Shown: positions 1 through 64,000 of the stretch, one piece after another
Position numbering within the stretch: the first letter of the stretch is position 1
How the letters are laid out: every line of letters starts with the position of its first letter
Source: an uncultured delta proteobacterium
Lineage (GTDB): Bacteria; Desulfobacterota; GWC2-55-46
Assembly (NCBI GenBank): GCA_963727865.1
Contig: CAVSHY010000014.1
Coordinates: 38,236 to 102,235, forward strand
Reading direction: 5' to 3'
Length of the DNA stretch: 64,000 nt
Made by a program: the position numbers and the translations under genes
The notes under the pieces: model-generated
The model's input: the letters and a program-made list of their open reading frames with translations, nothing else
The model's database searches: none
What the model was told of the DNA's origin: nothing

Positions 1-151
1 AAAAGGGTCTGCCCTTGTCGCCATCGCCGTAAAGGTCGGAAAAGCGACGGCTTATAGACAACCGCTCGCTTAAAGGATAGAACCCATAGGGGTGGAATAA
101 CCATAAACCAATAAAGAATCGGCTACATTAAAATAAGGAGAGCTGGAAGAG

Positions 152-526
152 ATGCAGAGGATGATGTTAAAAGGCAAAATTCACAGGGCCACGATAACGG
201 ACTCTAACCTTGACTATGAAGGCTCTGTTGCCATAGATGAGGCCTTGATGGAGGCCGCCGGCATATACCCTTTTGAGCAGGTTCAGATATACGATATAAA
301 TAACGGCAATCGTCTCACGACTTACGCCATAAAGGCGGAGAGGGGGAGCGGGGTTATCTCCGTCAACGGCGCCGCCGCCCACCTCGCGAAAAAAGGGGAC
401 CTCGTGATCATAGCGAGCTATTCGGTCCTCGAAGAGGAAGAGGCGCGCGCCCACGCCCCTAAACTCGTATATGTCGACGAAAGGAACGCGATCAGGAAAG
501 TATTGGAAGTCGCCGGCTGCGTATGA
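152..526 (+). CDS. panD: aspartate 1-decarboxylase
   Basis: 124 aa; N-terminus [18 protein letters not shown] matches the PanD pyruvoyl-dependent decarboxylase family; ATG preceded by RBS AAGGAG. Confidence 0.9.
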
Positions 527-1164
527 AAAAGGGACTGAAGGGGTACTTCGTAACAGGGCTCCTTGTCGTTGTGCCTCTTTACATAACAATCTATGTCCTC
601 TCGCTTATCGTGAGGTTCATGGATAACATCTTTACGATCCTTCCCGGGTTCCTCCAGCCTGATTCGTACCTTCCATTCCATATCCCGGGGCTCGGGATAT
701 TTTTTACCATAGCCGGGATTTTCATCGTCGGCGTGCTCGCCACGAATATCTTCGGCAAATGGCTTCTTGAGATAACCGAGAGGGTTGTGGCGAAACTTCC
801 GATCCTCCGCGTGGTCTACAACGCCACAAAGCAGTTCCTGGAGACGTTTTTCTCAAAGGAACACGAGGGCCTCAGAAAGGTCGTCCTCGTCGAGTTCCCC
901 AGGAAAGGGGCCTGGTCCGTCGGGTTTCTTACCGGTAAGACCAGGGGCGAGGTAAAGGATAAGACCCCGGAAAATACCGTAAACGTATTCCTTCCAACCA
1001 CGCCTAACCCAACTTCAGGGTTCTATATAATCGTCCATGAAAGCGAGATAATACCCCTCGAAATGAAGGTCGAGGACGCCTTCAAGGTCCTTATGACCGG
1101 CGGTATGGTCGTACCCGGCGGCAAGGCCGGGTTCAAGGTGATAACGCCTCAGAAAGTAAGCTGA
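523..1164 (+). CDS. DUF502-family membrane protein
   Basis: 213 aa; N-terminal TM segment followed by conserved DUF502-like core; overlaps the panD stop (ATGA). Confidence 0.7.
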
Positions 1165-1189
1165 GAGGGCTTTTTTATAAAAAGGCGCC

Positions 1190-1800
1190 GCGCGCGGCAG
1201 TTGTTTAGCGTTGCATGCGGGATCAAACTTCGCTGTGCCGGAATGGACGGCGCAACAACCGCCCGCAGCAGGCGCGCGCAAAAACCTCTTCACGAGGTCG
1301 CCGAAATAAGAGGATTTAAGACGAGATTGCCACGCTCTGCTCGCAATGACAGGCAAAGATGTCTGTATCTTTAAATAAACCCCAGGCGGTGGGTGAACAG
1401 CGCGTAAGGATGGAGGTGCTGCGCACGGCAGTTGATTAGCGTTGCGTGCGGGTTCAAACTCCGCCTTGCCGGAAAGGACGGCTTAACAATCGCCCGCCGC
1501 AGGCGTGCGCGAGCCGGGGCAGAAGGAACGGAGTGACATAAGCGGCGAGCGCAGGGGCTGGAGGCGGTAGCGCAGAGAACCCACCCCGAAAGCGCGCGGG
1601 TGTTGCGCACGGCAGTTGATTAGCGTTGCGTGCGGGTTCAAACTTCGCTGTGCCGGAAAGGACGGCGCAACAACCGCCCACCGCAAGGTGCGCGCAAAAA
1701 CCTCTACAGCACAGGGCGGAAATAAGAGGATTTAAGACAAGCGACGAGATTGCTCTGTCGCAAAAAAACGCTCCTCGCAATGACAATGCGGGGTTTTTCC
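1190..1800. repeat. three tandem ~180-210 bp repeat units (repeat family C) with tRNA T-arm-like hairpin GCGGGTTCAAACTCCGC
   Basis: Units starting ~1194, ~1418 and ~1600 share ACGGCAGTTGATTAGCGTTGCGTGCGGGTTCAAACT; units 1 and 3 also share GGATTTAAGAC..GCAATGACA tails. The middle unit instead carries a GCGAGCCGGGGCAG...GGCTGGAGGCGGTAGCGC segment also seen at 61.7 kb. Confidence 0.6.
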
Positions 1801-1842
1801 GCAGCCTGCTTAACCGTTAAACTTAAGAATGGGATCAAATGG

Positions 1843-3894
1843 ATGGAAAACGTTAAAGCGCTCAACAAGTTCAGCGAGCTTGACGCCCTCTCGATAAATA
1901 CCATAAGGTTTCTCGCGGTCGATTGCGTTGAGGCCGCGAATTCCGGGCACCCGGGGATGCCGATGGGCGATGCTCCCATGGCTTATGCGCTATGGACGCG
2001 ATTCCTCAGGCATAACCCCGGAGACCCGAGGTGGGCCGGCAGGGACCGTTTTATCCTTTCAGCTGGCCACGGTTCCATGCTCCTCTATTCCCTCCTTCAC
2101 CTGACAGGATACAACCTGCCCCTTGATGAGCTCAAGAAATTCAGGCAATGGGGGAGCCACACCCCTGGGCATCCCGAGTATGACCTGAATATCGGGGTGG
2201 AGACCACGACAGGGCCCCTCGGCCAGGGTTTCGCCACGGGCGTCGGCATGGCGATGGCCGAGAAATATCTCGCGGAGCGGTTTAACAGGCCCGGGTTCCC
2301 GGTCTTTGATTACAATATCTACGCCATAACAAGCGACGGCGACATGATGGAGGGGGTCTCGAACGAGGCCGCCTCGATGGCCGGGCACCTTGGGCTCGGC
2401 AAGATCGTCTACCTCTATTCGGATAACAGGATTACCATAGAAGGAAGCACGGACCTCTCGTTTACAGAGGATGTCGCGAAGCGTTTTGAGGGCTTAAAGT
2501 GGCATGTCCAGAAGGTGGGGGGCAATGACCTCCCCTCGATAGCCGCGGCGATACAGGCGGCTAAAGAGGAGACGGCGAGGCCGTCCCTCATTATCGCGCG
2601 GACCAATATCGGCTTCGGCAGCCCCGGAAAGCAGGATACCGCCGAGGTCCACGGCGCTCCCCTTGGGCACGAGGAGGTAAGGGCGACGAAGGAGCGCCTC
2701 GGCTGGCCCCTTGAGCCTGGCTTCCATATCCCCGAAGAGGCGCTTAAGGCCATGAGGCAGGCGGTCCCGAAAGGCGGGGAATTACAGAAGAAATGGAACT
2801 CCATGCTTGAAAAATACTCGAAGGGGTATCCGGAACTCGCGGCTGAATTAAAAAATCTTCTCGCGGGCAGGAAGGATGATTCCTGGATAAAAGAGATGCC
2901 CGCATTTACCGTAAAGGACGGCCCCATAGCCACAAGGAGCGCCTCAGGCAAGGTCCTGAACGCGATAGCTAAGAAAACGCCTTTCCTCATGGGAGGCTCC
3001 GCTGATCTGGCGCCGTCAACGAATACGCTTTTAAAGGGCATGGGGAACTTCCTCCCGGGGAAGGCGGGAAGGAACATCCACTTCGGGGTGCGCGAGCACG
3101 CCATGGGCGCCGTGCTTAACGGGATGGCCTTGAGCAGGATGCTGATCCCCTACGGCGCGACGTTTTTGATTTTTTCGGATTACATGCGCCCCCCGATGCG
3201 TCTCGCGTCCCTCATGGGGCTCCATGTCATATATGTCTTTACCCACGACTCCGTCGGCCTCGGGGAAGACGGCCCGACGCACCAGCCCGTTGAGCATATC
3301 GCCGGCTTAAGGACGGTGCCGCGCATGACAGTAATCCGTCCGGCTGACGCCTCGGAAGTCGTCGAAGCCTGGAAGCTCGCGCTCCTCCATGAAAAAGGCC
3401 CGGTCGCCCTGGTGCTGACGAGGCAGAACCTTCCTGTAATCGACAGAAGCCGGTTCGCCTCCGCCGAGAATCTCTCGCGCGGCGCATATGTCCTTGCCGA
3501 TCCTTTAGAAGGATCCCCGGAGATCATACTTATCGGTACGGGTTCGGAAGTGCATCTCGCGCTGGGCGCGTATGAAGAACTTTCAAAGCGGGGCGTTAAG
3601 GCCAGGGTAGTAAGCATGCCGAGCTGGGAGGTCTTCGAGGCCCAGGAAGCCGATTATAAATCCTCGGTGCTGCCGCCTGAGGTAAAGCTCCGGATTTCGA
3701 TAGAAGCCGCGTCCCCCATGGGCTGGCACCGCTACGTCGGGCCGGAGGGGGACGTGATCGGCCTTGAGAGGTTCGGCGCGTCGGCCCCGGCCGGGACCCT
3801 GTTTGAGAAATTCGGCTTTACGGTTGAAAACGTAAGCAAAAGGGCGATGGATCTCATCAACAGAAAAAAGGGGCTCTTCCTCGACAGGATCTGA
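1843..3894 (+). CDS. tkt: transketolase
   Basis: Motifs GHPG (TPP binding), full N, middle and C-terminal transketolase domains; start taken at [10 protein letters not shown] (ATG 1843). Confidence 0.95.
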
Positions 3895-4228
3895 AAACGG
3901 ACGCGGGGAAACCTGTCTTTCTGAAGATGCATGGCGTTCACCTGCCCGAAGTTTACCGCGGGGAGCTTCAATGATCAGCCCTAAAAAACTTATTTTTAAT
4001 ACCCCGTCTCAAAAAAGACCCGGAAGAGGAACGAGTCTTCCTGAAAACCTGAATTGCCGGCAGGACGCCTTTTTTGCGGGCCGCCGGGACTCTGCTATAC
4101 TTGGTTCATAAATCTCCGTTTTGCGCAATCCGTTTTCAGCCGCACCAGCGAAATCGCATCCGGCGCTCCGTTGTAGATGAAGCCGTGCCTGAAACGTCTT
4201 ATTATTTTCCGTGAGAAGGAGGCATGTC

Positions 4229-7117
4229 TTGAACCCTTTGCTGGAATTGAAAAAACTCGGCCAGAGCGTATGGTTCGATAACCTGAGGAGGGGCCTTGTC
4301 ATATCAGGCGAGCTCAAGCGCATGATGGATGAATACGGGATTACTGGCGTCACGTCGAACCCCACCATATTCGAGAAGGCGATAGCCGGCACAGACGAAT
4401 ACGATGAGGAGATACAAAAGCTCGTAAAAGAGGATCTCGAAGAAGCGGACATAGTCAAAGAGCTCGTGATAGATGACATAAAAGGAGCCGCCGACGTATT
4501 AGCCCCCGTATTTAAAGAGACCGGCGGGAAGGACGGCTTTGTCTCCGTAGAGGCGAGGCCGACCCTGGCGAGGGATACGAAAGCGGCCATTGTTGACGCG
4601 AGGGGTCTTTTTTCACGCATAAACAGGCCGAACGTGATGGTAAAGGTCCCGGCGACCGCGGAAGGCCTTCCCGCGATAGAAGAGCTCACCTTCGAGGGTT
4701 ACAACATAAACGTAACGCTTCTTTTTTCGGTCGACCGGTATGAAGAGGCCGCGTGGAGCTATATAAGAGGCCTTGAGAGAAGGGCGGCCGAAGGCAAGCC
4801 TCTTGATAATATCTTCAGCGTGGCGAGCTTCTTTGTAAGCCGCGTCAACGTGCTCGCCGATAAGATGATAGAGGAAAGGATCGAGAAGGAAACGTCGAAT
4901 GACAGGAAGGCGCGCCTGAGAGACCTCATCGGGAAAGTGTCTATAGCCAACGCGAAACTCGCCTATATAAGATATAATGAAATATTCAACAGCCCCAGGT
5001 TTTTGGCGCTTGAGGAGAAGGGGGCCAAACCGCAAAAACTCCTCTGGGCGTCCACTTCCACAAAGAACCCGAAGTACAACGAACTCATGTATGTGGACGG
5101 GCTCATAGAAAAGGGCACCATAAGCACGATTCCGCTACACACCATGCTCTCTTTCTACAGCCACGGCAAAGTAAGTCCAACGCTCGCCGAGGGGCTCCTT
5201 GAAGCGGCGCGGACAATCGCGGAACTCTCTCTTCTTGGCATAGACTACGCTAAACTCACGGCTCAGCTTGAGGACGAGGGGGTACGGAAGTTTACGGATT
5301 CATACCTCTCCCTTCTTAAGAGCGTGGCTGAAAAGAAGAAAAAGATACTCGGGGAGAAAGTCCGCGCCGTTGAGTTCGCCCTGGACGGGTTTATTGAGAG
5401 CGTCAACAAGGCCGTGGGCGAGATGGAGAGCAGGGGATTCATCCACAAGCTCTGGGCAAAGGACCCGGCTTTATGGAAAAAAACCCCCGGCGATAGAAAG
5501 CTTATAACCGATTCTCTCGGGTGGCTCACGCTCCCCGAGCTGATGGAGGTCCATAAGGATGCCATAAATTCCTTCGCGGTTGACGTCAGGAATTCCGGTT
5601 TCACCGACGTGGTGCTTCTCGGGATGGGCGGGTCGAGCCTCGCCCCCCTTGTCTTAAATACGGCTTTCGGCCGTCAAAAAGGGTACCCTGAACTGACCGT
5701 CCTCGACTCTACGGACACGGACGCTATAAAAGCTGTAAACGATCATATTGACCCTCTAAAAACACTTTTCATAGTATCGAGCAAATCCGGTTCAACGATA
5801 GAGCCGCTCTCTTTTTTCGAGTATTTTTACGACAGGGTTTACAGCTCCGCGGGGGAAGACGCCGGGAGGAACTTTATCGCCATAACCGACCCCGGGACCC
5901 CGCTCGAAGGGTTCGCGAGGAAGTACAGGTTCAGGCGTATATTCCTGAACCCGCATGATATAGGCGGCCGTTACTCGGCCCTTTCGTTCTTCGGCCTTGT
6001 GCCCGCGGCCCTCGCCGGGATAGACATATCAAGGCTCCTCTATTACGCCGGATGCGTTTCTGCCGCCACTCAGCCTTGCGTGCATCCCGCGGAAAACCCG
6101 GCCGTAAGCCTCGGGGTGGCCCTGGGGACGCTTGCCGCTTCCGGGATCGACAAGGTTACATTCCTTCTTTCAAAGGAGGTCTCAAGCTTCGGCCTCTGGG
6201 TCGAGCAGCTTCTCGCGGAAAGCACCGGTAAGGACGGCGTGGGGCTTATCCCTGTCACGAACGAGCCGATTGGGAGCCCTGAAGCTTACGGTGACGACCG
6301 CGTCTTTGTCTATATCGGGATCGGAGAGCCTGATAAGAAGACCTTTAGCCTCATCAAGGCCCTTGAAGCCGACGGACACCCGGTCATCTCCTTCCGCCTT
6401 GAAAACATCCATGAGATCGGAGGAGAGTTCCTCAGGTGGGAGGTCGCAACGGCCGCGGCCGGTTCGGCCATGGGCATAAACCCCTTTGACCAGCCCGACG
6501 TTGAGCTTTCGAAGAAAAATACCGCAGCCCGCTTGGGTAAGATCGGTAAAAAAGGCGGGGGCCTGAAACTCCCCGGTGTCGCGCTCGAAGGGCCGGAATT
6601 CAAGATATCCTTCGGCAAAGCCGCCTTCAAAAAACTCAGGAAAACAGGGTTTAAAGCGGAGCATGGCGTAAAAAAGGCGATGAAGAACTTCATGGGGTTC
6701 ATAACTGAAGGGGACTACATCGGGGTGCTCGCGTACTATAACCCGATGGACGATAAAGTGGAGAAGATATTGGCGGAGCTGAGGGCGCTTCTTCGCGACT
6801 CCACCGGGGCCGCCACGCAGTTCGGCTGGGGCCCGCGTTATCTGCACTCAACAGGCCAGCTCCATAAAGGCGGCCCGGATAAAGGGGTCTTTTTAATATT
6901 AACGCACGGGTCAAAAGAGGAGGCTCGGATCCCGGGCAGTTCCTTCAGCTTCCCGGAACTCGAGCTCTCGCAGGCCTTCGGGGACATGGAGGCGCTTGAT
7001 TCAAAGGGGCGGAGAGTGGCGCTGCTGCATCTCAAGGACTCAACCGCGGAGACTCTTCAAGAGGCCGTGGATTTCATAAAAGGCGCCATACTTCAGGCTA
7101 CTGCCGCTGTTAAATAG
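4229..7117 (+). CDS. bifunctional transaldolase / glucose-6-phosphate isomerase
   Basis: N-terminal ~350 aa transaldolase (NPLLELKKLGQSVWFDNL, TSNPTIF); C-terminal ~600 aa PGI/SIS domain. TTG start at 4229 after RBS AAGGAGG. Confidence 0.85.
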   Translation: MNPLLELKKLGQSVWFDNLRRGLVISGELKRMMDEYGITGVTSNPTIFEKAIAGTDEYDEEIQKLVKEDLEEADIVKELVIDDIKGAADVLAPVFKETGGKDGFVSVEARPTLARDTKAAIVDARGLFSRINRPNVMVKVPATAEGLPAIEELTFEGYNINVTLLFSVDRYEEAAWSYIRGLERRAAEGKPLDNIFSVASFFVSRVNVLADKMIEERIEKETSNDRKARLRDLIGKVSIANAKLAYIRYNEIFNSPRFLALEEKGAKPQKLLWASTSTKNPKYNELMYVDGLIEKGTISTIPLHTMLSFYSHGKVSPTLAEGLLEAARTIAELSLLGIDYAKLTAQLEDEGVRKFTDSYLSLLKSVAEKKKKILGEKVRAVEFALDGFIESVNKAVGEMESRGFIHKLWAKDPALWKKTPGDRKLITDSLGWLTLPELMEVHKDAINSFAVDVRNSGFTDVVLLGMGGSSLAPLVLNTAFGRQKGYPELTVLDSTDTDAIKAVNDHIDPLKTLFIVSSKSGSTIEPLSFFEYFYDRVYSSAGEDAGRNFIAITDPGTPLEGFARKYRFRRIFLNPHDIGGRYSALSFFGLVPAALAGIDISRLLYYAGCVSAATQPCVHPAENPAVSLGVALGTLAASGIDKVTFLLSKEVSSFGLWVEQLLAESTGKDGVGLIPVTNEPIGSPEAYGDDRVFVYIGIGEPDKKTFSLIKALEADGHPVISFRLENIHEIGGEFLRWEVATAAAGSAMGINPFDQPDVELSKKNTAARLGKIGKKGGGLKLPGVALEGPEFKISFGKAAFKKLRKTGFKAEHGVKKAMKNFMGFITEGDYIGVLAYYNPMDDKVEKILAELRALLRDSTGAATQFGWGPRYLHSTGQLHKGGPDKGVFLILTHGSKEEARIPGSSFSFPELELSQAFGDMEALDSKGRRVALLHLKDSTAETLQEAVDFIKGAILQATAAVK

Positions 7118-7198
7118 CAGAGCGTGTTTTCCGGAAAGGAACTTTCCGCCTGAAAGTTTTCAAGAGCGCCCTTTAAAAAACGGAGGGGGGAGGGGAAA

Positions 7199-8107
7199 AT
7201 GCAGATAGGAATGATCGGCCTTGGCCGGATGGGCATGAACATGGCGCGTAGGCTCCTCATAAACGGCCACAGCGTGGCCGCGTATGACAGGTCAGGGGAT
7301 AAGGTCGGGGAGGCCGGGAGGGAAGGCGCCGCCCCGGTTTTTTCATTAAAGGAACTGGCGGATAAACTTTCAAAGCCGAGAGTCCTCTGGATCATGGTCC
7401 CGGCCGGGAAACCGGTCGATGATGCCATAGCGGAATTAAAGCGGCATCTATCCCCCGGGGATATTGTGATAGACGGGGGGAACAGCCGCTATACGGACGA
7501 CATCCGCCGGGAGGATGAGCTTAAGAAGGTAAATATAAATTACATGGATGCCGGGGTTAGCGGCGGCGTGTGGGGGCTTAAGAACGGATACTGCGTCATG
7601 GCCGGCGGCGAGAGGGAGCTTTTCGGGCATATCGAGCCGCTTTTAAAATCTCTCTGCGCGCCAGAGGGTTATCTCTACTGCGGCCCCATAGGCAGCGGGC
7701 ATTTCGTGAAGATGATCCATAACGGGATCGAGTACGGGATGATGCAGGCCTACGGCGAGGGGTTCGAGATCCTTAAAGCGTCGAGGTACGGCGAAGGGCT
7801 CGACTTCGCGGACGTGGCGCGGCTGTGGAACAGGGGAAGCGTAGTCAAGTCGTGGCTCCTCGAACTCCTTGAGAACGCGTTCAGGAAGGACAGGAACCTG
7901 GAGTCGATAAAGGGATACGTAGAGGACTCGGGCGAGGGAAGGTGGACGGCAATGGAGGCGATAGATCTCGCCGTAAGCGCGCCGGTCATAACCGAATCCC
8001 TTTACCGGAGGTTCCGCTCCAGGCAGGAGGAGTCTTTCTCGGAGAAGGTCCTGGCGGCCCTCAGGGCGGAGTTCGGCGGGCACGCTGTCAAACCTGAGCA
8101 TAAATAG
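7199..8107 (+). CDS. gnd: 6-phosphogluconate dehydrogenase (decarboxylating), short NAD-binding form
   Basis: 302 aa; [19 protein letters not shown] Rossmann N-terminus and 6PGD C-terminal domain; RBS GGAGGGGGG. Confidence 0.85.
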
Positions 8108-8130
8108 ATCTTTTAAACGGCGGGGGCTTT

Positions 8131-9720
8131 ATGTCGATAGGGGAAACAAAAATGGAGAAGGGAACGCCCGTAACGGCCGTGAGGGTCGGCGAGCTGGAAC
8201 TGACCGGAGAGCCGTGCGTGGAATTCTGCCCGCCGCCCTGCGGCGTAGTGATATTCGGGGCTTCCGGAGACCTCACCGCGAGGAAGCTCGTGCCTTCTTT
8301 TTATAATCTCACCAGAAACGGCCTCCTTCCGAAAAACTTTTTTATCATGGGCGCTTCCAGGACGAAGATGGATGACGAATCCTTCAGAAACGCCATGGAA
8401 GAGGCCGTAAGGACACACGCCAGGTTCGACGAATCCGTCTGGAAGGACTTCAGGAAGAGGCTTTTCTACAGGCCCGCCTCCGACATCAAATCTTTCGAGA
8501 ATATCAGGGAATCCCTGCTGGAGAAGGAAAAGGAGTTTGATACCCTTGGCAACAGGATATTCTACCTCGCGACCCCGCCCTCGGCCTATTCTGAGATCAT
8601 AGAATACCTGGGCGCCACCGGGATGTCCGAAGAAACAGGAGGCGGCTGGCCGCGCGTAGTAATAGAAAAACCTTACGGGAAGGACTTAAAGAGCGCCCTT
8701 GAACTGAACGAGGTGGTGCTCAGGAGCTTCGGGGAGGAACAGGTCTACAGGATCGACCATTACCTCGGCAAGGACACGGTGCAGAACATCATGATGTTCC
8801 GCTTCGCTAACGCCATATTCGAGCCGATCTGGAACAGGCGCTACATAGACCACGTCCAGATTACCGCCGCCGAGGAGATAGGCATCGAGAAGAGGGCCGG
8901 GTACTACGAGCAGGCCGGGGTGCTCCGCGACATGTTCCAGAACCATATGCTCCTGGTCATGTCTCTTGTCGCCATGGAGCCGCCTTCGGTCTACGAGGCC
9001 GATCTTGTAAGGGACGAAAGGGTCAAGGTCTTCAGGGCGCTAAGGCCCCTGCCGATGGATAACCTTTCAGATTCCCTTGTTACCGGCCAGTACGTGGCAG
9101 GCAAGGTCCGCGGCGGTTTCGTCCCCGGTTACAGGGAGGAAAAGGGTGTCGCGAAGGATTCGTCCGTGCCGACTTTCGCGGCGATGAAGCTTTATATAGA
9201 CAACTGGAGATGGCAGGACGTGCCGTTTTACCTCAGGTCGGGTAAAAGAATGGCGAAGCGGTTCTCCCAGGTTTATATCCAGTTTAAGCATGTGCCGCAC
9301 CTGATGTTCAAGAACACCATTAAAGAAGGGATCACGCCCAACGCCCTTGTTCTCAAGATCCAGCCCGATGAACGGGTACAGCTCAAGTTCCACACGAAAA
9401 ACCCGGGCTCAAGGGTGAGTCTGCGCGATGTGGTCATGGATTTTTCATACACTGAAGGATACAAGGGGATCATACTCGACGCGTACGACAGGATGCTCCT
9501 TGACTGCATGATCGGAGATAAGACCCTTTTTATCAGGAAGGACGGCGTGCGCCTCACGTGGGCGCTCCTGACCCCGGCGCTTGACCTCCTTGAAAAGGGC
9601 GGGCCCGGGGACGCGAGCAAAATTCCTGAACTCGGCATTTACAGGGCCGGGACCCTGGGGCCGGCCGAGGCCGACAGGTTCATCCAGAAGGACGGCAGGC
9701 GGTGGAATAATGACGACTGA
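8131..9720 (+). CDS. zwf: glucose-6-phosphate 1-dehydrogenase
   Basis: 529 aa; [14 protein letters not shown]-binding motif and RIDHYLGKD active-site motif. Confidence 0.95.
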
Positions 9721-10750
9721 GGCAAGGGCCGAAGGAGTTAGGGCGGCAGAGAGCGGCGGGGGCCGCGTTCCAGTCATCCTCTCCGGCGACATCGGGGGAA
9801 CAAAGACCTACCTCGGACTCTTCACGCTCAAAGACGCCCGCCCCGTGCCCTTGAGAGAGGCCTCGTTCACAAACAGCCAATTCCATGGACCCCTTGAAGT
9901 GATAGAGGAGTTCCTTAAGAAAGACAGCGCGCGGAAGATAGATTCCGCCGCCTTCGGCGTCGCGGGACCTGTCGCCGATGGCCGTTCAAAGATGACAAAC
10001 CTCCCATGGGTGGTTGACTCAGCCGAGATAGCCGGGAGGCTCGGAATAAAAAAGGCCGGGGTTATAAACGACCTCGTGGCAACGGCGTGGGGGGTCGATC
10101 TCCTTACGGAGGAGGACATTCTTACCTTGCAGGAAGGAAACCCCGAGCCCGGGAACGCGGCCCTGATCGCCGCTGGCACCGGGCTCGGCGAGGCTCTTCT
10201 TTACTGGGACGGCTCATCGCTCATACCTGTAGCCTCGGAAGCCGGGCACGCCGACTTCGCCCCCCGTGATCCCCTCGAAATTGAACTCCTCCGTTATCTT
10301 ATCGGCCTCTACGGACACGTAAGCTATGAACGGGTCTTGTCCGGGCGCGGGCTTGAGGATATTTATAATTTCTTTAAGGATAAAAGCGGCGGGGCCGAAC
10401 CGGGATATTTAAAAAAAAGGTTTAAGGAAGAAGGCGTGGCGCCTGTCGTCTCCGATGAGGCGATGAACGGCGCCGATAATAACTGCAAGCGGGCCCTTTC
10501 TCTTTTCCTCTCCATCTACGGCGCCGAGGCGGGTAACCTCGCTCTAAGGAGCTTATCCGCCGGCGGGCTTTATGTGGGCGGCGGGATCGCGGTGAGGATA
10601 TTGGAAGCCTTCAAGGAGAAAGACGTTTTCATCGGTTCGTTCCTTAAAAAGGGACGCCTTAAAGATTTTCTCTCCCGCGTACCGGTGCGCGTCATACTTA
10701 ACGATAAGACAGGGCTCCTCGGCGCCGCGCGTTACGCCGCGAGGCTCTGA
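9710..10750 (+). CDS. glk: glucokinase
   Basis: ATG at 9710 overlaps the zwf stop; [10 protein letters not shown] matches the Glk-family ATP-binding motif (E. coli VGDVGGTNAR). Confidence 0.8.
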
Positions 10751-11018
10751 CAGGTTGTTGGAAAAACAGTATTCTGGAGGAAACTTTCTGTAGAAAGGTT
10801 TCCCCCAGACCCCTTTCAAAGATTTTTAGCCGGAACCAAAAGTTTTTGGAGAGAGTTTGAGGTCCGTGCGGACGGCAATTTAACTCTTGGACGCTTACCC
10901 GTCACGTACGTTTTTGCTGAAACCTATGCTAAACAATTAGCCGTGCGCAGCACTTTTTACAAAAAGATTCTCTCAAAACACTTTTTCAACACCTGCCACG
11001 AAGCACGGGACAGGAAAA

Positions 11019-11765
11019 ATGGAAAGATTTATTTACGAAACCCCTGAAGCCCTTGGAAGGGGAGCCGCGGAACTCTTCCGCGCCCTGTCCGAGGAAGTGA
11101 TAAGGAAGAGAGGCCTCTTTACGGCGGTGCTCCCGGGAGGGTCCACGCCTCAGGTATTATTCAAAATCCTTTCATCGGAGTTCAAGGACAAAATTCCGTG
11201 GAACCGGGTCCATTTTTTTTGGGGCGATGAAAGGTGCGTTCCCCCCGAAAGCCCGGAGAGCAATTATAACGGGGCCTGTAAAACTCTCCTTTCGAGGATA
11301 GCAATACCCCCTGAAAACATCCATCGCATAAAAGGGGAACTTGACCCTGTGGAAGGCGCCAGGGCCTACGAGAAAGAGATCAGGGGGTTTTTCGCCGCGC
11401 CCATGAAGGCCCCGGGAGACGTCCCTGTCTTCGACCTCGTCTTACTCGGCATAGGAGAGGACGGGCATACGCTGTCGCTCTTTCCCGGCTCAAAAGCGCT
11501 CGATGAGAAGGAAAGGCTTGTGGCGGAAAATTACGTTCAAGAGCTCAGGGCCTGGCGCATCACCATGACGCTTCCTCTGGTAATTAACGCGTCGAATACC
11601 GTATTTCTCGTCTCCGGGGGAAAAAAGGCAGGCATCCTGAAAGAGGTCTTGAACGATACGGGAGAGGCGCGCTACCCCGCTCAGATGATAAAGCCTGTAA
11701 AAGGGAGGCTTACGCTCCTAACGGACAAGGCGGCCGCCGGGGTTTCAATATTTCCTTCGGGTTGA
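11019..11765 (+). CDS. pgl: 6-phosphogluconolactonase
   Basis: 248 aa; LPGGSTP, GDERCVP and LLGIGEDGHT motifs of the Pgl/NagB fold. Confidence 0.9.
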   Translation: MERFIYETPEALGRGAAELFRALSEEVIRKRGLFTAVLPGGSTPQVLFKILSSEFKDKIPWNRVHFFWGDERCVPPESPESNYNGACKTLLSRIAIPPENIHRIKGELDPVEGARAYEKEIRGFFAAPMKAPGDVPVFDLVLLGIGEDGHTLSLFPGSKALDEKERLVAENYVQELRAWRITMTLPLVINASNTVFLVSGGKKAGILKEVLNDTGEARYPAQMIKPVKGRLTLLTDKAAAGVSIFPSG

Positions 11766-11934
11766 ATTCCCCGCGGCTTGCCGCGTATATAAAAATAGAT
11801 TTCCCTTCGGATACCCCGCAGCTTGCTGTGGGGAGATTCATGGTTAAAGCGTTAAGGGAGACTTTCAGAAGAGGAGAGTATTTTTTCGGGTTAGGCTCAG
11901 AAACCTTAAATTTTAAAACACGCCCGCGGGTCTG

Positions 11935-11972
11935 GAAGGAAAAAGAAAGGGCGGTTTTTATTGAACCGCCCT
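11935..11972 (-). terminator. rho-independent terminator downstream of cytochrome gene
   Basis: On the - strand GGGCGGTTCAATAAAAACCGCCC hairpin (stop codon in loop) followed by TTTCTTTTT. Confidence 0.6.
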
Positions 11973-12299
11973 TACGTTTGTGTGGCAATTGGCGCACATA
12001 TAAAGCGGGAAGGCCTTGGGGCTGTTGTGGCAGTTCGGCGAACCGCAGAACTGCTGTTCCATATTGCGCTTCATTGATATATCGTTCGCCCCGCGCTTGT
12101 CCTTGAATATCTTCGGGTGGCAGTCGCCGCATCTGTAAAGCTTCTCGTGTTTGTCATGCGGGAATATTACCGGCCCCACGCCGGCCTTGTCCATGCTGGC
12201 TATCTTGTCGTCGAGCTTGATATTTCCGATCGCGCCCATCGCAGCCGCGGGCACGGTCAACAAAAGCGCCAGCGCCGCGATGATCTTCCATCTTGCCAT
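11958..12299 (-). CDS. triheme cytochrome c7 (PpcA-like) family periplasmic cytochrome
   Basis: 113 aa, signal peptide, FPHDKHE then three CxxCH (CGDCH, CGSPNCH-like CxxCH, CANCH) with PpcA-like spacing. Confidence 0.8.
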   Translation of the reverse strand: MARWKIIAALALLLTVPAAAMGAIGNIKLDDKIASMDKAGVGPVIFPHDKHEKLYRCGDCHPKIFKDKRGANDISMKRNMEQQFCGSPNCHNSPKAFPLYMCANCHTNVRAVQ

Positions 12300-12323
12300 G
12301 CCTTCTCCTGTTTAAGGTTAAAG

Positions 12324-12980
12324 CTACTTTGCAGCGTTCTTCGGAGAAACATGGCACCGCTTGCAGTCGGCGAGCGGGAAAGCGATCTTGTTATGACACC
12401 TGCCGCACCACTGGCCGTTTACGATCCCCACCATCGACATATTATTCGCCCCCCTCTGCGGGATGAATATGTTGGGATGGCAAACCTCGCACTTGAGCCA
12501 GAATGTGTGCATCTCGTGCGGGTAGATGACGTCATCGACGAAGTCGCCCTTCGCGAGGATAAGGACATCCATCTTAAGCGGAGGCATCTCGTCGTCGTTC
12601 GGGTCAAGCGAGAACTTCGGGGCGATGCGGTTTTCCCTGACTGATTTCGCCCAGTCTACGAGCCCGAACTTGTCCTTCGGGAGGCTTGACACGGTTATAG
12701 CCTGGGGATGCCACCCGTGCCCTTTGGTATACGCGAAGCTCGGCGGTCTGTTCGGGTCGCCGACTCCGGCGGGATGACCGGCGGTATCGAGATAAATGAC
12801 GCTCGATGGGTCTGTCGGGTCGAGTTTAGGCGCTTCCTTCCTGGGGGCTTCTTCTTTGGCCTTCGGCGCCGCTGCGGCAACGGCGGGGTTCATGTATCCC
12901 CCGACGGCAAACCCGAGAAAGCCCAGGAGTACGGAGAAGAAGGCGGCCTTCAAGAGGCTGCGTTTTGAAGATGCTTTCAT
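12324..12980 (-). CDS. cytochrome c7-like triheme cytochrome with long low-complexity N-terminal extension
   Basis: 218 aa; signal peptide, Ala/Pro/Lys-rich linker, then YPHEMH + CEVCH, CGRCH, CKRCH. Confidence 0.8.
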   Translation of the reverse strand: MKASSKRSLLKAAFFSVLLGFLGFAVGGYMNPAVAAAAPKAKEEAPRKEAPKLDPTDPSSVIYLDTAGHPAGVGDPNRPPSFAYTKGHGWHPQAITVSSLPKDKFGLVDWAKSVRENRIAPKFSLDPNDDEMPPLKMDVLILAKGDFVDDVIYPHEMHTFWLKCEVCHPNIFIPQRGANNMSMVGIVNGQWCGRCHNKIAFPLADCKRCHVSPKNAAK

Positions 12981-13016
12981 TATATCCTCCTTTTTTCTAA
13001 ACTGAAATTCGTCTCT

Positions 13017-13391
13017 TTAATTTTGATTGGTTGGAGCATTAGGTTTGTCACCCTTGTATGAATGACACCTTTCGCAGTAGAGCGGTTCCCACGCGATAAG
13101 GCCGTTATGGCATTTCCCGCAATACTCGCCGTTCATGATCTTGGTCATGTTGATGTCGTTGGCGCCTTTCTTAATAATAAAGATGTCCTCGTGGCATACC
13201 TTGCATTTGAACCTGATCCTGTGGAACCAGTGTGGAAAGACGACAGGGTTCACACCGGCCTTTTGCATACTCTCCGACTTGCTGTTAAGGACAATGTCCG
13301 CGTATTCTGCCTGGCTTGTATTTACTGCTATCAAGCCGGCAAGAATACCCATACAAGTCAGGAGGAGAAACCAGAAGCTCGCTTTCTTCAT
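13017..13391 (-). CDS. triheme cytochrome c7 (PpcA-like) family
   Basis: 124 aa; signal peptide; FPHWFH + CKVCH, CGKCH, CERCH. Confidence 0.8.
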   Translation of the reverse strand: MKKASFWFLLLTCMGILAGLIAVNTSQAEYADIVLNSKSESMQKAGVNPVVFPHWFHRIRFKCKVCHEDIFIIKKGANDINMTKIMNGEYCGKCHNGLIAWEPLYCERCHSYKGDKPNAPTNQN

Positions 13392-13687
13392 CGATTTGCC
13401 TCCTTTATTTTTGTTTCCCGACTATTTAATTGTGCGGTGATATTAGTGCCAATTATAGCTCTTTTTACATGGTGACTGTCAAGCTAAAAATTAACTAACA
13501 ATTATTTTTTATAAATAAAAGTCTTTTTGCCGCCCTTTTAAGCCCGGCACGGTAAAATAAACATATGGTGTAATTTTACTTTTTCCGTGTTTTTCTTAAA
13601 TAAGAACCGGGCGCGAGTTCACTCCTTAATTAACGCCAGAAAAATGGAATTGTCCGGTCTTTAACTTTATAGTATTATATATACTTA
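13392..13687. promoter_or_regulatory. AT-rich divergent intergenic region between cytochrome c7 gene (-) and lptF (+)
   Basis: ~300 bp at roughly 30% GC in a 60% GC genome, flanked by divergently oriented genes; no specific promoter boxes asserted. Confidence 0.4.
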
Positions 13688-14881
13688 ATGACAAGAATTT
13701 TAAACAGATATATTTTAAAAGAAACAGCCATCCCATTCCTTCTGAGCATTTCTGTCCTCTCGGTAACCGCGCTCTTGACAAAAATAATAAAGCTCATAGA
13801 GCTCGTCGTGACCAGGGGGGCGGGTCTCGCTTTCGTAGCCTGGTTTATCCTCTCCGTAATGGCGTCGTTCCTCATCTACATTATCCCTATCTCATTTCTC
13901 ATAGGCGTGCTCGCCGCTTTTACGAGATTGAGCTCGGACAGCGAAATAACGGCGATGAAGGCCTCCGGCCTCTCCCTCTTCCGCATCATGAGGCCGATAC
14001 TTTTTTTCGCCGTCTTCGTTTATATGATGAACCTTGCCTTTACCCTCTATATCTTCCCGTGGGGGAACATGAAGATGAAAACCCTTCTCCTCGATACCGC
14101 CAAGACCCGGCTCGTGGCGGGGATAGAGGAGAAGGTTTTTTACGACCGCTTCAAAGGCGCTGTGCTCTATGTGGACCATATTTCAGAGGACGGCGAACTG
14201 GAGGGGATATACATATCCGAGGAAGGCGGGACTGAACCCGGAAAGGAAGGGCATGGGAGCGGCGCGAACATATTTTTCGCCCGCAAAGGGGTCTTCGTGC
14301 CGTCCAATGAGGGATCCGCCGTTTACCTCAAACTCTATGACGGCACTGTCCACAGAAAGGCCGAGGATAAAGACGCGTCCCCGGGAGGCGAGGGGGCCTA
14401 TTATATCGCCCGGTTTTCAACTTATGTGATTGAGATGAGGCTGCCGGGGGTTGATCCCTCAAGCATTATGGGAAAAAGCGACAGGGAGCTTTACATAAAC
14501 GAGCTTCTGGAGAAGATAAAGGCGTTTAAATCGAGGGGTGAAGACGCGCGCCAGCTCTTGATCGAGCTCCACAAGCGGTTTGCCCTTCCGGCCTCTGTCT
14601 TCGTCTTTTTGTTCCTCGGCGTGCCTCTCGGCATACAGAAGGTCCGGGCCCAGAGGCTTACGGGATTCAGCGTCTCCCTCGCGGTTGTTCTTATTTATTA
14701 TGTGTTTTTAACGGCTTTTGAAACGCTCGGTAAAAACGGGGTATTAAGTCCCCCCCTCTCGGCGTGGGGGCCGGATATCTTTCTCGGCGCCGTGGGCCTT
14801 TACATATTTTATATGACCGCGGAGGACGCGCCCATTAACCCGATACCCAGGCTCAGGGGCCTGTTGCGTTACGGCAAATAA
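13688..14881 (+). CDS. lptF: LPS export ABC permease LptF (YjgP/YjgQ family)
   Basis: 397 aa; MTRILNRYILKE N-terminus, six TM segments with periplasmic insert, directly followed by a paralog. Confidence 0.8.
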   Translation: MTRILNRYILKETAIPFLLSISVLSVTALLTKIIKLIELVVTRGAGLAFVAWFILSVMASFLIYIIPISFLIGVLAAFTRLSSDSEITAMKASGLSLFRIMRPILFFAVFVYMMNLAFTLYIFPWGNMKMKTLLLDTAKTRLVAGIEEKVFYDRFKGAVLYVDHISEDGELEGIYISEEGGTEPGKEGHGSGANIFFARKGVFVPSNEGSAVYLKLYDGTVHRKAEDKDASPGGEGAYYIARFSTYVIEMRLPGVDPSSIMGKSDRELYINELLEKIKAFKSRGEDARQLLIELHKRFALPASVFVFLFLGVPLGIQKVRAQRLTGFSVSLAVVLIYYVFLTAFETLGKNGVLSPPLSAWGPDIFLGAVGLYIFYMTAEDAPINPIPRLRGLLRYGK

Positions 14882-15958
14882 ATGAAGATACTTGAGAGAT
14901 ACATACTTGCGGAGTTCCTGAAATTCCTCGCGATAGCGCTCCTCGCGCTTACGCTCGTCTTTATCATAATCGACGTCTTTGAAAACATGGACGGCCTGCT
15001 CCATAACGGCGTGCCGCCTGGCGCGAGCGTCTCTTTTTTCCTGTATAAGATCCCCTCTATCATCGGCCAGATCTCTCCCGTCGCGGTGCTTCTCGCCTCC
15101 ATCCTCTCCTTGAGCATATTTTCCAGGCACGGGGAGATTACCGCCGTCAAGGCTGGCGGGGTATATCTCCTGCGTGTTTTATCCCCCCTTCTCGCAACGG
15201 GGCTCGTAATCAGCGGACTTGTGATCGTCATGAACGAGTACGTAACTCCCGCCGCGCTGAAAAAGGTCGATTCCTTCAAAAGGGAATGGCTCGGCGCCCA
15301 CGGCGGCACGCCCGGCAGGGAAGGGATGTGGTTCCGGACGGATAACGGGATATTCAACATAAGACAGGCTGACCTTAAAAGCAGGAGGCTTCAGGGCCTC
15401 ACGCTCTATGTCATCGAAAAGCCCTTTAACATAAAAAGCCTCGTGCAGTCGAGGCTTGTCGTATGGCGGGACGGGAAGTGGGTCGCCCCCGAGGCGGCGG
15501 TCTGGAATTTCACCCCCGAGGGCGCGGCGCAAAAGTCGGAGGCGAAGAACCTCGCCGTAGAGGGCCTCGTTGAGCCAGAGGACCTCGCGAGCGCCGAGAA
15601 TATCCAGAAGAACATGGGCATCAAGGAACTCTGGACCTATATACGGACCCTTGAGGCCGACCGTTATGACGCCACGAGGTACAGGATTGAGCTTTACGGA
15701 AAGATCTCATTTCCACTTGTCAATTTTATCATGGTCCTCGTCGGAATCCCCTTCGCGCTCCTGCGCTCCGGCAGGCACAGCGGGGTAGCGGTAGGCATCG
15801 GCCTGAGCGTCATCATAGCCTTTTCCTACTGGGTGGTTTTCGCCATGACGCGGGCTCTGGGGCAGAGCGGCCTCATAATGCCCCTTATCGCGGCGGTCTT
15901 CCCGGATATACTTTTTTTCGCGGTCGGAACGCTCCTTATGGGGCACGTGAGACAGTAA
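14882..15958 (+). CDS. lptG: LPS export ABC permease LptG (YjgP/YjgQ family)
   Basis: 358 aa; MKILERYILAEFLK; start abuts the lptF stop. Confidence 0.8.
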   Translation: MKILERYILAEFLKFLAIALLALTLVFIIIDVFENMDGLLHNGVPPGASVSFFLYKIPSIIGQISPVAVLLASILSLSIFSRHGEITAVKAGGVYLLRVLSPLLATGLVISGLVIVMNEYVTPAALKKVDSFKREWLGAHGGTPGREGMWFRTDNGIFNIRQADLKSRRLQGLTLYVIEKPFNIKSLVQSRLVVWRDGKWVAPEAAVWNFTPEGAAQKSEAKNLAVEGLVEPEDLASAENIQKNMGIKELWTYIRTLEADRYDATRYRIELYGKISFPLVNFIMVLVGIPFALLRSGRHSGVAVGIGLSVIIAFSYWVVFAMTRALGQSGLIMPLIAAVFPDILFFAVGTLLMGHVRQ

Positions 15959-16007
15959 TTTTTTAATGAACTGCCAAAAATGGCGGATTTAACGGCCGCG
16001 ACGCGTT

Positions 16008-16125
16008 GAACGGGTGCTCACCGCAATCCCGCCGCTTTAGAGGCGGGATTGCGGCGAGCTATAAAAATGACAATCACCTTACCGTGAAGAATCCCCGTCA
16101 TTTATGGCGGGGTTCTTCAATCCGG
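16008..16125 (+). repeat. repeat family B copy (two hairpins flanking conserved ATAAAAATGACAATCACCTTACCGTGAAG core)
   Basis: Near-identical copies at 34422-34538 and 45712-45815, an inverted diverged copy at 37860-37990, and a degenerate copy at 16245-16378. Confidence 0.75.
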
Positions 16126-16551
16126 TCTTTTGTAAAATGAAAGAGATAAACCCGCGGCGATAGCCCCCTTGCGGATTGATTTTATAACAGGATTCTGATA
16201 AACTCCGGAATCGCGGTAAGGCTGAATGGGTGTGCCAGCCGCTCACCGCCGAAAGGCGAGCGGTTTTTCCATCCCGTCGCTTTAGCGGCGGGTCAAGGCT
16301 GGCAAATATAAATGATTATCCGTACCATCGAAATTCTCAGCCATTTATGGCGGAGGATTTTAATCTTCCCGGCAGCGTCAATGCTTATGTAATCCACAGT
16401 TCTAATCTTCCTTTAATCAACGCCGCGTTATAATGAAATATAAGGGAAAAATGCCTGTTAGACCGTGCCCGCGCGATTTGCGGGACGCGGGGGCGTCTAA
16501 AAGGAGTTGAAAAATGAGCGGAGGCGGCAGCGAGCGCGTTTTAACGGATGT

Positions 16552-17187
16552 ATGGGACAGACAAGGATATTACACTGGATAAACGCGCTCCTTATCATCA
16601 CGCTCGCGCTCTTGATGATCGGTAAGGCAGGGATGGAGTTGCTGGGGGTTGAGAGGAGCTTAAGGCTCCCGGTTAAAAGGCTGCACGCGTATATCGGCTA
16701 CGTATTCGTATTTACCTTTTCTCTGAGGGTTTTCTGGGGCTTCATGGGGAATACTTACGCGAGATGGACGGATATAATACCCCACCGGAAGGAACATCTG
16801 CGGGCGATATGGCTGAATTTAAGGTGGTACCTCAGCGGGTTTAAGGGAAGCCCGGCCAGGGCCGTTGGCCATGACCCCTCCGCGGCCGTATTCTATGCCG
16901 CTCTCTTCCTCATTCTTTTAAGCCAGTCAATAACAGGCCTCATACTTTCAGGCACGGAATTCAAGATGTACCCCGCGTTCTTTTTCATGAAGGGCATGAG
17001 CGTATCCGCGCGCCAGTCCTTCGGAGCTCCGCTCGGAGATGCCCATGAGTTCGGGTTCTGGTTCATCATCCTTTTCCTCGCCGCGCACCTCACCGGGCTC
17101 GTTGTCCACGAGGTAAAGGAGAAGACAGGGTTGCTCTCGTCTATGATACACGGGAAAAAATATTTTCCCAAGGACGGGGGCCGTTAA
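16552..17187 (+). CDS. cytochrome b561 / Ni-Fe-hydrogenase-type b cytochrome family membrane protein
   Basis: Four TM helices with conserved His (ILHWINAL.., RLHAYIGY.., AAHLTGLVVHE); ATG at 16552 chosen (the track ORF starts at an upstream TTG). Confidence 0.7.
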   Translation: MGQTRILHWINALLIITLALLMIGKAGMELLGVERSLRLPVKRLHAYIGYVFVFTFSLRVFWGFMGNTYARWTDIIPHRKEHLRAIWLNLRWYLSGFKGSPARAVGHDPSAAVFYAALFLILLSQSITGLILSGTEFKMYPAFFFMKGMSVSARQSFGAPLGDAHEFGFWFIILFLAAHLTGLVVHEVKEKTGLLSSMIHGKKYFPKDGGR

Positions 17188-17199
17188 AACGGGGAAAAT

Positions 17200-17871
17200 A
17201 TGCGCATACTTCTCGTAGAAGATGAAAAAGACCTCGCCGCGATAATAAAGCAGGGGTTCGAGGAAAAGGGTTACGTGGTGGATGTGGCCCATGACGGGGA
17301 GGAAGGGCTCTATATGGCCGAGAACTTTCCCATCGACGCCATAGTCCTCGACATAATGCTCCCGGTGCTTGACGGCCTCGCGGTATTGAGCAGGTTGAGG
17401 AAAAAGGGGGTCACGACGCCGGTGATACTCCTTACGGCGAGGGACGCGCTCCTTGATAAGATAAAGGGGCTTGACACCGGGGCTGACGATTATCTCACAA
17501 AGCCTTTCATCTTCGAAGAGCTGCTCGCCAGGATAAGGTCGCTGCTCCGCCGGAAAACCGAGGTAAAGCAGGCCGTCATAAAAATAGGAGACCTTGAGAT
17601 AAATACCGCGAGCCATGAGGTGAAGCGGGCCGGAAAACCGGTAATGCTTTCGGCGCGGGAATACGCGCTCCTTGAGTTCATGGCGTACCGCAAGGACTCG
17701 GTCCTATCGAGGACCGACATAGTCGAGCACATATACCACGAAGAGAACGACATGGATTCAAACGTCGTGGACGTGTACATAAACTACCTCAGGAATAAAA
17801 TCGATAAGGACTCCAAGAAGAAGCTCATACACACTGTCCGCGGGGCGGGGTATATGTTGAAGGAAGAGTAG
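17200..17871 (+). CDS. OmpR-family response regulator
   Basis: 223 aa; REC domain (MRILLVEDE.., D at LDIMLP) plus winged-helix C-terminus. Confidence 0.9.
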   Translation: MRILLVEDEKDLAAIIKQGFEEKGYVVDVAHDGEEGLYMAENFPIDAIVLDIMLPVLDGLAVLSRLRKKGVTTPVILLTARDALLDKIKGLDTGADDYLTKPFIFEELLARIRSLLRRKTEVKQAVIKIGDLEINTASHEVKRAGKPVMLSAREYALLEFMAYRKDSVLSRTDIVEHIYHEENDMDSNVVDVYINYLRNKIDKDSKKKLIHTVRGAGYMLKEE

Positions 17872-17883
17872 CAATCGGAAAAA

Positions 17884-19284
17884 ATGCTCAATTCGCTGAA
17901 ATTAAAACTTGTCGTATGGTTCCTCGCGGTATTCCTGCTTTTTTTCGCGGGCCTTGAGATCTTCCTCTATTACAGGCTTGAAGACCTCGCCCAGGACCTC
18001 GAGGACGAGCACCTGAAATCCGAACTCCATACCTTATCCAACCTCATGACGGTCGAGGACCAGCACGGCCAGATCGCTACCGAGCTTATCGAGCTTTCAA
18101 CGGCCGCCTCCGGCGAATACTCGGAGAAGCTCTCAGGCCACTATTACCAGATAGTGGATTCGCAGGGGAAGATACTGATCCTATCGCAGTCTCTATCCCT
18201 CGGCAACGCCTCAATGCCCGTTGTCGTTGTCAAGGGGACTTCGAAACCGGTCTACATGACCGTAAGGGGGCCGGATAACGTCCCCATACGCATGATAAGC
18301 CAGTCTTTTGATTTTTCGATCGGCAAGCTCACTTTCCAGGCGGGAGATACCCTTAGAGACACCTATGAGCTGCTGCGTTCGTTTTACAGCCTTATTCTTA
18401 TCGTATTTCCGATGGTGTTCGTGCTCTGCGGCATCGGCGTCTTCGCCGTGACCGGATGGTCGCTCCGGTCATTAAAGGCTTTTACCTCCAAGATAGGCCA
18501 GATAACGGGAGAGAACCTGAGCGAAAGGATACCCGAGGAGGGGGTCGCCACGGAATTGAGGCCGCTGGCATCGAGCTTCAATACCATGCTCGGCCGCCTC
18601 GAGGAATCTTTCTCGAAACAGCAGCAGTTCCTCTCTGACGCGTCCCACGAACTCCGCACCCCGACGACCATAATAAAGAGTTTCTGCGACATAACTCTCA
18701 GCAAGGAGAGGGGCGCGGACGAGTACAGGGAGGCCCTGAGCAAGGTCGGACAGAGCGTCAACAGGATGTGCGACATAATAAACAGGATACTCGTCGTATC
18801 GCGCCTTGACAGCAAGACCATTCAGCTAAAGCCCGTAAAGGTCGACCTTATGATGATGATGAAGGAGGTCGGGAAGCTCATCGAGATCTCCGCGGCGAAT
18901 AAAGGGATAGCCATAAACCTCGCGGGCGAAAGCGTAACCATAAAAGGGGACCGCGAAGGGCTTACGGAGGTCTTTACAAACCTCGTTGAGAACGCGGTAA
19001 AGTACAACAGGGAGAACGGACGGATCAATATCACCGTCGGCTCCAACGGGAATGCGGCTGTAGTTACTGTCGAGGATACGGGGATAGGCATACCGCGCGG
19101 CGAGACAGAAAAGATCTGGGACAGGTTTTACAGGGTTGACGCGAGCCGCGGGGTTACCGTCGGCAGCGGTCTCGGCCTCTCTATCGTGAAAACGATAGTT
19201 GAAGCGCACGGCGGAAGGGTCGAGGTCAATAGCGAACCGGGGAAAGGGTCCATATTCAAGGTCTATCTGCCTACAAACGGATAA
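17884..19284 (+). CDS. sensor histidine kinase
   Basis: 466 aa; two TM, HAMP, H-box SHELRTPTT, HATPase_c (G-boxes); pairs with the upstream regulator. Confidence 0.9.
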   Translation: MLNSLKLKLVVWFLAVFLLFFAGLEIFLYYRLEDLAQDLEDEHLKSELHTLSNLMTVEDQHGQIATELIELSTAASGEYSEKLSGHYYQIVDSQGKILILSQSLSLGNASMPVVVVKGTSKPVYMTVRGPDNVPIRMISQSFDFSIGKLTFQAGDTLRDTYELLRSFYSLILIVFPMVFVLCGIGVFAVTGWSLRSLKAFTSKIGQITGENLSERIPEEGVATELRPLASSFNTMLGRLEESFSKQQQFLSDASHELRTPTTIIKSFCDITLSKERGADEYREALSKVGQSVNRMCDIINRILVVSRLDSKTIQLKPVKVDLMMMMKEVGKLIEISAANKGIAINLAGESVTIKGDREGLTEVFTNLVENAVKYNRENGRINITVGSNGNAAVVTVEDTGIGIPRGETEKIWDRFYRVDASRGVTVGSGLGLSIVKTIVEAHGGRVEVNSEPGKGSIFKVYLPTNG

Positions 19285-19381
19285 ATCCTTTAAAAAGCCC
19301 TCTTTAAAATGCTCATCTTAAATACATATCATAACCGCTGATAAAGGGCTCTCGCATACGGCGTCTCCATACAGGCCATGT

Positions 19382-19729
19382 TTAAAAAAACCTGCCCAGA
19401 ATGATGCTGAGGATGCTTATGATTATCGACCCTATTATGGCGCTAAAGAACCCGGAGACATGAAAACCGGCGATGAAATGCCCCACGAACCAGAGTAAAA
19501 ACCCGTTTATAACGAGCGTAAAAAGCCCCAGGGTAATCAGGTTTATGGGAAGGGTGAGGAGAATGAGCACAGGCCTTATGGAGATATTCAGAAGCCCTAA
19601 AAAGAGCGCCGCCTTTACGGCCGGCCACCATCCCGCCGCGCTTATGCCGGGCACAAGGTAAGAAGCGAGAGAGATGCCTGCGGCCAGTATGATAAGGCGA
19701 AGAACGATCCTTGACGCGAGGCCGAGCAC
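19382..19729 (-). CDS. phage-holin-4_2 (DUF360) family membrane protein
   Basis: 115 aa, four TM, composition and length typical of YvlD/holin_4_2 family. Confidence 0.6.
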   Translation of the reverse strand: MLGLASRIVLRLIILAAGISLASYLVPGISAAGWWPAVKAALFLGLLNISIRPVLILLTLPINLITLGLFTLVINGFLLWFVGHFIAGFHVSGFFSAIIGSIIISILSIILGRFF

Positions 19730-20544
19730 TATAACCCCCCGGTTTCGGGTTTAATTCCTTGAGAGTTGTCCGGCGACTTTTTCATAAGCACTTCCAACAT
19801 GGCCCCGTGAATGAGCCCGTTCGAGGCGAGGCACTCCGTGCCGTCGACGCGAAATGCGTCTCCCATGAAATCCGTCAGAACCCCCCCCGCTTCCCTTACG
19901 ATCAGCGAGGCCGCGGCAACGTCCCAGGGGTGGAGCTTCATCTCCCAGAACCCGTCAAACCTTCCGCAGGCGGTGTAGCTCAAGTCAAGCGCGGCGGAGC
20001 CGGCCCTCCTTATGGCCTGCGCCCTCACGGCGAATCTCGCGAAGTGGTCGAGGTTATTGGCCCGCGAAGACCTGAGGTCATACGGGAACCCCGTGGCAAG
20101 CAGGCTTGTGTCGAGGGAGTCAATGGAAGACACATGTATCCTTTTATCGTTCAGGTACGCCCCCTTCCCCTTTTCCGCGATAAAGAGCTCATCGAGCATG
20201 GGGTTATATACGACGCCGAGCTTTACGTCCCCCGAATCCTCAAAACCGATCGCCACGCAGAAAAACGGGAACCCGTGGGCGTAGTTGGTCGTGCCGTCAA
20301 GGGGGTCTATGACCCATCTTTTTCCCGAGCCGGTTATGATCTCGGCGCTCTCCTCGGTAAGGATCCCGTGGTCAGGAAATTCATTTTTGATAATGCCTAA
20401 GATAAGGTCCTCGGACCTTCTGTCCATCTCGGTAACTATGTCTACCGAGCCCTTAAAGTCGATCCTCCCGGCTTTCCCGAGGTTGTCCTTTAACAAAAGG
20501 CCCGCATTCATAGCCGCTTTTACGGCCGTACTCTTAATGTCCAT
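19729..20544 (-). CDS. suhB: inositol monophosphatase family protein
   Basis: 271 aa; EESAE, WVIDPLDGTTNY, and GG..D motifs of the IMPase fold. Confidence 0.85.
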   Translation of the reverse strand: MDIKSTAVKAAMNAGLLLKDNLGKAGRIDFKGSVDIVTEMDRRSEDLILGIIKNEFPDHGILTEESAEIITGSGKRWVIDPLDGTTNYAHGFPFFCVAIGFEDSGDVKLGVVYNPMLDELFIAEKGKGAYLNDKRIHVSSIDSLDTSLLATGFPYDLRSSRANNLDHFARFAVRAQAIRRAGSAALDLSYTACGRFDGFWEMKLHPWDVAAASLIVREAGGVLTDFMGDAFRVDGTECLASNGLIHGAMLEVLMKKSPDNSQGIKPETGGL

Positions 20545-20627
20545 TTGTGGTTTTAAGGGTGGTTAAGGTGGTTCATGGTAGTTTTAAAGGTGGTTCATGA
20601 CCAGATTTATTTTTGGAAGAATGAGGA

Positions 20628-20963
20628 TCAGGTTAACGCCGGAGCGGAACCCTTAAAGGGTTCCGCTCCGGTCTTTTTAATAGAATTTATACCGGCAACC
20701 CGGCCAGGGGGATCATTTCGCCGGGCAGCAACCTGAACAATCGGGCTTGCCGGGCTTGCGGGAGTCTCTTTTTTGGCGTCCTTTTTCGCGTAATCGGTCT
20801 GATACCAGCCGCTGCCCTTCAGCACGAAAGAGGACTGGGAGATGAGTTTTTCCACCTTGCCCCCCGCACAGTGTATGCATTTTTTTACGGGCTTATCCGA
20901 AAACTTCTGGATAAGCTCGAATGTCTTCCCGCAGTCATTACATATATATTCGTAAATCGGCAT
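20628..20963 (-). CDS. FmdB-family zinc-ribbon protein
   Basis: [16 protein letters not shown]...CIHCAG CxxC...CxxC signature; the C-terminal tail runs through a perfect 13-bp-stem hairpin (20637-20676). Confidence 0.65.
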
Positions 20964-21107
20964 TTACACCTACCTCCGCTTAAAAACCGTTTCCACATAT
21001 ATTTTAGGGCTATGGGGCCATAATGTCAATTTATTAATTTTTGCCGGATAGAGGACAGGGGGTAAGGGGTCTCGGTGGGGTCAGCGCGTGTAAACGGGCC
21101 TCGTTGC

Positions 21108-21298
21108 AATTATTAATGTCTGTATTCCTAATGTCCTATTGATTAATTACTTTATTGAATGACAAATAGCGGCTCATTTTAATCCCCCCTTGCCCCCCTT
21201 TAAAAAAGGGGGGATTAAAGTCCCCCTTTGGAAAAGGGGGATTGAGGGGGATTTGATGCGATAGATGCTTGGGACATTAATTTTACAGTCTTCAATTA
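21108..21298. mobile_element. 191-bp MITE-like element, copy 1
   Basis: ~95% identical direct copy at 23116-23306. Imperfect terminal inverted repeats (ATTAATGTC / GGACATTAAT). Internal G/C-tract palindromes CCCCCCTTTAAAAAAGGGGGG and CCCCCTTTGGAAAAGGGGG. Confidence 0.6.
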
Positions 21299-21311
21299 AA
21301 ATCCAGAGGAC

Positions 21312-22327
21312 CTACTTTACGAGGTAGGACCCGAGGGTCTCTCTTGTCCCCTCGAAAGTGGCGATAGTCTTCGCGCTCCAATCGGGTTTTACCCTGTATG
21401 CCGAAGGGGCCGCGTAGTAAGAGTCAACCGCCTCCCTCAGGACCCCTGTCATGGCGCTCACGTAACTTTTTGTCCGCTGCCTGCCTTCTATCTTGAAGGC
21501 GGCGGCTCCGGCCTCGATGAGATCGGGCACGATCCTGAGGATATTGAGCGACTCCGGGTCTTCAAGCACATATGAGACAGAGCCGTCGGGTTTGATGTAC
21601 CTTCCCTTGCAGCAGGTGGGGTAGGGCGAGGATTCCGTGGCGGAGAGCCTGTTCAGCAGAACGTTATTCAGCGTTATCGACATGCCGCCGTCCGGGTTAT
21701 TTATGAACCGGACGAAGCGAGAAGGGGAGCACGCCCCCGTGGTATTGGTCGACGCCCCTGTTACGAATGAAGAGAGGTAGCACCTCCCTTCGATGTTTAT
21801 GCAGAGGCCACCCTAGACGCGAAGACCTCTATCTCGACGTCGGTACGCTCCTTGAGTTCCTTTATCTCTTTTACGGTAAGGACGCGGGGGAGCACGACCC
21901 TTTTTATGCCGAAGTGCTTCTTATAGAAATTTATGCTTTCATAGTTGGACGCGCTTGCCTGGGTAGAGAGATGCAGGTTCGCGTCGGGGTATTTCTCCCT
22001 CGCGTATTTGAGTACTCCGAGGTTGGCTATTATGATCGCGTCCGCCTTGAGAGAGGCGGCCCTGTCCACGGCCGTAAACCACCTCGCGCAGGAATCCTCC
22101 TGGGGAAAGGTGTTTATGGCGACAAAGAATTTCCTGTTCTTCGCCCTTACGTATTTGATCCCTTCCTCAAGCTCCTTCGGGGTGAAATTGAGCCCCTCGA
22201 AGTTCCTCGCGTTCGTGTCGTCGTTGAAGCCGAGATATACGGCGTCGGCGCCGCTGTCTATGGCGGCCTTGAGAGAAGCGATATTCCCCGCCGGTGAGAT
22301 TACCTCGACTTTTTTCATGGTTTTCAA
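21312..22327 (-). pseudogene. peptidase U32 family, disrupted (frameshift near 21700-21800)
   Basis: The N-terminal 176 aa (21797-22327) has a U32 fold (..DAVYLGF..; ends EVFASRVASA*). The C-terminal part (21312-21683, ..AFKIEGRQ..) is in a different frame, and the expected HGALC..SGRC region is garbled. Confidence 0.55.
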
Positions 22328-22354
22328 AGGGTCAATTCCGGGTTGTTGATCTTC

Positions 22355-22771
22355 TTAAAACGGCACGTCGTCTATGTCAGACGGCGGGATTTCGCCTGCC
22401 GGAGGCTCAGCAGGCGAAGCGGCGGCGCCGCCTTCTTTCGGGGCGCTCCCTAACATCTGCATGGTGTTGGCGACTATCTCGGTCATGTACTTTTTGTTGC
22501 CGTCCTTGTCGTCCCAGCTCCGGGTCTGGATCTTACCCTCGATATAGACCTGCTTGCCTTTCGCAAGATACTCGCCGCATATCTCGGCGAGTTTTCCGAA
22601 GGTCACGATCTTGTGCCACTCCGTCTTGGTCTCCTTCTGGCCGTCCTTATTTACCCTTGTTTCGCTTGTGGCGAGCCTGAAGTTCGCCACGGCGGTCCCG
22701 CTTGGCGCATAGCGTATCTCAGGGTCCGCCCCGAGATTCCCCACGAGAATAACCTTATTGATCCCGGCCAT
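22355..22771 (-). CDS. ssb: single-stranded DNA-binding protein
   Basis: [18 protein letters not shown].. OB fold, Gly/Pro-rich tail ending DDVPF (short form of the usual DD(I/D)PF acidic tip). Confidence 0.9.
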
Positions 22772-23115
22772 ATTGACTCCTTTTTTATACAGAGTGTCAT
22801 TACTGTGCATACCTTCGTTGTTCCTCAGCTCGTCGCTGTGGCGCACGGTAAAAGTGCGCCACACTCCTCGCCATCGTCACGCCTCGGTCTGCTTTGTTCT
22901 GACGCTCTGTATGCGCAATTATTTATGACGCCGTGTTTAATAATAATTACTTGAGCAACATATTTAAAGTTTAAAGCTTTTTATCTGAAAAACAATTTAC
23001 CACCCAATGAGGCTTTACGCAAGTTTTTTAAACTGAAAGTCTTTGGCCTTACCTTGCTTCAGAAGGGTAAGTAAGAATTATCTTCAATATTTTGTTAACT
23101 TGCCGTATTATAATG

Positions 23116-23306
23116 AATTATTGATGTCTGTATTTCTAATGTCCTATTGATTAATTGCTATTATTGAATGACAAATAGCGGCTCATTTTAATCCCCCCTT
23201 GCCCCCCTTTAAAAAAGGGGGGATTAAAGTCCCCCTTTGGAAAAGGGGGATTGAGGGGGATTTGATGCGATAGATGCATGGGACATTAATTTTACAGTCT
23301 TCAATT
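23116..23306. mobile_element. 191-bp MITE-like element, copy 2
   Basis: See copy 1; same orientation, 2008 bp downstream. Confidence 0.6.
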
Positions 23307-23354
23307 ATTTGATTCCAGTGCCAAAATTTAATTAAAGGGAAACAAAGCAAAACA

Positions 23355-24063
23355 GTGTTCTTAAGGACATTATTCGTATGGGCCGTGGGGCTTCCCGTAA
23401 CGCTTGTCTTATTTCTGGCAGTCCTTCTTTCGCTTGTCATAGATAGAAAAGGCGGCTACATCCACGGAATAGGCTCGCTCTGGTTAAGGATAATACTCAA
23501 GCTTTCGGGCGTCAAAGTGACCGTAAAAGGGGTTGAAAACATCCCGAAGGCTGGCCCGGTGGTCTTCCTTTCGAACCACCAGGGCGCCTTCGATATACCG
23601 GCTTTACAGGGCTATATCCCGAAAAGGTTCAAGTGGGTGGCAAAGAGGTCCCTTTTTAATATCCCGGTAGTCGGCTGGTCGATGAGCCTCGCCGGATATA
23701 TCGCGATAGAAAGGGAGAGCGCCGGGAGCGCGTATAAGAGCATCGAAGCCGCGGCCGGGGAGATAAAAAAAGGGAAGTTCCGTCCTAATATTCCCGGAAG
23801 GCACGAGGAGCGTAACCGGGGAGCTCCTGCCCTTTAAACGCGGGGCCTTTATGCTCGCTTCACGGGGCGGTGCGCCGGTTATCCCCGTTGCCATTACGGG
23901 CACGAAGGATATAATGCAGAAAGGGAGCCTTTTAATAAGGCCTTCCGCCGTGACCATTTTAATAGGAAGCCCCATCCCGACTCAGGGCTTAAGCGAGCCG
24001 GAACTCAGGTCGCGGACTAAGGAGGCTATCGCGCGGCTTTTAAACTCTAAAGAACTTTCTTGA
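23355..24063 (+). CDS. plsC: 1-acyl-sn-glycerol-3-phosphate acyltransferase, with +1 bp insertion in A7 run at 23765-23771
   Basis: NHQGAFD (HX4D) motif in frame 1. After the poly-A run, frame 2 reads SSVLIFPEGTRSVTGELLPFKRGAFMLA (canonical PlsC block III/IV). Removing one A restores ..GEIKKGSSVLIFPEGTRS.. Confidence 0.8.
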
Positions 24064-24118
24064 GGATTATAAAAATTCATCATGGAAAACGGAGACTGAT
24101 TTGGAAAATAACGGAGAG

Positions 24119-25810
24119 ATGACCGGAAAAATGGAAATGACCGGAGGAGCCGGAAAGCCGCCGGTAAAGATAATCCCCCTCGGCGGCCTCGGAGAGATCG
24201 GGATGAACATGATGTGTCTGGAGTGCGGGGACTCGATAATAATAATCGACTGCGGCCTCATGTTCCCGGAAGACTACATGCTCGGGATAGACCTCGTCAT
24301 CCCCGACATAAGCTACCTGAAAAGGGTAAAGGACAAGGTCAAGGCGTTCATAATAACCCACGGCCATGAGGACCACACGGGCGCGCTCCCTTTTATCCTC
24401 AGGGAGATTAACGCCCCCATCTACGGCACGGCCCTTACCCTGGGCCTCATAGAAGAAAAACTCGAGGAGTTCGACCTCGTCAAATCCACCACCTTTGAGA
24501 CCGTAAGGCCGAGGGACAGGATTTCCATCGGCCCTTTTGACATAGAGTTTATCCGCGTAAGCCACTCGATAGTGGACGGCTGCGGGCTTGCCATAACAAC
24601 GCCGCAGGGCATAATCGTGCATACCGGGGACTTCAAGATGGACCAGACCCCGGTCGACGGAGAGGTGATGGACTATGCCCGGTTCGCCGAGTACGGGGAA
24701 AAAGGGGTGCTCGCCTTCATGTCCGACTCCACGAACGTCGAGAAGGAAGGGTATACGCTTTCCGAAAAGGAGATAGGGTACAACTTCGAGGAGATATTCA
24801 GGAGGTGCGAGGGGAGGATAATAGTAGCCGTCTTCTCGTCGAACATACACAGGATCCAGCAGGTCATGGACGCCGCGGACAAGTTCGGGAGAAAGGTCAT
24901 CCTTAACGGCAAGAGCATGGTCGCCAACGCGAAGATAGCGAGGACGCTCGGATACCTCAAGGCCTCCGACGGGCTTGTCATCGACATCAAGGAACTCGAA
25001 TCCTTCCCCCCCCAGCGCGTCGTGCTCCTTACGACAGGGAGCCAGGGCGAGCCGATGAGCGCGCTTACGAGGATGGCGATGGATAACCACAAGCAGTTAA
25101 AGGTCCAGAAGGGCGATACGATAATACTCTCGTCAAAATTCATCCCCGGCCACGAAAAGGCGATCTCTACGATGATGAACCACCTCTATAGAAGAGGCGC
25201 CGACGTAATATACGAAAAGGTCTCGGAGGTGCACGTCTCGGGGCACGCGAGCCAGGAAGAGCTCAAGATAATGCTCAATATCGTAAAGCCCAGGTACTTT
25301 ATACCCGTCCACGGCGAGTACAGGCACCTCGTGCTCCACGGCCGGCTCGCCGAGAGGGTCGGGATCCCCTCCGTGAATGTCATGATAGCCGAGGACGGAG
25401 ACGTCATAGAGTTCACTGAAGCAGGGATGGAGAAAAAAGGCAGGGTAGAATCCGGCAAGGTATTCGTTGACGGCAAAGGCGTAGGGGACGTCGGCGCCAT
25501 GGTCATCAAGGACAGGACACATCTCTCCCAGGACGGCATGGTCCTTGTCGTGATCGCCCTTAACGAAAAGACGGGTGAGATAGTCTACGGCCCGGATATC
25601 GTGACAAGGGGCCTTGTGTTCGAGGAGATCAGCGCGCCTTTGCTCGAGAACGCCAAAGCCATCGTGATGGATACCCTCAATAACATAAACCCCGAGGCGA
25701 AGACAGACCAGTTCGAGGTCAAGGAAGAGATACACAGGGCACTGAGGAGGTTCTTCAACAAGACCCTCGAAAGAAGACCCGTGATACTGCCCGTGATAAT
25801 AGAGATTTAA
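24119..25810 (+). CDS. rnj: ribonuclease J
   Basis: KIIPLGGLGEIGMNM, HGHEDHTGALP metallo-beta-lactamase motif, beta-CASP and RNase J C-terminal domain; start could be 24101 (TTG), 24119 or 24131. Confidence 0.9.
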   Translation: MTGKMEMTGGAGKPPVKIIPLGGLGEIGMNMMCLECGDSIIIIDCGLMFPEDYMLGIDLVIPDISYLKRVKDKVKAFIITHGHEDHTGALPFILREINAPIYGTALTLGLIEEKLEEFDLVKSTTFETVRPRDRISIGPFDIEFIRVSHSIVDGCGLAITTPQGIIVHTGDFKMDQTPVDGEVMDYARFAEYGEKGVLAFMSDSTNVEKEGYTLSEKEIGYNFEEIFRRCEGRIIVAVFSSNIHRIQQVMDAADKFGRKVILNGKSMVANAKIARTLGYLKASDGLVIDIKELESFPPQRVVLLTTGSQGEPMSALTRMAMDNHKQLKVQKGDTIILSSKFIPGHEKAISTMMNHLYRRGADVIYEKVSEVHVSGHASQEELKIMLNIVKPRYFIPVHGEYRHLVLHGRLAERVGIPSVNVMIAEDGDVIEFTEAGMEKKGRVESGKVFVDGKGVGDVGAMVIKDRTHLSQDGMVLVVIALNEKTGEIVYGPDIVTRGLVFEEISAPLLENAKAIVMDTLNNINPEAKTDQFEVKEEIHRALRRFFNKTLERRPVILPVIIEI

Positions 25811-26078
25811 CGGGGATATTTATGGGGGAAACTTTCTGGTTTTTTAAGGATATATTTAATCAAGCGCGGTTACAATCTTATGATTTTTTAAACGATAGGA
25901 GCTTGATTTACACGCGCTGAAAATCTCCCCCCGGACCCCCTTCAAAACATTTGGAAGATTAAGCGCGGCAAGCCGCGGGGAGTCTCAAGAAGTCTGAAAA
26001 GTATTGATAACCCTATGGAGCCGGTGTAGTATAAAAGACCGAAAGGGGATATCTATAGTATTACATGGAGATATTCAG

Positions 26079-27959
26079 ATGGGAGTAAAAAAGATAGGCG
26101 AACTCCTCGTGGAATCGGCTCTTATAACAGAGGAACAGCTCGAAGAGACCCTTAAAGAGAGCAGGCTTAATAAGGGCACGAGGATAGGCGAGATAATCGT
26201 TAAAAAAGGGTATGCCACTGAAATTGATATAGCCCAGACCCTGGCTTTCCAGTTAAAGATACCTTTTCTGGACATGTCCACGGCCACGGTCGACCCGGAG
26301 GCCGTAAACCTCGTAAGCGAAAAACTTGCCAAAAAATACCTTGTGCTCCCCATTTACTTCGATAAAAAGATACTGAAGATAGCGATGGTGGACCCCATGA
26401 ACCTTAACGCCATAGACGATCTCAGGGTGACGACCCGTCTCGACGTCCAGCCTTGCGTCGCCACGCTCTCCGATGTTACCTCGGCGATAAGAAGGCATTA
26501 TCACATCAATGAGCCCCTTGAAGAGCTTATGGTCGACCTTAAAAAGGATAAGCTTATCGAGGTCGTCCGCGATCCGGAAGCGAACCCGGATATTTCGGAC
26601 CATGTAAGAAAAAGCACAACCCCGCCTATAATAAAGATGGTCGACTCCATCATCATTCACGGGGTTGATAACGGGGCGAGCGACATCCACCTTGAGCCGC
26701 AGGAGAGGGCCGTAAAGCTCAGGATCAGGGTCGACGGGATCATGAGGGAGACGATGCAGCTTCCCAAATGGGTACAGGGGCCGGTAACATCGAGGATAAA
26801 GCTCATGACCGGGATGGATATCACCGAAAGAAGGGTATCGCAGGACGGAAGGATGAGGATAAGGATAGGGGATAAGAGCGTCGATATGAGGGTCTCCACG
26901 CTTCCCACCCAGTACGGCGAGAAGATCGTCATAAGGATCCTTGACCCGAAGTCCTCTCTCCTTGACCTTGAGTCAATCGGGCTCTTCAAGGACGACCTCG
27001 ATCTCATCATCGACCTTATAGAAAGGCCCCAGGGCGTTGTCCTTGTCACGGGCCCGACCGGGAGCGGCAAGACCTCGATGCTCTATGCCATGATAAGGCG
27101 GATAAAAAAAGAGGCTATAAACATCGTTACCATAGAAGACCCGATAGAGTATGAGCTGAACGACGTAAGCCAGGTCGCCGTGAACGAAAAGACCGGGCTT
27201 ACATTCTCATACACGCTTCGCTCCGTGCTGCGTCAGGACCCGGATGTCATAATGGTAGGGGAGATGAGGGATACCGAAACCGCCATAATCGCTTATCAGG
27301 CCTCAATGACCGGGCACCTGGTCTTTTCAACCCTTCATACAAACGACGCGGTCTCTTCGGTAATCAGGCTCAAGAATATCGGCATACCGAGTTACATGAT
27401 AGCGAGCGCGCTTAACGGCATCGTAGCCCAGAGGCTTGTAAGAAAGATATGCCCGAACTGCAAGGAAGAATATACGCCCGGGGATTCCGAGCTTAAGAGG
27501 GCGGGGCTCGTCCGGCGGGGGAAAGAGAAATTTTTCCGAGGCACAGGGTGCAAAACCTGCAACAACAGCGGATATTCCGGCCGTTTAGGCGTTTTCGAGG
27601 TCTTAAAGATAAACAGTACGCTAAAAAACCTTATCTCCGCCGACGCGGCGGAAGAGAAGCTTGTAAACGCCGCGAAGGCCTCGGGGATTAGGTCTTTGAA
27701 GGATGACGGATTAAGAAAGGCTGAGGCGGGACTGACTACGATAGAAGAACTCGCGAGGGTAGTTTACCTTTCAAGGGAAGATGACCATAAAGAAGGCGTT
27801 TGTCCGAACTGCATGAAGGCTGTAACAACCGGGGTAGACCAATGCCCGCACTGCGGGCAGTTCATTCTTAAAAACTGCCGGTCCTGCGGTAAAGTAAGGC
27901 ATCCGGATTGGGTGATATGCCCGTTCTGCTCGGCCCGGTTTGATTACGAATTGCCGTAA
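26079..27959 (+). CDS. MshE/GspE-like type II/IV secretion ATPase with extra C-terminal double zinc-ribbon tail
   Basis: N-terminal tandem MshEN-like motifs (IGELLVESALITEEQLEETL, RIGEIIVKKGYATEIDIAQTLAFQ). Walker A GPTGSGKT. The standard tetracysteine site is CPNC..CKTC. An additional ~70-aa tail CPNC-CPHC-CRSC-CPFC follows. No pilus or T2SS partner genes lie nearby. Confidence 0.85.
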   Translation: MGVKKIGELLVESALITEEQLEETLKESRLNKGTRIGEIIVKKGYATEIDIAQTLAFQLKIPFLDMSTATVDPEAVNLVSEKLAKKYLVLPIYFDKKILKIAMVDPMNLNAIDDLRVTTRLDVQPCVATLSDVTSAIRRHYHINEPLEELMVDLKKDKLIEVVRDPEANPDISDHVRKSTTPPIIKMVDSIIIHGVDNGASDIHLEPQERAVKLRIRVDGIMRETMQLPKWVQGPVTSRIKLMTGMDITERRVSQDGRMRIRIGDKSVDMRVSTLPTQYGEKIVIRILDPKSSLLDLESIGLFKDDLDLIIDLIERPQGVVLVTGPTGSGKTSMLYAMIRRIKKEAINIVTIEDPIEYELNDVSQVAVNEKTGLTFSYTLRSVLRQDPDVIMVGEMRDTETAIIAYQASMTGHLVFSTLHTNDAVSSVIRLKNIGIPSYMIASALNGIVAQRLVRKICPNCKEEYTPGDSELKRAGLVRRGKEKFFRGTGCKTCNNSGYSGRLGVFEVLKINSTLKNLISADAAEEKLVNAAKASGIRSLKDDGLRKAEAGLTTIEELARVVYLSREDDHKEGVCPNCMKAVTTGVDQCPHCGQFILKNCRSCGKVRHPDWVICPFCSARFDYELP

Positions 27960-28115
27960 CCACCTAAAATACCTTGGTTTTCCCGCTGACCCGGCTTCCT
28001 GAAGTAAAAAGAATTTACAAAAATCCGGATATCGTGTTATAATTGTTACAATTTGAATCCTGATAGTATTTTTGCGGGCAATTATAATGCTTACCGGAAC
28101 CTGCCTGCCCGTTAT

Positions 28116-28262
28116 GAAAATGCAACGCGAGCGCCCTGCCCGCTGCTTGCAGCGGGGTCAAGCGAGCGGATAGAATTTTTGAAGTCCTACGCGAGACGTC
28201 TCTAATTTTCAGGCGCCCCATGAAGGACTCTGAAAAATCCTTACATTTCGAAGATTCGCTGA
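28116..28262 (+). repeat. repeat family A copy (modular composite element)
   Basis: GAAAATGCAACGCGAGCGCCCTGCCCGCTGC..GCAGCGGGG hairpin module plus the AATAGAATTTTTGAAGTCCTACGCGAGACGTCTCTAATTTTCAGGCGCCCCATGAAGGA module. Copies at 30814-30985, 44285-44520 (inverted), 45368-45600, 58511-58640, 62868-62940 and 63040-63235, with partial copies elsewhere. Confidence 0.8.
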
Positions 28263-28322
28263 CCCCCCTGCGCTCTTTTTTTATAAGGCGGCAAAGAGTC
28301 TCTAAAAAGAACTCCGGCGACG

Positions 28323-28986
28323 ATGAGTAGACCCATTTTAAAATATCTTTTCATCTCTTTGCTCGTGGCCATTCCCTCGGCCTCTTTAGCCGGAATCAAC
28401 CCCGATATGGACCCGGCGCCCGCCGACAGGCCGTCTTATCAATATAAAAGGGAGCCGGGACAGCTGAAGCATAACAAATACGGCATGATCGACCCGTCCC
28501 CCGGACGTTATTTCGCTGCAGTTCCTCCCAAAAGACAAATACGGGTTTGTGGACTGGGTGAAGGCGCTGAATGACGGCGTAATCGCCCCCAGGGATTCAT
28601 ACCCCGGCACTCAGCCCGGAGAAGAACCGAAGGACGTCCCTGACATCCTCATAAAGGCCAAGCAAGACTTCATGCCCGATGTGATCTTCCCTCACTCGGC
28701 GCATTCGAAGTGGCTCAAGTGCGGCAACTGCCATCCTAAGATATTCGCTGAAAAGGCCGGAAAGACCCCGATATCGATGGTAGGCATCTGGAAAGGGCAG
28801 TTCTGCGGGAGGTGCCATGACAGGGTCTCGTTTCCGACCAGGAACTGTTTCAGGTGCCATTCGGCCCCCAAGACGTATAAAAATATAGGCGAAGGCGACG
28901 CGTCAAAGGATACAAAGTGGACTTCGAGGGAAGAAAAATTCTCGCGTTCAGCCCGAAAGCCGGGTAAGAAAGATATTCGGGAATAG
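28323..28986 (+). CDS. cytochrome c7-like triheme cytochrome, frameshifted at C5 run (~28495-28502)
   Basis: Signal peptide and N-terminus are in frame 1. The LQFLPKDKYGFVDWVKAL + FPHSAH + CGNCH, CGRCH, CFRCH module is in frame 2. Paralog of 12324-12980, where LPKDKFGLVDWAKSV aligns. Confidence 0.7.
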
Positions 28987-29101
28987 CGTCCCGGACAAAA
29001 AAATTTGATTTCTCCTGAAAAGGACGCATAAGGCAGGGAGGGGGAGGCATCCCGTGAACTTGAAAAGTCATTTTCAAATTCACAGTCCTTCCTGAATCGG
29101 C

Positions 29102-29803
29102 ATGGCGAAGCTTACGGCGGACAAAGACTCTTTCAGCGAAGACGACGTGAAAAAGCTGAAGGAGAGGTTTAAGACGGGCTCTCTCGCCGGTTTTAAGAGC
29201 GAGGAGATATTGGAGCTCATTCTGACCTACGCCATGCCTAAAAAGGACGTAAAAACCCTTTCCATGGACCTCGTCCACAGGTTTAAGGGCTTAAGGGGGG
29301 CGTTCGACGCCGTGCCTGAAGAGCTTAAGGCGGCCGGCCTGAGCGAGAACACGGCTGTCATGTTGAAGCTCGTGAAAGAAGCGGCCGGGATATATCTAAA
29401 AGAGAGGATAATGGGGCGGGACATTGTCCGCTTCGCCAAGGACGCGCTCGATTACCTGGACCTTATCCTGTCTGGCGAGAGAGTGGAGAAATTCCTTGCC
29501 GTGTACCTCAATGAAAGGAATGAAGTCCTCGCCGTCGAGACGCTCCATGAAGGGACGATAAACCAGACGGTTGTCTACCCGAGAAAGGCGATCGAGAGGG
29601 CGTTCAAACATAACGCGCGCGCCGTAATTTTTGTCCACAACCATCCGAGCGGGGACGCGGCCCCATCCGATGTAGACCGCCAGCTTACGAAGGTCCTCGA
29701 CAGGGCCGCCCTTGCCGTAGGCCTTATCGTCCATGACCATATCATAGTAGGCAGGAACAAACACTTCAGCGCCAGGGAAAACGGCTGGACAACAGGGCTG
29801 TAG
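29102..29803 (+). CDS. radC: RadC-family JAB/MPN domain protein
   Basis: HNHPSGDAAPSDVD JAMM motif at C-terminus, HhH-like N-terminal region. Confidence 0.85.
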   Translation: MAKLTADKDSFSEDDVKKLKERFKTGSLAGFKSEEILELILTYAMPKKDVKTLSMDLVHRFKGLRGAFDAVPEELKAAGLSENTAVMLKLVKEAAGIYLKERIMGRDIVRFAKDALDYLDLILSGERVEKFLAVYLNERNEVLAVETLHEGTINQTVVYPRKAIERAFKHNARAVIFVHNHPSGDAAPSDVDRQLTKVLDRAALAVGLIVHDHIIVGRNKHFSARENGWTTGL

Positions 29804-30093
29804 CCTCACCCCCCCTCACCCGGGCTACGCCGTAGCCTGTTTAACTTTGGAACTTTCACCTTTTCCGGTACATGTAAATATTTTTAGTATTCTTTTATAA
29901 AAAGGCGAGCGTACAATATTATAAAAATTTATTGGAATTTTTAAGGAAAATTTAATCTTTTAAGACGATAATGAAGCAAGTTGACCGCGTTTTTTCCGGG
30001 TGTGATCCCTTCGGGAGGAGGATTTTCAGTGTCCTTCGCGGAGCGCCTGAAAATTAGCGGAGTCCCGCGCAGGACTCCAAAAATATATTATAT

Positions 30094-30816
30094 ATGCGGT
30101 ACTACCCAGTATTCCTTGACATAACCGGCCGGTCCTGCGTCGTGGCGGGCGGCGGAGTTGTAGCGGAAAGAAAGGTTCAGGGGCTTCTCAAGGCCCGCGC
30201 TTCCGTTACCGTTATAAGCCCTCGAGTCACGAAGGTTTTAGAGAAACTCGCCCAAAACGGAACGATCCGCCTCATCAGAAGAAAGTATAAGAAAGGAGAC
30301 CTTCTCGAAGCGGCCGTAGTTATTTCCGCTACCGCCTCAAAGGCCGTAAACAAAGAAATATTTGAAGAGGCCGCCCGCTTAAAGACCCTCGTAAACGTCG
30401 TCGATGACCGCGCGAACTGTAACTTTATCGTCCCTTCGGTTATTGACAGGGGGGGCCTTATAATAGCGATATCCACTTCAGGAAAGGCGCCCGGGCTTGC
30501 CAGGAAGATTCGGGAAGACCTCGAAAGATATATAGGAAGCGAGTATGAAGATTTTACCTCCATCGCAGGGGCCGTAAGGAAGAAGTTGTTGAAAAATGAA
30601 GCAAATCATGATAAAAAGAAAAGAGTTATCGAGGCCTTGGCGGATTCGCCGATCCTTGATTGGCTGAGGCGGGGAGATAGAGAGGTCAGGGAGATAAATT
30701 CTTTTCTTAAAGGGCTTCTCGGAGCCGGGTTTACTCTGTCGAGGCTCGGGGTCAAATTAAAAACCGGCCCTAAAGTGTCTAAAACAACAAAACCTAAAAA
30801 GGGGACAGGGGTCTGA
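30094..30816 (+). CDS. precorrin-2 dehydrogenase / sirohydrochlorin ferrochelatase (SirC/CysG N-terminal-like)
   Basis: MRYYPVFLDITGRSCVVAGGGVVAERKV Rossmann N-terminus typical of siroheme synthase N-domain. Confidence 0.7.
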   Translation: MRYYPVFLDITGRSCVVAGGGVVAERKVQGLLKARASVTVISPRVTKVLEKLAQNGTIRLIRRKYKKGDLLEAAVVISATASKAVNKEIFEEAARLKTLVNVVDDRANCNFIVPSVIDRGGLIIAISTSGKAPGLARKIREDLERYIGSEYEDFTSIAGAVRKKLLKNEANHDKKKRVIEALADSPILDWLRRGDREVREINSFLKGLLGAGFTLSRLGVKLKTGPKVSKTTKPKKGTGV

Positions 30817-31027
30817 AAATGCATGCGAGCGCCCTGCCCGCTGCTTTCAGCGGGGTCAAGCGAGCGAATAGAACTTTTAAAGTCCTACGCGAAACGCCGC
30901 TGATTTTCAGGTTCTCCATAAAGGACTCTGAAAAAACTTACATTTGGAAGATTCCCCGCAGCTTGCCGCGGGGAGCTTCAAATGCCGCGCCTTCGAAATG
31001 TGATCGCGCCGGATTTCTCCGATTATA

Positions 31028-31855
31028 ATGAGTGATTTCTTTCTTTATATAACCGCGCTTGTATACCTGTCGGCGACCGTGGCCTATTCGGCCTATCTCT
31101 TCCTGCGGCGAGACAATCTTATAAAAGCCGCGGAGGGCATTTTTATCGCGGGGTTCGGCTTCCACACCATAACTATCATAAGCGGGTGGGTCGAGGCGGG
31201 CCGTACGCCTGTTACGAGCCTGCATGAGTCCCTGAGCTTTTTCTCGTGGATGACGGCGGCGCTCTATTTCTATGTGCTATTTAAGTACGGGCAAAAGGTC
31301 CTCGGGGCCTTTGTAGCCCCTTTCGCGCTTTTGCTTTTAATAACGGCTTCGCTCATGCCGGGCAAAATTATACCCCTTTCGCCGGTCCTCGAGAGTTACT
31401 GGCTACCGGTCCATGTGATACTCGCGTTCCTGGGGAACGCCTTTTTCGCGCTCGCCTTTTTCCTCGGCATAATGTACATAATCCAGGAGCGTTACCTGAA
31501 GAAGAGGAAATTGAAGGGGCTTTTCTTTATCCTCCCCTCGCTCGAATCGATCGATGAGCTTAATTATAAATGTCTTCAGTACGGGTTCCCGCTCCTTACC
31601 CTTGCCATCATAACGGGGGCGATATGGTCTCAGTACGCCCTCGGGACTTACTGGGACTGGAAGCCGAGGCAGATCTGGTCTCTTATAACATGGTTTCTTT
31701 ACGCCGCGCTCCTTCACGGGAGGCTTACCGCCGGATGGCGCGGGAGGAAGGCGGCGATATTCTCAGGGACCGCTTTCATGGTCCTTCTCGGGTCTTTCAT
31801 AATAATAAATCTGGTTTCAGGCGGCTCGCACGGACTGACCGCCTTTAACAGGTGA
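31028..31855 (+). CDS. CcsA/ResC-family membrane protein (HemX-like) upstream of hemA
   Basis: 275 aa, eight TM, Trp-rich WxxxW segment (GTYWDWKPRQIWSLITW) of the cytochrome c assembly family; the position before hemA matches Bacillus-type hemX. Confidence 0.7.
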   Translation: MSDFFLYITALVYLSATVAYSAYLFLRRDNLIKAAEGIFIAGFGFHTITIISGWVEAGRTPVTSLHESLSFFSWMTAALYFYVLFKYGQKVLGAFVAPFALLLLITASLMPGKIIPLSPVLESYWLPVHVILAFLGNAFFALAFFLGIMYIIQERYLKKRKLKGLFFILPSLESIDELNYKCLQYGFPLLTLAIITGAIWSQYALGTYWDWKPRQIWSLITWFLYAALLHGRLTAGWRGRKAAIFSGTAFMVLLGSFIIINLVSGGSHGLTAFNR

Positions 31856-31859
31856 AGAG

Positions 31860-33167
31860 ATGAACCTCATTATCGTCGGACTCAACCATAAGACCTCGCC
31901 CGTGGAGATAAGGGAAAAGCTTTCTTTCCCGGCCGATACCATAAGCGAGCCCCTGATAAAGCTCACCAACCACTATGGCCTTAACGAGGCCGTGGTGCTC
32001 TCCACCTGTAACAGGGTCGAGGTGCTCGCCATCACGGGCGACATGGAAAAAGGGGTCTGGCAGGTAAAGCGTTTCCTCTCCGATTATCACAATATCCCTC
32101 TTGAAAAGCTCGATGAGCACCTGTACTCGCACTGCGGCGAGGAGGCCGTAAAGCACCTCTTCAGGGTCGCCTCCGGCCTCGATTCGATGGTCATGGGAGA
32201 GCCCCAGATCCTCGGGCAGGTAAAGGACTCGTACGGATACGCGGTACAGCATAATACCGCCGGGGTCGTGGTAAATAAGCTCTACCATAAGGCGTTTCAG
32301 GTCGCGAAGCGCATAAGGACGGAGACAAAGATAGGGGAGTCCGCCGTCTCCATCAGTTTCGCGGCCGTGGAGCTCGCGAGGAAGATATTCGGCAACCTTA
32401 CCGGCCATACCGTAATGCTGCTTGGCGCGGGCGAGATGGCGGAACTCGCGGCCAGGCACCTCATGTCCAACGGCGTACGGGAGATAATGGTCGCGAACAG
32501 GACCTACGAGAAGGCGATAGAGCTTGTAAAGGGGTTCGGCGGGACGGCGATAATGTTCCGCGAGTTCCCCCATTACCTCAAAAACGCGGATATAGTAATC
32601 GCCTCCACCGGGTCCCCGGACTTCATAATAAAACCGGATCAGGTGCGCGAGGTCATGCGGGAGAGGAAGCAGAAACCGATGTTCTTCATAGACATCTCCG
32701 TCCCCCGCAATATCGACCCGCTCGTCAATAATATCGATAACGCCTATGTCTATAACGTCGACGACCTTCAGGGCGTGGTGCAGGCGAACCTTCAGGAAAG
32801 GAGCAAGGAGGCAGGGGCCGCTGAGGGGATAATAGTGGAGGAGATAGAGAAGTTCTACCGCTGGATAAAATCCCTCGACGTCGTCCCCACGATAATCGCC
32901 CTGAGGCAGTGCTGCGACGGGATAAGGAAGGCGGAGCTCAATAAGGCGGTCCAATCACTCGGCAACCTTTCGGAGAAGGACCGGCAGGTGCTCGACGCCA
33001 TGACCTCCGCGATAGTCAATAAGATACTCCACCACCCTGTTACGCACCTTAAAAAAGAGTCCAGCAGGATAGAAGGGGATCTCTACATAGACACCGTCCG
33101 AAGGCTCTTCGACCTCGAAAACTCTCCCGACAACGCCTTGAAAAAGGCCCGCGGCAACGACGATTAA
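31860..33167 (+). CDS. hemA: glutamyl-tRNA reductase
   Basis: 435 aa; MNLIIVGLNHKTSPVEIREKL, catalytic CNRVEV, NADP Rossmann GAGEMA. Confidence 0.9.
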   Translation: MNLIIVGLNHKTSPVEIREKLSFPADTISEPLIKLTNHYGLNEAVVLSTCNRVEVLAITGDMEKGVWQVKRFLSDYHNIPLEKLDEHLYSHCGEEAVKHLFRVASGLDSMVMGEPQILGQVKDSYGYAVQHNTAGVVVNKLYHKAFQVAKRIRTETKIGESAVSISFAAVELARKIFGNLTGHTVMLLGAGEMAELAARHLMSNGVREIMVANRTYEKAIELVKGFGGTAIMFREFPHYLKNADIVIASTGSPDFIIKPDQVREVMRERKQKPMFFIDISVPRNIDPLVNNIDNAYVYNVDDLQGVVQANLQERSKEAGAAEGIIVEEIEKFYRWIKSLDVVPTIIALRQCCDGIRKAELNKAVQSLGNLSEKDRQVLDAMTSAIVNKILHHPVTHLKKESSRIEGDLYIDTVRRLFDLENSPDNALKKARGNDD

Positions 33168-33269
33168 GTCAAAAGGCCGTTTAAGCCACAGCAGGGTTCG
33201 ATTAGTCCCAACGCGTTTCTAAAGGCGGAGCGCACGGGGACGAATTTAAAAAAAGGAAAGGCAAGGATT

Positions 33270-34212
33270 TTGAAAAAGATCACGATCGGAACGCGCGGCA
33301 GCATGCTCGCGCTCTGGCAGGCGAACTGGGTAAAGTCGGAGATAGAAAAAAGAAACCCCGGCCTTGAAGTCGCCCTCGAGAAGATAAAAACCACCGGGGA
33401 TAAGATAACCGATGTCCCGCTCGCGATGGTAGGGGGGAAGGGGCTTTTCGTAAAGGAGATAGAAGAGGCCCTCCTTTCCGGCAAGGCCCAGCTCGCCGTC
33501 CACTCGATGAAGGACGTGCCGACGATATTCCCCGAGGGCCTTCATCTCAAGGCCATAACCGAGAGGGAAGACCCGAGGGACGCTCTTTTCAGCAGAAATG
33601 ATATAAAGCTACTCGACCTCCCGAAAGGGGCGCGGATAGGCACTTCGAGCCTGAGAAGGCAGGCGCAGATACTGAATAAGAGGCCTGATTTTCAGATACT
33701 TCACCTGAGGGGCAACCTCGATACCCGCATGAAGAAGCTCGATGAAGGGCGACTTCGACGCCATAATACTCGCGGGGGCCGGCGTAAAGAGGCTCGGATG
33801 GGCAAGTAGGATCACCGAATTCATCCCGCCGGAAGTCAGCCTTCCGGCGATAGGCCAGGGGGCGCTCGGCATAGAGACCCGCACCGAAGATAAATTCATA
33901 AACGGCCTTGTAGAGTTCTTTAACCATCCTGAGACCTCTGCGGCCGTAAGGGCCGAACGGGCGCTGTTAAAGAGGCTCGAGGGCGGGTGCCAGGTCCCGA
34001 TCGCGGCTTACGGAGAAGTCAAGGGCGAGAGCCTCAGGCTTACGGGCCTTGTCGCGTCCACCGACGGGAAGACCATCGTAAAAGACGTAATCACCGGGGA
34101 TAGGGACGAGGCAGAGGCCATTGGGGTAACTCTCGCCGAAAAGCTCCTCAAGATGGGGGCATGGGATATCTTAAAAGACCTCTACGAAGTAAACCCTCCG
34201 GGCGGGGCGTAA
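33270..34212 (+). CDS. hemC: porphobilinogen deaminase (hydroxymethylbilane synthase), +1 G in GGG run near 33745
   Basis: IGTRGS.LALWQA.. N-terminus. Frame switch between ..[12 protein letters not shown] and [16 protein letters not shown]; removing one G gives the canonical [13 protein letters not shown]. Confidence 0.85.
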
Positions 34213-34421
34213 AGACCTTTAAATTTTTGAGAGGACCGTCCGCCCCCAACCCTATCCACGCAAGGAGCGGGATAAGCGCCAGCCTGTGGAATATCGAAGG
34301 GTCACGGATATCCATGGGGGGGGGCGCCAAAGACAGTACGCAGGATTTTTTTAAACAAACCGGGTTTTTCTTCGGGAACGTTTACGTTCATTTAAACCGC
34401 CTTATTTTTAAAGTGGGCAGT

Positions 34422-34538
34422 TGAACGGGTGCTCGCCGCAATCCCGCCGCTTTAGAGGCGGGTCAAGGCGAGCTATAAAAATGACAATCACCTTACCGTG
34501 AAGAATCCCCGTCATTTATGGCGGGGTTCTTCAATATG
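34422..34538 (+). repeat. repeat family B copy
   Basis: Near-identical to 16008-16125 and 45712-45815. Confidence 0.75.
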
Positions 34539-34784
34539 ATACGCCATTCTACGATCCCTGAGCGTCGTAATCGGTCCCGCCCAGGATCTCTTCCCTGGTA
34601 TTATCCATTATGGCGTGGAGCGTCTCCAGACTGTTTTTGCAGCCGCCCCCGGCCTTCTTCCACTCAAGTTCTTTTTTCGCCCTTTTAAGTTCCGCCATGT
34701 CCCTGACGGGTTTTTCCGGCTCCCCGGACGTTTTTCCCCTGTTCTTTTTCATTACTTTTTCTCCGGCGTCAAAAACCGGCACCG

Positions 34785-36311
34785 CTACGCGAACTGTCTG
34801 TCAAGCGTCCTGTACTGTATCGCCTCTGAAATATGGTGAGGCCTTATCTTATCTTCGGTCTCCAGATCGGCTATCGTCCGTGAGACCTTGAGTATTCTCG
34901 TATACGCCCTCGCCGAAAGCCCGAGCTTATCCACCGCGGTCTCCAGAAGCCTTACGGATGACGCGTCGAGATCGCAGAAATTTTTAATGTGCCTTGAAGG
35001 CAGCCTGCTATTCCAGTAAATCTTCTTCCCTTCGAACCTTTCAGCCTGGATCTTTCTCGCCGCGTCGACCCTTTTTTTGACCTCCCCGGATGTTTCGTTG
35101 ATTTTATCCACGGTGAGTTCCCGGAACCTCACCGCGGGCACGTCGCAGTGTATGTCTATGCGGTCAAGGAGCGGGCCAGAGAGCCTTGACCTGTACTGGA
35201 TGACGCGCATGGGGGTGCATACGCACTCCTTGTTCTGGTCGCCGAGATGTCCGCAGGGGCACGGGTTCATCGCGCCCACGAGCATGAAATCAGCGGGGAA
35301 TGTAAGAGACATCGCCGCTCTCGATATGGTAACCCTGCCGTCCTCCACGGGCTGTCTTAAGACCTCAAGCACGTTCTTCTTGAACTCCGGCATCTCGTCG
35401 AGGAATAAAACCCCGTTATGCGCGAGACTCACTTCGCCGGGCCTGGGCACCTTGCCGCCCCCTATAAGCCCGGCGTCCGATACCGTATGGTGCGGCGCCC
35501 TGAAAGGCCTTTCCGTGATAAGAGGAGAGCCGGGGGAGAGGGCGCCGGCGACGCTATGGATCTTTGTCGTCTCTATGGCTTCGTCAAGCGTCAAGTCCGG
35601 CAGTATCGTCGGAAGGCGTCTGGCGAGCATCGTCTTTCCGGACCCCGGGGGGCCGATCATCAGGACGTTGTGGCCTCCGGCCGCGGCGACCTCAAGCGCC
35701 CTTTTGACATGGCCCTGTCCTTTTACCTCGGAAAAATCGACCTGCAGCGGAGCTTCTCCCCTGAAGTACTCATTAATGTCAAGCCTGAAGGGTTCTATCG
35801 TAAGCTTTCCGTTCAGGAATTCCACGACGTTGGCGAGGTTATTTATGCCGAATACGTCAAGCCCATCCACTAAAGCGGCCTCTCGCCGGTTTTCTACCGG
35901 CACGATCAATTTTTTATTCAATTTTTTCGCCAGGACCGCTATCGAAAGCACCCCGCGGACGGGCTTTATGCCGCCATCCAGGGAAAGCTCTCCGAGTATA
36001 AGATAATCCATGATGCTCTCATCGGTTATGACGCCTTCCGCTTTAAGTATGCCGGCGGCTACCGGCAGGTCAAAAGCCGTGCCCTCTTTTTTTATGTGAG
36101 CGGGCGCAAGGTTTATCGTTATTTTCTTCGCCGGGAAGGTGTAGCCGGAGTTCTTTATCGCGGATTTTACCCTGTCCTTATTCTCTTTTACGGCGCTATC
36201 GGGAAGTCCGACCGTGGAGAAGAACGGCAGTCCCCTGGAGATATCAACCTCGACTTCCACAGGGTAAGCGTCAATACCCAGCGTAGAACCTGTTAAAACC
36301 TTGGCGAGCAT
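34785..36311 (-). CDS. YifB/ComM family Mg-chelatase-like AAA+ ATPase
   Basis: 508 aa; N-terminal Lon-SSD-like domain, Walker A GPPGSGKT, Mg-chelatase ChlI-like core, C-terminal domain. Confidence 0.9.
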
Positions 36312-36543
36312 GAGCTATATATACCCTAACACACACTGTTTAGTTGTCCGATTTGTCAAATAAAAACGTAGGGTTGAATGAAGGCCCTATGTTTGGCCGA
36401 TGGAGGCACGTATAACTAATTTCCAATATCAAAGATACCCCTCTTTGTCAAGAGTTATAAGGACGGCGCCGATGGACTAAGGGCGTATTGAAAATGCAAC
36501 GCGGGCGCATCCCCGGAGTTTGCCGCGTAAACTTCAATCTTAA

Positions 36544-37845
36544 TCAGCGCTTGGGCCCGTTCTCCAAGCTCTCCCTGAAATATACGTTCACATTATCGAG
36601 GGCGCAGAAACTCCCGCACATGGTGCATGTGTCGGGTTCAGCCGGGGCGCGGTTTGCCCTTATCTCGGAAGCTTTTTCGCCGAAAAGGCCAAGCCTCTTC
36701 TGGTCATCCCATCTCAAGTCTCGCCTTGCCTTTGACATCTGCATGTCCCTGGCCGTCATCCCTAACTTGACCATATCCCCGGCGTGCGCCGCGATCCTTG
36801 CGGCGCAGACGCCCTCTATCACGTCCTCTTTTGAGGGGAGGGCGAGGTGTTCCGCGGGCGTAACGTAGCAGATAAGGTCAGCGCCGTACCTGGCCGCTTG
36901 CGCGGCCCCTATCGCGGCTGAAATATGGTCATAACCGGCCGCCACGTCGGTTGTGAGGGGGCCGAGCACGTAAAATGGCGCGTCCCCGCTCATCCTCTTC
37001 TGCAGTTTCACATTCGCTTCGATGTCATCAAGGGGCAGATGCCCCGGCCCCTCGCACATCATCTGACAGCCCATGTCCTGACCTAAATTAGCGAGCTCGC
37101 AGTTTATGAGGAGCTCCTGAACCTGCGCCCGGTCCAGGCTGTCATGGACCGCGCCCGCGCGGAGCCCGTTCCCGAGGCTGAGGACGCAGTCGTATTTCTT
37201 GAGGATCCCGACGACGCGGTCGAACCTCTCGTAAAGCGGGTTCTCCCTGTTATTCTTAAGCATCCACCCGACCATATAAGACCCGCCCCTCGATACCAGC
37301 CCGCCGTACCTGTACCCCTGCCTGTTGAGCCTCTCGATAGTGAGTCTGTTGATGCCGCAGTGCACCGCCATGAAGGATATGCCGTCAGCGCACTGCCTTT
37401 CGATCACATCGAAAAGGAGCTCCTCGGTGAGTTTATTCGGGTCGTGATATTTTTCTATCGCCTCTTTGAAGGCCTGGTAGAGGGGGACGCTTCCGACCGT
37501 CAGGTTCGTGGCCTGAAGGACTTCCTTCCTGATGCCGTCGAGGTCCCCTCCGACAGAGAGTTCCATCAGGGTATCCGCGCCAGCTTTTTCGGCCGCAAGC
37601 GCCTTTTCCACCTCGGCCTTTACGTCGATTATATCCGAAGAGGTGCCGATACTGGCGTTGACCTTTGTCCTCAGGCCCTTTCCTATGCCGACGAGCCTTG
37701 CCTTACGGTTTTTGTTGTTCGGTATGACCGCCTTCCCCTCCGCGATGGTTTCCATCAGGTATTCGGCGGAGACCCCTTCCAGAGCGGCGGCTTCCTTCAT
37801 CTCGCCGGTGATTATGCGTTTTTTCGCGGACTCGATCTGTGTCAT
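36544..37845 (-). CDS. ThiC-family radical SAM enzyme; candidate 5-hydroxybenzimidazole synthase (BzaF) rather than thiamine ThiC
   Basis: 434 aa with the ThiC fold and C-terminal CTMCGSFCALD Fe-S motif. Sits on the same strand immediately after cbiA in a riboswitch-controlled cobOUTSC-cbiA operon. No THI-box (CUGAGA etc.) is present in the 108-bp upstream gap. Confidence 0.6.
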   Translation of the reverse strand: MTQIESAKKRIITGEMKEAAALEGVSAEYLMETIAEGKAVIPNNKNRKARLVGIGKGLRTKVNASIGTSSDIIDVKAEVEKALAAEKAGADTLMELSVGGDLDGIRKEVLQATNLTVGSVPLYQAFKEAIEKYHDPNKLTEELLFDVIERQCADGISFMAVHCGINRLTIERLNRQGYRYGGLVSRGGSYMVGWMLKNNRENPLYERFDRVVGILKKYDCVLSLGNGLRAGAVHDSLDRAQVQELLINCELANLGQDMGCQMMCEGPGHLPLDDIEANVKLQKRMSGDAPFYVLGPLTTDVAAGYDHISAAIGAAQAARYGADLICYVTPAEHLALPSKEDVIEGVCAARIAAHAGDMVKLGMTARDMQMSKARRDLRWDDQKRLGLFGEKASEIRANRAPAEPDTCTMCGSFCALDNVNVYFRESLENGPKR

Positions 37846-37859
37846 CAATAGCTCCTCTG

Positions 37860-37990
37860 ATTTTTGGATTGAAGAACTCCCGCATAAATGCCGGAGTTCC
37901 CGATGGTAAGGTATGTCATTTATATTCGCCGCGCCTTGACCCGCCCGGCCTTTTAAGGGCGGGCAAGGCGGGCGTTCCATTCACCGCACA
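37860..37990 (-). repeat. repeat family B copy (inverted orientation, diverged, compensatory stems) between cbiA and the ThiC-family gene
   Basis: On the - strand the core ATATAAATGACATACCTTACCATCG is flanked by hairpins CGCCTTGCCCGCCC..GGGCGGGTCAAGGCG and GAACTCCGG..CGGGAGTTC. Other copies have GAATCCCCG..CGGGGTTC at the same position. Confidence 0.6.
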
Positions 37991-39369
37991 TCTTTACAAA
38001 ACCGCTCGCGAACGCCGGGTTACTCCCGAAATGGATGTGTATGTAGCTCGCGAGAGTGTTTTTGTAGAGGTAGCCTTCCGAAACCTCTCTCCTCTCCCTG
38101 TTTTTAAAACTGAAAATCCTTTTTATCCTTGAAGGCGGATTTGAGATTTCCGAGTAGTGGTATTCGTGGCCCCTTACTGTGCCGCCGGCGGGGAGTATGG
38201 GAGACGGCTTGATTTGAACCTCCCTGTACCCGAGAGCCTTTCTCCTAAAAAGCATCCGCGATCTCCATGGGAAAACGCCGCACTGGGAATAACTCTTTCC
38301 GCCCGTGTCCACGATAGATTTTCCGAGGTACATAAGCCCGCCGCACTCCGCGTATATCGGCAGCCCCATTTTAGAGAGGCTCTTCAGTTCCTCCCTCATT
38401 GAAAGGTTAGCCTGAAGCTCTTTAGCCCGGAGCTCCGGGTACCCGCCGCCGAGGTAGACCCCGTTTATTCCAGGGGGCAGACCCTTATCTTTAAGGGGGC
38501 TGAAGAAAACAATGCGGGCGCCGAAGCCCCTCAATAGCTCAAGATTTTCTTCGTAATAGAAACAAAACGCCTTATCCCGCGCGACGGCTATACTTACCGC
38601 GGGCTTCCTGCATTGCGCTTCTTCTAAACCCTTTAATCTTACGCGTCCGCTTTGCGGCAATCCTTTCAGAAGGCTTTTTAGATCGATATTTTTTTCAATG
38701 AACGAGGCGGCCTTCCCTATAAACCTTTTCCACGCCTTTCCTTCGAATGTCCGCGGAAGTAACGAGACCGAGGTGGCGTTCCGGCATCGATAAAGACTCG
38801 TCCCTCGGCACGCAGCCGAGCACCCTTGCGTTCGAATCACGCGGCGCCGAGTCCCTTAAGACCTTGCAATGAGCGGGGCTCGCGACCTTATTAAAGACGA
38901 CCCATCTGACATTAACCTGAGGGTCGAAACTCTCAAACCCCTTTATGATCGCCCCGGCGCTTCTCGCTGTTTTTGAAGCGTCAATTACAAGCAGAACCGG
39001 GAGATTTAGGAGCTTTGAAAGCCCTGAGGTCGAGCCCTCGTCGCTCAGGCCGTCTTTGCCGTCAAAAAGGCCCATCACCCCCTCAATGACCCCTATATCC
39101 GCCCCTGTCATATTCCTGAGGAAGGTATCTCTTACTCCACGGTTCCCCATCATCCAGGTATCGAGATTATATGAAGGCCTTTTCAGGAGCGCGCTGTGGT
39201 GGCCGGGGTCTATGTAATCGGGACCGGCCTTAAAGGGCTGGACAATAAGGTTTCTCCGTCTGAGCGATTCCATAATGCCGAGGGTAATTAGGGTCTTGCC
39301 GGAGCCGCTGCTAACGCCCGCAATGATAAAGGCGGAAGGGTCCGTAAAGTTTTTTTTCTTTTTTTCCAT
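37953..39369 (-). CDS. cbiA: cobyrinate a,c-diamide synthase (CbiA/CobB), frameshifted near 38720-38760
   Basis: N-terminal ATPase domain (GVSSGSGKT) in ORF 38695-39369, C-terminal GATase domain (..AECGGLMYL..) in ORF 37953-38840; the frames switch within an AAAGG/AAAAGG-rich stretch. Confidence 0.8.
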
Positions 39370-39414
39370 TAAAGAATACCCGCCGGAAAAGAGAAAGGCG
39401 TTGACAGGCCGCGG

Positions 39415-40050
39415 CTAATAAATTTCCGTTACCTTCATCTCCTGATTAGGCCCGCCGTTTAAGAGTTTAACGACCTTTACGCCGTCCGCGAAGCAATCTA
39501 TGACGTTCAGGCAGCCGTAGTCCTGCTCGATCCTGAAGAAATTCTCGATAGAGAGCCCCATCGCGTCGCAGAGTATCACCCTGTTCACTCCGCCGTGGGC
39601 TACAACGCAGACGGAGCCGTTCCTGTGTTTTTTTGTGATCTCATCGACGGCCGGCAGGACCCTTTCCCTTAAATCAAGGAGGTTTTCTCCGCCCTTGACC
39701 TTGCTCGTCGCGAGGTCCCTGAACCTGAAGCCGGCTTCCTCCGGGAATCTCTCCGCGGCCTCCTCTCTCGTCAGCCCTTCCCACCTGCCGAGGTGGAGTT
39801 CCCTGAGGGCGTGCGCCTTTTCGGGGTTAATCCCCAATCCTTTTCCGATTATGACCGCCCCCTTAAAGGCCCTCTGCAGGTCGCTTGAGTACACCGCCTT
39901 AATGGGAGTCCCGGATAAAAACCCGGAGAGCATTTCCATCTGCTCAACGCCTTTTTCGGTTATATCGATATCAAAGTGCCCGTTATAACGAAGCTCCTGG
40001 TGGTTAACTACCTGGCCGTGGCGTATGAGATAAAGCCTTGTTGCGTCCAT
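39415..40050 (-). CDS. cobC: histidine phosphatase family; likely alpha-ribazole phosphatase
   Basis: LIRHGQ RHG motif, PGM-family fold; context between cobS and cbiA. Confidence 0.7.
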   Translation of the reverse strand: MDATRLYLIRHGQVVNHQELRYNGHFDIDITEKGVEQMEMLSGFLSGTPIKAVYSSDLQRAFKGAVIIGKGLGINPEKAHALRELHLGRWEGLTREEAAERFPEEAGFRFRDLATSKVKGGENLLDLRERVLPAVDEITKKHRNGSVCVVAHGGVNRVILCDAMGLSIENFFRIEQDYGCLNVIDCFADGVKVVKLLNGGPNQEMKVTEIY

Positions 40051-40089
40051 CTTGATCCCCCCTAAAAACGGAACAAAAAGAGTTTCTGT

Positions 40090-40851
40090 TTATATATGCG
40101 GTTGCGCCGCGAGAATCCTCGTGAGCGCCAGAGTTGTTATTAAAAATACCGCCTCCGCGACCTCGCTCTGGAACCCGAAGACATCGCCGGTAACTCCCCC
40201 TATCTTCTTTTTAAAAAAGGCCGAGAACAAATAAATGATAACCCCCAACAGTAACATGAGAAAGAGGGAAAATAGACCGAGGGCCAGGGCGGATAAGACA
40301 GCGGTTAAAACAGTCGCCTTGATAAAAGTAGCCCCCGTGTTGCCCGCGAACGCGGCCCCGAGGCCGCTATCGCTTCTCGCGTATTTTGACCAATACGCCA
40401 TCGGCACCATCGCCCAGCGCCCGATTACCGGGAATATGAACATAACGGGCATCTTCGCTTCCACAGGCATCCCGTCAAGGGCGAGGTACTTTAAGAGTAT
40501 GAGAAGAACCACGAAGGCGACCCCGATGGCCCCCGTTGAGGAATCGCGCATTATCCTGAGCCTTTCTTCCCGGGTGGACCCTCCGGCAAGTCCGTCCACC
40601 GTATCGGCAAACCCGTCGAGATGAAGCCCGCCGTTCGAGAGCACGAGCACAAGGAGCGCTATCCCGGTTACCAGATTACCCGGGAGAAGCCCGGAGAGGA
40701 CATAACTTGAAATAACAAGGAGCCCTCCCTGCAGAGCGCCGACAAGCGGGAAATAGCTCATCGAGGCCGCAAGGTCATCAACGGATATTTCGAGGTCTTT
40801 TTTAACCCGCAATACCGTCAAAAACTGAAGGGCGAGTATAAATCGCTTCAT
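40090..40851 (-). CDS. cobS: adenosylcobinamide-GDP ribazoletransferase (cobalamin synthase)
   Basis: 253 aa polytopic membrane protein with CobS-family N-terminus FLTVLRVK and conserved Asp-rich loop. Confidence 0.85.
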   Translation of the reverse strand: MKRFILALQFLTVLRVKKDLEISVDDLAASMSYFPLVGALQGGLLVISSYVLSGLLPGNLVTGIALLVLVLSNGGLHLDGFADTVDGLAGGSTREERLRIMRDSSTGAIGVAFVVLLILLKYLALDGMPVEAKMPVMFIFPVIGRWAMVPMAYWSKYARSDSGLGAAFAGNTGATFIKATVLTAVLSALALGLFSLFLMLLLGVIIYLFSAFFKKKIGGVTGDVFGFQSEVAEAVFLITTLALTRILAAQPHI

Positions 40852-40884
40852 CCTGAAAATTTCTTTCCACAGATATTACCGTCT

Positions 40885-41940
40885 TTAAACATTCTTTTCA
40901 GAGACCCCCGCGTCCCCGAAGGTCGCCATTTCATTGTATATTTTAACCGCGGCTTCGATCAATGAGATGGCAATGGCAGCCCCCGTGCCTTCGCCGAGGC
41001 GCAGGTCGAGATCGACGAAGGGCTTAAGCCCCATCCTCTCGAGCATCACCCTGTGGCCTCTTTCGACGGAGTTATGGGATGCGAAGAGATAATCTTTTAC
41101 CGCGGGCTTGAGCTCGTAAGCGATAAGCGCCCCCGCCGTTGAGATGAAACCGTCGATGACGACCGGGATACGCCTTGCCGCCGCTCCTATTATAAGCCCC
41201 GTGATCCCGGCTATCTCCGCCCCGCCGACCTTCGAGAGGACGTCTATCGGGTCTGACGGGTCTGGTTTATTTATCCTTAAAGCGTCTTCTATCACTGTTA
41301 CCTTATGCTTGAAGCTCAACTCGTCTATCCCTGTGCCTCTGCCGGTAACGTCTTCTACGCGGGCCCCGGAAATTGCGGCGATAATGGCGCTCGAAGGGGT
41401 GGTATTAGCTATGCCCATCTCGCCCGTGCCGAATACCGCTCCTTCCTCCCCGTATTCCTGAGCCAGGGATAATCCGACCTCTACGCACTTCAAAGCCTCT
41501 TCCCTTGTCATAGCCGGGCCTTTACGCATGTTCCGGGTCCCCCGGACGACTTTTTTCCTTATTAGCCCCTTTGCCTCGCTGAATTCACAGTCAACCCCGA
41601 CATCAACGACCGCGACTTCTGCGCCGGCGTGCCGCGCGAGGACGTTTATCCCGGCGCCGCCCTTCAGAAAATTGTAGACCATCTGGGCCGTAACCTCTTT
41701 TGGGAAGGCGGAAACCCCTTCATCCGCGACGCCGTGGTCCCCCGCGAAAGTGAAAATTATCTTCCTTTTAATCCGGGGTTTCGTGTTCCGCGTTATGGCG
41801 ACATACCTCCTCGCGAACTCCTCAAGACGCCCGAGGCTGTCTTTAGGCTTGGTCAGCATATCAAGCCTTGCCTGCGCCTTATCGAGAAAAGCCGGGTCAA
41901 CCGGGGTTATTGATCCAAGGGTTTCTTCCAGTATTGACAT
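40885..41940 (-). CDS. cobT: nicotinate-nucleotide--dimethylbenzimidazole phosphoribosyltransferase
   Basis: 351 aa; CobT fold with GEMGIANTT-type motif. Confidence 0.9.
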
Positions 41941-41986
41941 CCGCTCCTCCTTATTTTCAGCGTTACAGCCATATCTTCGATTAACT

Positions 41987-42514
41987 CTATTTCATCTTAA
42001 GGGCTATGCCCGCGGCTACAAAAAAAACCTCTTGAGCGGCGTTCGCTATCAATTGGTTTATTGTCCCCGACAGGTCTCTGAATCTCCTCGAAAGAGGGTT
42101 TTCAGGGACGATCCCGAGCCCGAGTTCATTCGATACCGCTATAACGCTTGCTCCCGTACGCTTGCACGAGGCGGCCAATTTTTCAGCCGCTTCTTTAATC
42201 ACGGCGTCGCTCAGGCCCGCTTCAATGAGGTTCGTAAGCCAGAGCGTAAGGCAGTCGATGAGTATTACCCCGCAATCTTTTAAGCCGTCGACCTTTCCCT
42301 CTATATCCTTCGGCTCTTCGACGGTCGTCCAGTCCGCGCCGCGGTCTTTTTTATGGTTATTTATCCTCTCTTCCATCTCGGAATCGAGGGCCTCGGCCGT
42401 CGCTATACAGGCCCTGGGGCCGGGGAGTCCCTCGGCGAGCTTAAGCGCGAACCCGCTCTTGCCGCTTCTCGCACCGCCGAGCACGAAAACGAATTTTTTA
42501 TCAGGGTTCGGCAC
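41987..42514 (-). CDS. cobU: adenosylcobinamide kinase / adenosylcobinamide-phosphate guanylyltransferase
   Basis: 175 aa; Walker A GGARSGKS at N-terminus. Confidence 0.85.
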
Positions 42515-42525
42515 TTTTATTGACC

Positions 42526-43068
42526 TTAATATTCTATCCCTTTCCGGGCGTTTGTCCCGCTGTCGAAGGGGTGTTTTATCTTCAGCATCTCCGTGACGTA
42601 ATCCGATATCCGGACGAGCTCCGCCGGGGCATCCCTGCCCGTAAGGACGACTTCAAGCGAGGCCGGCCTGTTATTAAGGAAATCCATGAGGTCGTTTAAA
42701 CCGATCCAGCCGCCGTTGACCGCCGGCATTATCTCGTCGAGGACAAGCAGATCTATCTCTCCGTCCCTTATCCTCTTTTTCGCGAGTTCGTAAGTATCTG
42801 TTATGGATTTTTTTACGAAAGAACGGTCGGTACTGTCTTTTGTAAAGACAGGATGCCTGCAATTTGACCTTATAAGTTCTATCCCGGATTTAAGGTTTTT
42901 AAAGAATTCCTTTTCCCCTGACGACGCCTTATCCTCCTTGAAGAACTGGACAATAAGGACCTTGAGCCCCTGACCGGCGGCCCGCACGGAAAGCCCGATT
43001 GAAGCGGTCGTCTTACCCTTGCCCTCCCCGGTATATATGTGTATGAGCCCTTTTTTAGACCGTTCCAC
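42526..43068 (-). CDS. cobO: cob(I)yrinic acid a,c-diamide adenosyltransferase (CobO/BtuR type)
   Basis: 180 aa; IHIYTGEGKGKTTASIGL P-loop; GTG start 10 nt after the riboswitch terminator U-tract. Confidence 0.85.
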   Translation of the reverse strand: MERSKKGLIHIYTGEGKGKTTASIGLSVRAAGQGLKVLIVQFFKEDKASSGEKEFFKNLKSGIELIRSNCRHPVFTKDSTDRSFVKKSITDTYELAKKRIRDGEIDLLVLDEIMPAVNGGWIGLNDLMDFLNNRPASLEVVLTGRDAPAELVRISDYVTEMLKIKHPFDSGTNARKGIEY

Positions 43069-43079
43069 GAAAACCTCGC

Positions 43080-43120
43080 TGAAATAAAAAACCCATCCCT
43101 TTGGAAGGATGGGTTTTTCG
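43080..43120 (-). terminator. riboswitch expression-platform intrinsic terminator
   Basis: On the - strand AAAAACCCATCCTTCCAAAGGGATGGGTTTTTTATTTC (8-bp stem + U-run) immediately upstream of the cobO start. Confidence 0.75.
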
Positions 43121-43189
43121 ATTCAGACCTCAAAAAAGGTTACCGCGATTCTAACCGTCGGGGTAGAAATAGCGGTTTAGCCTCTCAAT

Positions 43190-43400
43190 CGACCCTCTCC
43201 CTCGGAAGGCCCTACTCCATACGGTCAGGCAGGTCTCCTGGCTCGCGGGTCATCCTACTCTCTTTTCCTTCCCGGCCCTGTCGGCCAGTGGCAGTTAGAT
43301 AAGATTTCGTCGCCGCTTACAGTTGCGGGGCAGCTCCCGATTCTACGGGATTCCCTTTTGGCCCGGTTGCCGGGCACCTGACAGCGAGTAATCAGATTTA
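43190..43400 (-). ncRNA. cobalamin (AdoCbl) riboswitch aptamer
   Basis: On the - strand AAGGGAATCCCGTAGAATCGGGAGCTGCCCCGCAACTGTAAGCGG ... CTGCCACTGGCCGACAGGGCCGGGAAGG: the conserved GGGAA/UCC, GCCCCGCAACUGUAA and B12-box GCCACUG ... GGGAAGG elements are in canonical order. Confidence 0.8.
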
Positions 43401-43456
43401 TGAATAATAACCTATCAGGTTTTCTTGCGCCGCGTCAAGCCTTCTTTTTATCGCGG

Positions 43457-44254
43457 CTATTTCCCCCGCACACCCTCGTCAAGGAACTTTCTTACGGCCT
43501 CCACGCTCCTCTGGATCATGTTTTCTCCATGAGGCTCCACGGTATATACGGGTTCATTGGGGCAGGCTTTAAGGAACTTGAAAAAAGACCCGAAGTCGAT
43601 CGTGCCTTCCCCGACCGGAAGGTGGTCGTCAAGTTTACCGAAATTATCGTGGAGATGCACTTCCGCTATGAAAGGCCCCAGCTCTTTAAACCATTCCTCG
43701 ATATCCACTTTTGAGAATATCCGCAGGTGCCCGGAATCTATGCAGACCCGAAAGTTCGGGGAATTGATCCTCGCGACGAGCATCTTGAGCGTATCGGGTG
43801 TTTTTTCAAATATGTTCTCGGCGGCTATGACGGCGTCGAGCCTTTCGGCCTCTTTTACGAAGCGGGGCCATGTCTTAAGGCTCTGCTCAAGCCAGAGGCC
43901 GGCGTCTCCGCGGTAACGCCTTTCGTTGTACCCGGCGTGCAACACAACGTTTCGCGGCCTCAGCCAGGAAACGACTTCAAAAACCCTCTTATACCTCTCT
44001 ACCGTGGAAAGCCGTTGATTTTCATCGGCGCTTCCGGGGTTAATATCTATATACGGCCCGTGCATCGTAACCCGCAAAGAGCGCTTCCCGAACTCCTCCC
44101 TTATTTCCATGAGGTCCCCGGGGTCGGCGGTCTCCAGGAACCGGCCGTCGATATACACTTCCGGGTTTATGCCCATGTCAAGGATATCTCCAAGCCTCTC
44201 AAGGAGAAGAGGGTAGGGTATATGAACCTGAATTTTTTTTTCTTCCACTTTCAA
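43457..44254 (-). CDS. sugar phosphate isomerase/epimerase (xylose-isomerase-like TIM barrel, AP endonuclease family 2)
   Basis: 265 aa; TIM-barrel pattern with metal-ligand His/Asp/Glu positions (..VHLHDN.., EPHGE). Confidence 0.65.
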   Translation of the reverse strand: MKVEEKKIQVHIPYPLLLERLGDILDMGINPEVYIDGRFLETADPGDLMEIREEFGKRSLRVTMHGPYIDINPGSADENQRLSTVERYKRVFEVVSWLRPRNVVLHAGYNERRYRGDAGLWLEQSLKTWPRFVKEAERLDAVIAAENIFEKTPDTLKMLVARINSPNFRVCIDSGHLRIFSKVDIEEWFKELGPFIAEVHLHDNFGKLDDHLPVGEGTIDFGSFFKFLKACPNEPVYTVEPHGENMIQRSVEAVRKFLDEGVRGK

Positions 44255-44284
44255 CCGGTTAGGTTTTTGTCGAGTTTTTTGGAG

Positions 44285-44520
44285 TTTGAAGCTCCCCGCA
44301 GCTTGCTGCGCTTAATCTTCCAAATGTAAGTTTTTTCAGAGTCCTTTATGGAGAACCTGAAAATAAGCGGCGTTTCGCGAAGGACGTTAAAAATATCCTT
44401 CATGGGGCGCCTGAAAATGAGAGACGTCTCGCGTAGGACTTTAAAAATTCTATTCGCTCGCTTGACCCTGCTGCAAGCAGCGGGCATGGCGCTCGCGTTG
44501 CATTTTCAATAACGATTAAA
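44285..44520 (-). repeat. repeat family A copy (inverted)
   Basis: Reverse complement of the 45368-45600 arrangement; the six-frame ORF 44251-44487 inside it is judged spurious. Confidence 0.8.
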
Positions 44521-44723
44521 TCGGAAAAACAGATATTCTTCAAGGGAAATATAAGAAGGATTAAAAATTATAGCGATTCATGTGAAATGTTTTTTCTCTG
44601 CTATACTTCTCTATATTAATAAAAGAAGAGAGGACGCGATTATATCCCGAAATGCGGATAATCGCCAGTTCAGTGGAAGCGTCGAAGATAGAAGGAGATA
44701 AAAAAACAGGGAGGAGAAAAGGG

Positions 44724-45308
44724 ATGAAAAAAATACCGGTTTTTATCATTGCGGGAATTTTTTCTTTAAGCCTCGCGGCCAAAACCGAGGCCGCTCAAAG
44801 AGGGATAAAATCGATGTCCAGGGAAAAGCTCATAGCCCTCGCGATGAGCGCGGCCCCGCCGCGGATATCGAAGGACGCGACCATCATGATACCGGGGGCG
44901 GACGGAAAACTTGTCGAGGCCCGGAAGGGGACGAACGGGTTCACCTGCATCCCTGATATCGACGGCCAGGAGGTCCCTGATCCGATATGCGCGGATGAGG
45001 CCGCAACGCAATTCCTTATGGACATGATGAATAAAAAGGAGAAGCCGACCAATACGGCCCCAGGCGTCGCATACATGGCAAAAGGGGGATGGCACTGGGA
45101 AAAGGACGGAAAGGTGGTCATGAATACGGGGGAGGCCGGGGCAAAAAGAGTAAGTGAGCCGCCCCACTGGATGATTTTCTGGTCTTTTGACCCGGGTAAG
45201 ACTATGCTCCCGACCATACCGGGGAAATTCGGGACGTATATCATGTTCGAGAAAACGCCTTATGCCCATTTAATGGTATATCAGGACCCCGGAAAGTTAA
45301 CAAAGTAA
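44724..45308 (+). CDS. secreted hypothetical protein
   Basis: MKKIPVFIIAGIFSLSLAAKTEAA signal peptide; no recognisable domain. Confidence 0.45.
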   Translation: MKKIPVFIIAGIFSLSLAAKTEAAQRGIKSMSREKLIALAMSAAPPRISKDATIMIPGADGKLVEARKGTNGFTCIPDIDGQEVPDPICADEAATQFLMDMMNKKEKPTNTAPGVAYMAKGGWHWEKDGKVVMNTGEAGAKRVSEPPHWMIFWSFDPGKTMLPTIPGKFGTYIMFEKTPYAHLMVYQDPGKLTK

Positions 45309-45367
45309 ATATATCTGACAGGACGCGTAAAGGCCCGTTTTAGGGGAGGCTTTTGTTTTTTTAGCTG

Positions 45368-45600
45368 AAAATGCAACGCGAACGCCCTGCCCGCCGCAAG
45401 CAGCGGGATCAAGCGAGCGAATAGAATTTTTGAAGTCCTACGCGAGACGTCTCTAATTTTCAGGCGCCCCATGAAGGATATTTTTAACGTCCTTTGCGAA
45501 ACGCCGCTTATTGTCAGGTTCTCCATAAAGGACTCTGAAAAAACTTACATTTGGAAGCTTCCCCGCAGCAAGCTGCGGGGAAGCTTCCAAATTTTTGACT
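45368..45600 (+). repeat. repeat family A copy (full modular set)
   Basis: Modules A, B, C and D in order; the best reference copy. Confidence 0.8.
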
Positions 45601-45711
45601 CGATGGCTTTTAAAAGCTTCTGTGTCATTTTAAAACATCGGGTCGCCGGTTAATGTACCGGCTGCAACCGCCGGATCCGGGGGAGGGGGGGAAAAGATGA
45701 GTTATCTCTGA

Positions 45712-45815
45712 GGGTGCGCCGCAACCGCCGCTTTAGAGGCGGGCAAGGCGAGCTATAAAAATGACAATCACCTTACCGTGAAGAATCCCCGTCATTTATG
45801 GCGGGGTTCTCAATT
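45712..45815 (+). repeat. repeat family B copy
   Basis: See 16008-16125. Confidence 0.75.
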
Positions 45816-45949
45816 TCATATTAACGTTTGCTCCCGTTGTATCCGCCATTCAGACCGCCGCGATTCAGCGTGAGAAATAATAAAAAAGGGGCCGCGGCTA
45901 AAGCCGCGGCCCCGTCTGCCTTCCCTGTTTGACTGCGTAACCGATAAAT

Positions 45950-46351
45950 TTATTCTCCGCCCTTGCTGTCGGCCTTTTCTCCCTTCCTCTCAATCCTTTC
46001 GCCCCTTCTCTCCTCTTTCTTACCTTTCCGCTCGACCCTTTTGCCGCGCCTCTCAAGCCTTTTGCCTTTCCTTTCGAGGTGCTTCGCCCTCCTCTCGTCC
46101 CTCGCGGCCTTTTTGTCTTTACCTTCCTTCTCCAGGGTATCGGCCTTTTTTTCGAGCCTGTCGCTACGGTTCTCAAGCCTATCGCCTCTGTTCTCGACCC
46201 TTTCCCCCCGGTTCTCGGTCCTTTCGCCCTTCCTCTCTAAAGCCTGCCCACTTCTTTCGAGGTTATTCCCGGCCCCTTCCTCTGCTTTTACCACAACGGG
46301 AATGGAAAATAAAAACGCCCCTACAGTCAAAACAGCGAGAATCCTTTTCAT
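45950..46351 (-). CDS. secreted highly charged tandem-repeat protein ((L/V)ER(K/R)G(E/K)R octad repeats)
   Basis: Signal peptide, then LERKGERTENRGERVENRGDRLENRSDRLE..; the underlying DNA is a degenerate ~24-bp tandem repeat. Confidence 0.5.
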   Translation of the reverse strand: MKRILAVLTVGAFLFSIPVVVKAEEGAGNNLERSGQALERKGERTENRGERVENRGDRLENRSDRLEKKADTLEKEGKDKKAARDERRAKHLERKGKRLERRGKRVERKGKKEERRGERIERKGEKADSKGGE

Positions 46352-46685
46352 AGATTTAACCTCCTCAGGTTAATTTGCGTTCCTGTGATTTTATAAAAGC
46401 AATTAGAATGCCATGGCGTAACTATTTGATTTCCCTGACTATTTAAAAAGCCATTCTTAATATTATCGACGTTTTGGTGTAAAGACAGCCCTTTTAGTGA
46501 ACCTTTTTTGCGGATAAGGGCGTGTCCGCCGGGTACGGTGTTTAAGCCCACCGGCTCGCGCGGCAGCCAAAAAAGCTAAAGTTTTTTACCAAATTCTCGG
46601 TTATAATCAAAACATTCACGATGGAAAAATAAAAGACCCGCCGATTTTAACCGGCGGGTCTTTTCCATGACGGACCTGAAGACGA

Positions 46686-47153
46686 TTACGTATGGAACCC
46701 GTACCGCATATCCCCTTTCAGCTCCTCCACCATCTCTTTAGAGTCGTTCGGGTCGCCGTTCGGATGGTAATTAACCTCGATGAACCTCCAGTACTGGAGG
46801 GTGTATTCGTGAATGGTCGTCACATAACGGCCGTTACCTTTGCCGTCGGTCTTGAAAAAGTTGGTGTCCAGCCCCAGGGCGTACGCGCCGTCCCTCGGGT
46901 TTTCATTGACAAGCCAGACAGTATAGATGGAGTTCGGCTTGAGGTGCCAGACATTTACGCCGACCATCCTCTGGCCGGGCATGAAACTCTCGGACGGTTC
47001 TATGAGAGCCTCGCCGGACGCCCCCTGGTTAAGGATGTCATGGAGCGGTATGAACCTTTTAACGCCCAGGTAGGCCCCTGCCGAAGAGGCGGAAAATAAA
47101 AGCGCGATAACCGCGAGTATAAGCGCCTTTTTCCCGGAGCCCTTCGCGGCCAT
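46686..47153 (-). CDS. secreted hypothetical protein
   Basis: Signal peptide ALILAVIALLFSASSAGA; no recognisable domain. Confidence 0.45.
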   Translation of the reverse strand: MAAKGSGKKALILAVIALLFSASSAGAYLGVKRFIPLHDILNQGASGEALIEPSESFMPGQRMVGVNVWHLKPNSIYTVWLVNENPRDGAYALGLDTNFFKTDGKGNGRYVTTIHEYTLQYWRFIEVNYHPNGDPNDSKEMVEELKGDMRYGFHT

Positions 47154-47434
47154 TTCGTTTCCCGTTTTTCTTGAAAACATGCCGGGTCTCATTTCAACGC
47201 TTCCTCCCTGTATGCAAGATATTCCCCAAAAGGCGATATTATAACGGTCTAAAATTTCATTATCAACGCCGGAACTGAAAAAAACCGGCGCGCGGGGTAG
47301 ATTAAAAAACGACTCCGCATACGGATGTTATGGCTGATTGGCGTGAAACGGCCATTAAATGTCCGGAGATTTCTCTGTCAGAGTTAAGCCGGAGAACGCG
47401 GCCTTCATGGTTATGGATTCCCTGTAAGCCCTTT

Positions 47435-48184
47435 TTAGTGATCTATAGTCCGCTCCATCTTGACCAGCTCGGCGGCGATGAAGTCGTTCAACGCCTCCTG
47501 GTCATCCTGCTCCACCGAGGTAAACATTATGCCATAACCGCAGAATATTATCTTGCTCAAAAGCTCAAACGGGAACCAGCGCACGATGCCGGTTATCCGT
47601 ACAACCTTTGGTCTTTGGGGAAGGGAGAACATGAGGTGTATTACGGCCCCCTTTATAAGCTCCTCTTTGGTGTGGAGGAAAGCCCCGCCCTCGCTCAGGT
47701 TTATTATGACCCCTGACTTCGTCTCCTCCCCGTACGTGAAGTCCACCGGGATCGAAATCGGGACCCGCTCACTGAGGGTCCTGCTGGCGCGTTTATCGAA
47801 AAAGAGGAGCCTGTTGACGCGGAAGATTATCTGCTCCGGGGAAAGGTCCTTTGACATGAAGCCAGTCGCCCCGAGGTTCTTAAGGCTCTCAAGGACGTGA
47901 TTCGGCTCGTACACCCCGGTTATGGCGAGCACCGGGAACCTGTCACTGAAGCCGTTCTCACCGATCCACTTCAGAACCCCGAAACCGTCGATATGCGGCA
48001 TCTGGAGGTCGAGGATCAGAAGGTCGATTTTTCCCGCGTCCTCTTTTATCCTGGCTATGCAGTCGTCGCCGTCTTTCACGAGCATCACCCCGTGGCCGGC
48101 CTCGGTGAGGATGTCGGAGAGTTTGATCCTGAAAAAGAGGCTGTCGTCCGCGACAACGATATTTTTCGGGTCATTTGTGATCAT
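47435..48184 (-). CDS. response regulator with C-terminal PilZ (c-di-GMP-binding) domain
   Basis: REC domain (VVADD.., ILDLQMPHIDG) plus PilZ motifs RASRTLSER (RxxxR) and NLSEGG (D/NxSxGG). Confidence 0.8.
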   Translation of the reverse strand: MITNDPKNIVVADDSLFFRIKLSDILTEAGHGVMLVKDGDDCIARIKEDAGKIDLLILDLQMPHIDGFGVLKWIGENGFSDRFPVLAITGVYEPNHVLESLKNLGATGFMSKDLSPEQIIFRVNRLLFFDKRASRTLSERVPISIPVDFTYGEETKSGVIINLSEGGAFLHTKEELIKGAVIHLMFSLPQRPKVVRITGIVRWFPFELLSKIIFCGYGIMFTSVEQDDQEALNDFIAAELVKMERTIDH

Positions 48185-48615
48185 GTTCGCCCCTTCCTTT
48201 AAATTGTTGAAACAGCCGGTTATAAATAAAGAACCGCGGGATCGGGGCTGAAGTCTCGGGAAGCCGCTCGAATGCGCCGGGTTACGAATTTACCCGGACT
48301 GCGACTTTCCGGGCCTTATTTAAGGCGATAGACTAAAGATGAGATACGGAGTTTCGAAATTGAACCGGAGAAGCGCGTTGATTTATTGATTAATATCTAC
48401 AACTTTATGACGCTCATGTCAACCGTTAATTTAATCGGGCGCCCGCTACGCGTTTTCAAGAGCCGTTTTTCGCGAAAAACAGTTTTTTTGCCTTATACGC
48501 TCCAGGCCCCGCCTCTCCGTGGAAAATATCTTCGCGCCGTGCGGGGCGAGGGCTTGCAAATTCCTGAAAGTATGATATAAAATGAAATCATACCAACAAG
48601 AGAGCTTCAACTATT

Positions 48616-49056
48616 ATGATGAGGATCGCCGGAAAGAGGGTTCTGGCGGCGGCTGTTATTTTCGCCGCCCTGACGGCCGGTAATGCGGCGGCCGTGTCGC
48701 GTGACCGTGTGATGGACAAGGAATCCGAGGGTTGCGTCTCCTGCCACGAGGGGACCGTTTCCTCGCATCATAAGCTGTCGGTCTGCGACGCCGAGGACTG
48801 CGACCATCCCATCGGAGGGAATTATGAAGATTTATCGGCGGGAGATAACTCTCTAAGGCCGGCCAACGCCTTAAACCCGGCTTTTAAACTTATAGACGGC
48901 AGGATCAGTTGCGTTACCTGCCACGTCCCTTATTCCAACCCGGAGAAGCATAAGGCGCTCGCGGATCTGAGGAAAAGATACCCGATAATCCCCGACCCGA
49001 TGCTTGTCGTGGATAACAGAGGCAGCGGGCTCTGCCTCGCCTGCCACGTCAAATGA
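48616..49056 (+). CDS. periplasmic triheme c-type cytochrome
   Basis: Signal peptide; CVSCHEG, CVTCHVP, CLACHVK. Confidence 0.75.
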   Translation: MMRIAGKRVLAAAVIFAALTAGNAAAVSRDRVMDKESEGCVSCHEGTVSSHHKLSVCDAEDCDHPIGGNYEDLSAGDNSLRPANALNPAFKLIDGRISCVTCHVPYSNPEKHKALADLRKRYPIIPDPMLVVDNRGSGLCLACHVK

Positions 49057-49952
49057 GGATGTTTCAGTTATGTTCTTTTCATCTTCCCGGGAAGGCCCTT
49101 CTCTCATTTCCCGTAGAAGCCCTCTTTTTCTCAAACCTGATTTTCATGCCCGTAAGCCTTATCTCTTCGGCATCATCTTTAAGCCCGCGCCTCCCGCACT
49201 TGAACGCGCAGGCGTAAAATGAAAGTCTCCGTCGTGAAAAGCCTTAGCCCGGAATCGAGGCGGCCGGGGGGCCGCGTCACCTGTCGCCGTAATTCGACTT
49301 CATGGGACCTCTTTAAATCCCGTTAAAAATAAAGAAGGCCCCGGCGCTCTCCGGAGCCTTTCTGGAAAGAGAGAGTGGTTAGAACCCGGCTTTCATTTTT
49401 TTCTGTAATTCCTGTCAAGGTACCTTGCGGCGAAATTTACCGCCACCGGAAAAACGAAAAAAGAAAAGGGCCAGGCGTAATTCGCGAACCTTCTTAAGCC
49501 TGTGTCGTGGGAGCCGAGCGCGAGGACCATGAAATAGAAGAAGAAGATGAGCACCGGGAAGGCGGATACGTTAGCGACGATCCGTAATATTATTGTGATA
49601 GCCCTCATGTCCGCCGTTTATACATTGACCGAGATGGGAATTTTAACCCGCTTCACTTAGCAGGCTGCTGAAAAAGTCCATCTGCCGCGTTGTTTTCGTC
49701 ACTCGTCATTGCGGCGTATATACGGAATACGCCTCATTCCTCGCTCCTCTATTTCAGTGGGGGCCTTGCATCTGGAGCTTTTCGGGGCACCCATCCGAAG
49801 GCTGGGTCGGCCTGAACAAATTTTTAGTTTTTCCGCAACGTGTTAGATTATTTTAACTTATTTTTTTGCGGGAATACAACAGAAAATTGGAAGGCGCCTC
49901 TTTTTAACGGGTTTCCCGCGCCGCCCTCCATAAAAGCCGCCCGGCCCCGATA

Positions 49953-50396
49953 TTACGGATAGTCGAGTTCCTCTATCCTGACGACCGTATCCCCCTCGAA
50001 GGTTACGGCGCGTATGAACTGGTTTGAGCCGAGGTTATAATACCATCTTTCCACGGTTATGACAGCCCCGGTCTGAAGCTCGGTATCGGCCGTCCCGTCC
50101 GGTTTTCTCTTGATTCTCTGTTTCGCCTCAAAGCTCCTTATCCCCACGGTTTCCCTGTAGAAAGGCTCTCCGCAGCGCAGGAGCACTACCGGTTTCGTAT
50201 CCCCGGTTGATACGATGCGCTGGCCGCAGTACATCGAATCCGCCAGTGCCGGGCCCGCGAGGGGTAGGGCGAGGAAGGCGAGGGTTATAATAAGGAGCCT
50301 TTTTTTAATGTTAATCAGGATGCGCTCTCCGTGATTTGGCCTGGTATGCCGTAAATAAAGTCTCAGGCGAACCAGCGCCAGAATATTATTTTTCAT
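49953..50396 (-). CDS. DUF2845-like periplasmic protein
   Basis: CGQRIVSTGDTKPVVLLRCGEP...WYY pattern; start uncertain. Confidence 0.45.
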   Translation of the reverse strand: MKNNILALVRLRLYLRHTRPNHGERILINIKKRLLIITLAFLALPLAGPALADSMYCGQRIVSTGDTKPVVLLRCGEPFYRETVGIRSFEAKQRIKRKPDGTADTELQTGAVITVERWYYNLGSNQFIRAVTFEGDTVVRIEELDYP

Positions 50397-50553
50397 GGAC
50401 GCCCCCTTGACGCTGTCCCCCGGTTCATCCAAGCATTTCAATTCTATCAGGCTATCGGTGAATTGACAACCCGGGGAGGGGGGAGACGGGAGACGGAAGG
50501 TTGCGCGCAGAGGTTGCCACTTAAATAACCTCCGAGTACTTGGCGAGGCCCGG

Positions 50554-50889
50554 TCACCTTTTCTCGTACCCGGCCGGCTGGGTCGTGGCGGCCGATACGA
50601 TGAGGTCTGTGGTCGCCACTATCTTGTGCCATACGCCCTTCGGCGCGATAGTTATTACCCCGGGCTTGAGCTGAACCGACTCCTCCCTGCCGTCGTCGGT
50701 ATAGCAGACCCCTTCGCCCTCGTGCGTGAAAAAGACCTGGTCCCCTTCCGGGTGCCTGTGGTAATCGAGGAGAGTGCCGGGCCTGAAATAATACGTGACC
50801 TGCACGATGCGTTCGGTCTTGAGATTTGTGACCTGGTTTACTTCATTGTCCTTGAATGCTTTTTTCTCAAAGACATTCACGCCCTGCAT
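50554..50889 (-). CDS. cupin domain protein
   Basis: HRHPEGDQVFF ... GVWHKI two-motif cupin signature. Confidence 0.7.
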   Translation of the reverse strand: MQGVNVFEKKAFKDNEVNQVTNLKTERIVQVTYYFRPGTLLDYHRHPEGDQVFFTHEGEGVCYTDDGREESVQLKPGVITIAPKGVWHKIVATTDLIVSAATTQPAGYEKR

Positions 50890-50924
50890 AAAGACCTCCT
50901 TCAAAAGATTTATGGGATAAATCG

Positions 50925-51185
50925 CTACCCCCCGTTATCATCTTCCCTTCCCGCGTTCAGCTTTTTCCTTAGCGCCGATAGTTCCATCCGTGTTTTTATC
51001 CGCCCAGGGAGCGAGGCCAGGAAGGCCGCGACCGCCCCGGCGGCGAAGGCGAGCATCATGACAAGGGCAAGCGACCCCGTAAATGACCATTTGAGGAAGG
51101 TTACATCCACGGGCCTGGCGTTCTCGATCGAAAAGACGGCGACAACGGCGGCCAAAATTATTGAAATGATGAAAGATAGCCTCAT
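50925..51185 (-). CDS. LapA/DUF1049-like small inner-membrane protein
   Basis: 86 aa, two TM, charged C-terminal tail. Confidence 0.45.
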   Translation of the reverse strand: MRLSFIISIILAAVVAVFSIENARPVDVTFLKWSFTGSLALVMMLAFAAGAVAAFLASLPGRIKTRMELSALRKKLNAGREDDNGG

Positions 51186-51439
51186 GTTTTCAGCGCCCCT
51201 CCCGTATTGCCCTGTGAACTTTTATCAAGGCAAGGATACACTGAAAACCATAAATTATCAATACAAAGCGCGGTACCCCCGCTGTCAATCTACCCGCTAC
51301 CCGGCGAAAAAAATGAAGAGAAGAAATCCCGAAGAAGGCCGGGGCGATAGATTGATGGGATGTTTACGGATAGAAAAAAGTTTGAAGGGGGAAAGGGGGA
51401 CGGGAAAGATTTTTGAGAGTATTCGTTAAGGAAAGTATA

Positions 51440-51748
51440 GCCCGCCTTTATGCCGGGGCGATGAAAGATTCAGGGATGTAAATTTACGGAGACGGAGATG
51501 ATAGCCTTTCAGTTGAAAGATTCCCGGTGTTTTAAGATACGGGAATTCGTTCACCGCGCGTGTGCAAAGGGTGATGCCGTCGATCCCCGGCAGCTCGATG
51601 CCGGTTACGACGAGGCCGTAGTTTGAAAGGCGGAGCTTTGAGAGCGCGTCGAGGCCGCCGGGCGAGTTTTCGACCGCGTGAGCGCCACGGCGTAGAGGAG
51701 CCTTATCGGGTCGTTATCGTCCGCCACGAGTATTCTTTTGGCGGACAT
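51440..51748 (-). CDS. stand-alone receiver (CheY-like) domain, frameshifted near 51690
   Basis: MSAKRILVADDNDPIRLL in one frame, then ..GLDALSKLRLSNYGLVVTGIELPGIDGITL.. in the next frame; no ORF appears in the track because each piece is short. Confidence 0.55.
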
Positions 51749-51924
51749 AAAATTCGGTCTATCCTTAGATGGCGTTAGCCATGCCTGATGGCTTGAGTTT
51801 TCAGTAAGAGATAATTATACGGGCAGAGCGTTTACAGATAGGTTACGGATTGAAAATGCGTAGCGAGAGCCCTGCCCGTAGCAAGCCGCGCTTAATCTTC
51901 AAAGGCCAACCCCGGATTCTTTCT

Positions 51925-52242
51925 TTATTCTTCCGCTCCGTCGTCTCCGGCGTCCTTCTTTTCTTTCCCGCTCCTTTTCTCCTTCCAGTCCTTTTTCATC
52001 CCCTCGCGCTCTTCCTTGAACTTCTCCCTGCATTTTTGCAGATCTTCCTTGTCCCTGGCTCCTGAGACGCAGTTCTTAAGGTCCTGGAGCACGCCTATGC
52101 GCCTGTCGATCCATTTAATAGACGCGTCTTTCTTCTGCTCGAAGGTCATCCCCTTCTCCCCGCCGGCCGGCTTCTCGGCGAAAACAGGGGCCGCCGCAAT
52201 AAACGCCAGCGCGGATAAAGCTGCAATCGCTTTTAATTTCAT
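51925..52242 (-). CDS. small secreted Lys/Glu-rich protein
   Basis: Signal peptide MKLKAIAALSALAFIAAAPVFA; low-complexity charged tail. Confidence 0.4.
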   Translation of the reverse strand: MKLKAIAALSALAFIAAAPVFAEKPAGGEKGMTFEQKKDASIKWIDRRIGVLQDLKNCVSGARDKEDLQKCREKFKEEREGMKKDWKEKRSGKEKKDAGDDGAEE

Positions 52243-52365
52243 CGTTCGCACCTCCCGATTTTCCCTAATTTTTATCACCGGCCTTAAAGCCTGTCAAGAG
52301 AAGATGCTCTACGGGAGAGATTTTTGAAGAAAATGTAATAAATTCAATATATAGTGTAATTTATT

Positions 52366-52626
52366 TTGTGTAAATTCTTGAAGGGTGAAAAAAGGGGCAC
52401 ACCTCCTATTAAGATATTTGTTACGTTAATCAGGACAACTTGCGTGATCGAGCGGTTGAATAAGGAGTTTAAGCGCAGGACAAACCCGATGGAGATAGTG
52501 GCCGCTCAAAACGCCTGCTACGGTCTGCTCGCATTCATGGCGCTTCAGATGGAGTTAAGCCGGCGGACAACGCCCGTGGATAAGGCGCGCCCCAATTTGC
52601 CCTTTTATGGAATACGCGGAAAATAG
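52366..52626 (+). mobile_element. IS-transposase C-terminal fragment (IS256/mutator-like)
   Basis: IERLNKEFKRRTNPMEIVAAQNACYGLLAF resembles the conserved C-terminal block of IS256-family transposases; no DDE core is present, so this is a remnant. Confidence 0.45.
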
Positions 52627-52807
52627 TTGACACTGCCAATTCAATATGTTAATAAACAGGCACAGCACTTGATTTTTAATTCAGCGGGGACTTCTCATCT
52701 GTAAAGGCGGGGATGCGAGCTATTTTCTTTGTAACAGGACGAGCGTAGCCCGCAGCCAAAAGTTCCACGGCTGTAAAGCCGTGGGTATCTATTATGTAAT
52801 CTTACAA

Positions 52808-54244
52808 ATGTCAGCTAGGGAGTGCCGGAAGGTGCGTTTACGTAGCCGCTCATCCATCATAAAGGGCTTAAGGATAACCCTCTATCTCTTTTCAGCCCTG
52901 TTCTTATTCTGCTTTTATCCCGGGATGAAAGAGGCGGACGCCGGTTCTCTCGTCTCTGTCGCGCCGGAGGGTGCGTCGCCTTATGTGACCGTTGACATTA
53001 CGGGCACCGGGTTTGACCCGGTCGCGTCAAACAACAAGGTCATTTTCACGGACGCGTCGGGGGTCTCCGCGGCAAATACCCCGAGAACCGTTATTTCCAT
53101 AGACCCCGGGTCCAACTTAAGCCGCCTCGCGGTCCCGGTCCCCGGGAGCCTCCCTTACGGGAGGGCCGCCATAAAGGTCATTAACAATACGACAGGGGAG
53201 GGAATTGACGGACTTTCAATCGACGTCGTAGGCATAACGCTTGAGGAGATGACGCCGGCGGCGAAGGGGACGAACCTCGATGTCCGCATCGCGGGGACCC
53301 CGAACTTAAGGTTTGTGGCCGGAGAGACGGTGGCGTCTTTCGGAGAAGGAGTTAAGATAAATTCAGAAACCGTCGAGTCCCCGACGAGCATCGTGGCGAA
53401 TATTACGGTATCCCCCTCAACCGAAGCCGGAACGAGAAGCATCGGAGTGATGACAAAGGACCAGACGGCGGTCCTTCTCTACGGGTTTACCGTCGAGTCC
53501 AGGGGTCTGCCCGCTTTCGCGACCGCGAGCGCCCCGCTGGAAGTAAACCCGGCGGCGGCTCCGGCTCCGCCAATAGAAATGGACCACGGCGCCGGCGTAA
53601 TCGTCAGGGATTACGGAGATACTTTTTTTTACAGCCAGCTCGGCGCAGAGTCCTGCGAGGCGCCCCCGGCCATGACCATGACGGCGTATAACGCCGGAGT
53701 ACCCGCGTCTTACGCTGAGAATAAGACTCTTGGCGCATCCGGGAAGAACCCTCCGGCGCAACCGAAATCCTCGAGTTCCGATGATAAAGAATTTATCGCC
53801 TTCGCGGAACATAACGGCTCCGCGGGGCGGTCAGCCGATGGCTCGGAGGCCGCGCCTCTCGCGTCTGCCGGAGACAGCGGCGCTAAAAATCCTGTTGTTA
53901 AAGACGCCCCTGTAAGTAGCACGCCCGCCCGTCACGCCGCGGCCGCGCCTCTCGCGTCTGCCGGAGACAGCGGCGCGAAAAATCCTGTTGTTAAAGACGC
54001 CCCTGTAAGTAGCACGCCCGCCCGTTACGCCGCGGCCGAACCTGGCATCAGTCCCGTTGGGGCGGCGATCCCCGCTCAGGCGCTTACGACGGCTGTGAAG
54101 AACCCCGGGGGCCTTGTCGAGTCGATCCTTCCATGGTCGCCCTTCGGGCAGGACGGAGAAGGCGGCGTCATGAGAAGAATGTTACTCGCGTTTCTCGCGC
54201 CCTTCATCCTCATCGGATACCTGATATTCATCTTTTGGAGATAA
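52808..54244 (+). CDS. large secreted protein with two IPT/TIG-like repeats, a 30-aa near-perfect tandem duplication and C-terminal hydrophobic anchor
   Basis: Signal peptide; TVDITGTGFDP..NKVIF-type TIG strands; 90-bp units at 53850-53939 and 53940-54029 differ by 2 nt; C-terminus GEGGVMRRMLLAFLAPFILIGYLIFIFWR. Confidence 0.5.
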   Translation: MSARECRKVRLRSRSSIIKGLRITLYLFSALFLFCFYPGMKEADAGSLVSVAPEGASPYVTVDITGTGFDPVASNNKVIFTDASGVSAANTPRTVISIDPGSNLSRLAVPVPGSLPYGRAAIKVINNTTGEGIDGLSIDVVGITLEEMTPAAKGTNLDVRIAGTPNLRFVAGETVASFGEGVKINSETVESPTSIVANITVSPSTEAGTRSIGVMTKDQTAVLLYGFTVESRGLPAFATASAPLEVNPAAAPAPPIEMDHGAGVIVRDYGDTFFYSQLGAESCEAPPAMTMTAYNAGVPASYAENKTLGASGKNPPAQPKSSSSDDKEFIAFAEHNGSAGRSADGSEAAPLASAGDSGAKNPVVKDAPVSSTPARHAAAAPLASAGDSGAKNPVVKDAPVSSTPARYAAAEPGISPVGAAIPAQALTTAVKNPGGLVESILPWSPFGQDGEGGVMRRMLLAFLAPFILIGYLIFIFWR

Positions 54245-54257
54245 ACGCCGGAACAGT

Positions 54258-54620
54258 TCAGCAGGTCGTGTGGATGAGGGCGTTGACCGCGCGGCCTTCC
54301 CTGATTTTTTCGTTATATATTTCCACAGCCTCCCCGGTGAGGGCGGCTATGACGCGGATATTCCTGTTTTTTGACCTTTTCAGGAGGTCTTTGCCGACTT
54401 CGAGCATCCCTTCCTGGCCCGTGCCGACGACGATAATCGCGGGGGCTCCCTTAAACAGCTCCTTTATCTCCCAGTCCCCGATCTTATGGGAAGTGCCGAA
54501 GCGTTCCACAAGCCTCTGATACTCCCTTTCAGTAACGGTCTCCCCGACGATCATGACCTGCTTAAAGCGCTTGCCGGCAACCGTTATTTCTCCGAACCTT
54601 ATCGCGTCTATGTGCGGCAT
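54258..54620 (-). CDS. Mth938-like domain protein
   Basis: 120 aa; AIIVVGTG ... VIAALTGEAV pattern. Confidence 0.45.
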   Translation of the reverse strand: MPHIDAIRFGEITVAGKRFKQVMIVGETVTEREYQRLVERFGTSHKIGDWEIKELFKGAPAIIVVGTGQEGMLEVGKDLLKRSKNRNIRVIAALTGEAVEIYNEKIREGRAVNALIHTTC

Positions 54621-54644
54621 CGCTGCGCCTCCCGTAAGGCCCTG

Positions 54645-55040
54645 TTAAACGACATGATAGACATCCTTCATGAGATTTACGGCTATGGGGATATCCGCCT
54701 CAAGAAGATCGTATTCTTTTAATTCGCCGGGCGTTATCCACCTGATCTCCTCGTGCTCCCTTGCCGAGAACTCCCCGGAAATGTATGAGACCTTGTAGGC
54801 CAGGAGTTCCACTGTCAAATGGTCATAAGAGTGAACGCTCGACGCGATGAAACCATTGACTCGCACCTCCACGCCGAATTCCTCGAGGAATTCCCTTTTC
54901 AGGCACTCTTCGGGCGTTTCACCCGGCTCAAGTTTGCCGCCCGGAAACTCCCACATCCCGCCATGGGGGGCGCCTTTCCCGCGTCTCGCGATAAGTATTC
55001 TGGAATTTTTTTCGAGCACCCCGGCGGCGACTCTTAGCAT
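54645..55040 (-). CDS. NUDIX hydrolase (MutT-like)
   Basis: Nudix box GGKLEPGETPEECLKREFLEEFG. Confidence 0.8.
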   Translation of the reverse strand: MLRVAAGVLEKNSRILIARRGKGAPHGGMWEFPGGKLEPGETPEECLKREFLEEFGVEVRVNGFIASSVHSYDHLTVELLAYKVSYISGEFSAREHEEIRWITPGELKEYDLLEADIPIAVNLMKDVYHVV

Positions 55041-55523
55041 TATTTTACCTTTGATAATTATTATCCCGGATTTCCACTTATAAAGATATCCTTATTTTCC
55101 TGACATGGCAAACGCGGCTGGATTTGATGAAGGATTTGATGAAGGATAGGATGGAGGGGACACGGCATAAAGGCGTTGCGGGCGTTTGAAGATTTTCGTC
55201 CATTCGCGGCTATCATAAAGCTACATCCGGACTATATCGCCCTAATCCCGACTATTGCCTCGGCCTCATATCCGGAAAGTATTTCCCTGACTTCGTCATC
55301 CGATGGAGAAAGATGGATTGAGAGGGGGAGTGAGATTCAATCTGACCGGCGGACGCTTGAGACTCCGTCTATTACTCTTCAAGGGGACGAGAGGCCGCGG
55401 GCGAGGGAGTAGCTGAAGGCATCGAGCTTCTTCTTGCTTTTAAGGGAATCGAAAACGCCACGCATGGCGGAGCGTTCCCCGCGGGATGCTTATCGATCAC
55501 GCGGAAGACTGTACGGGGGAGCC

Positions 55524-56429
55524 TTATTCCTTCTCGAGGGTTATCTCAAGTTCGGTCAGGGCGCCGGCCCTCACGGCGATCTTTTCCTTTGAGTCCTTGT
55601 AGCCCTGCTTTTTTATCGCGACCTCGTATATGCCCGGTTCCATATCGAGCGTTATGGGGGTAAGGCCCCAGTAGACGTCTTTTATATATACCTTTGACCG
55701 CGCCGGTTCGGTCGTTATCGAAAGCCTCCCGGTTGGCGCCTGTTGCGTTTTCTGAGGCTCCGCCACCGGGGAGAGCACGGGCGCGGAGGAGGTCTCGTGG
55801 GTGAAAGGAGCGGGAATACCCTCGTTCATCTCCGCGATGGCGGCCCTTACGGCCTTCGAGAGGGTCTCTGAAATGTAGTTGGACACGGAGCTTCTCGTGT
55901 CGCCCATGATCCCGGCGAACCGGCTCTCTTTCTCGGTAACGGTATCCGACCATACGACCCTCCCCGACTCCCTTTCCGTCAATTTAGCCGAAATGGAGAG
56001 AGCTATCTCATCCCTCGAGACGATATCCAGCCGGAAGTCCCTGACCTCTCCGGTCAGGATGAAATCCGCCCCTGCTGATACCGCGTCCCCTGTCTTTACG
56101 GTAACGCCGGAGTTCGTCAGCTCCTTTATAAAGGCGTTTGTCGTAATGGCGGAGACGTCTTCCGAAAGGGTGAGGCGCGAGCTCCTCAAGTCAAATACCG
56201 GCACATCGATCTTTCCTATCGTGCGGGGTTCCTTGAAAGGGGTTTTGGAGAGGTCCCTCGCGTCAGTAAAGGGCATGACAAGGATAACGGGATTCCCCCT
56301 GATCTTCACCGGGGGTTTGGCCGGCGGGATGTTGTAGGCGACAAGGAGAGGGCTGGCGCATCCCGTAAGGATAAGGAATAGAGAAAGCGCGGCGCAAAAA
56401 TATACGACGTATTTCTTTTTAAGGTCCAT
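55524..56429 (-). CDS. lipoprotein with C-terminal PEGA domain
   Basis: Lipobox LTGC; C-terminal RLSITTEPARSKVYIKD...GIYEVAIKKQGYKD PEGA-type beta-sandwich. Confidence 0.55.
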   Translation of the reverse strand: MDLKKKYVVYFCAALSLFLILTGCASPLLVAYNIPPAKPPVKIRGNPVILVMPFTDARDLSKTPFKEPRTIGKIDVPVFDLRSSRLTLSEDVSAITTNAFIKELTNSGVTVKTGDAVSAGADFILTGEVRDFRLDIVSRDEIALSISAKLTERESGRVVWSDTVTEKESRFAGIMGDTRSSVSNYISETLSKAVRAAIAEMNEGIPAPFTHETSSAPVLSPVAEPQKTQQAPTGRLSITTEPARSKVYIKDVYWGLTPITLDMEPGIYEVAIKKQGYKDSKEKIAVRAGALTELEITLEKE

Positions 56430-56607
56430 TAAAAAATCGGATATAGCATTAATCTCTCCGGGGTCACCATGATTTTTGCCGCTGAGATTGACTTTATTCC
56501 TTTCATCCGGTTATGTCAACAGTTGTTCCGAAGAAAAAAGGAGGTCAATAAGACCCTTTAAAAAGACCCGCCCAGGTGGTATAAATGGTATACGTGTGGT
56601 ATATATA

Positions 56608-57057
56608 ATGACATATTCGAAACAACGGATGCGAATGCGGGGAAGGGTTCTGAAAACAGTTTTTCCGGACATCAAAGGCTTCACGCGGTCTGAAGCGGGG
56701 AGCCTCAAGAGAACGGTTCTCCTCGCCGCCGCCGTCTTGATATTTTCCGGCTGCGGCGCCACTAACCGCGAAGAATTGCAGCGGTGGCTCGATAGCAGGA
56801 TCGGGCAGATGACGTACGACGACGCCCTGGTGAAATGGGGGGCGCCGAAGTCGGTCGCGCAGGGCGATAAGATATTCGTCGTCAGGTGGGAAAAGAAATA
56901 TACCGAGACGATAAGGGAGCCGTACCCGATGCCGTATCCCTACCCCTGGTACCGCCGCCATTTTATCACAAGGCGGATAGTCCACGGCTGGGAGCTTCAG
57001 CTTTATTTTGACAGGACGTCGAGAAAACTTGAAAATTACAGATATACCGAATGGTAA
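56608..57057 (+). CDS. hypothetical lipoprotein
   Basis: Signal peptide with lipobox FSGC; no recognisable domain. Confidence 0.35.
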   Translation: MTYSKQRMRMRGRVLKTVFPDIKGFTRSEAGSLKRTVLLAAAVLIFSGCGATNREELQRWLDSRIGQMTYDDALVKWGAPKSVAQGDKIFVVRWEKKYTETIREPYPMPYPYPWYRRHFITRRIVHGWELQLYFDRTSRKLENYRYTEW

Positions 57058-57359
57058 CGAAAGGGGGGTTTAAATGCCGTACATACCGGATATTTCCCGG
57101 AAAAGAATTGATGACGCGATAATTGGCCTCGAACTCAGCGCCGGGGAGATGGCTTACCTTTTCACAATGGTTGTACTCAGGTTTACCGAAGGTAAGCAAA
57201 ACTACGCCGCTTACGCGGAGGCCCTCGGGGTTCTTGAGACGACGAAGCTCGAGCTCTATCGCCGGCTCGTGGCCTCTTACGAGGACAGAAAGATGGAGGA
57301 GAACGGGGACGTATTCCCGAAATAACCGCGGCTTAATTCCAAAAAAAAGGAGGTAAAGA

Positions 57360-57819
57360 ATGAAGAAGAGGATATTTATAGCGGCCTTCGCCCTTTTGCT
57401 CGCGATGCCGGTCCTGGGGCAGTGCCGGGGACCCGGCGAACGGGGCGGACGCGGCTAAGGGCGAGGAGGCAAAGGCAGGACTGACCCAGGAGGCTACCGA
57501 AGGGTGGGTCACGGTAAAAATAACATACAAGAACCCCGAGGAGTGGAGGCCTGTCTTCGACGTGACCATGGATTCCAGCTACGGTGACCTCGACAATTAC
57601 AGGTGGAACGAGATCGCTATACTCTACGACGACCTCGGGGGGGTCTACCTGCCGGCCGTCCAGTCGTCGGAAGGTTCAGGCCGGCACAGGATAGCCACGA
57701 TTAAATTCCCTGAGGCGAACGCCACATCGGCGAATTCCTTCGAACTTATGATCAAGGGGGTCTCCGACGTGGGCGCGAGGGTTTTTAAATTCGAGACCAG
57801 AAGGGGCGCGGCGAAGTAG
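57360..57819 (+). CDS. secreted hypothetical protein, frameshifted in GGGG run (~57410-57435)
   Basis: Signal peptide MKKRIFIAAFALLLAMPVLG in frame 1, mature domain (..WVTVKITYKNPEEW..) in frame 2, no ATG in frame 2. Confidence 0.5.
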
Positions 57820-58165
57820 CGGAAGGGATTTCAAAGAAGCGCGGAGCTTAAAAATATCGTAAAGGGACAGGGTCTTTATAGACCCCGTCCCTTTCTTTTT
57901 ATTGATTGAAGGACACTCATCCACGCCTCAATTATCCATATCCTGGATTAAAGCCCGATCCGATTAGAGTCTTAAAACGGGCCAGACCTGCCCAGGGCTA
58001 CGCATAAATGTAAGGAGAATGAAAAAAAGTCATAGCCCCTCCGTAAAAAGCGCAAATAAATCAAGTGGTTAATGTCTGGCACGATGATTGCGTTTCACAT
58101 AAACGGGGCCTGGCGTGGGAGGAATAATTTACACACACGGCTCTTTAACAGGAAAGGAGGCGCGA

Positions 58166-58330
58166 ATGAACCAGGAAGTCTGCAAGAAATGTGACGCCAA
58201 TAATTCTTCTGTCTGCGACCATTGCGAGGCGATATACGCTCTTGAGGACGTTCAAACGGACTTCGACCCTGATGAACCCGATCCTAAGACCCGTTGTAAC
58301 GGCTGCGTCTGCGCCGGGGAGAAAAAATGA
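58166..58330 (+). CDS. small Cys-rich protein (7 Cys in 54 aa)
   Basis: Strong RBS AAAGGAGG; CKKC..CDHC ... CNGCVC; ATGA-coupled to a 46-aa amphipathic peptide gene (58327-58467). Confidence 0.45.
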   Translation: MNQEVCKKCDANNSSVCDHCEAIYALEDVQTDFDPDEPDPKTRCNGCVCAGEKK

Positions 58331-58467
58331 AAAAGATGGAAGAAGAGATAGGAATCTTTGCCGAGAGGTTGCAGTCCGCCGATTTTTTTAAAGCCGCGGC
58401 CACCCTCGCGGCGCTTGCGGCGATGACGGTCTACCAGGCAAAGATTATCGCGGCGATATTCATGTAA
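58327..58467 (+). CDS. small hydrophobic/amphipathic peptide, translationally coupled to upstream Cys-rich gene
   Basis: MKKMEEEIGIFAERLQSADFFKAAATLAALAAMTVYQAKIIAAIFM; start overlaps the upstream stop. Confidence 0.35.
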   Translation: MKKMEEEIGIFAERLQSADFFKAAATLAALAAMTVYQAKIIAAIFM

Positions 58468-58510
58468 AGAGGGAAACCGCAGCGGCATAAGTTAACGCGC
58501 GTTAACAGAT

Positions 58511-58640
58511 CGGGCTGTGAAAATGCAACGCGAGACGCCTCTCCTTTTCTGGCGCCCCATAAAGGACTCTGAAAAAACTTACATTTGGAAGATTCCCGGC
58601 AGCTTTTCTGCGGGGAGCTTCAATCTTTTCCCCGATCTGC
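58511..58640 (+). repeat. repeat family A copy
   Basis: Modules A, C and D. Confidence 0.75.
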
Positions 58641-58683
58641 CGGGACGCTTTATCCCTCTTAACCTTAAACGAAGTCGAGCCAT

Positions 58684-60261
58684 ATGGGCCTCTGGAACGC
58701 TTACTTTCTGGCGAAATTCTACTTTTATTACGAAGGATACATCCGTCTCGACGGGTCTTTGAACCTCGTCTTCGCCGCGTTCCTCATATTACCACTGCCG
58801 GGAAAGTTGAGATCAAGCAGGCCCCTCGCGGCCTTGAAATTCCTTCTCGCCGCGGCCTTCGCCGCCGCCCTCCTGTGGCATGACTCGTGGCTCAGGCCCC
58901 CTCTTGAGTCCTTCTCATTTCTTGAAGAAGAGGGTATGCCTTCAAGGCGGTACATCTACAGCTTTCTTCTCGGGTACTTCAATCTCTGGGACATCATTGT
59001 CCTGGCATTCATCCTCGCCGCGTGCGTGGCGGCAAAAAAGTTCAGGGTGCTCATAGGCCCGTTTGTCGTGATCGCGCTCGTCTTCATCATCCCTTTCAAC
59101 CGGGTAGGGCGGGGAGACGGGGGAAAGATGGACAGGGCGCTCGGCGGCTTTTACGCGAACGAGTCGAAAAGGGCCGTGCGCTTCGAGAGTGTTAATAACC
59201 CCGATTTCGACATCGTGATCCTCCATGTCTGTTCGCTCTCGTGGGACGACCTTAAAGAGTCGGGCGCGCGGAATGAATGGGGGGAGAGTTTCTTCAAGAA
59301 GTTCGATTATCTTTTCACGGCGTTCAATTCCGCGACCACCTACAGCGGCCCAGCGGTTATCCGCCTCATGAGGTCGAACTGCGGGCAGGCCCGGCACGGG
59401 GACCTTTATAACGAGGCCCCGTTGGACTGCTACCTCTTCGACAGCCTCGGTAACGCGGGGTTTGACGTCAACTTCGCCCTGAACCATAACGGCGAGTACG
59501 GGGGCTTCGTGAAGGACGCGAGGCGGCTGGGGCACATGAAGTCCCCTCTCATGAGCCAGGAGGGGCTCACCGCCGGGTATAATATGTTCGACGACTCGCC
59601 GGTCTACGGCGATTACCCGGTGCTTGAGAGATGGTGGAAGGAGAGGGTGGCTAAAGCCGCTTCTCCGGGCGTTAAGCCCGCCGTCCTGTATTATAATACC
59701 GTAACGCTCCATGACGGCACGCACAGGGCCGGGGAAAAGAACTGGTGGAACCGGGACAGGCGCGCGCAATACAGAGAACGCCTCGCGGGGCTCCTGAATG
59801 ACATGACAAGGTTTATCGGGCTGCTTGAATCCTCGGGCAGGAACGTCGTGGTCGTTTTTGTCCCTGAGCACGGGTTCGCCCTCAACGGGAGCAGGATCCA
59901 GGCCCCCGGGCTCCGGGATATACCTTTGCCGGAGATAACGCTTGTCCCCGTGGGGGTCAAGTTCATAGGGAAGAAGTATAACGAAGTTCCGCCGGACCGG
60001 AACGGGGGGGGTGGGCAGGGCGGGCGCTCGCAGAAGGTCATCTCCAGGCCCGCGAGTTATTTCGCCCTCTCATTCATGCTCTCCGAGTTCCTCGCCGAAA
60101 GCCCGTTCCAGGCGCGGGCAAAGAGCGAAGACTTCGTAAAAAGCCTGCCTGAGACCGGGTTCGTCTCCGGGACCCAGGGCGTGGAGATAATCAAAGATGG
60201 AAACGCGTACTATTTATATGGTAAAGATAAGACGTGGATAAAACTCCCGGCAAAGGACTGA
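58684..60261 (+). CDS. bcsG: BcsG-family phosphoethanolamine transferase (cellulose biosynthesis protein G homolog), orphan
   Basis: N-terminus WNAYFLAKF..LNLVFAAFLILPLP, ILHVCSLSWDDL (catalytic Ser block), NSATTYSGPAVIRLMRSNCGQ, VPEHGFALNGSRIQAPGLRDIPLPEITLVPVGVKF. All closely parallel E. coli BcsG. No bcsA/bcsB lie in the window. Confidence 0.8.
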   Translation: MGLWNAYFLAKFYFYYEGYIRLDGSLNLVFAAFLILPLPGKLRSSRPLAALKFLLAAAFAAALLWHDSWLRPPLESFSFLEEEGMPSRRYIYSFLLGYFNLWDIIVLAFILAACVAAKKFRVLIGPFVVIALVFIIPFNRVGRGDGGKMDRALGGFYANESKRAVRFESVNNPDFDIVILHVCSLSWDDLKESGARNEWGESFFKKFDYLFTAFNSATTYSGPAVIRLMRSNCGQARHGDLYNEAPLDCYLFDSLGNAGFDVNFALNHNGEYGGFVKDARRLGHMKSPLMSQEGLTAGYNMFDDSPVYGDYPVLERWWKERVAKAASPGVKPAVLYYNTVTLHDGTHRAGEKNWWNRDRRAQYRERLAGLLNDMTRFIGLLESSGRNVVVVFVPEHGFALNGSRIQAPGLRDIPLPEITLVPVGVKFIGKKYNEVPPDRNGGGGQGGRSQKVISRPASYFALSFMLSEFLAESPFQARAKSEDFVKSLPETGFVSGTQGVEIIKDGNAYYLYGKDKTWIKLPAKD

Positions 60262-60265
60262 AACC

Positions 60266-61081
60266 GTGAAGAACGAACCCCTGACAAAAACAAGAATTTC
60301 CGGTCCTGGGAAGCTGACGCTCCTCTTTCTCGCGGCTTTCGCGTTTTCTTTTTTTGACGCGCGCGCGGGAAGCGCCTTTGAACTCGTGGGCCTGCCCGGC
60401 TCCACCTGGGGCACGGTCACGCATGACGCGGACGGCATAAGCGGCGCCGGGACGATGGGCTTTGTGAACCAGGGCATAGACTGGACGAAACTGCCCGGCG
60501 GCGTCACTCTTAATACCTTCGCGGAATACAGGTGGAGGCTCCGCTCAAAGAACAAGGACTTCTACAATACCGAAGGCCCGGCCCTGGGGGTCGAACTCAG
60601 GAAGTCGTATTTCCGGCTCGGCGTCGACTACTACTGGGAACATTTCACGGAGATCAACGCGACCTCGGAAAACAAGGAAGTCTACCTCGCCTGGTATTAC
60701 GACTGGGACCTGGGCAAGTTTTTCGCTTCGCCTTATTTCATGGGGCTTCCGGGCTCGACCTGGGGCATCCTCACCTATGACATGAACGGCATCAACGGCT
60801 CCGGGGCCCTCGGTTACGTCAATCAGGGGATAGACTGGGTAAAGCTCCCCGGGGACGTCGTCTTCAATACATTCGTGGAGTACAGGCTCCGCGCCCGCGA
60901 GAAGAACACCGCCTTCTACGACGCCGAGGGCCCTGCCGCGGGCATAGAGTTCAGGAAATGGTTCCTGAGGGCAGGGGCCGATTATTACTGGGAACGCTTC
61001 ACCGGGCTCCATAAGGACTCGAACCACATGCAGTACTATGTCAGCTGGTATTACTCGTGGGATCTCTTGAGGCTTAAGTGA
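60266..61081 (+). CDS. secreted protein built from two ~130-aa tandem repeats
   Basis: Signal peptide; each half reads GLPGSTWG..GI.G.G..G.VNQGIDW.KLPG.V..NTF.EYR.R.R.KN..FY..EGPA.G.E.RK...R.G.DYYWE.FT; alternating aromatic pattern suggests beta-rich, possibly outer-membrane. Confidence 0.45.
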   Translation: MKNEPLTKTRISGPGKLTLLFLAAFAFSFFDARAGSAFELVGLPGSTWGTVTHDADGISGAGTMGFVNQGIDWTKLPGGVTLNTFAEYRWRLRSKNKDFYNTEGPALGVELRKSYFRLGVDYYWEHFTEINATSENKEVYLAWYYDWDLGKFFASPYFMGLPGSTWGILTYDMNGINGSGALGYVNQGIDWVKLPGDVVFNTFVEYRLRAREKNTAFYDAEGPAAGIEFRKWFLRAGADYYWERFTGLHKDSNHMQYYVSWYYSWDLLRLK

Positions 61082-61114
61082 GGGGAAGAGTTTTTAAGAT
61101 GAGGAAGTAGAAAA

Positions 61115-61586
61115 TGGAATACCGCGACACTGCGTCATTTGGAAAACGCCAAGAGTTTATCGCTATAGCCGAGTTATTGCGGCAAGGGTTCGACGATATT
61201 TGACCTTGGTGGATGATCAACAAATCGACTGTGTTGTCAGACAGTTGGTAAACAAGCGTCTGGTCTATTTGGACATCCAAATCAAAGCCAGATCATCTAA
61301 AGCAAGACGAAAAAATGCTGGAACATTTGCCGGTATGGAAATTCGAGAGCCCAGAAAAAATTTCTTCTTCATTTTTTATTCAGAGCAGGCTCGTTGCTAC
61401 TGGTCTCGGCCTTCCTCCATCCTGACACTTATAAAAGAGGCTAGTGAAAACAAAGCAGGAAAGAATAAAGGAAAGTACAGCATTGTATTTACCACCTATA
61501 GCCTTAAGACCGGTGAGGTTAGTCCTCGTCCACATTTTTCCAAATACCAAGATAATTTTCAATTACTGAGGGACATTACATTATAA
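61115..61586 (+). pseudogene. low-GC (~42%) foreign gene, frameshifted; PD-(D/E)xK-like nuclease candidate
   Basis: MEYRDTASFGKRQEFIAIAELLRQGFDDI* then the next frame continues LTLVDDQQIDCVV..YLDIQIKARSS..; GC is far below the window average. Confidence 0.4.
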
Positions 61587-61694
61587 AAGCTTAGCAATGG
61601 CACAAAGATACGTCCACCTGATGCCGTCGCATAAAAATACTAGTGGCAGGACGCTCGGGTTAGAGATTTAACGGGGTTGTTTTCAAAAAATCCC

Positions 61695-61895
61695 CATGCG
61701 TATGGTGAACAGCGCGTAAGAATGGAGGAAGGGCGAGCGAGCCGGGGCAGCGCGAGCGAAGCGATCTTAAGCGGCGAGTGAGGAGGGCTGGAGGCAGTAG
61801 CGCCAGAGAATCTCTATCCCGAAGCGCACGGTTAGCGCGCAAAAGGCTCTTAAGCAGGGGGCGGATACATACTGGATTGCGCGTTGTTCACCCTC
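61695..61895. mobile_element. ~200-bp MITE-like element related to repeat family C
   Basis: Terminal inverted repeats TGGTGAACAGCGCG ... CGCGTTGTTCACC; interior GCGAGCCGGGGCAG..GGCTGGAGGCAGTAGCGC matches the middle unit at 1490-1600. Confidence 0.55.
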
Positions 61896-61955
61896 GCCCT
61901 GGGATTAAATAGTCTGGTTTTGAGCCTTGTTCCGCTCAGCCCCCGGGATAATAGC

Positions 61956-62381
61956 TCACTTGCTCTGGTTGCAGAGGTACTCATACAGAAAATAGACTTT
62001 TTCTATCGTGTTCTTCCACCTGGCATTGTCAAAGCGGTTGGCCGTTTTGGAGTTGTCGGTATAATAGAGCGTTGTCTCGGTGACCCTGTATTCCTTTTTC
62101 TCGCATGAGATTTGGTAAAAGCTCAGATACCCGTTGACGGTCTTATCCTTCGATGGAGTGGGAAGGACGTTTATCTCCCCCTTGACCATCGCGCCGACGC
62201 TTTCCGTGGTCCGCTTTATGCTCGCTACGTCGACAAAAACCGTCTGCACGCTGTCTTTATGGATCACCTGATAGTTGGCCGCCAGCGCCGCGCCCCGCGA
62301 TAACACCAAAGCCGGGATCACGAACAGAAAGAGTTTATGCTTTCCGAAAGCCGCGGTAATCTTCCTCACCGTTTTTATCAT
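61956..62381 (-). CDS. secreted hypothetical protein
   Basis: Signal peptide LFLFVIPALVLSRGAALA; no recognisable domain. Confidence 0.45.
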   Translation of the reverse strand: MIKTVRKITAAFGKHKLFLFVIPALVLSRGAALAANYQVIHKDSVQTVFVDVASIKRTTESVGAMVKGEINVLPTPSKDKTVNGYLSFYQISCEKKEYRVTETTLYYTDNSKTANRFDNARWKNTIEKVYFLYEYLCNQSK

Positions 62382-62867
62382 CTTACCCTCCTAAAGCCCG
62401 GTCTTTCATCCGTATCCCGGCGTTCTTTATGTAGACGCGCCCGCGGATAAGGTGTTCGTATTTTAGAAGATTCGCGGCCTTAAAACAAGCGGAACTTCAC
62501 CTCCCGCTCAAACTTTGGTACTAACCGGAGGAAGGCGGGTATTAATCCCCGTAAATCCGAAAATTATCCTTTTGGATAATTGTCAGCGCCTGTTATTAAG
62601 TTATACTGATTGTAACATAAGGCCAGTCACCACAGGACGTTCCAGCGGGTAAGTTTATGCTATGCGTATACCTCAACGAGAGAACCTGGCGTTGCAACTG
62701 CACCGTCAACAGGGACAGCGACAGAGGATAAGGACGAAACTAATCTTCCGCCCCGGGTGTGCACCCTCAAGAACGACGAGTGCGCGTTCCGCCCCGCCGG
62801 CCCCTTCGGGCCATATGACAGGCCCGTAAGATAAATCCCGGCCTGGCGGTCTTTCCTGACAGGATGC

Positions 62868-63235
62868 TGAAAATGCAACGCGAGCGCCCTGCCCGCTGCA
62901 GCGGGGAGCTTCAAAAACCTTTTTTGGGGGGAACTTTCTGTTTTTTTAGCGGATATATGCTGACTCAATAGCTTTTAAATTCCGTGTCATTTATAAACAT
63001 TGGGCCGCCGGTTAATTAACCCGGCTCACGCGAAGGACTCCAAAAAAAAGATGGTTTATGCGCTGAAAAATTTCCCCCAGACCCCCTTCAAAGATTTTTA
63101 AAGTCCTGCGCGAGACCCCGCTCTTTTTCAGGCGCCCCATGAAGGATATTTTTAACGTCCTTCGCAAAACGCCGCTTATTTTCAGGTTCTCCATAAAGGA
63201 CTCTGAAAAAACTTACATTTGGAAGTTTTCCGCGG
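62868..63235 (+). repeat. two adjacent repeat family A copies/modules
   Basis: Module A at 62868-62940; modules E, B and C at 63040-63235; six-frame ORF 63012-63194 judged spurious. Confidence 0.75.
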
Positions 63236-63271
63236 GTGTTTTTTTCCGGCAGGCGTGGGAGAAAAATTTCT

Positions 63272-63640
63272 TCAGTTGCGAAGTATCTCGGAGACCGCGC
63301 TCTTTATGACTTTCATCTGTGAGGGCTTCGGAAGGTATTTGAGATTGTTACTGGTAAAGAAGGAGAGATGCTCATCGGAATGACCTGTGTAGAAGAGGAA
63401 CCTCTTTCTGACGCTCGGGTACTTCTCGACAGCCTTGTTGTAAAAATCTATGCCGTTCATGACAGGCATATCAATGTCGGCTATGATAACGGAGTAGTAG
63501 TTCTCTCCGAGTTTCCTGAGCGCCTCTTCGCCGTTCTCCGCGCTTTCGACGTTGCCGTTTTTAGAGAGAAGTATCTTAAGCACGTTGATTATGATCTTCT
63601 CATCATCCACGATGAGAATTTTTTCAGCCGGTTCCGCCAT
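63272..63640 (-). CDS. stand-alone CheY-like response regulator receiver
   Basis: KILIVDDEK.., ADIDMPVMNG, ..KP.. REC motifs; 122 aa. Confidence 0.85.
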   Translation of the reverse strand: MAEPAEKILIVDDEKIIINVLKILLSKNGNVESAENGEEALRKLGENYYSVIIADIDMPVMNGIDFYNKAVEKYPSVRKRFLFYTGHSDEHLSFFTSNNLKYLPKPSQMKVIKSAVSEILRN

Positions 63641-63852
63641 AAATTTATCCTTAAAAGACCACGTTACAAGGTTAATATACTCCCTTTTTAAGGATTTGTC
63701 AATTTTAAGTTAATATATACAACAAATGTTCAAAATACCCGCCTTTTTTAAGGTGTATCGCGGCCTTACGTTTTGTTATGATAAAGCGGTCAAGTTTAAC
63801 GAAATTTTATGGTTTTCAAGCTTACCCGGTAAAAAATCCGGCTAAAACCGGT

Positions 63853-64000
63853 TAACGCACCGCAAGATGGGACTTATTGCACCACTTGCATGTGATATAG
63901 TCCGGCTGAATTTCTCCTTTGCCGTATTTTATCGCGAGATCAACGGCTGATTCAGGGCTATCGGCGTAGACAAGAACGGATTTTTCATCGTCAGAGTGAC
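63853..64000 (-). CDS. partial CDS (C-terminal 49 aa), unknown function
   Basis: Open frame to the window edge ending ..ITCKWCNKSHLAVR*. Confidence 0.3.

Follow-up and report, generated by a model that had tools for sequence, protein, structure and literature searches.

A palindromic REP- or MITE-like repeat, probably inserted twice, in the intergenic gaps around ssb and a U32 peptidase gene

Results

Two near-identical direct repeats in the 64-kb stretch of bacterial DNA analysed here (the window) enclose ssb and a gene for a U32-family peptidase. These copies, designated A and B, are probably a small non-autonomous palindromic dispersed repeat that was inserted twice in intergenic gaps, rather than the two limits of a mobile cassette. 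Their central 73 nt belong to a multi-copy, extragenic family that is common to many phyla and shows no preference in orientation or gene neighbourhood, and the two genes between the copies are ordinary chromosomal core genes, not mobile cargo. The features are listed in Table 1.

Table 1. Repeat copies, their parts and the neighbouring features, in window coordinates
Feature	Position	Strand	Remarks
Copy A, 191-nt repeat	21108..21298	+	14 nt 3' of the U32 stop codon
Left inverted-repeat arm, copy A	21112..21136	+	ATTAATGTC ... TAATGTCC
Core module, copy A	21181..21253	+	CM score 90.9 bits
Right inverted-repeat arm, copy A	21272..21293	+	GGACATTAAT...ACAG
U32-family peptidase gene	21312..22327	-	about 334 aa in relatives
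ssb, 138 aa	22355..22771	-	C-terminal tip DIDDVPF; only ssb in the window
Second, unrelated hairpin element, ~120 nt	22790..22909	.	between ssb and copy B; terminal inverted repeat CAGAGYGTCA
Copy B, 192-nt repeat	23116..23307	+	divergent ssb/plsC intergenic region
Left inverted-repeat arm, copy B equivalent	23120-23144	+	
Core module, copy B	23190..23262	+	identical to the copy A core
Right inverted-repeat arm, copy B equivalent	23281-23302	+	
plsC acyltransferase gene	23355..24063	+	downstream of copy B; frameshift in A7 run 23765-23771

Copies A and B share the same orientation and are identical at 187 of 192 positions (97.4%), which confirms the original prediction of two direct MITE-like copies while raising its estimate of about 95% identity and placing the end of copy B at 23307. 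They are separated by four substitutions and one indel, and the longest tract identical between them measures 116 nt. Four of these five differences fall within the first 46 nt, in the left arm (P~0.013). The similarity breaks off sharply at either end, where the flanks are unrelated, and no third copy of the 191-nt unit was found in the window. Both copies are intergenic and occupy the gaps on either side of ssb-U32, copy A lying 78 nt from a promoter-like site of a Zn-ribbon gene. The sequence AATTA opens and closes both copies (AATTATT in copy B) and is possibly part of the element; since it is the same in both, it is indistinguishable from element sequence as a target duplication. A target-site duplication was demonstrable for neither copy, the relatives having diverged too far to supply an empty site. 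With regard to coding capacity, the repeat has no ORFs other than two spurious ones in copy B, of 42 and 85 aa, which have neither homologues nor a Pfam match. Likewise, a Pfam search with four reading frames of the repeat found nothing, and a protein search that used the 42-aa ORF running through the repeat returned no candidates.

In each copy, the 73-nt core lies between two arms measuring 73 nt and 45 nt. The short imperfect terminal inverted repeats that had been proposed are present as an exact 9-nt inverted motif, ATTAATGTC at 21112-21120 against GACATTAAT at 21273-21281, accompanied by a further inverted pair formed by TAATGTCC (21129-21136) and GGACATTA (21272-21279). Read from the sequence, the extended inverted arms match at 16 of 21 positions. 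They are subterminal, situated 4-5 nt inside the repeat ends, and in the minimum-energy fold of either strand the left and right arms pair together. The arms of the 191-nt unit were absent from the JGI metagenomes, as scanned with arm-specific 24-mer and 20-mer patterns, and from the 132 loci fetched for the core family. In other lineages the module also resides inside conserved, family-specific arms, and units composed of arms plus core are thus a general pattern.

The distribution of the arms bears on a rather unlikely alternative, according to which the 73-nt core alone is a member of a mobile family. The core would have inserted a single time, with the plsC leader as one candidate site, after which template switching or illegitimate recombination placed a duplicate of the 191-nt stretch, made up of the core and its native flanks, about 2 kb off. 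Such a local copy would fit the occurrence of the arms in just two known copies and nowhere else searched, as well as the gathering of the A/B differences in the left arm, whereas the pairing of the arms as inverted repeats is unexpected of arbitrary local sequence and the family-specific arms of other lineages also speak against it. A left-arm 11-mer, GTATTCCTAAT, recurs at the orthologous spot in the plsC leader of a relative (L122), but shuffled sequences scored as well in 114 of 2000 trials with copy A and in 891 of 2000 with copy B. The match thus lacks significance, and the left arm was rejected as ancestral plsC-leader sequence.

In the core, AATCCCCCC..CCCCCCTTTnnnAAAGGGGGG..CCCCCTTTnnnAAAGGGGG..GGGGGATT, a hairpin unit is present as an inverted doublet. 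In copy A, an outer stem formed by AATCCCCC and GGGGGATT surrounds hairpin 1 (21193-21213) and hairpin 2 (21221-21241). The unit spans about 33 nt (AAATCCCCC-linker-CCCCCTTTnnnAAAGGGGG), and its hairpin comprises 9 bp with a GC-rich stem, C5-6TTT/AAAG5-6. The linkers, which are internal to the structure, are variable across the family (GTAG, GCAG, CAAG, TGAG and GTGG, as reverse complements), those of the window copies being CAAG and ATTGA. The strikingly palindromic G/C-tract core of the original prediction is real and well beyond chance: G/C-tract palindromes matched 12 times against 0.07 expected, and the double-hairpin pattern four times against none expected. As single-stranded DNA, the core adopts a three-way fold of the outer stem and the two 9-bp hairpins on either strand (z about -4). 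Folding of both strands of the whole repeat, suggested earlier as a check, gave very stable structures of -64 to -66 kcal/mol (z -4.8 and -5.7) with the arms paired, and both strands folded far better than shuffled sequences, as RNA and as DNA.

Near-identical core modules were found, in a capped scan, at more than 120 loci in at least 12 phyla, with occurrences in Thermodesulfobacteriota, Nitrospirota, Nitrospinota, Ignavibacteria, Zixibacteria, Schekmanbacteria, Aminicenantes, Planctomycetota, NC10, Chloroflexota, Myxococcota, Pseudomonadota and Cyanobacteria. They are also present on isolate plasmids (Acinetobacter, cyanobacteria) and on a few viral contigs, and many are located at true contig ends. 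Acinetobacter indicus HY20 (pAI01) and Synechocystis PCC 7339 are culturable carriers, and the module-rich genomes include Nitrospirae NC_groundwater_1770, Thermodesulfobacteriota MAG151, Ignavibacteria CoA_1_bin.73 and Thiorhodococcus mannitoliphagus DSM 18266. Some genomes carry up to five modules per 8 kb (loci L022 and L056), with four to five in some 8-kb blocks; the two per 64 kb of the present window are few compared with REP-rich genomes. An inverted partner lies within 30 nt of 97 of 143 units, in the manner of REPIN doublets, and singlets and triplets occur as well. Units derived from IS ends were ruled out as an origin, as the units form tight doublets almost without exception and none encloses a transposase-sized insert.

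By crude ORF calls, 129 of 157 family modules are situated outside ORFs. Their context (65 tandem, 17 convergent and 12 divergent gaps) equals the background (299, 69 and 64), with no enrichment at 3' ends, and their orientation relative to transcription is unbiased both downstream of genes (22 versus 32) and upstream (14 versus 21). The neighbouring genes fall into 161 different families, and no Pfam family recurred in more than three of 150 neighbouring ORFs. No transposase family recurred among these ORFs either, in 8-kb samples that rarely catch a single-copy gene. The stems of the family are conserved in sequence and displayed no covariation, consistent with a young DNA repeat, although their invariance is partly imposed by the search pattern. 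Rfam returned no relevant match at the gathering threshold or at E<=10, only chance miRNA and snoRNA matches. The core family is absent from Rfam and from the REP and MITE surveys consulted, and searches of the literature by literal sequence and by keyword, together with searches within the texts of REP, MITE and stem-loop surveys, met no description of the C5/G5 module.

These properties of the family weigh on the proposal that the copies are functional RNAs, with copy A as a terminator or 3' stabiliser of ssb-U32, copy B as a leader structure of plsC or ssb, or either as a small RNA. The position of copy A immediately after the U32 stop codon and before a strong promoter-like TTGACA-17-TAAAAT is compatible with such a role, as are the stability of the folds and, at copy A, a hairpin on the minus strand with a T6 run after it, which was scored as terminator-like. 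Copy B, however, lies in a divergent promoter region and not at a 3' end, and the core family exhibits neither the 3'-end preference or strand bias nor the covariation, Rfam match or association with a gene class that such an RNA would call for. A functional RNA is accordingly improbable; the tests of context, orientation, neighbours and covariation argue against a dedicated terminator, a riboswitch-like leader and an sRNA. The earlier suggestion of either a non-autonomous transposon or a structured small RNA is retained insofar as the copies are a small structured repeat of the MITE/REP kind, while a strand-specific small RNA is unlikely.

The genes around the repeats point to an ordinary chromosomal region. 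From the Zn-ribbon gene through U32, ssb and plsC to RNase J, gene order is kept in the relatives compared, whose RNase J proteins are 91% and 82% identical to that encoded here. In both of them the repeat is missing at both sites, which points to a lineage-specific gain in intergenic DNA. A block consisting of the Zn-ribbon gene, an IMPase gene and a holin-family gene (Pfam Phage_holin_4_2) is also syntenic in both relatives. The ssb gene is orthologous to that found at the same position in these relatives, the SSB proteins being about 90% identical as read from the sequences. In the genome of the 91% relative, diverged core modules occur at other places, indicating that module positions turn over. 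The second, unrelated hairpin element, between ssb and copy B, is part of this repeat-prone stretch of intergenic DNA.

An insertion of 2 nt at about 21814-21817 disrupts the U32 gene and creates a premature stop at 21797-21799. It is one of at least four conserved genes that are frameshifted in the window, together with plsC, hemC and cobQ, and assembly indel errors are therefore likely to lie behind its frameshift. Both ssb and the peptidase gene are indeed present between the repeats, as described originally, but the frameshift is not reliable biology.

That the 2-kb segment is an excisable or mobile cassette, whose ssb and decayed peptidase gene came as cargo from a plasmid or phage, is very improbable. 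Direct repeats of 191 nt with so long an identical tract could allow RecA-dependent deletion, and ssb is frequently carried by mobile elements. Nevertheless, the assignment of this ssb as mobile cargo is contradicted by its conserved synteny, an observation named beforehand as refuting it, and the housekeeping acidic tip of its product also speaks against it. Moreover, the G+C content of the ssb-U32 segment is that of its surroundings, no integrase, transposase, recombinase, IS or cassette-level target duplication was found in the segment or at its ends, and essential genes outside it are frameshifted just as U32 is. Finally, a repeat mis-join or duplicated consensus in the assembly is least credible of all: the indel errors in this assembly and the frequent breakage of assemblies at core-family modules would suit it, but gene order across both copies agrees with the independent assemblies of the relatives, the copies differ at five positions and the module is present in finished isolate plasmids.

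Discussion

The insertion of a dispersed repeat into two gaps of an ordinary chromosomal region is the reading that we favour. The repeat would be of the REP/REPIN or MITE kind, with lineage-specific arms pairing as imperfect terminal inverted repeats around a core of REPIN/BIME architecture. Its spread may proceed via single-stranded hairpin DNA handled in trans, and the presumed mobiliser would be an HUH/Y1 transposase (RAYT or IS200/IS605-like) encoded elsewhere. Any local effect would be a by-product of the very stable hairpin, which at copy A might end or stabilise the ssb-U32 transcript and at copy B might structure the plsC leader or the region upstream of ssb.

The outcome makes the locus itself less remarkable: both enclosed genes belong to the ordinary core set, the "pseudogene" probably reflects an error of assembly, and the repeats on either side would be selfish or neutral intergenic passengers. 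We propose only tentatively that the core is one horizontally spread, non-autonomous double-hairpin DNA element shared by these phyla, plasmids and some phages. If this were true, the core would constitute an inter-phylum REPIN-like family devoid of the GTAG tag, served either by a trans-acting mobiliser of very wide distribution or by a universal host factor recognising C5/G5 hairpins. REP-type repeats are generally regarded as species-specific and as evolving vertically together with a RAYT peculiar to their host; a near-identical REPIN-like doublet in sediment, groundwater and cyanobacterial genomes of many phyla would challenge that view. If confirmed, the family would provide a marker of inter-phylum DNA flow, account for a common source of contig breaks in MAGs and of their spurious "PPFxKGG" ORFs, and point to a mobilising enzyme or binding protein.

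Comparison with known repeat classes

The core family was compared with the REP, BIME and REPIN systems, namely the REP of E. coli, the REPINs of Pseudomonas fluorescens (PMC3116915) and those covered by a survey (PMC3733652). Like them, it consists of short palindromic units with GC-rich stems that are extragenic, non-coding and found in both orientations, that form inverted doublets with a short spacer, and that are probably numerous in the genomes of some hosts. REP units carry a conserved terminal GTAG or CGTC tag (PMC3733652). By contrast, the core family has no such terminal tag, GTAG being found only internally and in a subset; no cognate RAYT gene was found among the 150 ORFs neighbouring its modules; and the doublet is embedded here in additional arms of 73 nt and 45 nt. 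Furthermore, each REP family known is confined to one species or genus, but this core recurs with near-identical sequence in at least 12 phyla.

Bacterial MITEs such as Correia/NEMIS, ERIC, Nezha and RUP resemble the complete repeat in their length of 100-200 bp, their non-coding nature, their imperfect terminal inverted repeats, the long stable hairpin that they would form if transcribed and their insertion near genes. Unlike MITEs, the repeat showed no demonstrable target-site duplication and no parent IS with matching ends, its full unit is known in two copies, and the part that is conserved is the centre rather than the termini. Taken alone, the core is similar to the IS200/IS605-derived PATEs, with two similar subterminal hairpins on one strand, and it fits the PATE mode of transposition, in which hairpin DNA would move as a single strand and neither terminal inverted repeats nor duplications are involved. 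Nonetheless, tnpA or tnpB lay near none of the modules examined, and no conserved target tetranucleotide turned up beside the module.

Elhai and colleagues reportedly described, in 2008, small dispersed repeats of cyanobacteria nested in larger repeats (cited in PMC3733652). Judged by description only, these resemble the arrangement found here, in which a tiny mobile palindromic unit would sit in larger, lineage-specific shells, and the core is itself carried on cyanobacterial plasmids.

Organization and folding of the repeat

The original prediction of two direct copies of a unit of about 191 bp was borne out by the repeat finder, by BLAST and by an alignment including the flanks, in which the copy boundaries were sharp and the flanking sequences unrelated. 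BLAST gave 97.4% identity across 192 columns, in place of the predicted value of about 95%, and copy B extends to 23307 instead of 23306. The repeat finder divided the pair at its single indel into blocks of 44 nt (93% identical) and 147 nt (99%). Of the five differences between the copies, four fall within the first 46 nt (binomial P ~0.013), and the longest tract identical between them is 116 nt. The terminal inverted motif is present as described, and so is the palindromic G/C-tract core, with matches in the window far above expectation (12 against 0.07 expected for the single-hairpin pattern, 4 against 0 for the double-hairpin pattern). Each copy has AATTA at its two ends, which may equally be the element's own sequence or a target-site duplication. 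Neither BLAST nor a covariance model of the core revealed a third copy, whole or partial, in the 64-kb window.

Folding of both strands, as had been proposed, gave structures far more stable than dinucleotide shuffles (-65.8 kcal/mol, z -4.8, for one strand; -63.7 kcal/mol, z -5.7, for the other), in which the left and right arms (the 73 nt and 45 nt flanking the core) base-pair together. As single-stranded DNA of either strand, the central 73 nt (the core, or module) is predicted to form an outer stem, AATCCCCC/GGGGGATT, surrounding a pair of 9-bp hairpins, each with a 3-nt loop (about -24 kcal/mol, z about -4). Taken alone, the arms are predicted to be unstructured.

Positions of features in the window
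Feature	Position	Strand	Basis or remark
69-nt repeat	16053-16121, 34467-34535, 45747-45815		96-100% identical
Weak matches to the core model	16228-16309, 34389-34479		18-20 bits
Zn-ribbon protein gene	20628-20963	-	Pfam
Promoter-like site	21029-21001		TTGACA-17-TAAAAT
Copy A	21108-21298		191 nt
Core of copy A	21181-21253		73 nt
U32 peptidase gene, two pieces	21312-22327	-	Pfam
Surplus bases in U32	~21814-21817
SSB gene	22355-22771	-	Pfam
Long-hairpin element	22790-22909		-54.5 kcal/mol, z -6.9
Copy B	23116-23307		192 nt
PlsC-type acyltransferase gene	23355-24063	+	Pfam
A7 run in plsC	23765-23771
RNase J gene	24101-25810	+	Pfam
Mosaic repeat family	28113-28266, 30811-30981, 45364-45590, 58515-58605, 62866-63239
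Mosaic-family copy with insertion	62853-63250		~200-nt internal insertion
hemC	33168-34209		two frames
cobQ	37956-39414		two frames
Cobalamin riboswitch	43211-43396	-	122 bits
21-nt periodicity	45958-46258		9 copies
93-nt tandem duplication	53848-54033		98% identical

Copy A starts 14 nt past the U32 stop codon and lies 78 nt ahead of the strong promoter-like site of the Zn-ribbon gene. Its minus strand contains an alternative hairpin followed by T6, with a terminator-like score, and copy A may incidentally terminate the ssb-U32 transcript or make it more stable. Copy B is located between the divergent ssb and plsC genes, just downstream of a block common to the relatives; as this block resembles a plsC promoter, copy B would form part of the plsC leader.

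The lineage is rich in small intergenic repeats. Directly upstream of ssb lies an unrelated long-hairpin element of about 120 nt with terminal inverted repeats CAGAGYGTCA/TGACRCTCTG, whose homologue in L121, a relative's contig (~9135-9255), is about 87% identical, inverted and adjacent to plsC. A mosaic intergenic family with at least five window copies combines a conserved core (...TTTTCAGGnnCnCCATAAAGGACTCTGAAAAAACTTACATTTGGAAG...) with a GC hairpin (CCCCGCAGCnnGCnGCGGGG), and the 69-nt repeat adjoins GC hairpins of the form AATCCCGCC...GGCGGGATT, near which the core model finds weak matches. On the minus strand, the cobalamin riboswitch precedes a series of cobalamin genes assigned by Pfam, namely cobO/btuR and cobU, with the frameshifted cobQ at a greater distance. 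The 93-nt tandem duplication, in perfect register, and the 21-nt periodicity are both probably within ORFs.

The genes between the copies

The segment between the copies, carrying ssb and a broken U32 gene, had been interpreted as possible mobile cargo. The closest named relatives of the window RNase J belong to "Deltaproteobacteria" or Thermodesulfobacteriota MAGs, and three relatives' contigs (RNase J identity 91% for L121, 82% for L122 and L123) have the gene order of the window: a holin-family gene (Phage_holin_4_2), IMPase, Zn-ribbon, U32, ssb, plsC and RNase J. Their gaps lack the element and are too short for it, both between Zn-ribbon and U32 (125 bp in L121) and between ssb and plsC (245 bp in L122). 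The window SSB ends in DIDDVPF and is about 90% identical to its orthologues in the relatives, the search for a second ssb found no other in the 64-kb window, and the G+C content of the segment is unremarkable. The original prediction had itself held that a conserved syntenic context would speak against cargo, and such a context is what the relatives display. Cargo is thus rejected, and comparison with the relatives identifies ssb and U32 as core genes.

The genes themselves are fixed, but change is concentrated in the gaps around U32 and ssb, and each relative has one variable insertion in the otherwise conserved order. In L121 a Vsr/HNH/DNA-methylase island and DUF2950 separate U32 from ssb (3267-8112); in L122 an MFS transporter separates Zn-ribbon from U32 (6346-7617).

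The frameshift reported in U32 is present in the sequence: two surplus bases give GCG[T]CT[A]GGG in place of GCGCTGGG, whereas U32 of all three relatives is intact (334 aa). Just beyond the repeats plsC is also frameshifted, deletion of one A from its A7 run restoring the frame, and hemC and cobQ are each broken into two frames. Since four conserved genes, some normally essential, are frameshifted within 64 kb, and three of them lie outside the segment, decay of U32 into a pseudogene was rejected; indels introduced during assembly, about one in every 16 kb, are the probable cause. The same caution applies to the homopolymer-run lengths of the element.

Distribution and consensus of the core

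GTDB species representatives, one genome per species, were scanned for pairs of CCCCCTTTnnnnAAGGGGG hairpins separated by 4-14 nt, yielding at least 120 matches. Those listed include Desulfobacterales, Desulfobaccales, Syntrophales, Syntrophobacterales, Desulfomonilaceae, Geobacteraceae and Desulfuromonadaceae; Nitrospirae and Nitrospinota; Schekmanbacteria, Zixibacteria, Ignavibacteria and Aminicenantes; Myxococcota, Scalinduaceae, Methylomirabilis and Dehalococcoidia; Methylobacter and other Methylococcaceae, Nevskiales and Lysobacterales; one betaproteobacterium, Hyphomicrobiales and one cyanobacterium; and the isolate Thiorhodococcus mannitoliphagus DSM 18266. The module also occurs on finished Acinetobacter indicus plasmids, between two pca operon genes, on plasmids of Pseudanabaena, Leptolyngbya and Synechocystis, and on seven viral contigs, and is therefore not a MAG artefact. 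Many modules among the loci listed are no more than 100 nt from a true contig end, as expected where a repeat breaks short-read assemblies. When the window element was compared with the listed loci by BLAST, only element positions ~74-150 aligned (86-92% identity), the best matches being Desulfobaccales and other "Deltaproteobacteria", consistent with the host. By sequence similarity, the core belongs to a very widespread repeat family.

The consensus of 67 oriented copies, AAATCCCCCC-(3-4 nt)-CCCCCCTTT-nnn-AAAGGGGGG-(6-14 nt, often TTAAAGT)-CCCCCTTT-nnn-AAAGGGGGA-(TTTA, TACA or TTGA)-GGGGGATTT, is one unit repeated as an inverted doublet with slight but consistent left/right asymmetry. The covariance model built from this alignment scored copies A and B at 90.9 bits each and everything else in the window at 20 bits or less. 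In the sampled loci it found additional copies (up to five in 8 kb in L022, four in 8 kb in L056), one-hairpin singlets and, in L121, diverged modules elsewhere (5517-5592, 5599-5662, 9020-9113).

The arms of the 191-nt unit had no match in 132 loci from other genomes or in two metagenome scans, and a protein search with the ORF crossing the element returned nothing bearing them. In a Desulfobaccales-centred subfamily the module lies within conserved arms of its own, indicating that a unit of arms plus core, as in the window, is a general pattern. A one-off copying of an intergenic stretch that chanced to hold a module would also account for the pair; its sole support, an 11-mer common to the element and the plsC leader of L122, was non-significant on shuffling.

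Elsewhere the CCCCCTTTnnnAAAGGGGG hairpin forms tandem arrays of at least three units with a constant spacer (L093 3570-3740, L107 ~6660, L120 ~5430-5520, L033 75-183, L078 2208-2437), which could pass for CRISPR-like arrays. In L046 (~4856-4943) a module lies inside a long ORF, which by inspection we take to be ATPase-like, and is read through as ...PLGPPFPKGDFSGFPPL...; modules can therefore extend or interrupt annotated proteins, yielding spurious PPFxKGG peptides.

Nature of the family and comparison with known systems

The original prediction had left open a non-autonomous transposon or a structured small RNA. The family fits a REP/BIME/REPIN-like extragenic palindrome, and the reading as a non-autonomous hairpin repeat stands. 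For the family, several lines of evidence speak against a riboswitch-like leader, an sRNA gene or a dedicated terminator. Modules occupy tandem, convergent and divergent gaps (65/17/12) with the same distribution as the background (299/69/64), and their polarity has no relation to flanking-gene direction, either downstream (22 sense, 32 antisense) or upstream (14 sense, 21 antisense) of genes. The 150 ORFs closest to modules contain 161 Pfam families, each in at most three ORFs. The stems lack informative covariation, their sequences being conserved, partly through ascertainment by the search pattern, and the module had no match in Rfam. Termini of an autonomous IS were dismissed, as the units are nearly always tight doublets, none bounds an IS-sized insert, and all-against-all BLAST of 1,048 nearby ORFs yielded no transposase cluster.

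The family differs from REPs in having no terminal GTAG or CGTC tag, which is a defining REP criterion (PMC3733652), and on this tag the unit falls outside the tagged REP superfamilies. What is unusual is a core near-identical across many phyla, which a limited literature check found undescribed in Rfam and in REP, MITE and stem-loop surveys. Among known systems the unit most resembles REP/BIME elements, REPINs, bacterial MITEs and the palindromic elements derived from IS200/IS605, these being, like the unit, non-autonomous hairpin repeats. With two full-length copies in 64 kb and AATTA at the ends of both, it is a candidate MITE. The element belongs to a familiar class, that of small, dispersed palindromic repeats; what was not expected is the cosmopolitan distribution of its core.

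Follow-up and report, generated by a model that had tools for sequence, protein, structure and literature searches.

Frame changes in six conserved genes of a 64-kb bacterial window are likely consensus errors of a single assembly

Six genes in the 64-kb stretch of DNA that we analysed (the window) are broken by extra single bases, and these are very likely consensus errors of a single assembly, with the organism's real genes intact. They encode a U32 peptidase, PlsC, a c7-type cytochrome, HemC, CbiA and a small secreted protein (Table 1). A three-frame reading of the window found a frame change in all eight genes that an earlier note had listed. The note had taken the changes for assembly errors and not for signs of a pseudogene-rich region. 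This view stands for the six genes, which are intact in independent assemblies. It does not extend to the other two: a response-regulator receiver-domain (REC) piece is best read as a real relic, and a low-GC gene has no close relative. The extra bases in the six genes are specific to this assembly and have no counterpart in independent assemblies, which argues for a sequence-quality artefact and against gene decay.

Table 1. Features of the window with a frame change or a run-length difference. Bases in brackets are inserted.
Feature	Position	Strand	Length in relatives (aa)	Difference in the window
U32 peptidase / UbiU-like gene	21312..22327	-	334-337	two 1-bp insertions 6 nt apart, at 21816 and 21810 (+ strand)
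plsC (1-acylglycerol-3-phosphate acyltransferase, PF01553)	23355..24063	+	235 (one relative)	extra A in run 23765-23771
c7-type multihaem cytochrome	28323..28986	+	220 (one relative)	extra C in run 28498-28502
hemC (porphobilinogen deaminase)	33270..34212	+	313	extra A at 33752, GGGCG[A]CTTC, outside homopolymer
cbiA/cobB (cobyrinate a,c-diamide synthase)	37916..39369	-	483	two 1-bp insertions, at 38745 and 37965-37968
Small secreted protein	57360..57819	+	152 (six relatives)	broken inside the signal peptide
Response-regulator receiver-domain relic (REC)	51429..51760	-		at least one frame change, C-terminal half truncated
Conserved hypothetical protein of ~155 aa, no Pfam family (low-GC gene)	61114..61586	+		one base missing at ~61195-61197, GAC GA TAT
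Zn-ribbon gene (FmdB-like, PF09723)	20628..20963	-		frameshifted C-terminus at ~20755-20763; outside the range of the earlier note and unlisted there
PEGA lipoprotein gene start	56431..56436	-		run-length difference, coding strand T6 here and T7 in three relatives (+ strand A6/A7)

A comparison with close relatives, as the earlier note had proposed, found all six genes intact in contigs that are 98.1-99.9 % identical at the DNA level and come from as many as six other assemblies. The intact copies were taken from GCA_041643055.1, GCA_041643075.1 and GCA_041643115.1 and from the Logan assemblies of ERR12035932, SRR23936503 and SRR23936504. These relatives are different strains, 0.1-1.9 % divergent from the window, and at the DNA level the break sites of plsC, the c7 gene and the U32 gene are covered by one relative each. 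In base-level alignments every one of the eight gene-breaking differences is an extra base in the window (two each in the U32 gene and cbiA, one each in plsC, the c7 gene, hemC and the secreted-protein gene), and no frameshift was seen in the relatives. Deleting the extra bases gives proteins of the relatives' lengths, and the repaired CbiA (483 aa) and HemC (313 aa) are 98-99 % identical to those of the relatives. The truncated products P0004, P0007, P0013, P0014, P0015 and P0024 are recorded solely from the 130,634-bp source contig, and the other members of their 90 % clusters are full length. The pN/pS ratio is 0.19 for the broken genes and 0.23 for their intact neighbours, which indicates that selection on the broken genes is not relaxed. 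More distant relatives could be consulted for part of the window. The closest match among GTDB species representatives has 59 % amino-acid identity, so that the source species has no representative in that set, and a scan of JGI metagenomes returned genus-level relatives only (HemA 80-84 %), with synteny confined to 30-34 kb; hemC is intact in each of these that covers it. Exact-protein look-ups of SSB, RadC, a 302-aa dehydrogenase and a 271-aa protein gave no match, probably owing to a different choice of start codon or to differences between strains.

The alignments show which bases are in excess. For plsC the earlier note had predicted that one A less would repair the gene, and relative L006 indeed combines a run of A6, in place of the window's A7, with an intact gene. 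The same relative has C4 where the c7 gene of the window has C5. On its coding strand the U32 gene reads GCGT[C]TAGGG[T]GGCC in the window versus GCG TTA GGG GGC, or A L G G, in a relative. In hemC, which is intact in relatives L001, L003 and L018, the repair put forward previously was the deletion of one G. This proved to be mistaken, as the relatives read KLDEGRFDAIILA and not the 13 residues of that repair, and the surplus base is an A. Of the two insertions in cbiA, the one at 38745 makes the coding strand read ATT[C]GAA. The second lies near the 3' end of the gene and was absent from the earlier list. Here the window reads GCCTTG, relative L003 GCTTG and relative L004 GCCTG, so the window holds the alleles of both relatives. 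The secreted-protein gene reads CAGTGCC in the window versus CTG-GCC in all six relatives. The base at 57421 is substituted and a T has been added at 57423, both outside the neighbouring G runs.

It had also been claimed that the two halves of each broken gene keep family-typical sequence. Pfam matches run on across the break in the U32 gene (PF01136 positions 4-90, then 92-221), in plsC (PF01553 positions 1-92, then 90-131) and in cbiA (CbiA/AAA_26 domain, then GATase_3), and the Cytochrome_C7 match lies in the second half of the c7 gene. The description as an otherwise intact gene fails for the REC piece, which is truncated and below the family threshold.

Our search for further broken genes in the window added the Zn-ribbon gene, the tail of which is probably another consensus error. 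Its protein has 111 aa in the window versus 80 aa in relatives, ending ...KPDCSGCC..K, and the change looks like a 9-nt duplication minus one G. The PEGA lipoprotein gene differs in run length at its start, which the earlier note likewise missed. The sole effect of this difference is the loss of an upstream alternative start; the signal peptide (MDLKKK...) and the lipobox are untouched. The pentose-phosphate genes at 0.1-16 kb are in a single frame and have full-length matches to GTDB representatives, and the sole candidate for a frame switch turned out to be a shadow ORF on the opposite strand. Checks gave no support for frameshift chains that had been suspected at 10.7-12.6 kb and near 44.3 kb. 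A codon-usage frame plot gave hits at 41990/42529 (cobU-cobO) and 49956-51221 (DUF2845/cupin/LapA), which are separate intact genes by Pfam, and we regard this plot as too coarse. A Pfam search over 45.5-49.7 kb, a region without a close relative, revealed no obviously split gene.

The earlier note placed the breaks in runs of A, C or G and attributed them to homopolymer-biased read error. The placement is correct for plsC (A7) and the c7 gene (C5) but not for hemC, cbiA, the U32 gene, the secreted-protein gene or the low-GC gene. The attribution is for the most part unsupported. Just two of the eight insertions extend a run of at least four bases, and the lengths of such runs differ between the window and its relatives in only 10 of 952 cases. 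An assembly error is thus supported, but a homopolymer-biased read error mostly is not. On the explanation of the earlier note, a long-read assembly left unpolished would contain run-length miscalls of the classical kind, and the slippage-like over- or under-calling of runs would cause the frameshifts. We consider this unlikely, although several observations speak for it. Two run extensions (plsC A6 to A7, c7 C4 to C5) are more than random insertions would give (3.2 % expected per insertion, P = 0.025). Run lengths also differ outside the broken genes, with G6/G9 at 34316, A6/A9 at 44233, C8/C7 at 29808, T6/T7 at 62941 and the A7/A6 difference at the PEGA site (~56430). Furthermore, the errors that remain in long-read assemblies are most often wrong homopolymer lengths (PMC8812927). 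However, five of the eight gene-breaking insertions consist of a base that is unlike either neighbour. Equal lengths in 942 of 952 runs of at least four bases and in 107 of 114 runs of at least six (seven differ) would be unexpected for an unpolished assembly prone to homopolymer errors. The plsC and c7 insertions themselves can be equally well explained by a doubled synonymous third-position allele, AAG/AAA and CCG/CCC respectively.

This second explanation may apply to all of the insertions. At all eight sites the inserted base is a synonymous alternative of an adjacent base, against 45 % when insertions are placed at random in these genes (P = 0.0016), in a test that we devised post hoc with the data already seen. 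The presence of two alleles is directly visible at one site, 37965-37968, where the window carries those of L003 and L004, and the other sites rest on the statistical test. The closest strain, L015 (ERR12035932, 99.8-99.9 % identical), has neither of the extra alleles at the site in the secreted-protein gene. Together, the synonymous neighbours at eight of eight sites and the two alleles at 37965-37968 suggest an artefact of consensus building or polishing at positions that vary between strains. The most likely origin of the insertions, as we infer it, would be that reads of co-existing strains were merged during consensus or polishing. A mostly synonymous SNP between two strains could then have been written out as both alleles in tandem, which would add one base and shift the frame. 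Candidate allele pairs include CGC/CGA giving CGAC, ATT/ATC giving ATTC and AAG/AAA giving AAAG. Two such tandem-allele events would lengthen a homopolymer by chance, and these would be the cases seen by the earlier note. Consensus and polishing errors are known where collapsed haplotypes are heterozygous or vary between strains. The likeness is that each extra base lies precisely at a position that allows a synonymous alternative allele; the difference is that this is shown directly at one site here, the remainder being the post hoc comparison.

The number of errors can be set against other assemblies. We count about 10-19 window-specific 1-bp indels in the approximately 45 kb compared, which is roughly 20-40 per 100 kb. 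Short-read-polished long-read metagenome assemblies have been reported to carry 22.8 indels per 100 kb versus less than 2 for short-read assemblies (PMC6487183), and we take this agreement in order of magnitude as a point in favour of assembly error. The frameshifts are unevenly spread: the first 20.6 kb have none and the following 40 kb about 10 (Poisson P ~0.006). Errors arising at a uniform rate would not be expected to cluster in this way, and local differences in coverage or strain mixture must be assumed. In other assemblies the same strain-diverse population yields contigs of 14.5 kb at most, and from this we conclude that the 130,634-bp source contig most likely comes from a long-read or hybrid metagenome assembly. 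The window resembles the gene-fragmenting indel errors described for long-read and hybrid (meta)genome assemblies (Kastor, PMC12007338; PMC6487183) in several ways: single-base indels cut conserved genes into two neighbouring ORFs, the breaks occur in one assembly only and vanish when close references are consulted, they number tens per 100 kb, and the contig is far longer than short-read contigs of the same microdiverse population. It differs in that its spectrum is dominated by insertions that lie mostly outside homopolymers, whereas the usual errors are in homopolymer length (PMC8812927).

The REC piece aligns with relative L010 over 701 nt with two substitutions and without any indel, and this indel-free match identifies it, at the level of sequence comparison, as a real pseudogene remnant shared between strains and not an assembly error. 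After in-silico repair it still covers only positions 1-65 of the 111 of PF00072, with 28.5 bits against a cut-off of 30.2 bits. A lesion common to relatives, or further decay, would mark a true pseudogene, and we found this in the REC relic alone and in none of the six compared genes. The relic resembles the true pseudogenes of decaying bacterial genomes in being shared with an independent relative, frameshifted, truncated and below the family threshold, while the other broken genes are unlike them, with one or two lesions each, unrelaxed selection and intact copies in relatives. It demonstrates that real decay and artefact can be told apart by comparison with relatives. The low-GC gene belongs to an island that is specific to the window and without a close relative (61091-61877, 46 % GC). 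It reads GFD-GA-YLTL, as opposed to GFDVYLTL in its homologues, and once it is repaired, 98 % of its length aligns with more than 1300 homologues, which are about 155 aa long. Its break is probably an assembly error as well, although a real mutation would also be compatible with the data.

It could be argued that the frameshifts in the six genes are real too, through recent pseudogenisation, in a mutator lineage or in a defective variant complemented within the population. The population does tolerate real relics, as the REC remnant common to L010 illustrates, and its strains commonly differ in intergenic indels and in mobile elements. With relatives 0.1-1.9 % divergent, a strain-private mutation is possible at any single site. 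Nevertheless, this explanation is very unlikely. It would require at least eight frameshifts on one lineage, versus none in about 75 kb of the relatives' sequence, and it would affect hemC and plsC, which are normally indispensable, with selection not relaxed. Spontaneous +1 mutations nearly always duplicate a neighbouring base in a run. The non-templated bases and the double lesions 2-6 nt apart fit neither this natural spectrum nor a mismatch-repair-deficient one, and the presence of both alleles of the relatives' SNP at 37965-68 also speaks against real mutation. If the extra bases were real, a strain of a cytochrome-rich anaerobe would carry frameshifts in hemC, plsC, cbiA, the UbiU-like gene and others simultaneously and would have to survive by cross-feeding, strain-swarm complementation or recoding (for example slippage at the plsC A7), a scenario that we find hardly credible. 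Programmed recoding, by ribosomal frameshifting or transcriptional slippage that restores the products, is extremely improbable: a seven-A run is the kind of tract known for RNA polymerase slippage, which makes plsC the obvious candidate, and a shift there would yield the same GEIKKGSS... protein, but the closest relatives and all homologues are single-frame, the shifted configuration is not conserved, no slippery motif is common to the eight sites and most of them have no run at all.

If the extra bases are consensus errors resembling SNP alleles in tandem, most of them would escape a homopolymer-aware correction but would be found by one that is guided by a reference or by the reading frame. 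The synonymous-neighbour signature of the inserted base could act as a read-free diagnostic for consensus errors from strain mixtures. The value of these observations is practical and not biological. Within 40 kb, six to eight genes that look like pseudogenes need to be repaired or flagged, since gene counts, pseudogene calls, completeness and metabolic reconstruction would be wrong if the contig were taken at face value. Such a reading would score the synthesis of haem, cobalamin and phospholipid in this organism as broken.

A three-frame reading confirms the earlier note's claim that eight genes change frame, a change being present at all eight places. In Pfam searches, consecutive parts of one protein fall into adjacent ORFs: PF01136 positions 4-90 and then 92-221 in the U32 gene, PF01553 positions 1-92 and then 90-131 in plsC, and the nucleotide-binding domain followed by GATase_3 in cbiA. 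For the c7 cytochrome, Cytochrome_C7 is matched in the downstream ORF. Taken together, the reading and the split domains establish that the frame changes exist.

Relatives from the same population were recovered by exact-protein look-ups with intact neighbouring genes, in three NCBI metagenome assemblies (GCA_041643055.1, GCA_041643075.1, GCA_041643115.1) and in the Logan assemblies of ERR12035932, SRR23936503 and SRR23936504. Their identity to the window is 98.1-99.9 %, and the alignments jointly cover 16.3-45.5 kb and 49.7-64 kb. The six genes that can be compared (U32, plsC, c7, hemC, cbiA and a small secreted protein) are whole in all relatives, and at base level every gene-breaking difference is an extra base on the window's side. 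Removing the extra base from hemC, or both from cbiA, gives proteins of 313 and 483 aa that are 98-99 % identical to those of the relatives. The true hemC protein reads KLDEGRFDAIILA at the lesion, where the extra base is an A, and the repair sequence proposed earlier was wrong in detail; hemC is also single-frame in genus-level relatives from JGI metagenomes. In a cluster look-up, the truncated products are recorded only from the source contig, which has 130,634 bp and is present in NCBI and ENA. All other members of their 90 % clusters are full length. Among them are eight U32/UbiU-like proteins, 334-337 aa long, and five full-length or near-full-length CbiA proteins, four with 483 aa and one with 471. 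An additional C-terminal frameshift in a Zn-ribbon gene near 20760 replaces the conserved ...KPDCSGCC tail, giving 111 aa in the window vs 80 aa. A T7/T6 difference on the coding strand (A7/A6 on the plus strand) at the start of a PEGA lipoprotein gene is harmless. Two homopolymers of the window exceed those of the relatives by exactly 3 nt: G9 vs G6 at 34316-34324, intergenic, and A9 vs A6 at 44233-44241, which adds one Lys near the AP_endonuc_2 N-terminus. These differences may be real or technical.

Features of the window and their changes; allele pairs are a fitted pattern
Feature	Position	Change or context (coding strand for sequences)	Alleles; window	Length in relatives
U32	21816 and 21810	GCGT[C]TAGGG[T]GGCC, two insertions; relative A-L-G-G	TTA/CTA; TCTA and GGG/GGT; GGGT	337 aa
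plsC	23765-71	A6 to A7	AAG/AAA; AAAG	235 aa
c7 cytochrome	28498-502	C4 to C5	CCG/CCC; CCCG	220 aa
hemC	33752	GGGCG[A]CTTC	CGC/CGA; CGAC	313 aa
cbiA, first event	38745	ATT[C]GAA	ATT/ATC; ATTC	483 aa
cbiA, second event	37965-68	51 nt ahead of stop
Secreted protein	57421 and 57423	CTG-GCC to CAGTGCC; 6/6 relatives identical here	CTG/CTT; C(A)GT	152 aa (six contigs)
REC piece	51429-51760	minus strand; within stretch colinear with L010
Low-GC gene	inside 61091-61877	strain-specific 790-bp island, 46 % GC; lacking in L010 and L011
Dispersed repeat	28115-28266, 30813-30982, 44285-44508, 45366-45581, 58515-58605, 63094-63239

The earlier note placed the breaks in A, C and G runs and blamed homopolymers, an explanation that proves largely wrong. 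Only the plsC and c7 insertions, two of the eight, extend a run of at least 4 bases; the expectation is 3.2 %, so the enrichment is mild (P = 0.025). Across the regions compared, window and relatives agree in length for 942 of 952 runs of at least 4 bases and for 107 of 114 runs of at least 6, a profile unlike that of an unpolished, homopolymer-error-prone assembly. On these alignments, the frameshifts are mostly not a homopolymer problem.

The response-regulator receiver (REC) piece had been listed among the erroneous frameshifts, but it is a real decayed remnant common to the window and a relative contig (L010); the stretch around it is colinear with L010, with no indels and 2 substitutions in 701 nt. 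Unrepaired, it matches only PF00072 positions 24-66, under the curated cut-off; repaired, it covers receiver-domain profile positions 1-65 of 111 at 28.5 bits. The low-GC gene lacks one base at GFD-GA-YLTL, where homologues read GFDVYLTL, through either an error or a mutation, and its repaired product has >1300 homologues of ~155 aa. This family is very widespread, unannotated and without a Pfam family; its invariant residues D34-D35...D54-x-Q-x-K58 recall PD-(D/E)xK nucleases.

Programmed recoding is ruled out, since the shifted configuration is not conserved. Between error and gene decay, six points favour error. Besides this lack of conservation, frameshifting insertions are asymmetric (eight in the window vs none in ~75 kb of relatives' sequence), pN/pS is 0.19 in the broken genes vs 0.23 in 37 intact neighbours, and the targets include hemC and plsC, which are normally indispensable. 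Natural +1 mutations are overwhelmingly duplications inside runs, but in 5 of the 8 insertions the added base is unlike either neighbour; U32 carries two insertions 6 nt apart, and in the secreted gene a substitution adjoins the insertion. Finally, window-specific 1-bp indels occur at roughly 20-40 per 100 kb compared, within the range of short-read-polished long-read metagenome assemblies (22.8 per 100 kb; <2 for short-read assemblies; PMC6487183). A long-read origin of the source contig would fit its 130 kb, as the same microdiverse population elsewhere yields contigs of at most 14.5 kb.

How the extra bases arose is suggested by the second cbiA event, the one site with direct support. Here two relatives differ by a synonymous C/T SNP (Leu; GCTTG in L003, GCCTG in L004), and the window reads GCCTTG, both alleles in tandem. 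The inserted base is the adjacent base's synonymous alternative in 8/8 cases vs 45 % of random insertions in the same genes (P = 0.0016, in a test devised after the data were seen). The tandem alleles and the 8/8 count suggest that reads from co-existing strains were mishandled during consensus building or polishing, although at the secreted-gene site neither extra allele occurs in the closest strain. Such a step would have worked by writing both alleles of a strain-level SNP in tandem and so adding a base.

The events are unevenly spread. No frameshift was detectable in 1-20.6 kb against distant homologues and, for 16.3-20.6 kb, a relative contig (ERR12035932; 4 mismatches, 0 gaps); the pentose-phosphate genes align full-length and single-frame to distant homologues. 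About 10 events in the 40 kb after 20.6 kb vs none before is improbable under a uniform process (Poisson P ~0.006), hinting that coverage or strain mixture varies from place to place.

The region also carries repeats and mobile elements. A dispersed intergenic family (~90-216 nt, 68-96 % identity between copies) looks like a MITE/REP-like element and had no Rfam match at the gathering threshold; the copies at 44293-44508 and 45366-45581 are inverted relative to each other over 216 nt (93 %) and flank a small ORF (44652-45308). A 69-nt element occurs at 16053-16121, 34467-34535 and 45747-45815 (identities 100 %, 100 % and 96 %). Its copy at 34467 lies within a ~104-bp segment (34425-34530) missing from two relatives (L001, L003), so this small mobile element is polymorphic for insertion among strains. 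A 147-nt direct repeat (21152-21298 and 23161-23307, 99 % identity) stands either side of the U32-SSB gene pair. In L001, homology to the window (~35613) ends inside a ChlI/Mg-chelatase-like gene at a 583-aa serine recombinase (Resolvase/Recombinase/Zn_ribbon_recom; L001 4470-6221); a mobile element is inserted in that strain. A 93-nt tandem repeat (53848-54033; 31 aa, 98 % identity) lies within a 487-aa secreted protein, and blastn alignments imply about one additional unit in L010, either in-frame copy-number variation or assembly repeat collapse. A cobalamin riboswitch (RF00174, 122 bits, 43211-43396, minus strand) precedes the cobO-cobU-cobT-cobS-cobC-cbiA-thiC cluster, a B12 salvage operon that ends with thiC.

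Judged by comparison of sequences, the frameshifts truly belong to the sequence as deposited but probably not to the organism. No real biological feature is involved and the value is mainly methodological. The earlier advice against counting pseudogenes fails for the REC relic and stands for the six genes intact in relatives: six, probably eight, broken-looking genes should not be counted as pseudogenes.

Follow-up and report, generated by a model that had tools for sequence, protein, structure and literature searches.

The motors of type IV filaments are normally studied along with the machines encoded beside them. The closest described systems to the ATPase gene considered here, which lies in a 64-kb window (the whole stretch of DNA analysed), are the extension ATPases Thermus thermophilus PilF (6f8l, 484 bits to our protein) and the PilBs of Geobacter metallireducens/sulfurreducens (5tsg/5zfr) and Myxococcus xanthus (3jc8), which score 437–461 bits. 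These best solved relatives align with our protein end to end over residues 3–563, with ~41–42% identity in the core, and share its MshEN/GSPII N-terminal domain, N2D-CTD core, catalytic boxes and four-cysteine zinc site. They differ in that our protein alone carries a 64-residue zinc-ribbon tail (present in none of the canonical PilBs examined), that its gene is not beside pilT, pilC or pilin genes, and that its GSPII domain is single, against three in PilF. The N-terminal module resembles the MshEN c-di-GMP receptor domain of Vibrio cholerae MshE (Wang et al. 2016, PMC5013675), with two tandem 24-residue motifs making up a 53–54-residue four-helix module ahead of the GSPII C-subdomain and the T2SSE ATPase, but motif I begins with Lys rather than Arg and ends with Ser rather than Gln, the spacer has 6 residues instead of 5, and the msh operon context is absent around our gene, which lies between RNase J and a c7 cytochrome. 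The ATPase of an MSHA-type locus (L047: AAA_22, TPR, ATPase, T2SSF, pilins, DUF6701) is only 39% identical and tail-less. GspE/EpsE (1p9r, 4ksr, 4pht; 387 bits) shares the core fold and the zinc site, but the solved chains align only from our residue 89 or 170 onward, and our protein falls under the GspE cut-off, has the extra tail and has neither gspC–M nor gspD near its gene. The tail itself is like Pfam DZR (PF12773) in its four C(P)xC(G) knuckles with x10 / x7 / x10 spacing and differs in being attached C-terminally to a T2SSE ATPase. Its likeness to an HVO_2753-like small zinc-finger protein (9fhl_C) is marginal (E 0.002), and function is not transferable.

The reading that we prefer, at a probability of roughly 55%, is that the gene encodes a c-di-GMP-responsive PilB-class extension ATPase acting in trans on a filament machine located elsewhere, with the tail as an adaptor. 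The enzyme would be a catalytically competent, hexamer-forming motor that belongs to a distinct paralogous clade defined by the double zinc ribbon. Its MshEN four-helix bundle would bind c-di-GMP, which would tune engagement of a PilC/GspF-type platform as in MshE, PilB and PilF, and this platform would belong to a type IV filament machine, either a pilus or a pseudopilus, whose genes lie elsewhere in the genome. Attached at each subunit's edge by a flexible acidic linker, the two-zinc tail may then serve either as a protein–protein adaptor for recruiting or positioning the motor, or as its regulator.

The ATPase frame opens with the ATG at 26079, closes with the stop codon at 27957–27959 and has no interruption in between; the remaining features are collected in Table 1. 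The start Met coincides with the position at which the homologue alignment begins, the homologues all opening with M-[AGP]-[VTI]-K-K; these starts, together with the Shine-Dalgarno-like motif, rule out the longer ORF that would begin from a TTG at 26004. Single-base homopolymer indels do split neighbouring genes in the window (a 1-base indel in a C-run at ~28498 divides the cytochrome gene), which raises the possibility that the tail is a read-through or frameshift product of an error-prone assembly. However, the ATPase gene has zero indels relative to the 98.7%-identical assembly L091, an independent assembly encodes the identical 626-aa protein, and the tail is kept with its invariant Cys, Trp and Pro across >100 clusters from many samples. 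We therefore reject a sequencing artefact, the chance of which we regard as negligible.

Table 1. Features of the ATPase gene and its immediate surroundings, in window positions.
Feature	Position	Strand	Basis or remark
Shine-Dalgarno-like GGAG	26067..26070	+	8 nt before ATG; direct sequence reading
PilB-class secretion/pilus ATPase ORF with C-terminal double zinc ribbon	26079..27959	+	complete, 626 aa
Four-helix MshEN subdomain of c-di-GMP-binding type, residues 5–58	26091..26252	+	NF053729, motif regex
MshEN/GSPII C-terminal subdomain, residues 60–142	26256..26504	+	Pfam PF05157, 70 bits, E 1.7e-19; pLDDT 83–91
T2SSE ATPase core, residues 181–560	26619..27758	+	Pfam PF00437
Core four-cysteine (zinc) site, C458, C461, C491, C494	27450..27560	+	all four invariant (26 family members)
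Acidic core–tail linker, residues 563–574 (YLSREDDHKEGV)	27765..27800	+	low predicted confidence
Predicted double zinc-ribbon tail, residues 575–617	27801..27929	+	CPNC-x10-CPHC-x7-CRSC-x10-CPFC
Sigma-70-like promoter match, extended TG	28014..28043	+	11/12 positions; consensus match only
Triheme c7-type cytochrome gene	28323..28986	+	TIGR04257 'nanowire_3heme', 60.6 bits vs cut-off 40

A preliminary description of this DNA had placed two 24-residue MshEN-type motifs at the N-terminus. Both are present, motif I as K5–S28 (KIGELLVESALITEEQLEETLKES) and, after a spacer of 6 residues, motif II as R35–Q58 (RIGEIIVKKGYATEIDIAQTLAFQ), and the NCBIfam c-di-GMP_motif model NF053729 matches the pair with 53.9 bits against a cut-off of 38. 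Searched as regular expressions, the relaxed motif of Wang et al. is found from positions 5 and 35 onward, and the strict consensus (R/K/L)LGxx(L/V/I)(L/V/I)xxG(L/V/I)(L/V/I)xxxxLxxxLxxQ with its 5-residue spacer is matched by neither motif. In motif I the departures from the latter are I6 and S28, where the consensus has L and Q, A14, where it has G, and K5, which the extended consensus permits; in motif II they are I36 and I51, both in place of L, and Y45/A46 in the two hydrophobic places that follow G44. The last position of motif I, Gln in the MshEN consensus and Ser here, is S, G, E or T in other family members. Helices are predicted at residues 6–12, 18–30, 36–42 and 48–59 (pLDDT 84–87), and the motif residues K5, G7, L10, L15, I16, L25, G37, G44, I51 and Q58 are invariant in the family, in which the most conserved N-terminal residues are the key positions of the motifs. 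Motif I likewise opens with Lys in the nanomolar binders PilF GSPII-B, CtPilB and DgPilB2 (PMC11731258). This Lys, the conserved key positions and the profile match above its curated cut-off argue for the trans-acting, c-di-GMP-responsive motor; the missing terminal Gln of motif I and the longer spacer argue against it, and leave affinity for c-di-GMP as a prediction only. The label 'MshE-like' given in the preliminary description fits the N-terminal domain, which is common to many PilBs, but not the full-length protein, which is PilB-like throughout.

The match of PF00437 to the core covers profile positions 5–370 of 370 (439 bits vs a cut-off of 24.9; E 1.2e-131). It takes in Walker A (GPTGSGKT, residues 325–332, nt 27051–27074), the Asp box (EDPIE, residues 353–357), Walker B (DPDVIMVGEMRD, residues 387–398) and the His box (TGHLVFSTLHTN, residues 411–422), the key residues of all of which are invariant in an alignment of 26 family members. 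The usual tetracysteine site of a GspE/PilB core was expected from the preliminary description and was found. In the predicted model the core fold matches the solved PilF, PilB and GspE structures at E 1e-37 to 1e-40, the full-length model having a moderate pLDDT of 69.5. ATP hydrolysis and hexamer formation would be expected from these conserved motifs and this fold, and the invariant boxes and core cysteines, along with the full-length similarity to the solved extension ATPases, favour the trans-acting motor. The best NCBIfam match is the PilB model, yet the protein scores below the cut-offs of both equivalogs, with 592.1 bits for PilB (TIGR02538, cut-off 675.65) and 561.3 bits for GspE (TIGR02533, cut-off 630.25), which counts against that reading.

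The extra C-terminal tail with four CxxC pairs described earlier is indeed there, with a length of 64 residues past the core and not ~70. Its CxxC pairs begin at C575, C589, C600 and C614 and are predicted to form two consecutive ribbons, joined to the core by a linker of variable sequence and length among family members, residues 565–572 of which have a pLDDT <50. Across the 19 full-tail members aligned all 8 Cys, W611 and P615 are invariant while the mean column identity of the whole tail is only 41%, so the tail looks like a folded zinc module under selection. The profile searches suggested in the preliminary description (T2SSE_N, T2SSE, DZR) matched MshEN and T2SSE, with DZR (PF12773, residues 575–617) a marginal 0.4 bit short at 26.9 bits against a cut-off of 27.3; precomputed PF12773 matches exist in most relatives. 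Structure prediction of the tail and a search for other proteins bearing it had been suggested as well. The tail-only AlphaFold model consists of short β-hairpins (pLDDT ~70–81), for which Foldseek returned nothing below E 0.05 in the PDB and only generic zinc knuckles; this, like the moderate full-length model, weighs against the trans-acting motor. The tail-only profile, run against 1.84 billion representatives, hit 11,248 clusters at E <1e-3 in every architecture, and thus points to no partner. Judged from sequence and model, the tail appears to be a double zinc ribbon of generic type, flexibly linked to the core.

Since zinc ribbons are often nucleic-acid binders, we considered whether the tail binds DNA or RNA, with the ATPase taking part in DNA uptake through a competence pilus or in some other nucleic-acid transaction. 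A PDB sequence profile search with the tail returned weak matches to ribosome- or RNA-associated zinc-ribbon proteins (9fhl_C, 6skf_Az and RNA polymerase subunit P), and SSB, RNase J, RadC and ComM are encoded in the neighbourhood. These matches are marginal, however, at chance-level E-values that reflect CxxC spacing only, and the fold search gave no significant match. Furthermore, ComM, 7 kb from the ATPase gene, is encoded on the opposite strand and does not occur in the flanks of relatives, and SSB, RNase J and RadC are limited to one syntenic group. On the latter ground we reject a competence link through RadC, ComM and SSB, and consider a nucleic-acid role in general very improbable.

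That normal GspE, PilB and MshE lack the tail, as had been stated, is borne out by its presence in 0 of ~80 canonical homologues. It is not a peculiarity of the present gene but the hallmark of a conserved clade, and the DZR module itself occurs in >11,000 other clusters. The tailed family comprises >100 protein clusters (90% identity) that are 56–71% identical to the query, a recurrence that makes the tailed MshEN-ATPase architecture real, far beyond chance, and its hosts are mostly uncultured Deltaproteobacteria/Thermodesulfobacteriota, plus one Acidobacteria MAG. Scanning genome contigs with the single protein yielded mainly canonical PilBs of ≤44% identity, whose loci we reused as the control set, and at least 5 distant tailed members. 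Among the fetched loci the tail is found in 12/12 homologues that are at least 45% identical, and a neighbour-joining tree of these loci, computed from the core region alone, recovers the family as monophyletic (37/37). The conserved tail pattern, the monophyly and this distribution of the tail, in all close homologues and in no canonical one, support a PilB-class motor acting in trans. Public annotation applies the names PilB, GspE and TadA to family members almost arbitrarily. The preliminary description had allowed for the tail belonging to a described PilB subfamily and for a pilus locus in the orthologous region of relatives; we found neither, as no subfamily with this tail is described in the literature searched, no paper there combines a T2SSE ATPase with a C-terminal DZR, and relatives have no pilus locus within 8–10 kb of the ATPase gene (or up to the contig end).

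In the window the gene is preceded by RNase J and followed by the triheme cytochrome and RadC, the latter two being those already named as neighbours in the preliminary description. Its claim that no pilus or secretion genes lie within 10 kb also holds: no pilus family matched the ORFs of at least 150 aa (and some smaller) scanned from 14.9 to 38.8 kb, plus most of those elsewhere in the window, and no PilC/GspF, secretin or pilin motif occurs anywhere in the 64 kb. The REC-PilZ regulator at 47435–48184 is likewise confirmed. The orphan status applies to the whole family and not to the window alone, as a T2SSF (PilC/GspF platform) gene is present in the fetched flanks of 0/16 family loci compared with 52/75 canonical loci (p = 1.4e-7), and a secretin gene in 0/16 compared with 19/75. 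Platform, pilin, secretin and PilM–Q genes are all lacking near the ATPase gene in 15/16 family loci, and the family genes sit among housekeeping genes, in eight or more distinct contexts. The family is systematically detached from pilus genes, which indicates no particular partner machine and to that extent argues against the trans-acting motor. In its favour, the ATPase gene of one distant member, L068 (50% identity), is followed directly by genes for a zinc-finger membrane protein and for a classic type IV pilin whose leader reads KKGFTLVE, which ties the clade to pilin biology, and c-di-GMP enzymes are encoded next to or near the ATPase gene in four family loci (L011, L006, L089 and L007).

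This detachment would also be expected if the clade no longer drove a type IV filament, and the c-di-GMP-sensing PilB chassis and its tail had been repurposed for another job, for example c-di-GMP-dependent signalling or scaffolding, or the remodelling of a non-pilin substrate. Myxococcus PilB is said to have been proposed to play such a pilus-independent signalling role in EPS control. The missing platform and secretin genes, the varied housekeeping surroundings, the clade-specific extra domain and the scores below both equivalog cut-offs are all consistent with repurposing. However, conservation of the catalytic motifs and of the N2D/CTD core as a whole equals that of working motors, one member adjoins a pilin, and motor genes unlinked from their type IV pilus clusters, such as the pilT/pilU paralogues, are not unusual. 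We therefore hold repurposing to be rather unlikely, though the most serious competitor of a motor acting in trans.

The cytochrome next door raises a further possibility, that ATPase and triheme c7 protein work together, the ATPase powering a pseudopilus that exports or assembles extracellular cytochromes, much as a pseudopilus role in cytochrome export has reportedly been proposed for Geobacter PilA-N/C. The ATPase is followed on the same strand by a c7 cytochrome in the window and in L001, L002, L003, L005, L007 and L091, and among the relatives the two genes can be only 61–96 nt apart; the cytochrome of the window matches a 'nanowire_3heme' model, and L088 likewise has a c-type cytochrome next door. 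All c7 cases nevertheless fall within a single syntenic block of close relatives (SSB, acyltransferase, RNase J, ATPase, c7, RadC), in which the c7 cytochrome occupies the conserved next-gene slot, and thus amount to one evolutionary observation. The distant members L004, L006, L008–L011, L068, L089 and L090 have no cytochrome neighbour, and the adjoining cytochrome of L088 is of the unrelated cbb3 type and convergent. In the window itself the two genes are 363 nt apart, and the strong sigma-70-like match between them suggests that the cytochrome may have its own promoter. A cytochrome-export motor thus seems improbable.

A more far-reaching reading is that a c-di-GMP-gated, PilB-derived motor left its pilus cluster because it had ceased to serve any single pilus, with the tail as a docking module to another target; the hexamer would then be recruited, for example, to a pseudopilus that exports or assembles extracellular c7-type cytochromes or to a target that is not a filament. 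We regard this as unlikely. If true, such a docking module would represent a new wiring of second-messenger control into a secretion ATPase.

Were the protein simply an ordinary second PilB, these observations would serve only to improve annotation. As it stands, the clade has lost none of the catalytic or c-di-GMP-motif features while acquiring a fixed two-zinc module, and is almost never linked to platform, pilin or secretin genes. The partner of the tail and the machine, if any, that the motor drives would, once known, reveal how an orphan extension ATPase is targeted, and c-di-GMP signalling could prove to have a new output in these uncultured lineages, which encode cytochromes and are currently labelled Deltaproteobacteria/Thermodesulfobacteriota.

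The ATPase encoded in the window (the query) starts at an ATG with GGAG 8 nt before it, and a longer frame from the TTG at 26004 was rejected because the homologues all start at the equivalent Met (M-[AGP]-[VTI]-K-K, e.g. M-A-V-K-K). The query scores as a T2SSE superfamily member by every test and matches the curated MshEN-motif model. Its top NCBIfam match is TIGR02538 (PilB, 592 bits, residues 5-562), followed by GspE (561 bits), both below the equivalog cut-offs of 675 and 630 bits. By sequence the query is nearest, among solved proteins, to PilF of Thermus (484 bits) and to the PilBs of Geobacter and Myxococcus (437-461 bits), which align across residues 3-563, whereas alignments with solved GspE chains start only at residue 89 or 170. 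The AlphaFold core matches the folds of PilF, PilB and GspE (E 1e-37 to 1e-40), and an alignment of the family of related tailed ATPases shows no variation in Walker A, Walker B, the Asp box or the His box. The likeness to PilF and PilB in sequence and fold suggests that the query works like a PilB-type extension ATPase. The preliminary description called it MshE-like, which holds for the N-terminal domain only; that domain is common to many PilBs and the rest is PilB-type. By its operon context the gene does not class as MshE.

Features of the query, the window and the fetched homologue loci (L numbers, in their own coordinates)
Feature	Locus	Position	Detail
ATPase ORF	window	26079-27959 (+)	626 codons, uninterrupted
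c-di-GMP_motif, MshE-related (NF053729)	query	residues 5-58	NCBIfam, 53.9 bits, cut-off 38
MshEN motifs I; II	query	K5-S28; R35-Q58	
MshEN	query	residues 60-142	Pfam
T2SSE	query	residues 181-560	Pfam, E 1e-131
Core four-cysteine site	query	C458/C461/C491/C494	
Double zinc ribbon (DZR, PF12773)	query	residues 575-617	Pfam, 26.9 bits, 0.4 bit below gathering score
Tail CxxC pairs	query	starting C575, C589, C600, C614	
Compact oxidative pentose-phosphate/glucose cluster	window	1750-11765	transketolase, 968-aa transaldolase-PGI fusion, 6-phosphogluconate dehydrogenase, G6PD, glucokinase, 6-phosphogluconolactonase
Zn_ribbon_8 (FmdB-type) small protein	window; L003; L005	20628-20963; 2904-3134; 1313-1573	
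U32 peptidase, split	window	21312-21683 + 21797-22327	
HemC, split	window	33270-33809 + 33742-34212	
Late-step cobalamin cluster	window	37953-43068 (-)	CobB/CobQ-like (split, two ORFs), histidine phosphatase (CobC-like), CobS, CobT (DBI_PRT), CobU, CobO
REC-PilZ protein	window	47435-48184	
PEGA-domain protein	window	55524-56429	
BcsG-type cellulose phosphoethanolamine transferase	window	58684-60261	
DUF362 4Fe-4S protein	L001; L003; L005	8861-9964; 8808-9920; 8764-9876	~370 aa
LuxR-type pair (Autoind_bind; Autoind_bind-GerE) and LuxI-type autoinducer synthase	L001; L003; L007	12728-14684; 12609-14551; 9183-11049	
GAF-GGDEF-EAL	L007	193-2505	
HD_5	L006	9002-9937	upstream of ATPase
GAF-GGDEF, GGDEF, HDOD	L011	1839-5520	two GGDEF genes and HDOD gene directly upstream of ATPase
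Tll0287-GGDEF	L089	9762-10988	convergent GGDEF gene; fab/yceD cluster
dxs-tlyA-ATPase	L004, L090		ffh next in L090
GT2 and PMT_2 glycosyltransferases	L008		
SecA	L009		
Amine oxidase, ABC transporter	L010		
TPR proteins, cbb3-type cytochrome c	L088		
Zinc-finger membrane protein, then pilin	L068	1218-2269	199 aa, then 150 aa
PilB-like ATPases, different extension	L043; L048	2523-4772; 9896-12157	37-39% identity to query

Both N-terminal motifs, the core cysteine site and the four tail CxxC pairs of the preliminary description were located in the query. The extra C-terminal tail is also present, at 64 rather than about 70 residues; the Pfam DZR model is borderline here, yet the full 4 x CxxC pattern is there. 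A search among 5.8 billion proteins listed 120 clusters at 56-71% identity to the query, almost all from uncultured Deltaproteobacteria/Thermodesulfobacteriota MAGs and inconsistently named at source (TadA, GspE, PilB, 'T2SS/T4P/T4SS family'). Most of the listed clusters are query-like at 620-650 aa and most carry PF12773, while in a few shorter ones the tail is missing wholly or in part. Of the truncated members, P0101 and P0112 are tailless, P0074, P0087 and P0117 have a partial tail, and P0089 has the second ribbon only. The tail pattern in a 26-member alignment is CPxC-x10-CPxCG-x7-CPxCGKxRxxxWxxCP[YFW]C, with eight Cys, W611 and P615 invariant in the 19 full tails at a mean column identity of only 41%. 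Among the fetched loci compared for the tail, all 12 homologues of at least 45% identity have the four CxxC pairs; one of them is from an Acidobacteria MAG (L010) and others are from unclassified MAGs. The pairs occur in none of ~80 canonical PilB/GspE/MshE homologues at ≤44% identity, which bears out the earlier claim that the tail is foreign to ordinary GspE, PilB and MshE. In a neighbour-joining tree of the core only, the family forms a clade (37/37, no intruders). Together this clade and the tail distribution indicate that the tail is a clade marker and not a peculiarity of the query gene. Judged by its profile it is also a generic module: 11,248 representative clusters of all architectures match at E < 1e-3, often with the module repeated.

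The best PDB sequence match of the tail, an HVO_2753-like zinc finger, is marginal (E 0.002), and the tail-only model (ribbons at pLDDT about 70-81) has no significant structural neighbours. The full-length model gives the linker (residues 565-572) between core and tail a pLDDT below 50, so a flexible tether is probable. A nucleic-acid role of the tail is highly improbable, its support being at chance level only.

Both query motifs satisfy the relaxed MshEN search pattern supplied by Wang et al. (PMC5013675), and neither matches the strict one. Motif II is the nearer, keeping R35, G37, G44, L55 and Q58 and departing at I36, Y45, A46 and I51. Motif I departs with K5 for Arg, I6 for Leu, A14 for Gly (position 14 is Gly in most relatives) and S28 for the terminal Gln, and 6 residues, not the expected 5, separate the motifs. 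Lys at motif I position 1 is known in the tightest binders, PilF GSPII-B (KD 6 nM), CtPilB and DgPilB2, and the consensus there has since been widened to R/K/L (PMC11731258). K5, G7, L10, L15, I16, L25, G37, G44, I51 and Q58 are invariant in the 26-member alignment, and the N-terminal module is modelled with its expected four helices (pLDDT 84-87). Because key motif positions are invariant in the family, the four helices are predicted and the Lys has precedent, c-di-GMP binding by the query N-terminus is well supported as a prediction, with the absent motif I Gln a genuine caveat. Genes for c-di-GMP turnover or related functions lie by or near family ATPases in several unrelated contexts. The REC-PilZ, PEGA-domain and BcsG-type genes of the window suggest that this genome region also has exopolysaccharide functions linked to c-di-GMP; neighbouring ORFs at 50626-51429, 52781-54244, 56476-57057 and 60266-61081 have no Pfam match.

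In the window SSB, acyltransferase and RNase J genes lie 5′ of the ATPase gene, and a triheme c7-type cytochrome (TIGR04257), RadC, haem-biosynthesis and cytochrome-assembly genes, ComM and ThiC lie 3′. The syntenic block (SSB, acyltransferase, RNase J, with or without a DUF362 Fe-S protein, ATPase, c7 cytochrome, with or without a LuxR/LuxI insert, RadC) is complete or partial in the close relatives L001, L002, L003, L005, L007 and L091. The DUF362 gene, between those for RNase J and the ATPase, is missing in the window, which has a 268-nt gap (25811-26078) at that point. The LuxR/LuxI cassette, between c7 cytochrome and RadC, is absent from the window and L005; to our knowledge acyl-homoserine-lactone systems are uncommon in lineages of this kind. 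The Zn_ribbon_8 protein, whose upstream position is conserved, is probably unrelated to the tail. The cytochrome export proposed for Geobacter makes a functional link between the ATPase and the adjoining c7 cytochrome attractive, but its basis is one syntenic block, and a promoter-like site (11/12 positions) lies within the 363 nt that separate the genes here. We consider such a link improbable.

An assembly artefact is excluded, as the ATPase gene has no indels against the 98.7%-identical assembly L091. Single-base homopolymer indels (A7 vs A6 at 23765, C5 vs C4 at 28498) break each of the acyltransferase and c7 cytochrome genes into two ORFs, 29809 is noted alongside these positions, and HemC and the U32 peptidase are likewise split. 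The splits probably reflect errors in sequencing, not pseudogenes. A 16-bp indel lies at 28089.

More distant family members occupy differing contexts, mainly among housekeeping genes. HMMs built from verified T2SSF and secretin references in two canonical loci, L047 (MSHA-type cluster) and L059 (T2SS cluster), were run on all six-frame ORFs of 16 family loci (the whole 64-kb window included) and 75 canonical loci, with median lengths alike at ~17 kb. In the fetched flanks the T2SSF platform gene was found in 0/16 family versus 52/75 canonical loci (Fisher p 1.4e-7), a secretin in 0/16 versus 19/75 and a prepilin leader motif in 1/16 versus 40/75 (Fisher p 5.5e-4); the 16 family loci represent roughly 9 independent contexts, so the true significance is lower, and the contrast is still stark. 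The orphan status proposed for the ATPase from the window thus extends across the family loci. The sole family locus with a pilus gene, L068, encodes a tailed ATPase (50% identity), then a membrane protein (Cys-rich zinc finger at the N-terminus, a single transmembrane segment, a C-domain without NCBIfam match), then a classic type IV pilin (MTLNKKGFTLVEMMVV...). The tail has a candidate partner in this zinc-finger protein.

Repurposing of the ATPase, with no filament partner, would fit both the systematic orphan status of the family and the sub-threshold PilB and GspE equivalog scores, and we regard it as rather unlikely. The best-supported mechanism, to which we give somewhat better than even odds (about 0.55), is a working PilB-class motor whose target would be a type IV filament platform with its genes at another site, the motor's engagement being tuned by c-di-GMP via MshEN and the double zinc ribbon serving as an added docking or regulatory module.

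Two Desulfobacterales PilB-like ATPases (L043 and L048) have a different C-terminal extension of ~134 residues (…GEYFGEMSAITGEPRSASIISKG…) that by eye looks like a cyclic-nucleotide-binding (cNMP/Crp-type) domain; if so, they would represent another route to a C-terminal sensor on a pilus ATPase.

The query belongs to a conserved PilB-derived subfamily marked by its DZR tail and genomic solitude, for which we found no description in the literature searched, nor any paper in which a zinc ribbon, double or C-terminal, goes together with PilB or a type IV pilus ATPase. The most likely eventual outcome is a plain extra PilB paralogue, and to specialists in pili and c-di-GMP the tailed family offers a clean and testable oddity.

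Follow-up and report, generated by a model that had tools for sequence, protein, structure and literature searches.

A candidate BzaF-type 5-hydroxybenzimidazole synthase of the ThiC family at the end of a riboswitch-led cobamide operon

The BzaF family was described in 2015 and its biology has been known since then; Mehta 2015 is said to list three active-site differences between BzaF and ThiC. BzaF proteins, such as GSU3005 of G. sulfurreducens and the HBI synthase of D. acetoxidans, are single PF01964 proteins of about 435 amino acids. BzaA and BzaB of Eubacterium limosum and Moorella are likewise ThiC paralogs of the same pathway and with the same product, but they are encoded as a tandem pair. 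In Geobacteraceae carrying bzaF, the gene has been described as a dedicated lower-ligand gene, and in G. sulfurreducens 5-hydroxybenzimidazole (5-OHBza) is the final ligand (PMC7726332). According to a further study, BzaF has an Asn in place of an Asp of ThiC, which is one of only three differences between the active sites (PMC12661338).

The gene considered here occupies positions 36544-37845 of the window, by which we mean the whole 64-kb stretch of DNA that was analysed. Judged from its sequence, the encoded protein is very probably BzaF, a 5-hydroxybenzimidazole synthase that works as a single subunit by radical-SAM chemistry in the anaerobic cobamide pathway. As such, it is an ordinary member of the BzaF family already known, with which it shares the architecture of a single PF01964 protein of similar length. 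Two differences from the reference BzaF proteins are its lineage, uncultured Thermodesulfobacteriota ('Deltaproteobacteria') and not Geobacteraceae, and a repeat element inserted ahead of the gene. The original prediction placed the ThiC-family gene last in a same-strand cobO-cobU-cobT-cobS-cobC-cbiA operon, and the gene identities obtained with NCBIfam bear this out: the order is cobO-cobU-cobT-cobS-cobC-cbiA-bzaF, all on the (-) strand. The features of the locus are as follows.

36544-37845, (-) strand: bzaF, 5-hydroxybenzimidazole synthase candidate; 433 aa, ThiC family, PF01964 ThiC_Rad_SAM
37858-37978, (-) strand: diverged copy of a two-hairpin intergenic repeat of a ~110-nt family, filling the gap between cbiA and bzaF
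37953-39369, (-) strand: cbiA, cobyrinic acid a,c-diamide synthase; two ORFs, 38695-39369 and 37953-38840
39415-40050, (-) strand: cobC, alpha-ribazole phosphatase family; TIGR03162, 153 bits, slightly below the cutoff of 162.9
40090-40851, (-) strand: cobS, adenosylcobinamide-GDP ribazoletransferase; TIGR00317, 123 bits, cutoff 110
40885-41940, (-) strand: cobT, NaMN:benzimidazole phosphoribosyltransferase; NF000996, 472 bits
41987-42514, (-) strand: cobU, adenosylcobinamide kinase/guanylyltransferase; NF004469, 188 bits
42526-43068, (-) strand: cobO/cobA, corrinoid adenosyltransferase; TIGR00708, 171 bits
~43085-43118, (-) strand: intrinsic terminator, GC-rich stem and U-run, between the aptamer and cobO
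43211-43396, (-) strand: cobalamin riboswitch aptamer (RF00174); Rfam 122.1 bits against a gathering score of 31.5
43457-44254, (-) strand: CbiR-like AP_endonuc_2 TIM-barrel gene, directly upstream of the riboswitch, synteny conserved

The candidate bzaF starts with an ATG preceded by a GAGGAG 7 nt upstream, and dozens of relatives have the identical MTQIE... N-terminus and equal length. A longer ORF, reaching up to 37980, is not credible. The window contains one ThiC-family ORF, as does each of the related loci described below; there is no tandem bzaA-bzaB pair. No terminator was found 3' of bzaF, where the folding is no better than that of shuffled sequences. The neighbouring cbiA is present, as had been called, but a 1-nt insertion near 38746 splits it into two ORFs, and a second 1-nt indel, located in the hairpin, shifts its 3' end. 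In an assembly of 98.3% identity, cbiA is intact (483 aa). The break near 38746 is either a true frameshift or an error of the assembly, and the same holds for an apparent one in hemC around 33740-33810.

A cobalamin riboswitch leads the operon. Its predicted span of 43190-43400 agrees with the Rfam match at 43211-43396, and cobalamin is the sole Rfam family found at the gathering score in the 64-kb window. The intrinsic terminator at 43085-43118 is likely the expression platform of the riboswitch. Since a GC-rich hairpin and a U-run lie between the aptamer and cobO, the riboswitch probably acts by transcription termination. The product of the CbiR-like gene on the other side of the aptamer scores below the family cutoff; it is possibly a cobamide-remodelling phosphodiesterase. 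A bzaC-like methyltransferase was found neither in the window nor in the related loci by tblastn with the T. lovleyi neighbour as the query, and no bzaC/D/E-type methyltransferase lies near bzaF. Elsewhere, the window encodes a TPP-dependent transketolase and two cytochrome c7 proteins of the PpcA type (12324-12980 and 28549-28986); the presence of such cytochromes had been noted in the original prediction.

The gap between the cbiA stop and the bzaF ATG measures 107 nt (37846-37952), one less than the 108 first given. The repeat hairpin said to fill it is indeed there: two stable hairpins (z = -4.3) occupy the gap and form one of five copies of the ~110-nt repeat family in the window. The hairpins were considered as a hidden riboswitch, which we reject, as they have no Rfam match at E<=10, and as a canonical terminator, which we reject because no U-tract follows them and the terminator scan of the gap is empty. 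They may make expression of bzaF partly independent of the operon. The claim that no THI element precedes the gene holds for both ranges scanned with Rfam: a TPP riboswitch (RF00059) is absent from 36300-38300 even at E<=10 and from the entire window at the gathering score. No thi genes were found in the 64-kb window. The lack of thi neighbours and of a TPP riboswitch distinguishes the gene from thiC.

A scan of GTDB species genomes returned 56 related loci with 78-88% identity, mostly from uncultured 'Deltaproteobacteria'/Thermodesulfobacteriota MAGs; Geobacter is absent from them, the best 120 homologs listed are proteins of uncultured MAGs only, and no Geobacter name occurs among the cluster members. 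The order cobO-U-T-S-C-cbiA-bzaF-yifB is found in about 25 of the 56, usually with the CbiR-like gene ahead. A riboswitch precedes cobO in 16 syntenic loci, that is, in all that reach far enough upstream. In eight loci, an ortholog with 85-87% identity is located away from the cob genes and has a cobalamin riboswitch of its own, 100-320 nt upstream. Seven of these riboswitches (L003, L005, L006, L007, L009, L010 and L011) match Rfam with 88-123 bits, and the eighth, in L015, came from an nhmmer search with a profile of the seven Rfam matches. The ortholog in L003 has only housekeeping genes as neighbours, including a DinB-type polymerase and a DEAD-box helicase, so the riboswitch there would control the bzaF ortholog alone. 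Cobamide-specific control of a lone ThiC-like gene, as it can be read from these sequences, is what the BzaF assignment predicts and would be senseless for a thiamine ThiC.

As the reference BzaF we used the protein of Trichlorobacter (Geobacter) lovleyi SZ plasmid pGLOV01 (WP_012471694.1), a stand-in whose name is a RefSeq annotation and which is itself uncharacterised. In a tblastn search against plasmids, our protein is 67.8% identical to it (~67-68%), while the remaining 385 plasmid records show less than 60% identity and the best ThiC reaches 46.7%. The two loci have in common the association with a cobalamin riboswitch and the clustering with cobT and nucleotide-loop genes. They differ in arrangement: on pGLOV01, bzaF adjoins cobT, followed by a SAM methyltransferase, whereas here it lies 3' of cobOUTSC-cbiA. 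Among 1.84 billion 50% representatives scanned in full with HMMER, the leading matches score 566 and 531 bits, after which there is a drop to 408 bits.

For comparison with ThiC, we selected eight proteins whose role is fixed by genomic context. The genes of four are part of thi operons (Thermus, Haliovirga, Clostridium and Bacteroides), and those of the other four immediately follow a TPP riboswitch (Monoglobus, B. thuringiensis, Paenarthrobacter and E. coli). Neighbour-joining trees with Kimura distance were calculated from ~420 columns with 200 bootstraps, on a set whose labelled members are T. lovleyi BzaF, the ThiC comparators and one BzaB representative (P0143). The clade of our protein groups with T. 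lovleyi BzaF at 99.5% bootstrap. All sequences of the xEANA type, archaeal Methanocalculus homologs among them, form one clade at 100% bootstrap that stands apart from ThiC and from the BzaB representative. The phylogeny proposed as a check of the prediction thus puts the protein with the named Geobacteraceae BzaF and away from both ThiC and BzaB.

ThiC proteins (C. crescentus, PDB 3EPM; A. thaliana, 4S28; E. coli b3994) share with our protein the fold, the substrate-binding scaffold and 39-47% identity. The PDB sequence search returned ThiC structures from C. crescentus and A. thaliana only, with no solved BzaF structure among the matches. The catalytic and metal-binding residues common to ThiC and BzaF are kept (Tyr123, His162, Ser185, Arg229, Glu265, His269, Tyr292, Cys326 and His333, along with a Ser-Arg-Gly motif), as is the C-terminal Fe-S cluster motif (Cys407/410/414). 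Two residues that contact AIR differ. With PDB 3EPM as the reference, Ser65 (codon 37651-37653) aligns with Asn219 of C. crescentus ThiC, which is Asn228 in A. thaliana, and Asn226 (codon 37168-37170) aligns with Asp374, which is Asp383 in A. thaliana. The latter is part of the motif SLGN226GLR, which reads SLGDGLR in ThiC; this exchange of Asp for Asn is the one published for BzaF (PMC12661338). In AtThiC, Asn228 forms a hydrogen bond with the 3'-OH of AIR and Asp383 with its N3; HMP-P formation is abolished by N228D and by D383A (PMC11117688).

Three further residues are of the BzaF type: Glu95, Ala160 and Ala230 replace D, T and P of ThiC. In a joint alignment, S65/E95/A160/N226/A230 are invariant in 39 of 39 BzaF-like sequences, the named T. 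lovleyi BzaF included, while the same five columns read N/D/T/D/P in 11 of 11 ThiC comparators. Among the 50% representatives, only those closest to our protein show S/E/A/N/A, and N..D dominates elsewhere. One other of the top-scoring representatives, the archaeal-type P0141, has T/E/A/N/A. These BzaF-type active-site residues agree with the original proposal of a candidate BzaF in place of ThiC.

One reading grants the protein both activities: it would be a bifunctional or promiscuous enzyme that makes 5-hydroxybenzimidazole along with some HMP-P, as the only ThiC-family enzyme of the lineage. AtThiC D383N retains partial HMP-P activity (PMC11117688), and therefore Asn226 alone leaves some ThiC chemistry conceivable; the two reactions also have their first steps in common (PMC12661338). 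However, the equivalent of Asn228 is changed as well, at a position where N228D abolishes HMP-P formation, and the regulation seen is by cobamide only. Together with the description of bzaF in Geobacteraceae as a dedicated lower-ligand gene (PMC7726332) and the absence of positive evidence for a dual role, this makes a bifunctional enzyme highly unlikely.

It is even harder to regard the gene as a true thiC, coding for the HMP-P synthase of thiamine synthesis and placed last in a cobamide operon by chance; to this reading we assign a very small probability. The protein passes the curated cutoffs of two NCBIfam ThiC models, with 580.8 bits on NF009895 (cutoff 410) and 543.2 bits on TIGR00190 (cutoff 460). 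Nearly all of the best 120 homologs listed, to all of which PF01964 is assigned, are named ThiC, and no other thiC was seen in the 64 kb, even though a TPP-dependent transketolase is encoded there. The profile scores are not discriminating, however, as the named T. lovleyi BzaF reaches 600.4 bits on NF009895 and 554 bits on TIGR00190; true ThiCs obtain 640-660 bits on NF009895. The BzaB model TIGR04386 (cutoff 700) behaves in the same way, with 533.2 bits for our protein, 538.8 bits for T. lovleyi BzaF and equally high scores for true ThiCs. NCBIfam was consequently rejected as a means to tell ThiC from BzaF, as its ThiC and BzaB models score both alike. Against a thiamine ThiC stand the replacement of both AIR-contacting residues required for HMP-P (PMC11117688), an identity of at most 47% to context-verified ThiCs as opposed to 67-68% to BzaF, the absence of a TPP riboswitch from the window and the standalone orthologs under cobalamin riboswitches, which for a thiamine gene would be regulatory nonsense.

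The least probable reading, that the protein has a partner subunit, as in a BzaA/BzaB-type synthase, and is not a single-subunit BzaF, can draw on the strong 533 bits with TIGR04386, but this lies below the cutoff of 700 and is equalled by true ThiCs, the cutoff-passing BzaB representative P0143 (733 bits) has the signature L/D/A/D/P, is 47% identical and branches elsewhere in the tree, and the operon, the window and each related locus have one ThiC-family gene only; for BzaA, the exclusion comes from this single-gene context and the sisterhood with Geobacteraceae BzaF.

With the protein taken as BzaF, the naming of its relatives can be understood. Nearly all are labelled ThiC because the NCBIfam ThiC cutoffs admit BzaF and NCBIfam has no BzaF model. 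The original objection to a 'ThiC' annotation is thereby upheld and extends to nearly all of the listed relatives, whose names follow from ThiC HMMs that capture BzaF too. One protein with 83% identity is named 5-hydroxybenzimidazole synthase by JGI.

The following scheme can be proposed for the operon. BzaF would rearrange AIR by radical SAM chemistry to 5-hydroxybenzimidazole instead of the thiamine pyrimidine. We infer that its gene is transcribed last in the cobO-cobU-cobT-cobS-cobC-cbiA-bzaF operon, across the repeat-filled gap. When cobamide is plentiful, the riboswitch and the intrinsic terminator would attenuate transcription of the operon. CobT is expected to phosphoribosylate 5-OHBza, CobU would make adenosyl-GDP-cobinamide, and CobS would couple the latter with the activated 5-OHBza. 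Removal of the phosphate by CobC should then yield [5-OHBza]cobamide. Because bzaC/D/E-type methyltransferases are absent nearby, 5-OHBza itself is the predicted final ligand.

A more elaborate version of this scheme treats the CbiR-like gene, CobO/U/T/S/C and BzaF as a cassette for swapping lower ligands, in which the repeat in the gap is an RNA element that tunes bzaF separately. We consider this version doubtful. If true, the CbiR-like enzyme would strip the nucleotide loop of scavenged cobamides, and imported corrinoids would be rebuilt as [5-OHBza]cobamide.

The practical value of the gene is as a flag for systematic mis-annotation between ThiC and BzaF. Essentially the whole clade is likely to have been deposited as ThiC, probably including the archaeal Methanocalculus homologs. 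Such labels inflate the predicted thiamine prototrophy and hide producers of cobamide lower ligands in metagenome surveys. The residue pair Ser65/Asn226, as opposed to Asn/Asp, offers a simple filter that separates BzaF from ThiC. As BzaF, the gene is uninformative about the capacity for thiamine pyrimidine synthesis. The assignment would instead mean that this uncultured iron- or sulfur-cycling lineage makes a benzimidazolyl cobamide anaerobically, probably [5-OHBza]Cba.

The product of bzaF, the candidate 5-hydroxybenzimidazole synthase gene, scores well over the cutoffs of the NCBIfam ThiC equivalog models NF009895 and TIGR00190, and the NCBIfam library contains no BzaF model. The third model concerned, TIGR04386, is an 'exception' model for BzaB; an Asp-type protein from a Dehalococcoidia locus (L052) reaches 630 bits on it, near the cutoff of 700.

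BzaF homologs with 56-59% identity are present in archaea, in Methanocalculus and other Methanomicrobiales (loci L046-L051 and L054). At the five discriminating positions (65, 95, 160, 226 and 230) they have S, E, A, N and A, the residues typical of BzaF, and they group with bacterial BzaF with 100% bootstrap support. Their score on the ThiC model is 600 bits, so they are probably annotated as ThiC as well. A weak CbiR-like match also occurs in the archaeal loci, on the other strand and some 1.5 kb upstream. Among the representative proteins of the HMMER scan, further ThiC-family lineages display varied residue combinations at the same five positions:

P0155, P0174 and P0260: N-D-V-N-S
P0154: T-D-T-N-P
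P0165 and P0159: S-D-G-D-P

Some of these representatives may be BzaA, and there may be uncharacterised ThiC paralogs of altered chemistry among the others.

A further gene is located directly upstream of the cobalamin riboswitch and on the same strand, a position that is kept in many related loci:

43457-44254, minus strand: CbiR-like gene with an AP_endonuc_2 TIM-barrel domain

Its product scores 78.7 bits on NF041277, the model for the cobamide-remodelling phosphodiesterase, which is below the cutoff of 105. With this gene, the locus may also have a role in cobamide remodelling. The tetrapyrrole-precursor genes sirC-like, hemX/ccsA-like, hemA and hemC (30094-34212, plus strand) are located just downstream of the cob operon region and on the other strand. 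The neighbourhood of the cob operon is therefore broadly devoted to tetrapyrrole and cobamide synthesis. Elsewhere in the window, a compact plus-strand cluster (1750-11765) covers the oxidative pentose-phosphate pathway and the entry to glycolysis, with transketolase, 6-phosphogluconate dehydrogenase, glucose-6-phosphate dehydrogenase, glucokinase, 6-phosphogluconolactonase and a 968-aa transaldolase/phosphoglucose-isomerase fusion.

Two essential tetrapyrrole genes, cbiA and hemC, are each broken into two overlapping ORFs. In cbiA, a 1-nt insertion is found at about 38746 relative to a 98.3% identical assembly, where the gene is intact and encodes 483 aa. The hemC gene is split at about 33740-33810:

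33270-33809: first hemC ORF
33742-34212: second hemC ORF

The occurrence of two frameshifts within 64 kb suggests, but does not prove, that these are indel errors of this assembly and not real pseudogenes.

The window contains five copies of an intergenic repeat of about 110 nt, which matches no family in Rfam:

16000-16128, plus strand: repeat copy
16250-16370, plus strand: repeat copy
34432-34548, plus strand: repeat copy
37858-37978, minus strand: repeat copy in front of bzaF
45712-45832, plus strand: repeat copy

All copies share a conserved core (TATAAAAATGACAATCACCTTACC) and contain two hairpins. One is GC-rich and variable; the second has a loop that is conserved (CATTTATGG) and a stem that varies in sequence from copy to copy while pairing is maintained. 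Because one copy lies between the convergent genes hemC and yifB, the repeat looks REP/MITE-like rather than like a promoter. The copy ahead of bzaF is shared by the same-species assembly L066; it is absent from other relatives, where cbiA abuts bzaF. L066 carries a 75-nt palindromic insertion (AACAGGTTGCGGAAAAAC...GTTTTTCCGCAACCTGTT, at about 52-126) in the cobC-cbiA gap that the window does not have, and the two sequences part 3' of bzaF, after position 36292. These differences are indels of small hairpin elements at the strain level.

In eight loci of the same clade (L003, L005, L006, L007, L009, L010, L011 and L015), bzaF is not at the end of a cob operon. The orthologs, 85-87% identical and matching at about position 10001 in most of these loci, are monocistronic units that lie among housekeeping genes, and each is preceded by a cobalamin riboswitch of its own. 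Within a narrow lineage, bzaF has moved between monocistronic and cob-operon-end arrangements.
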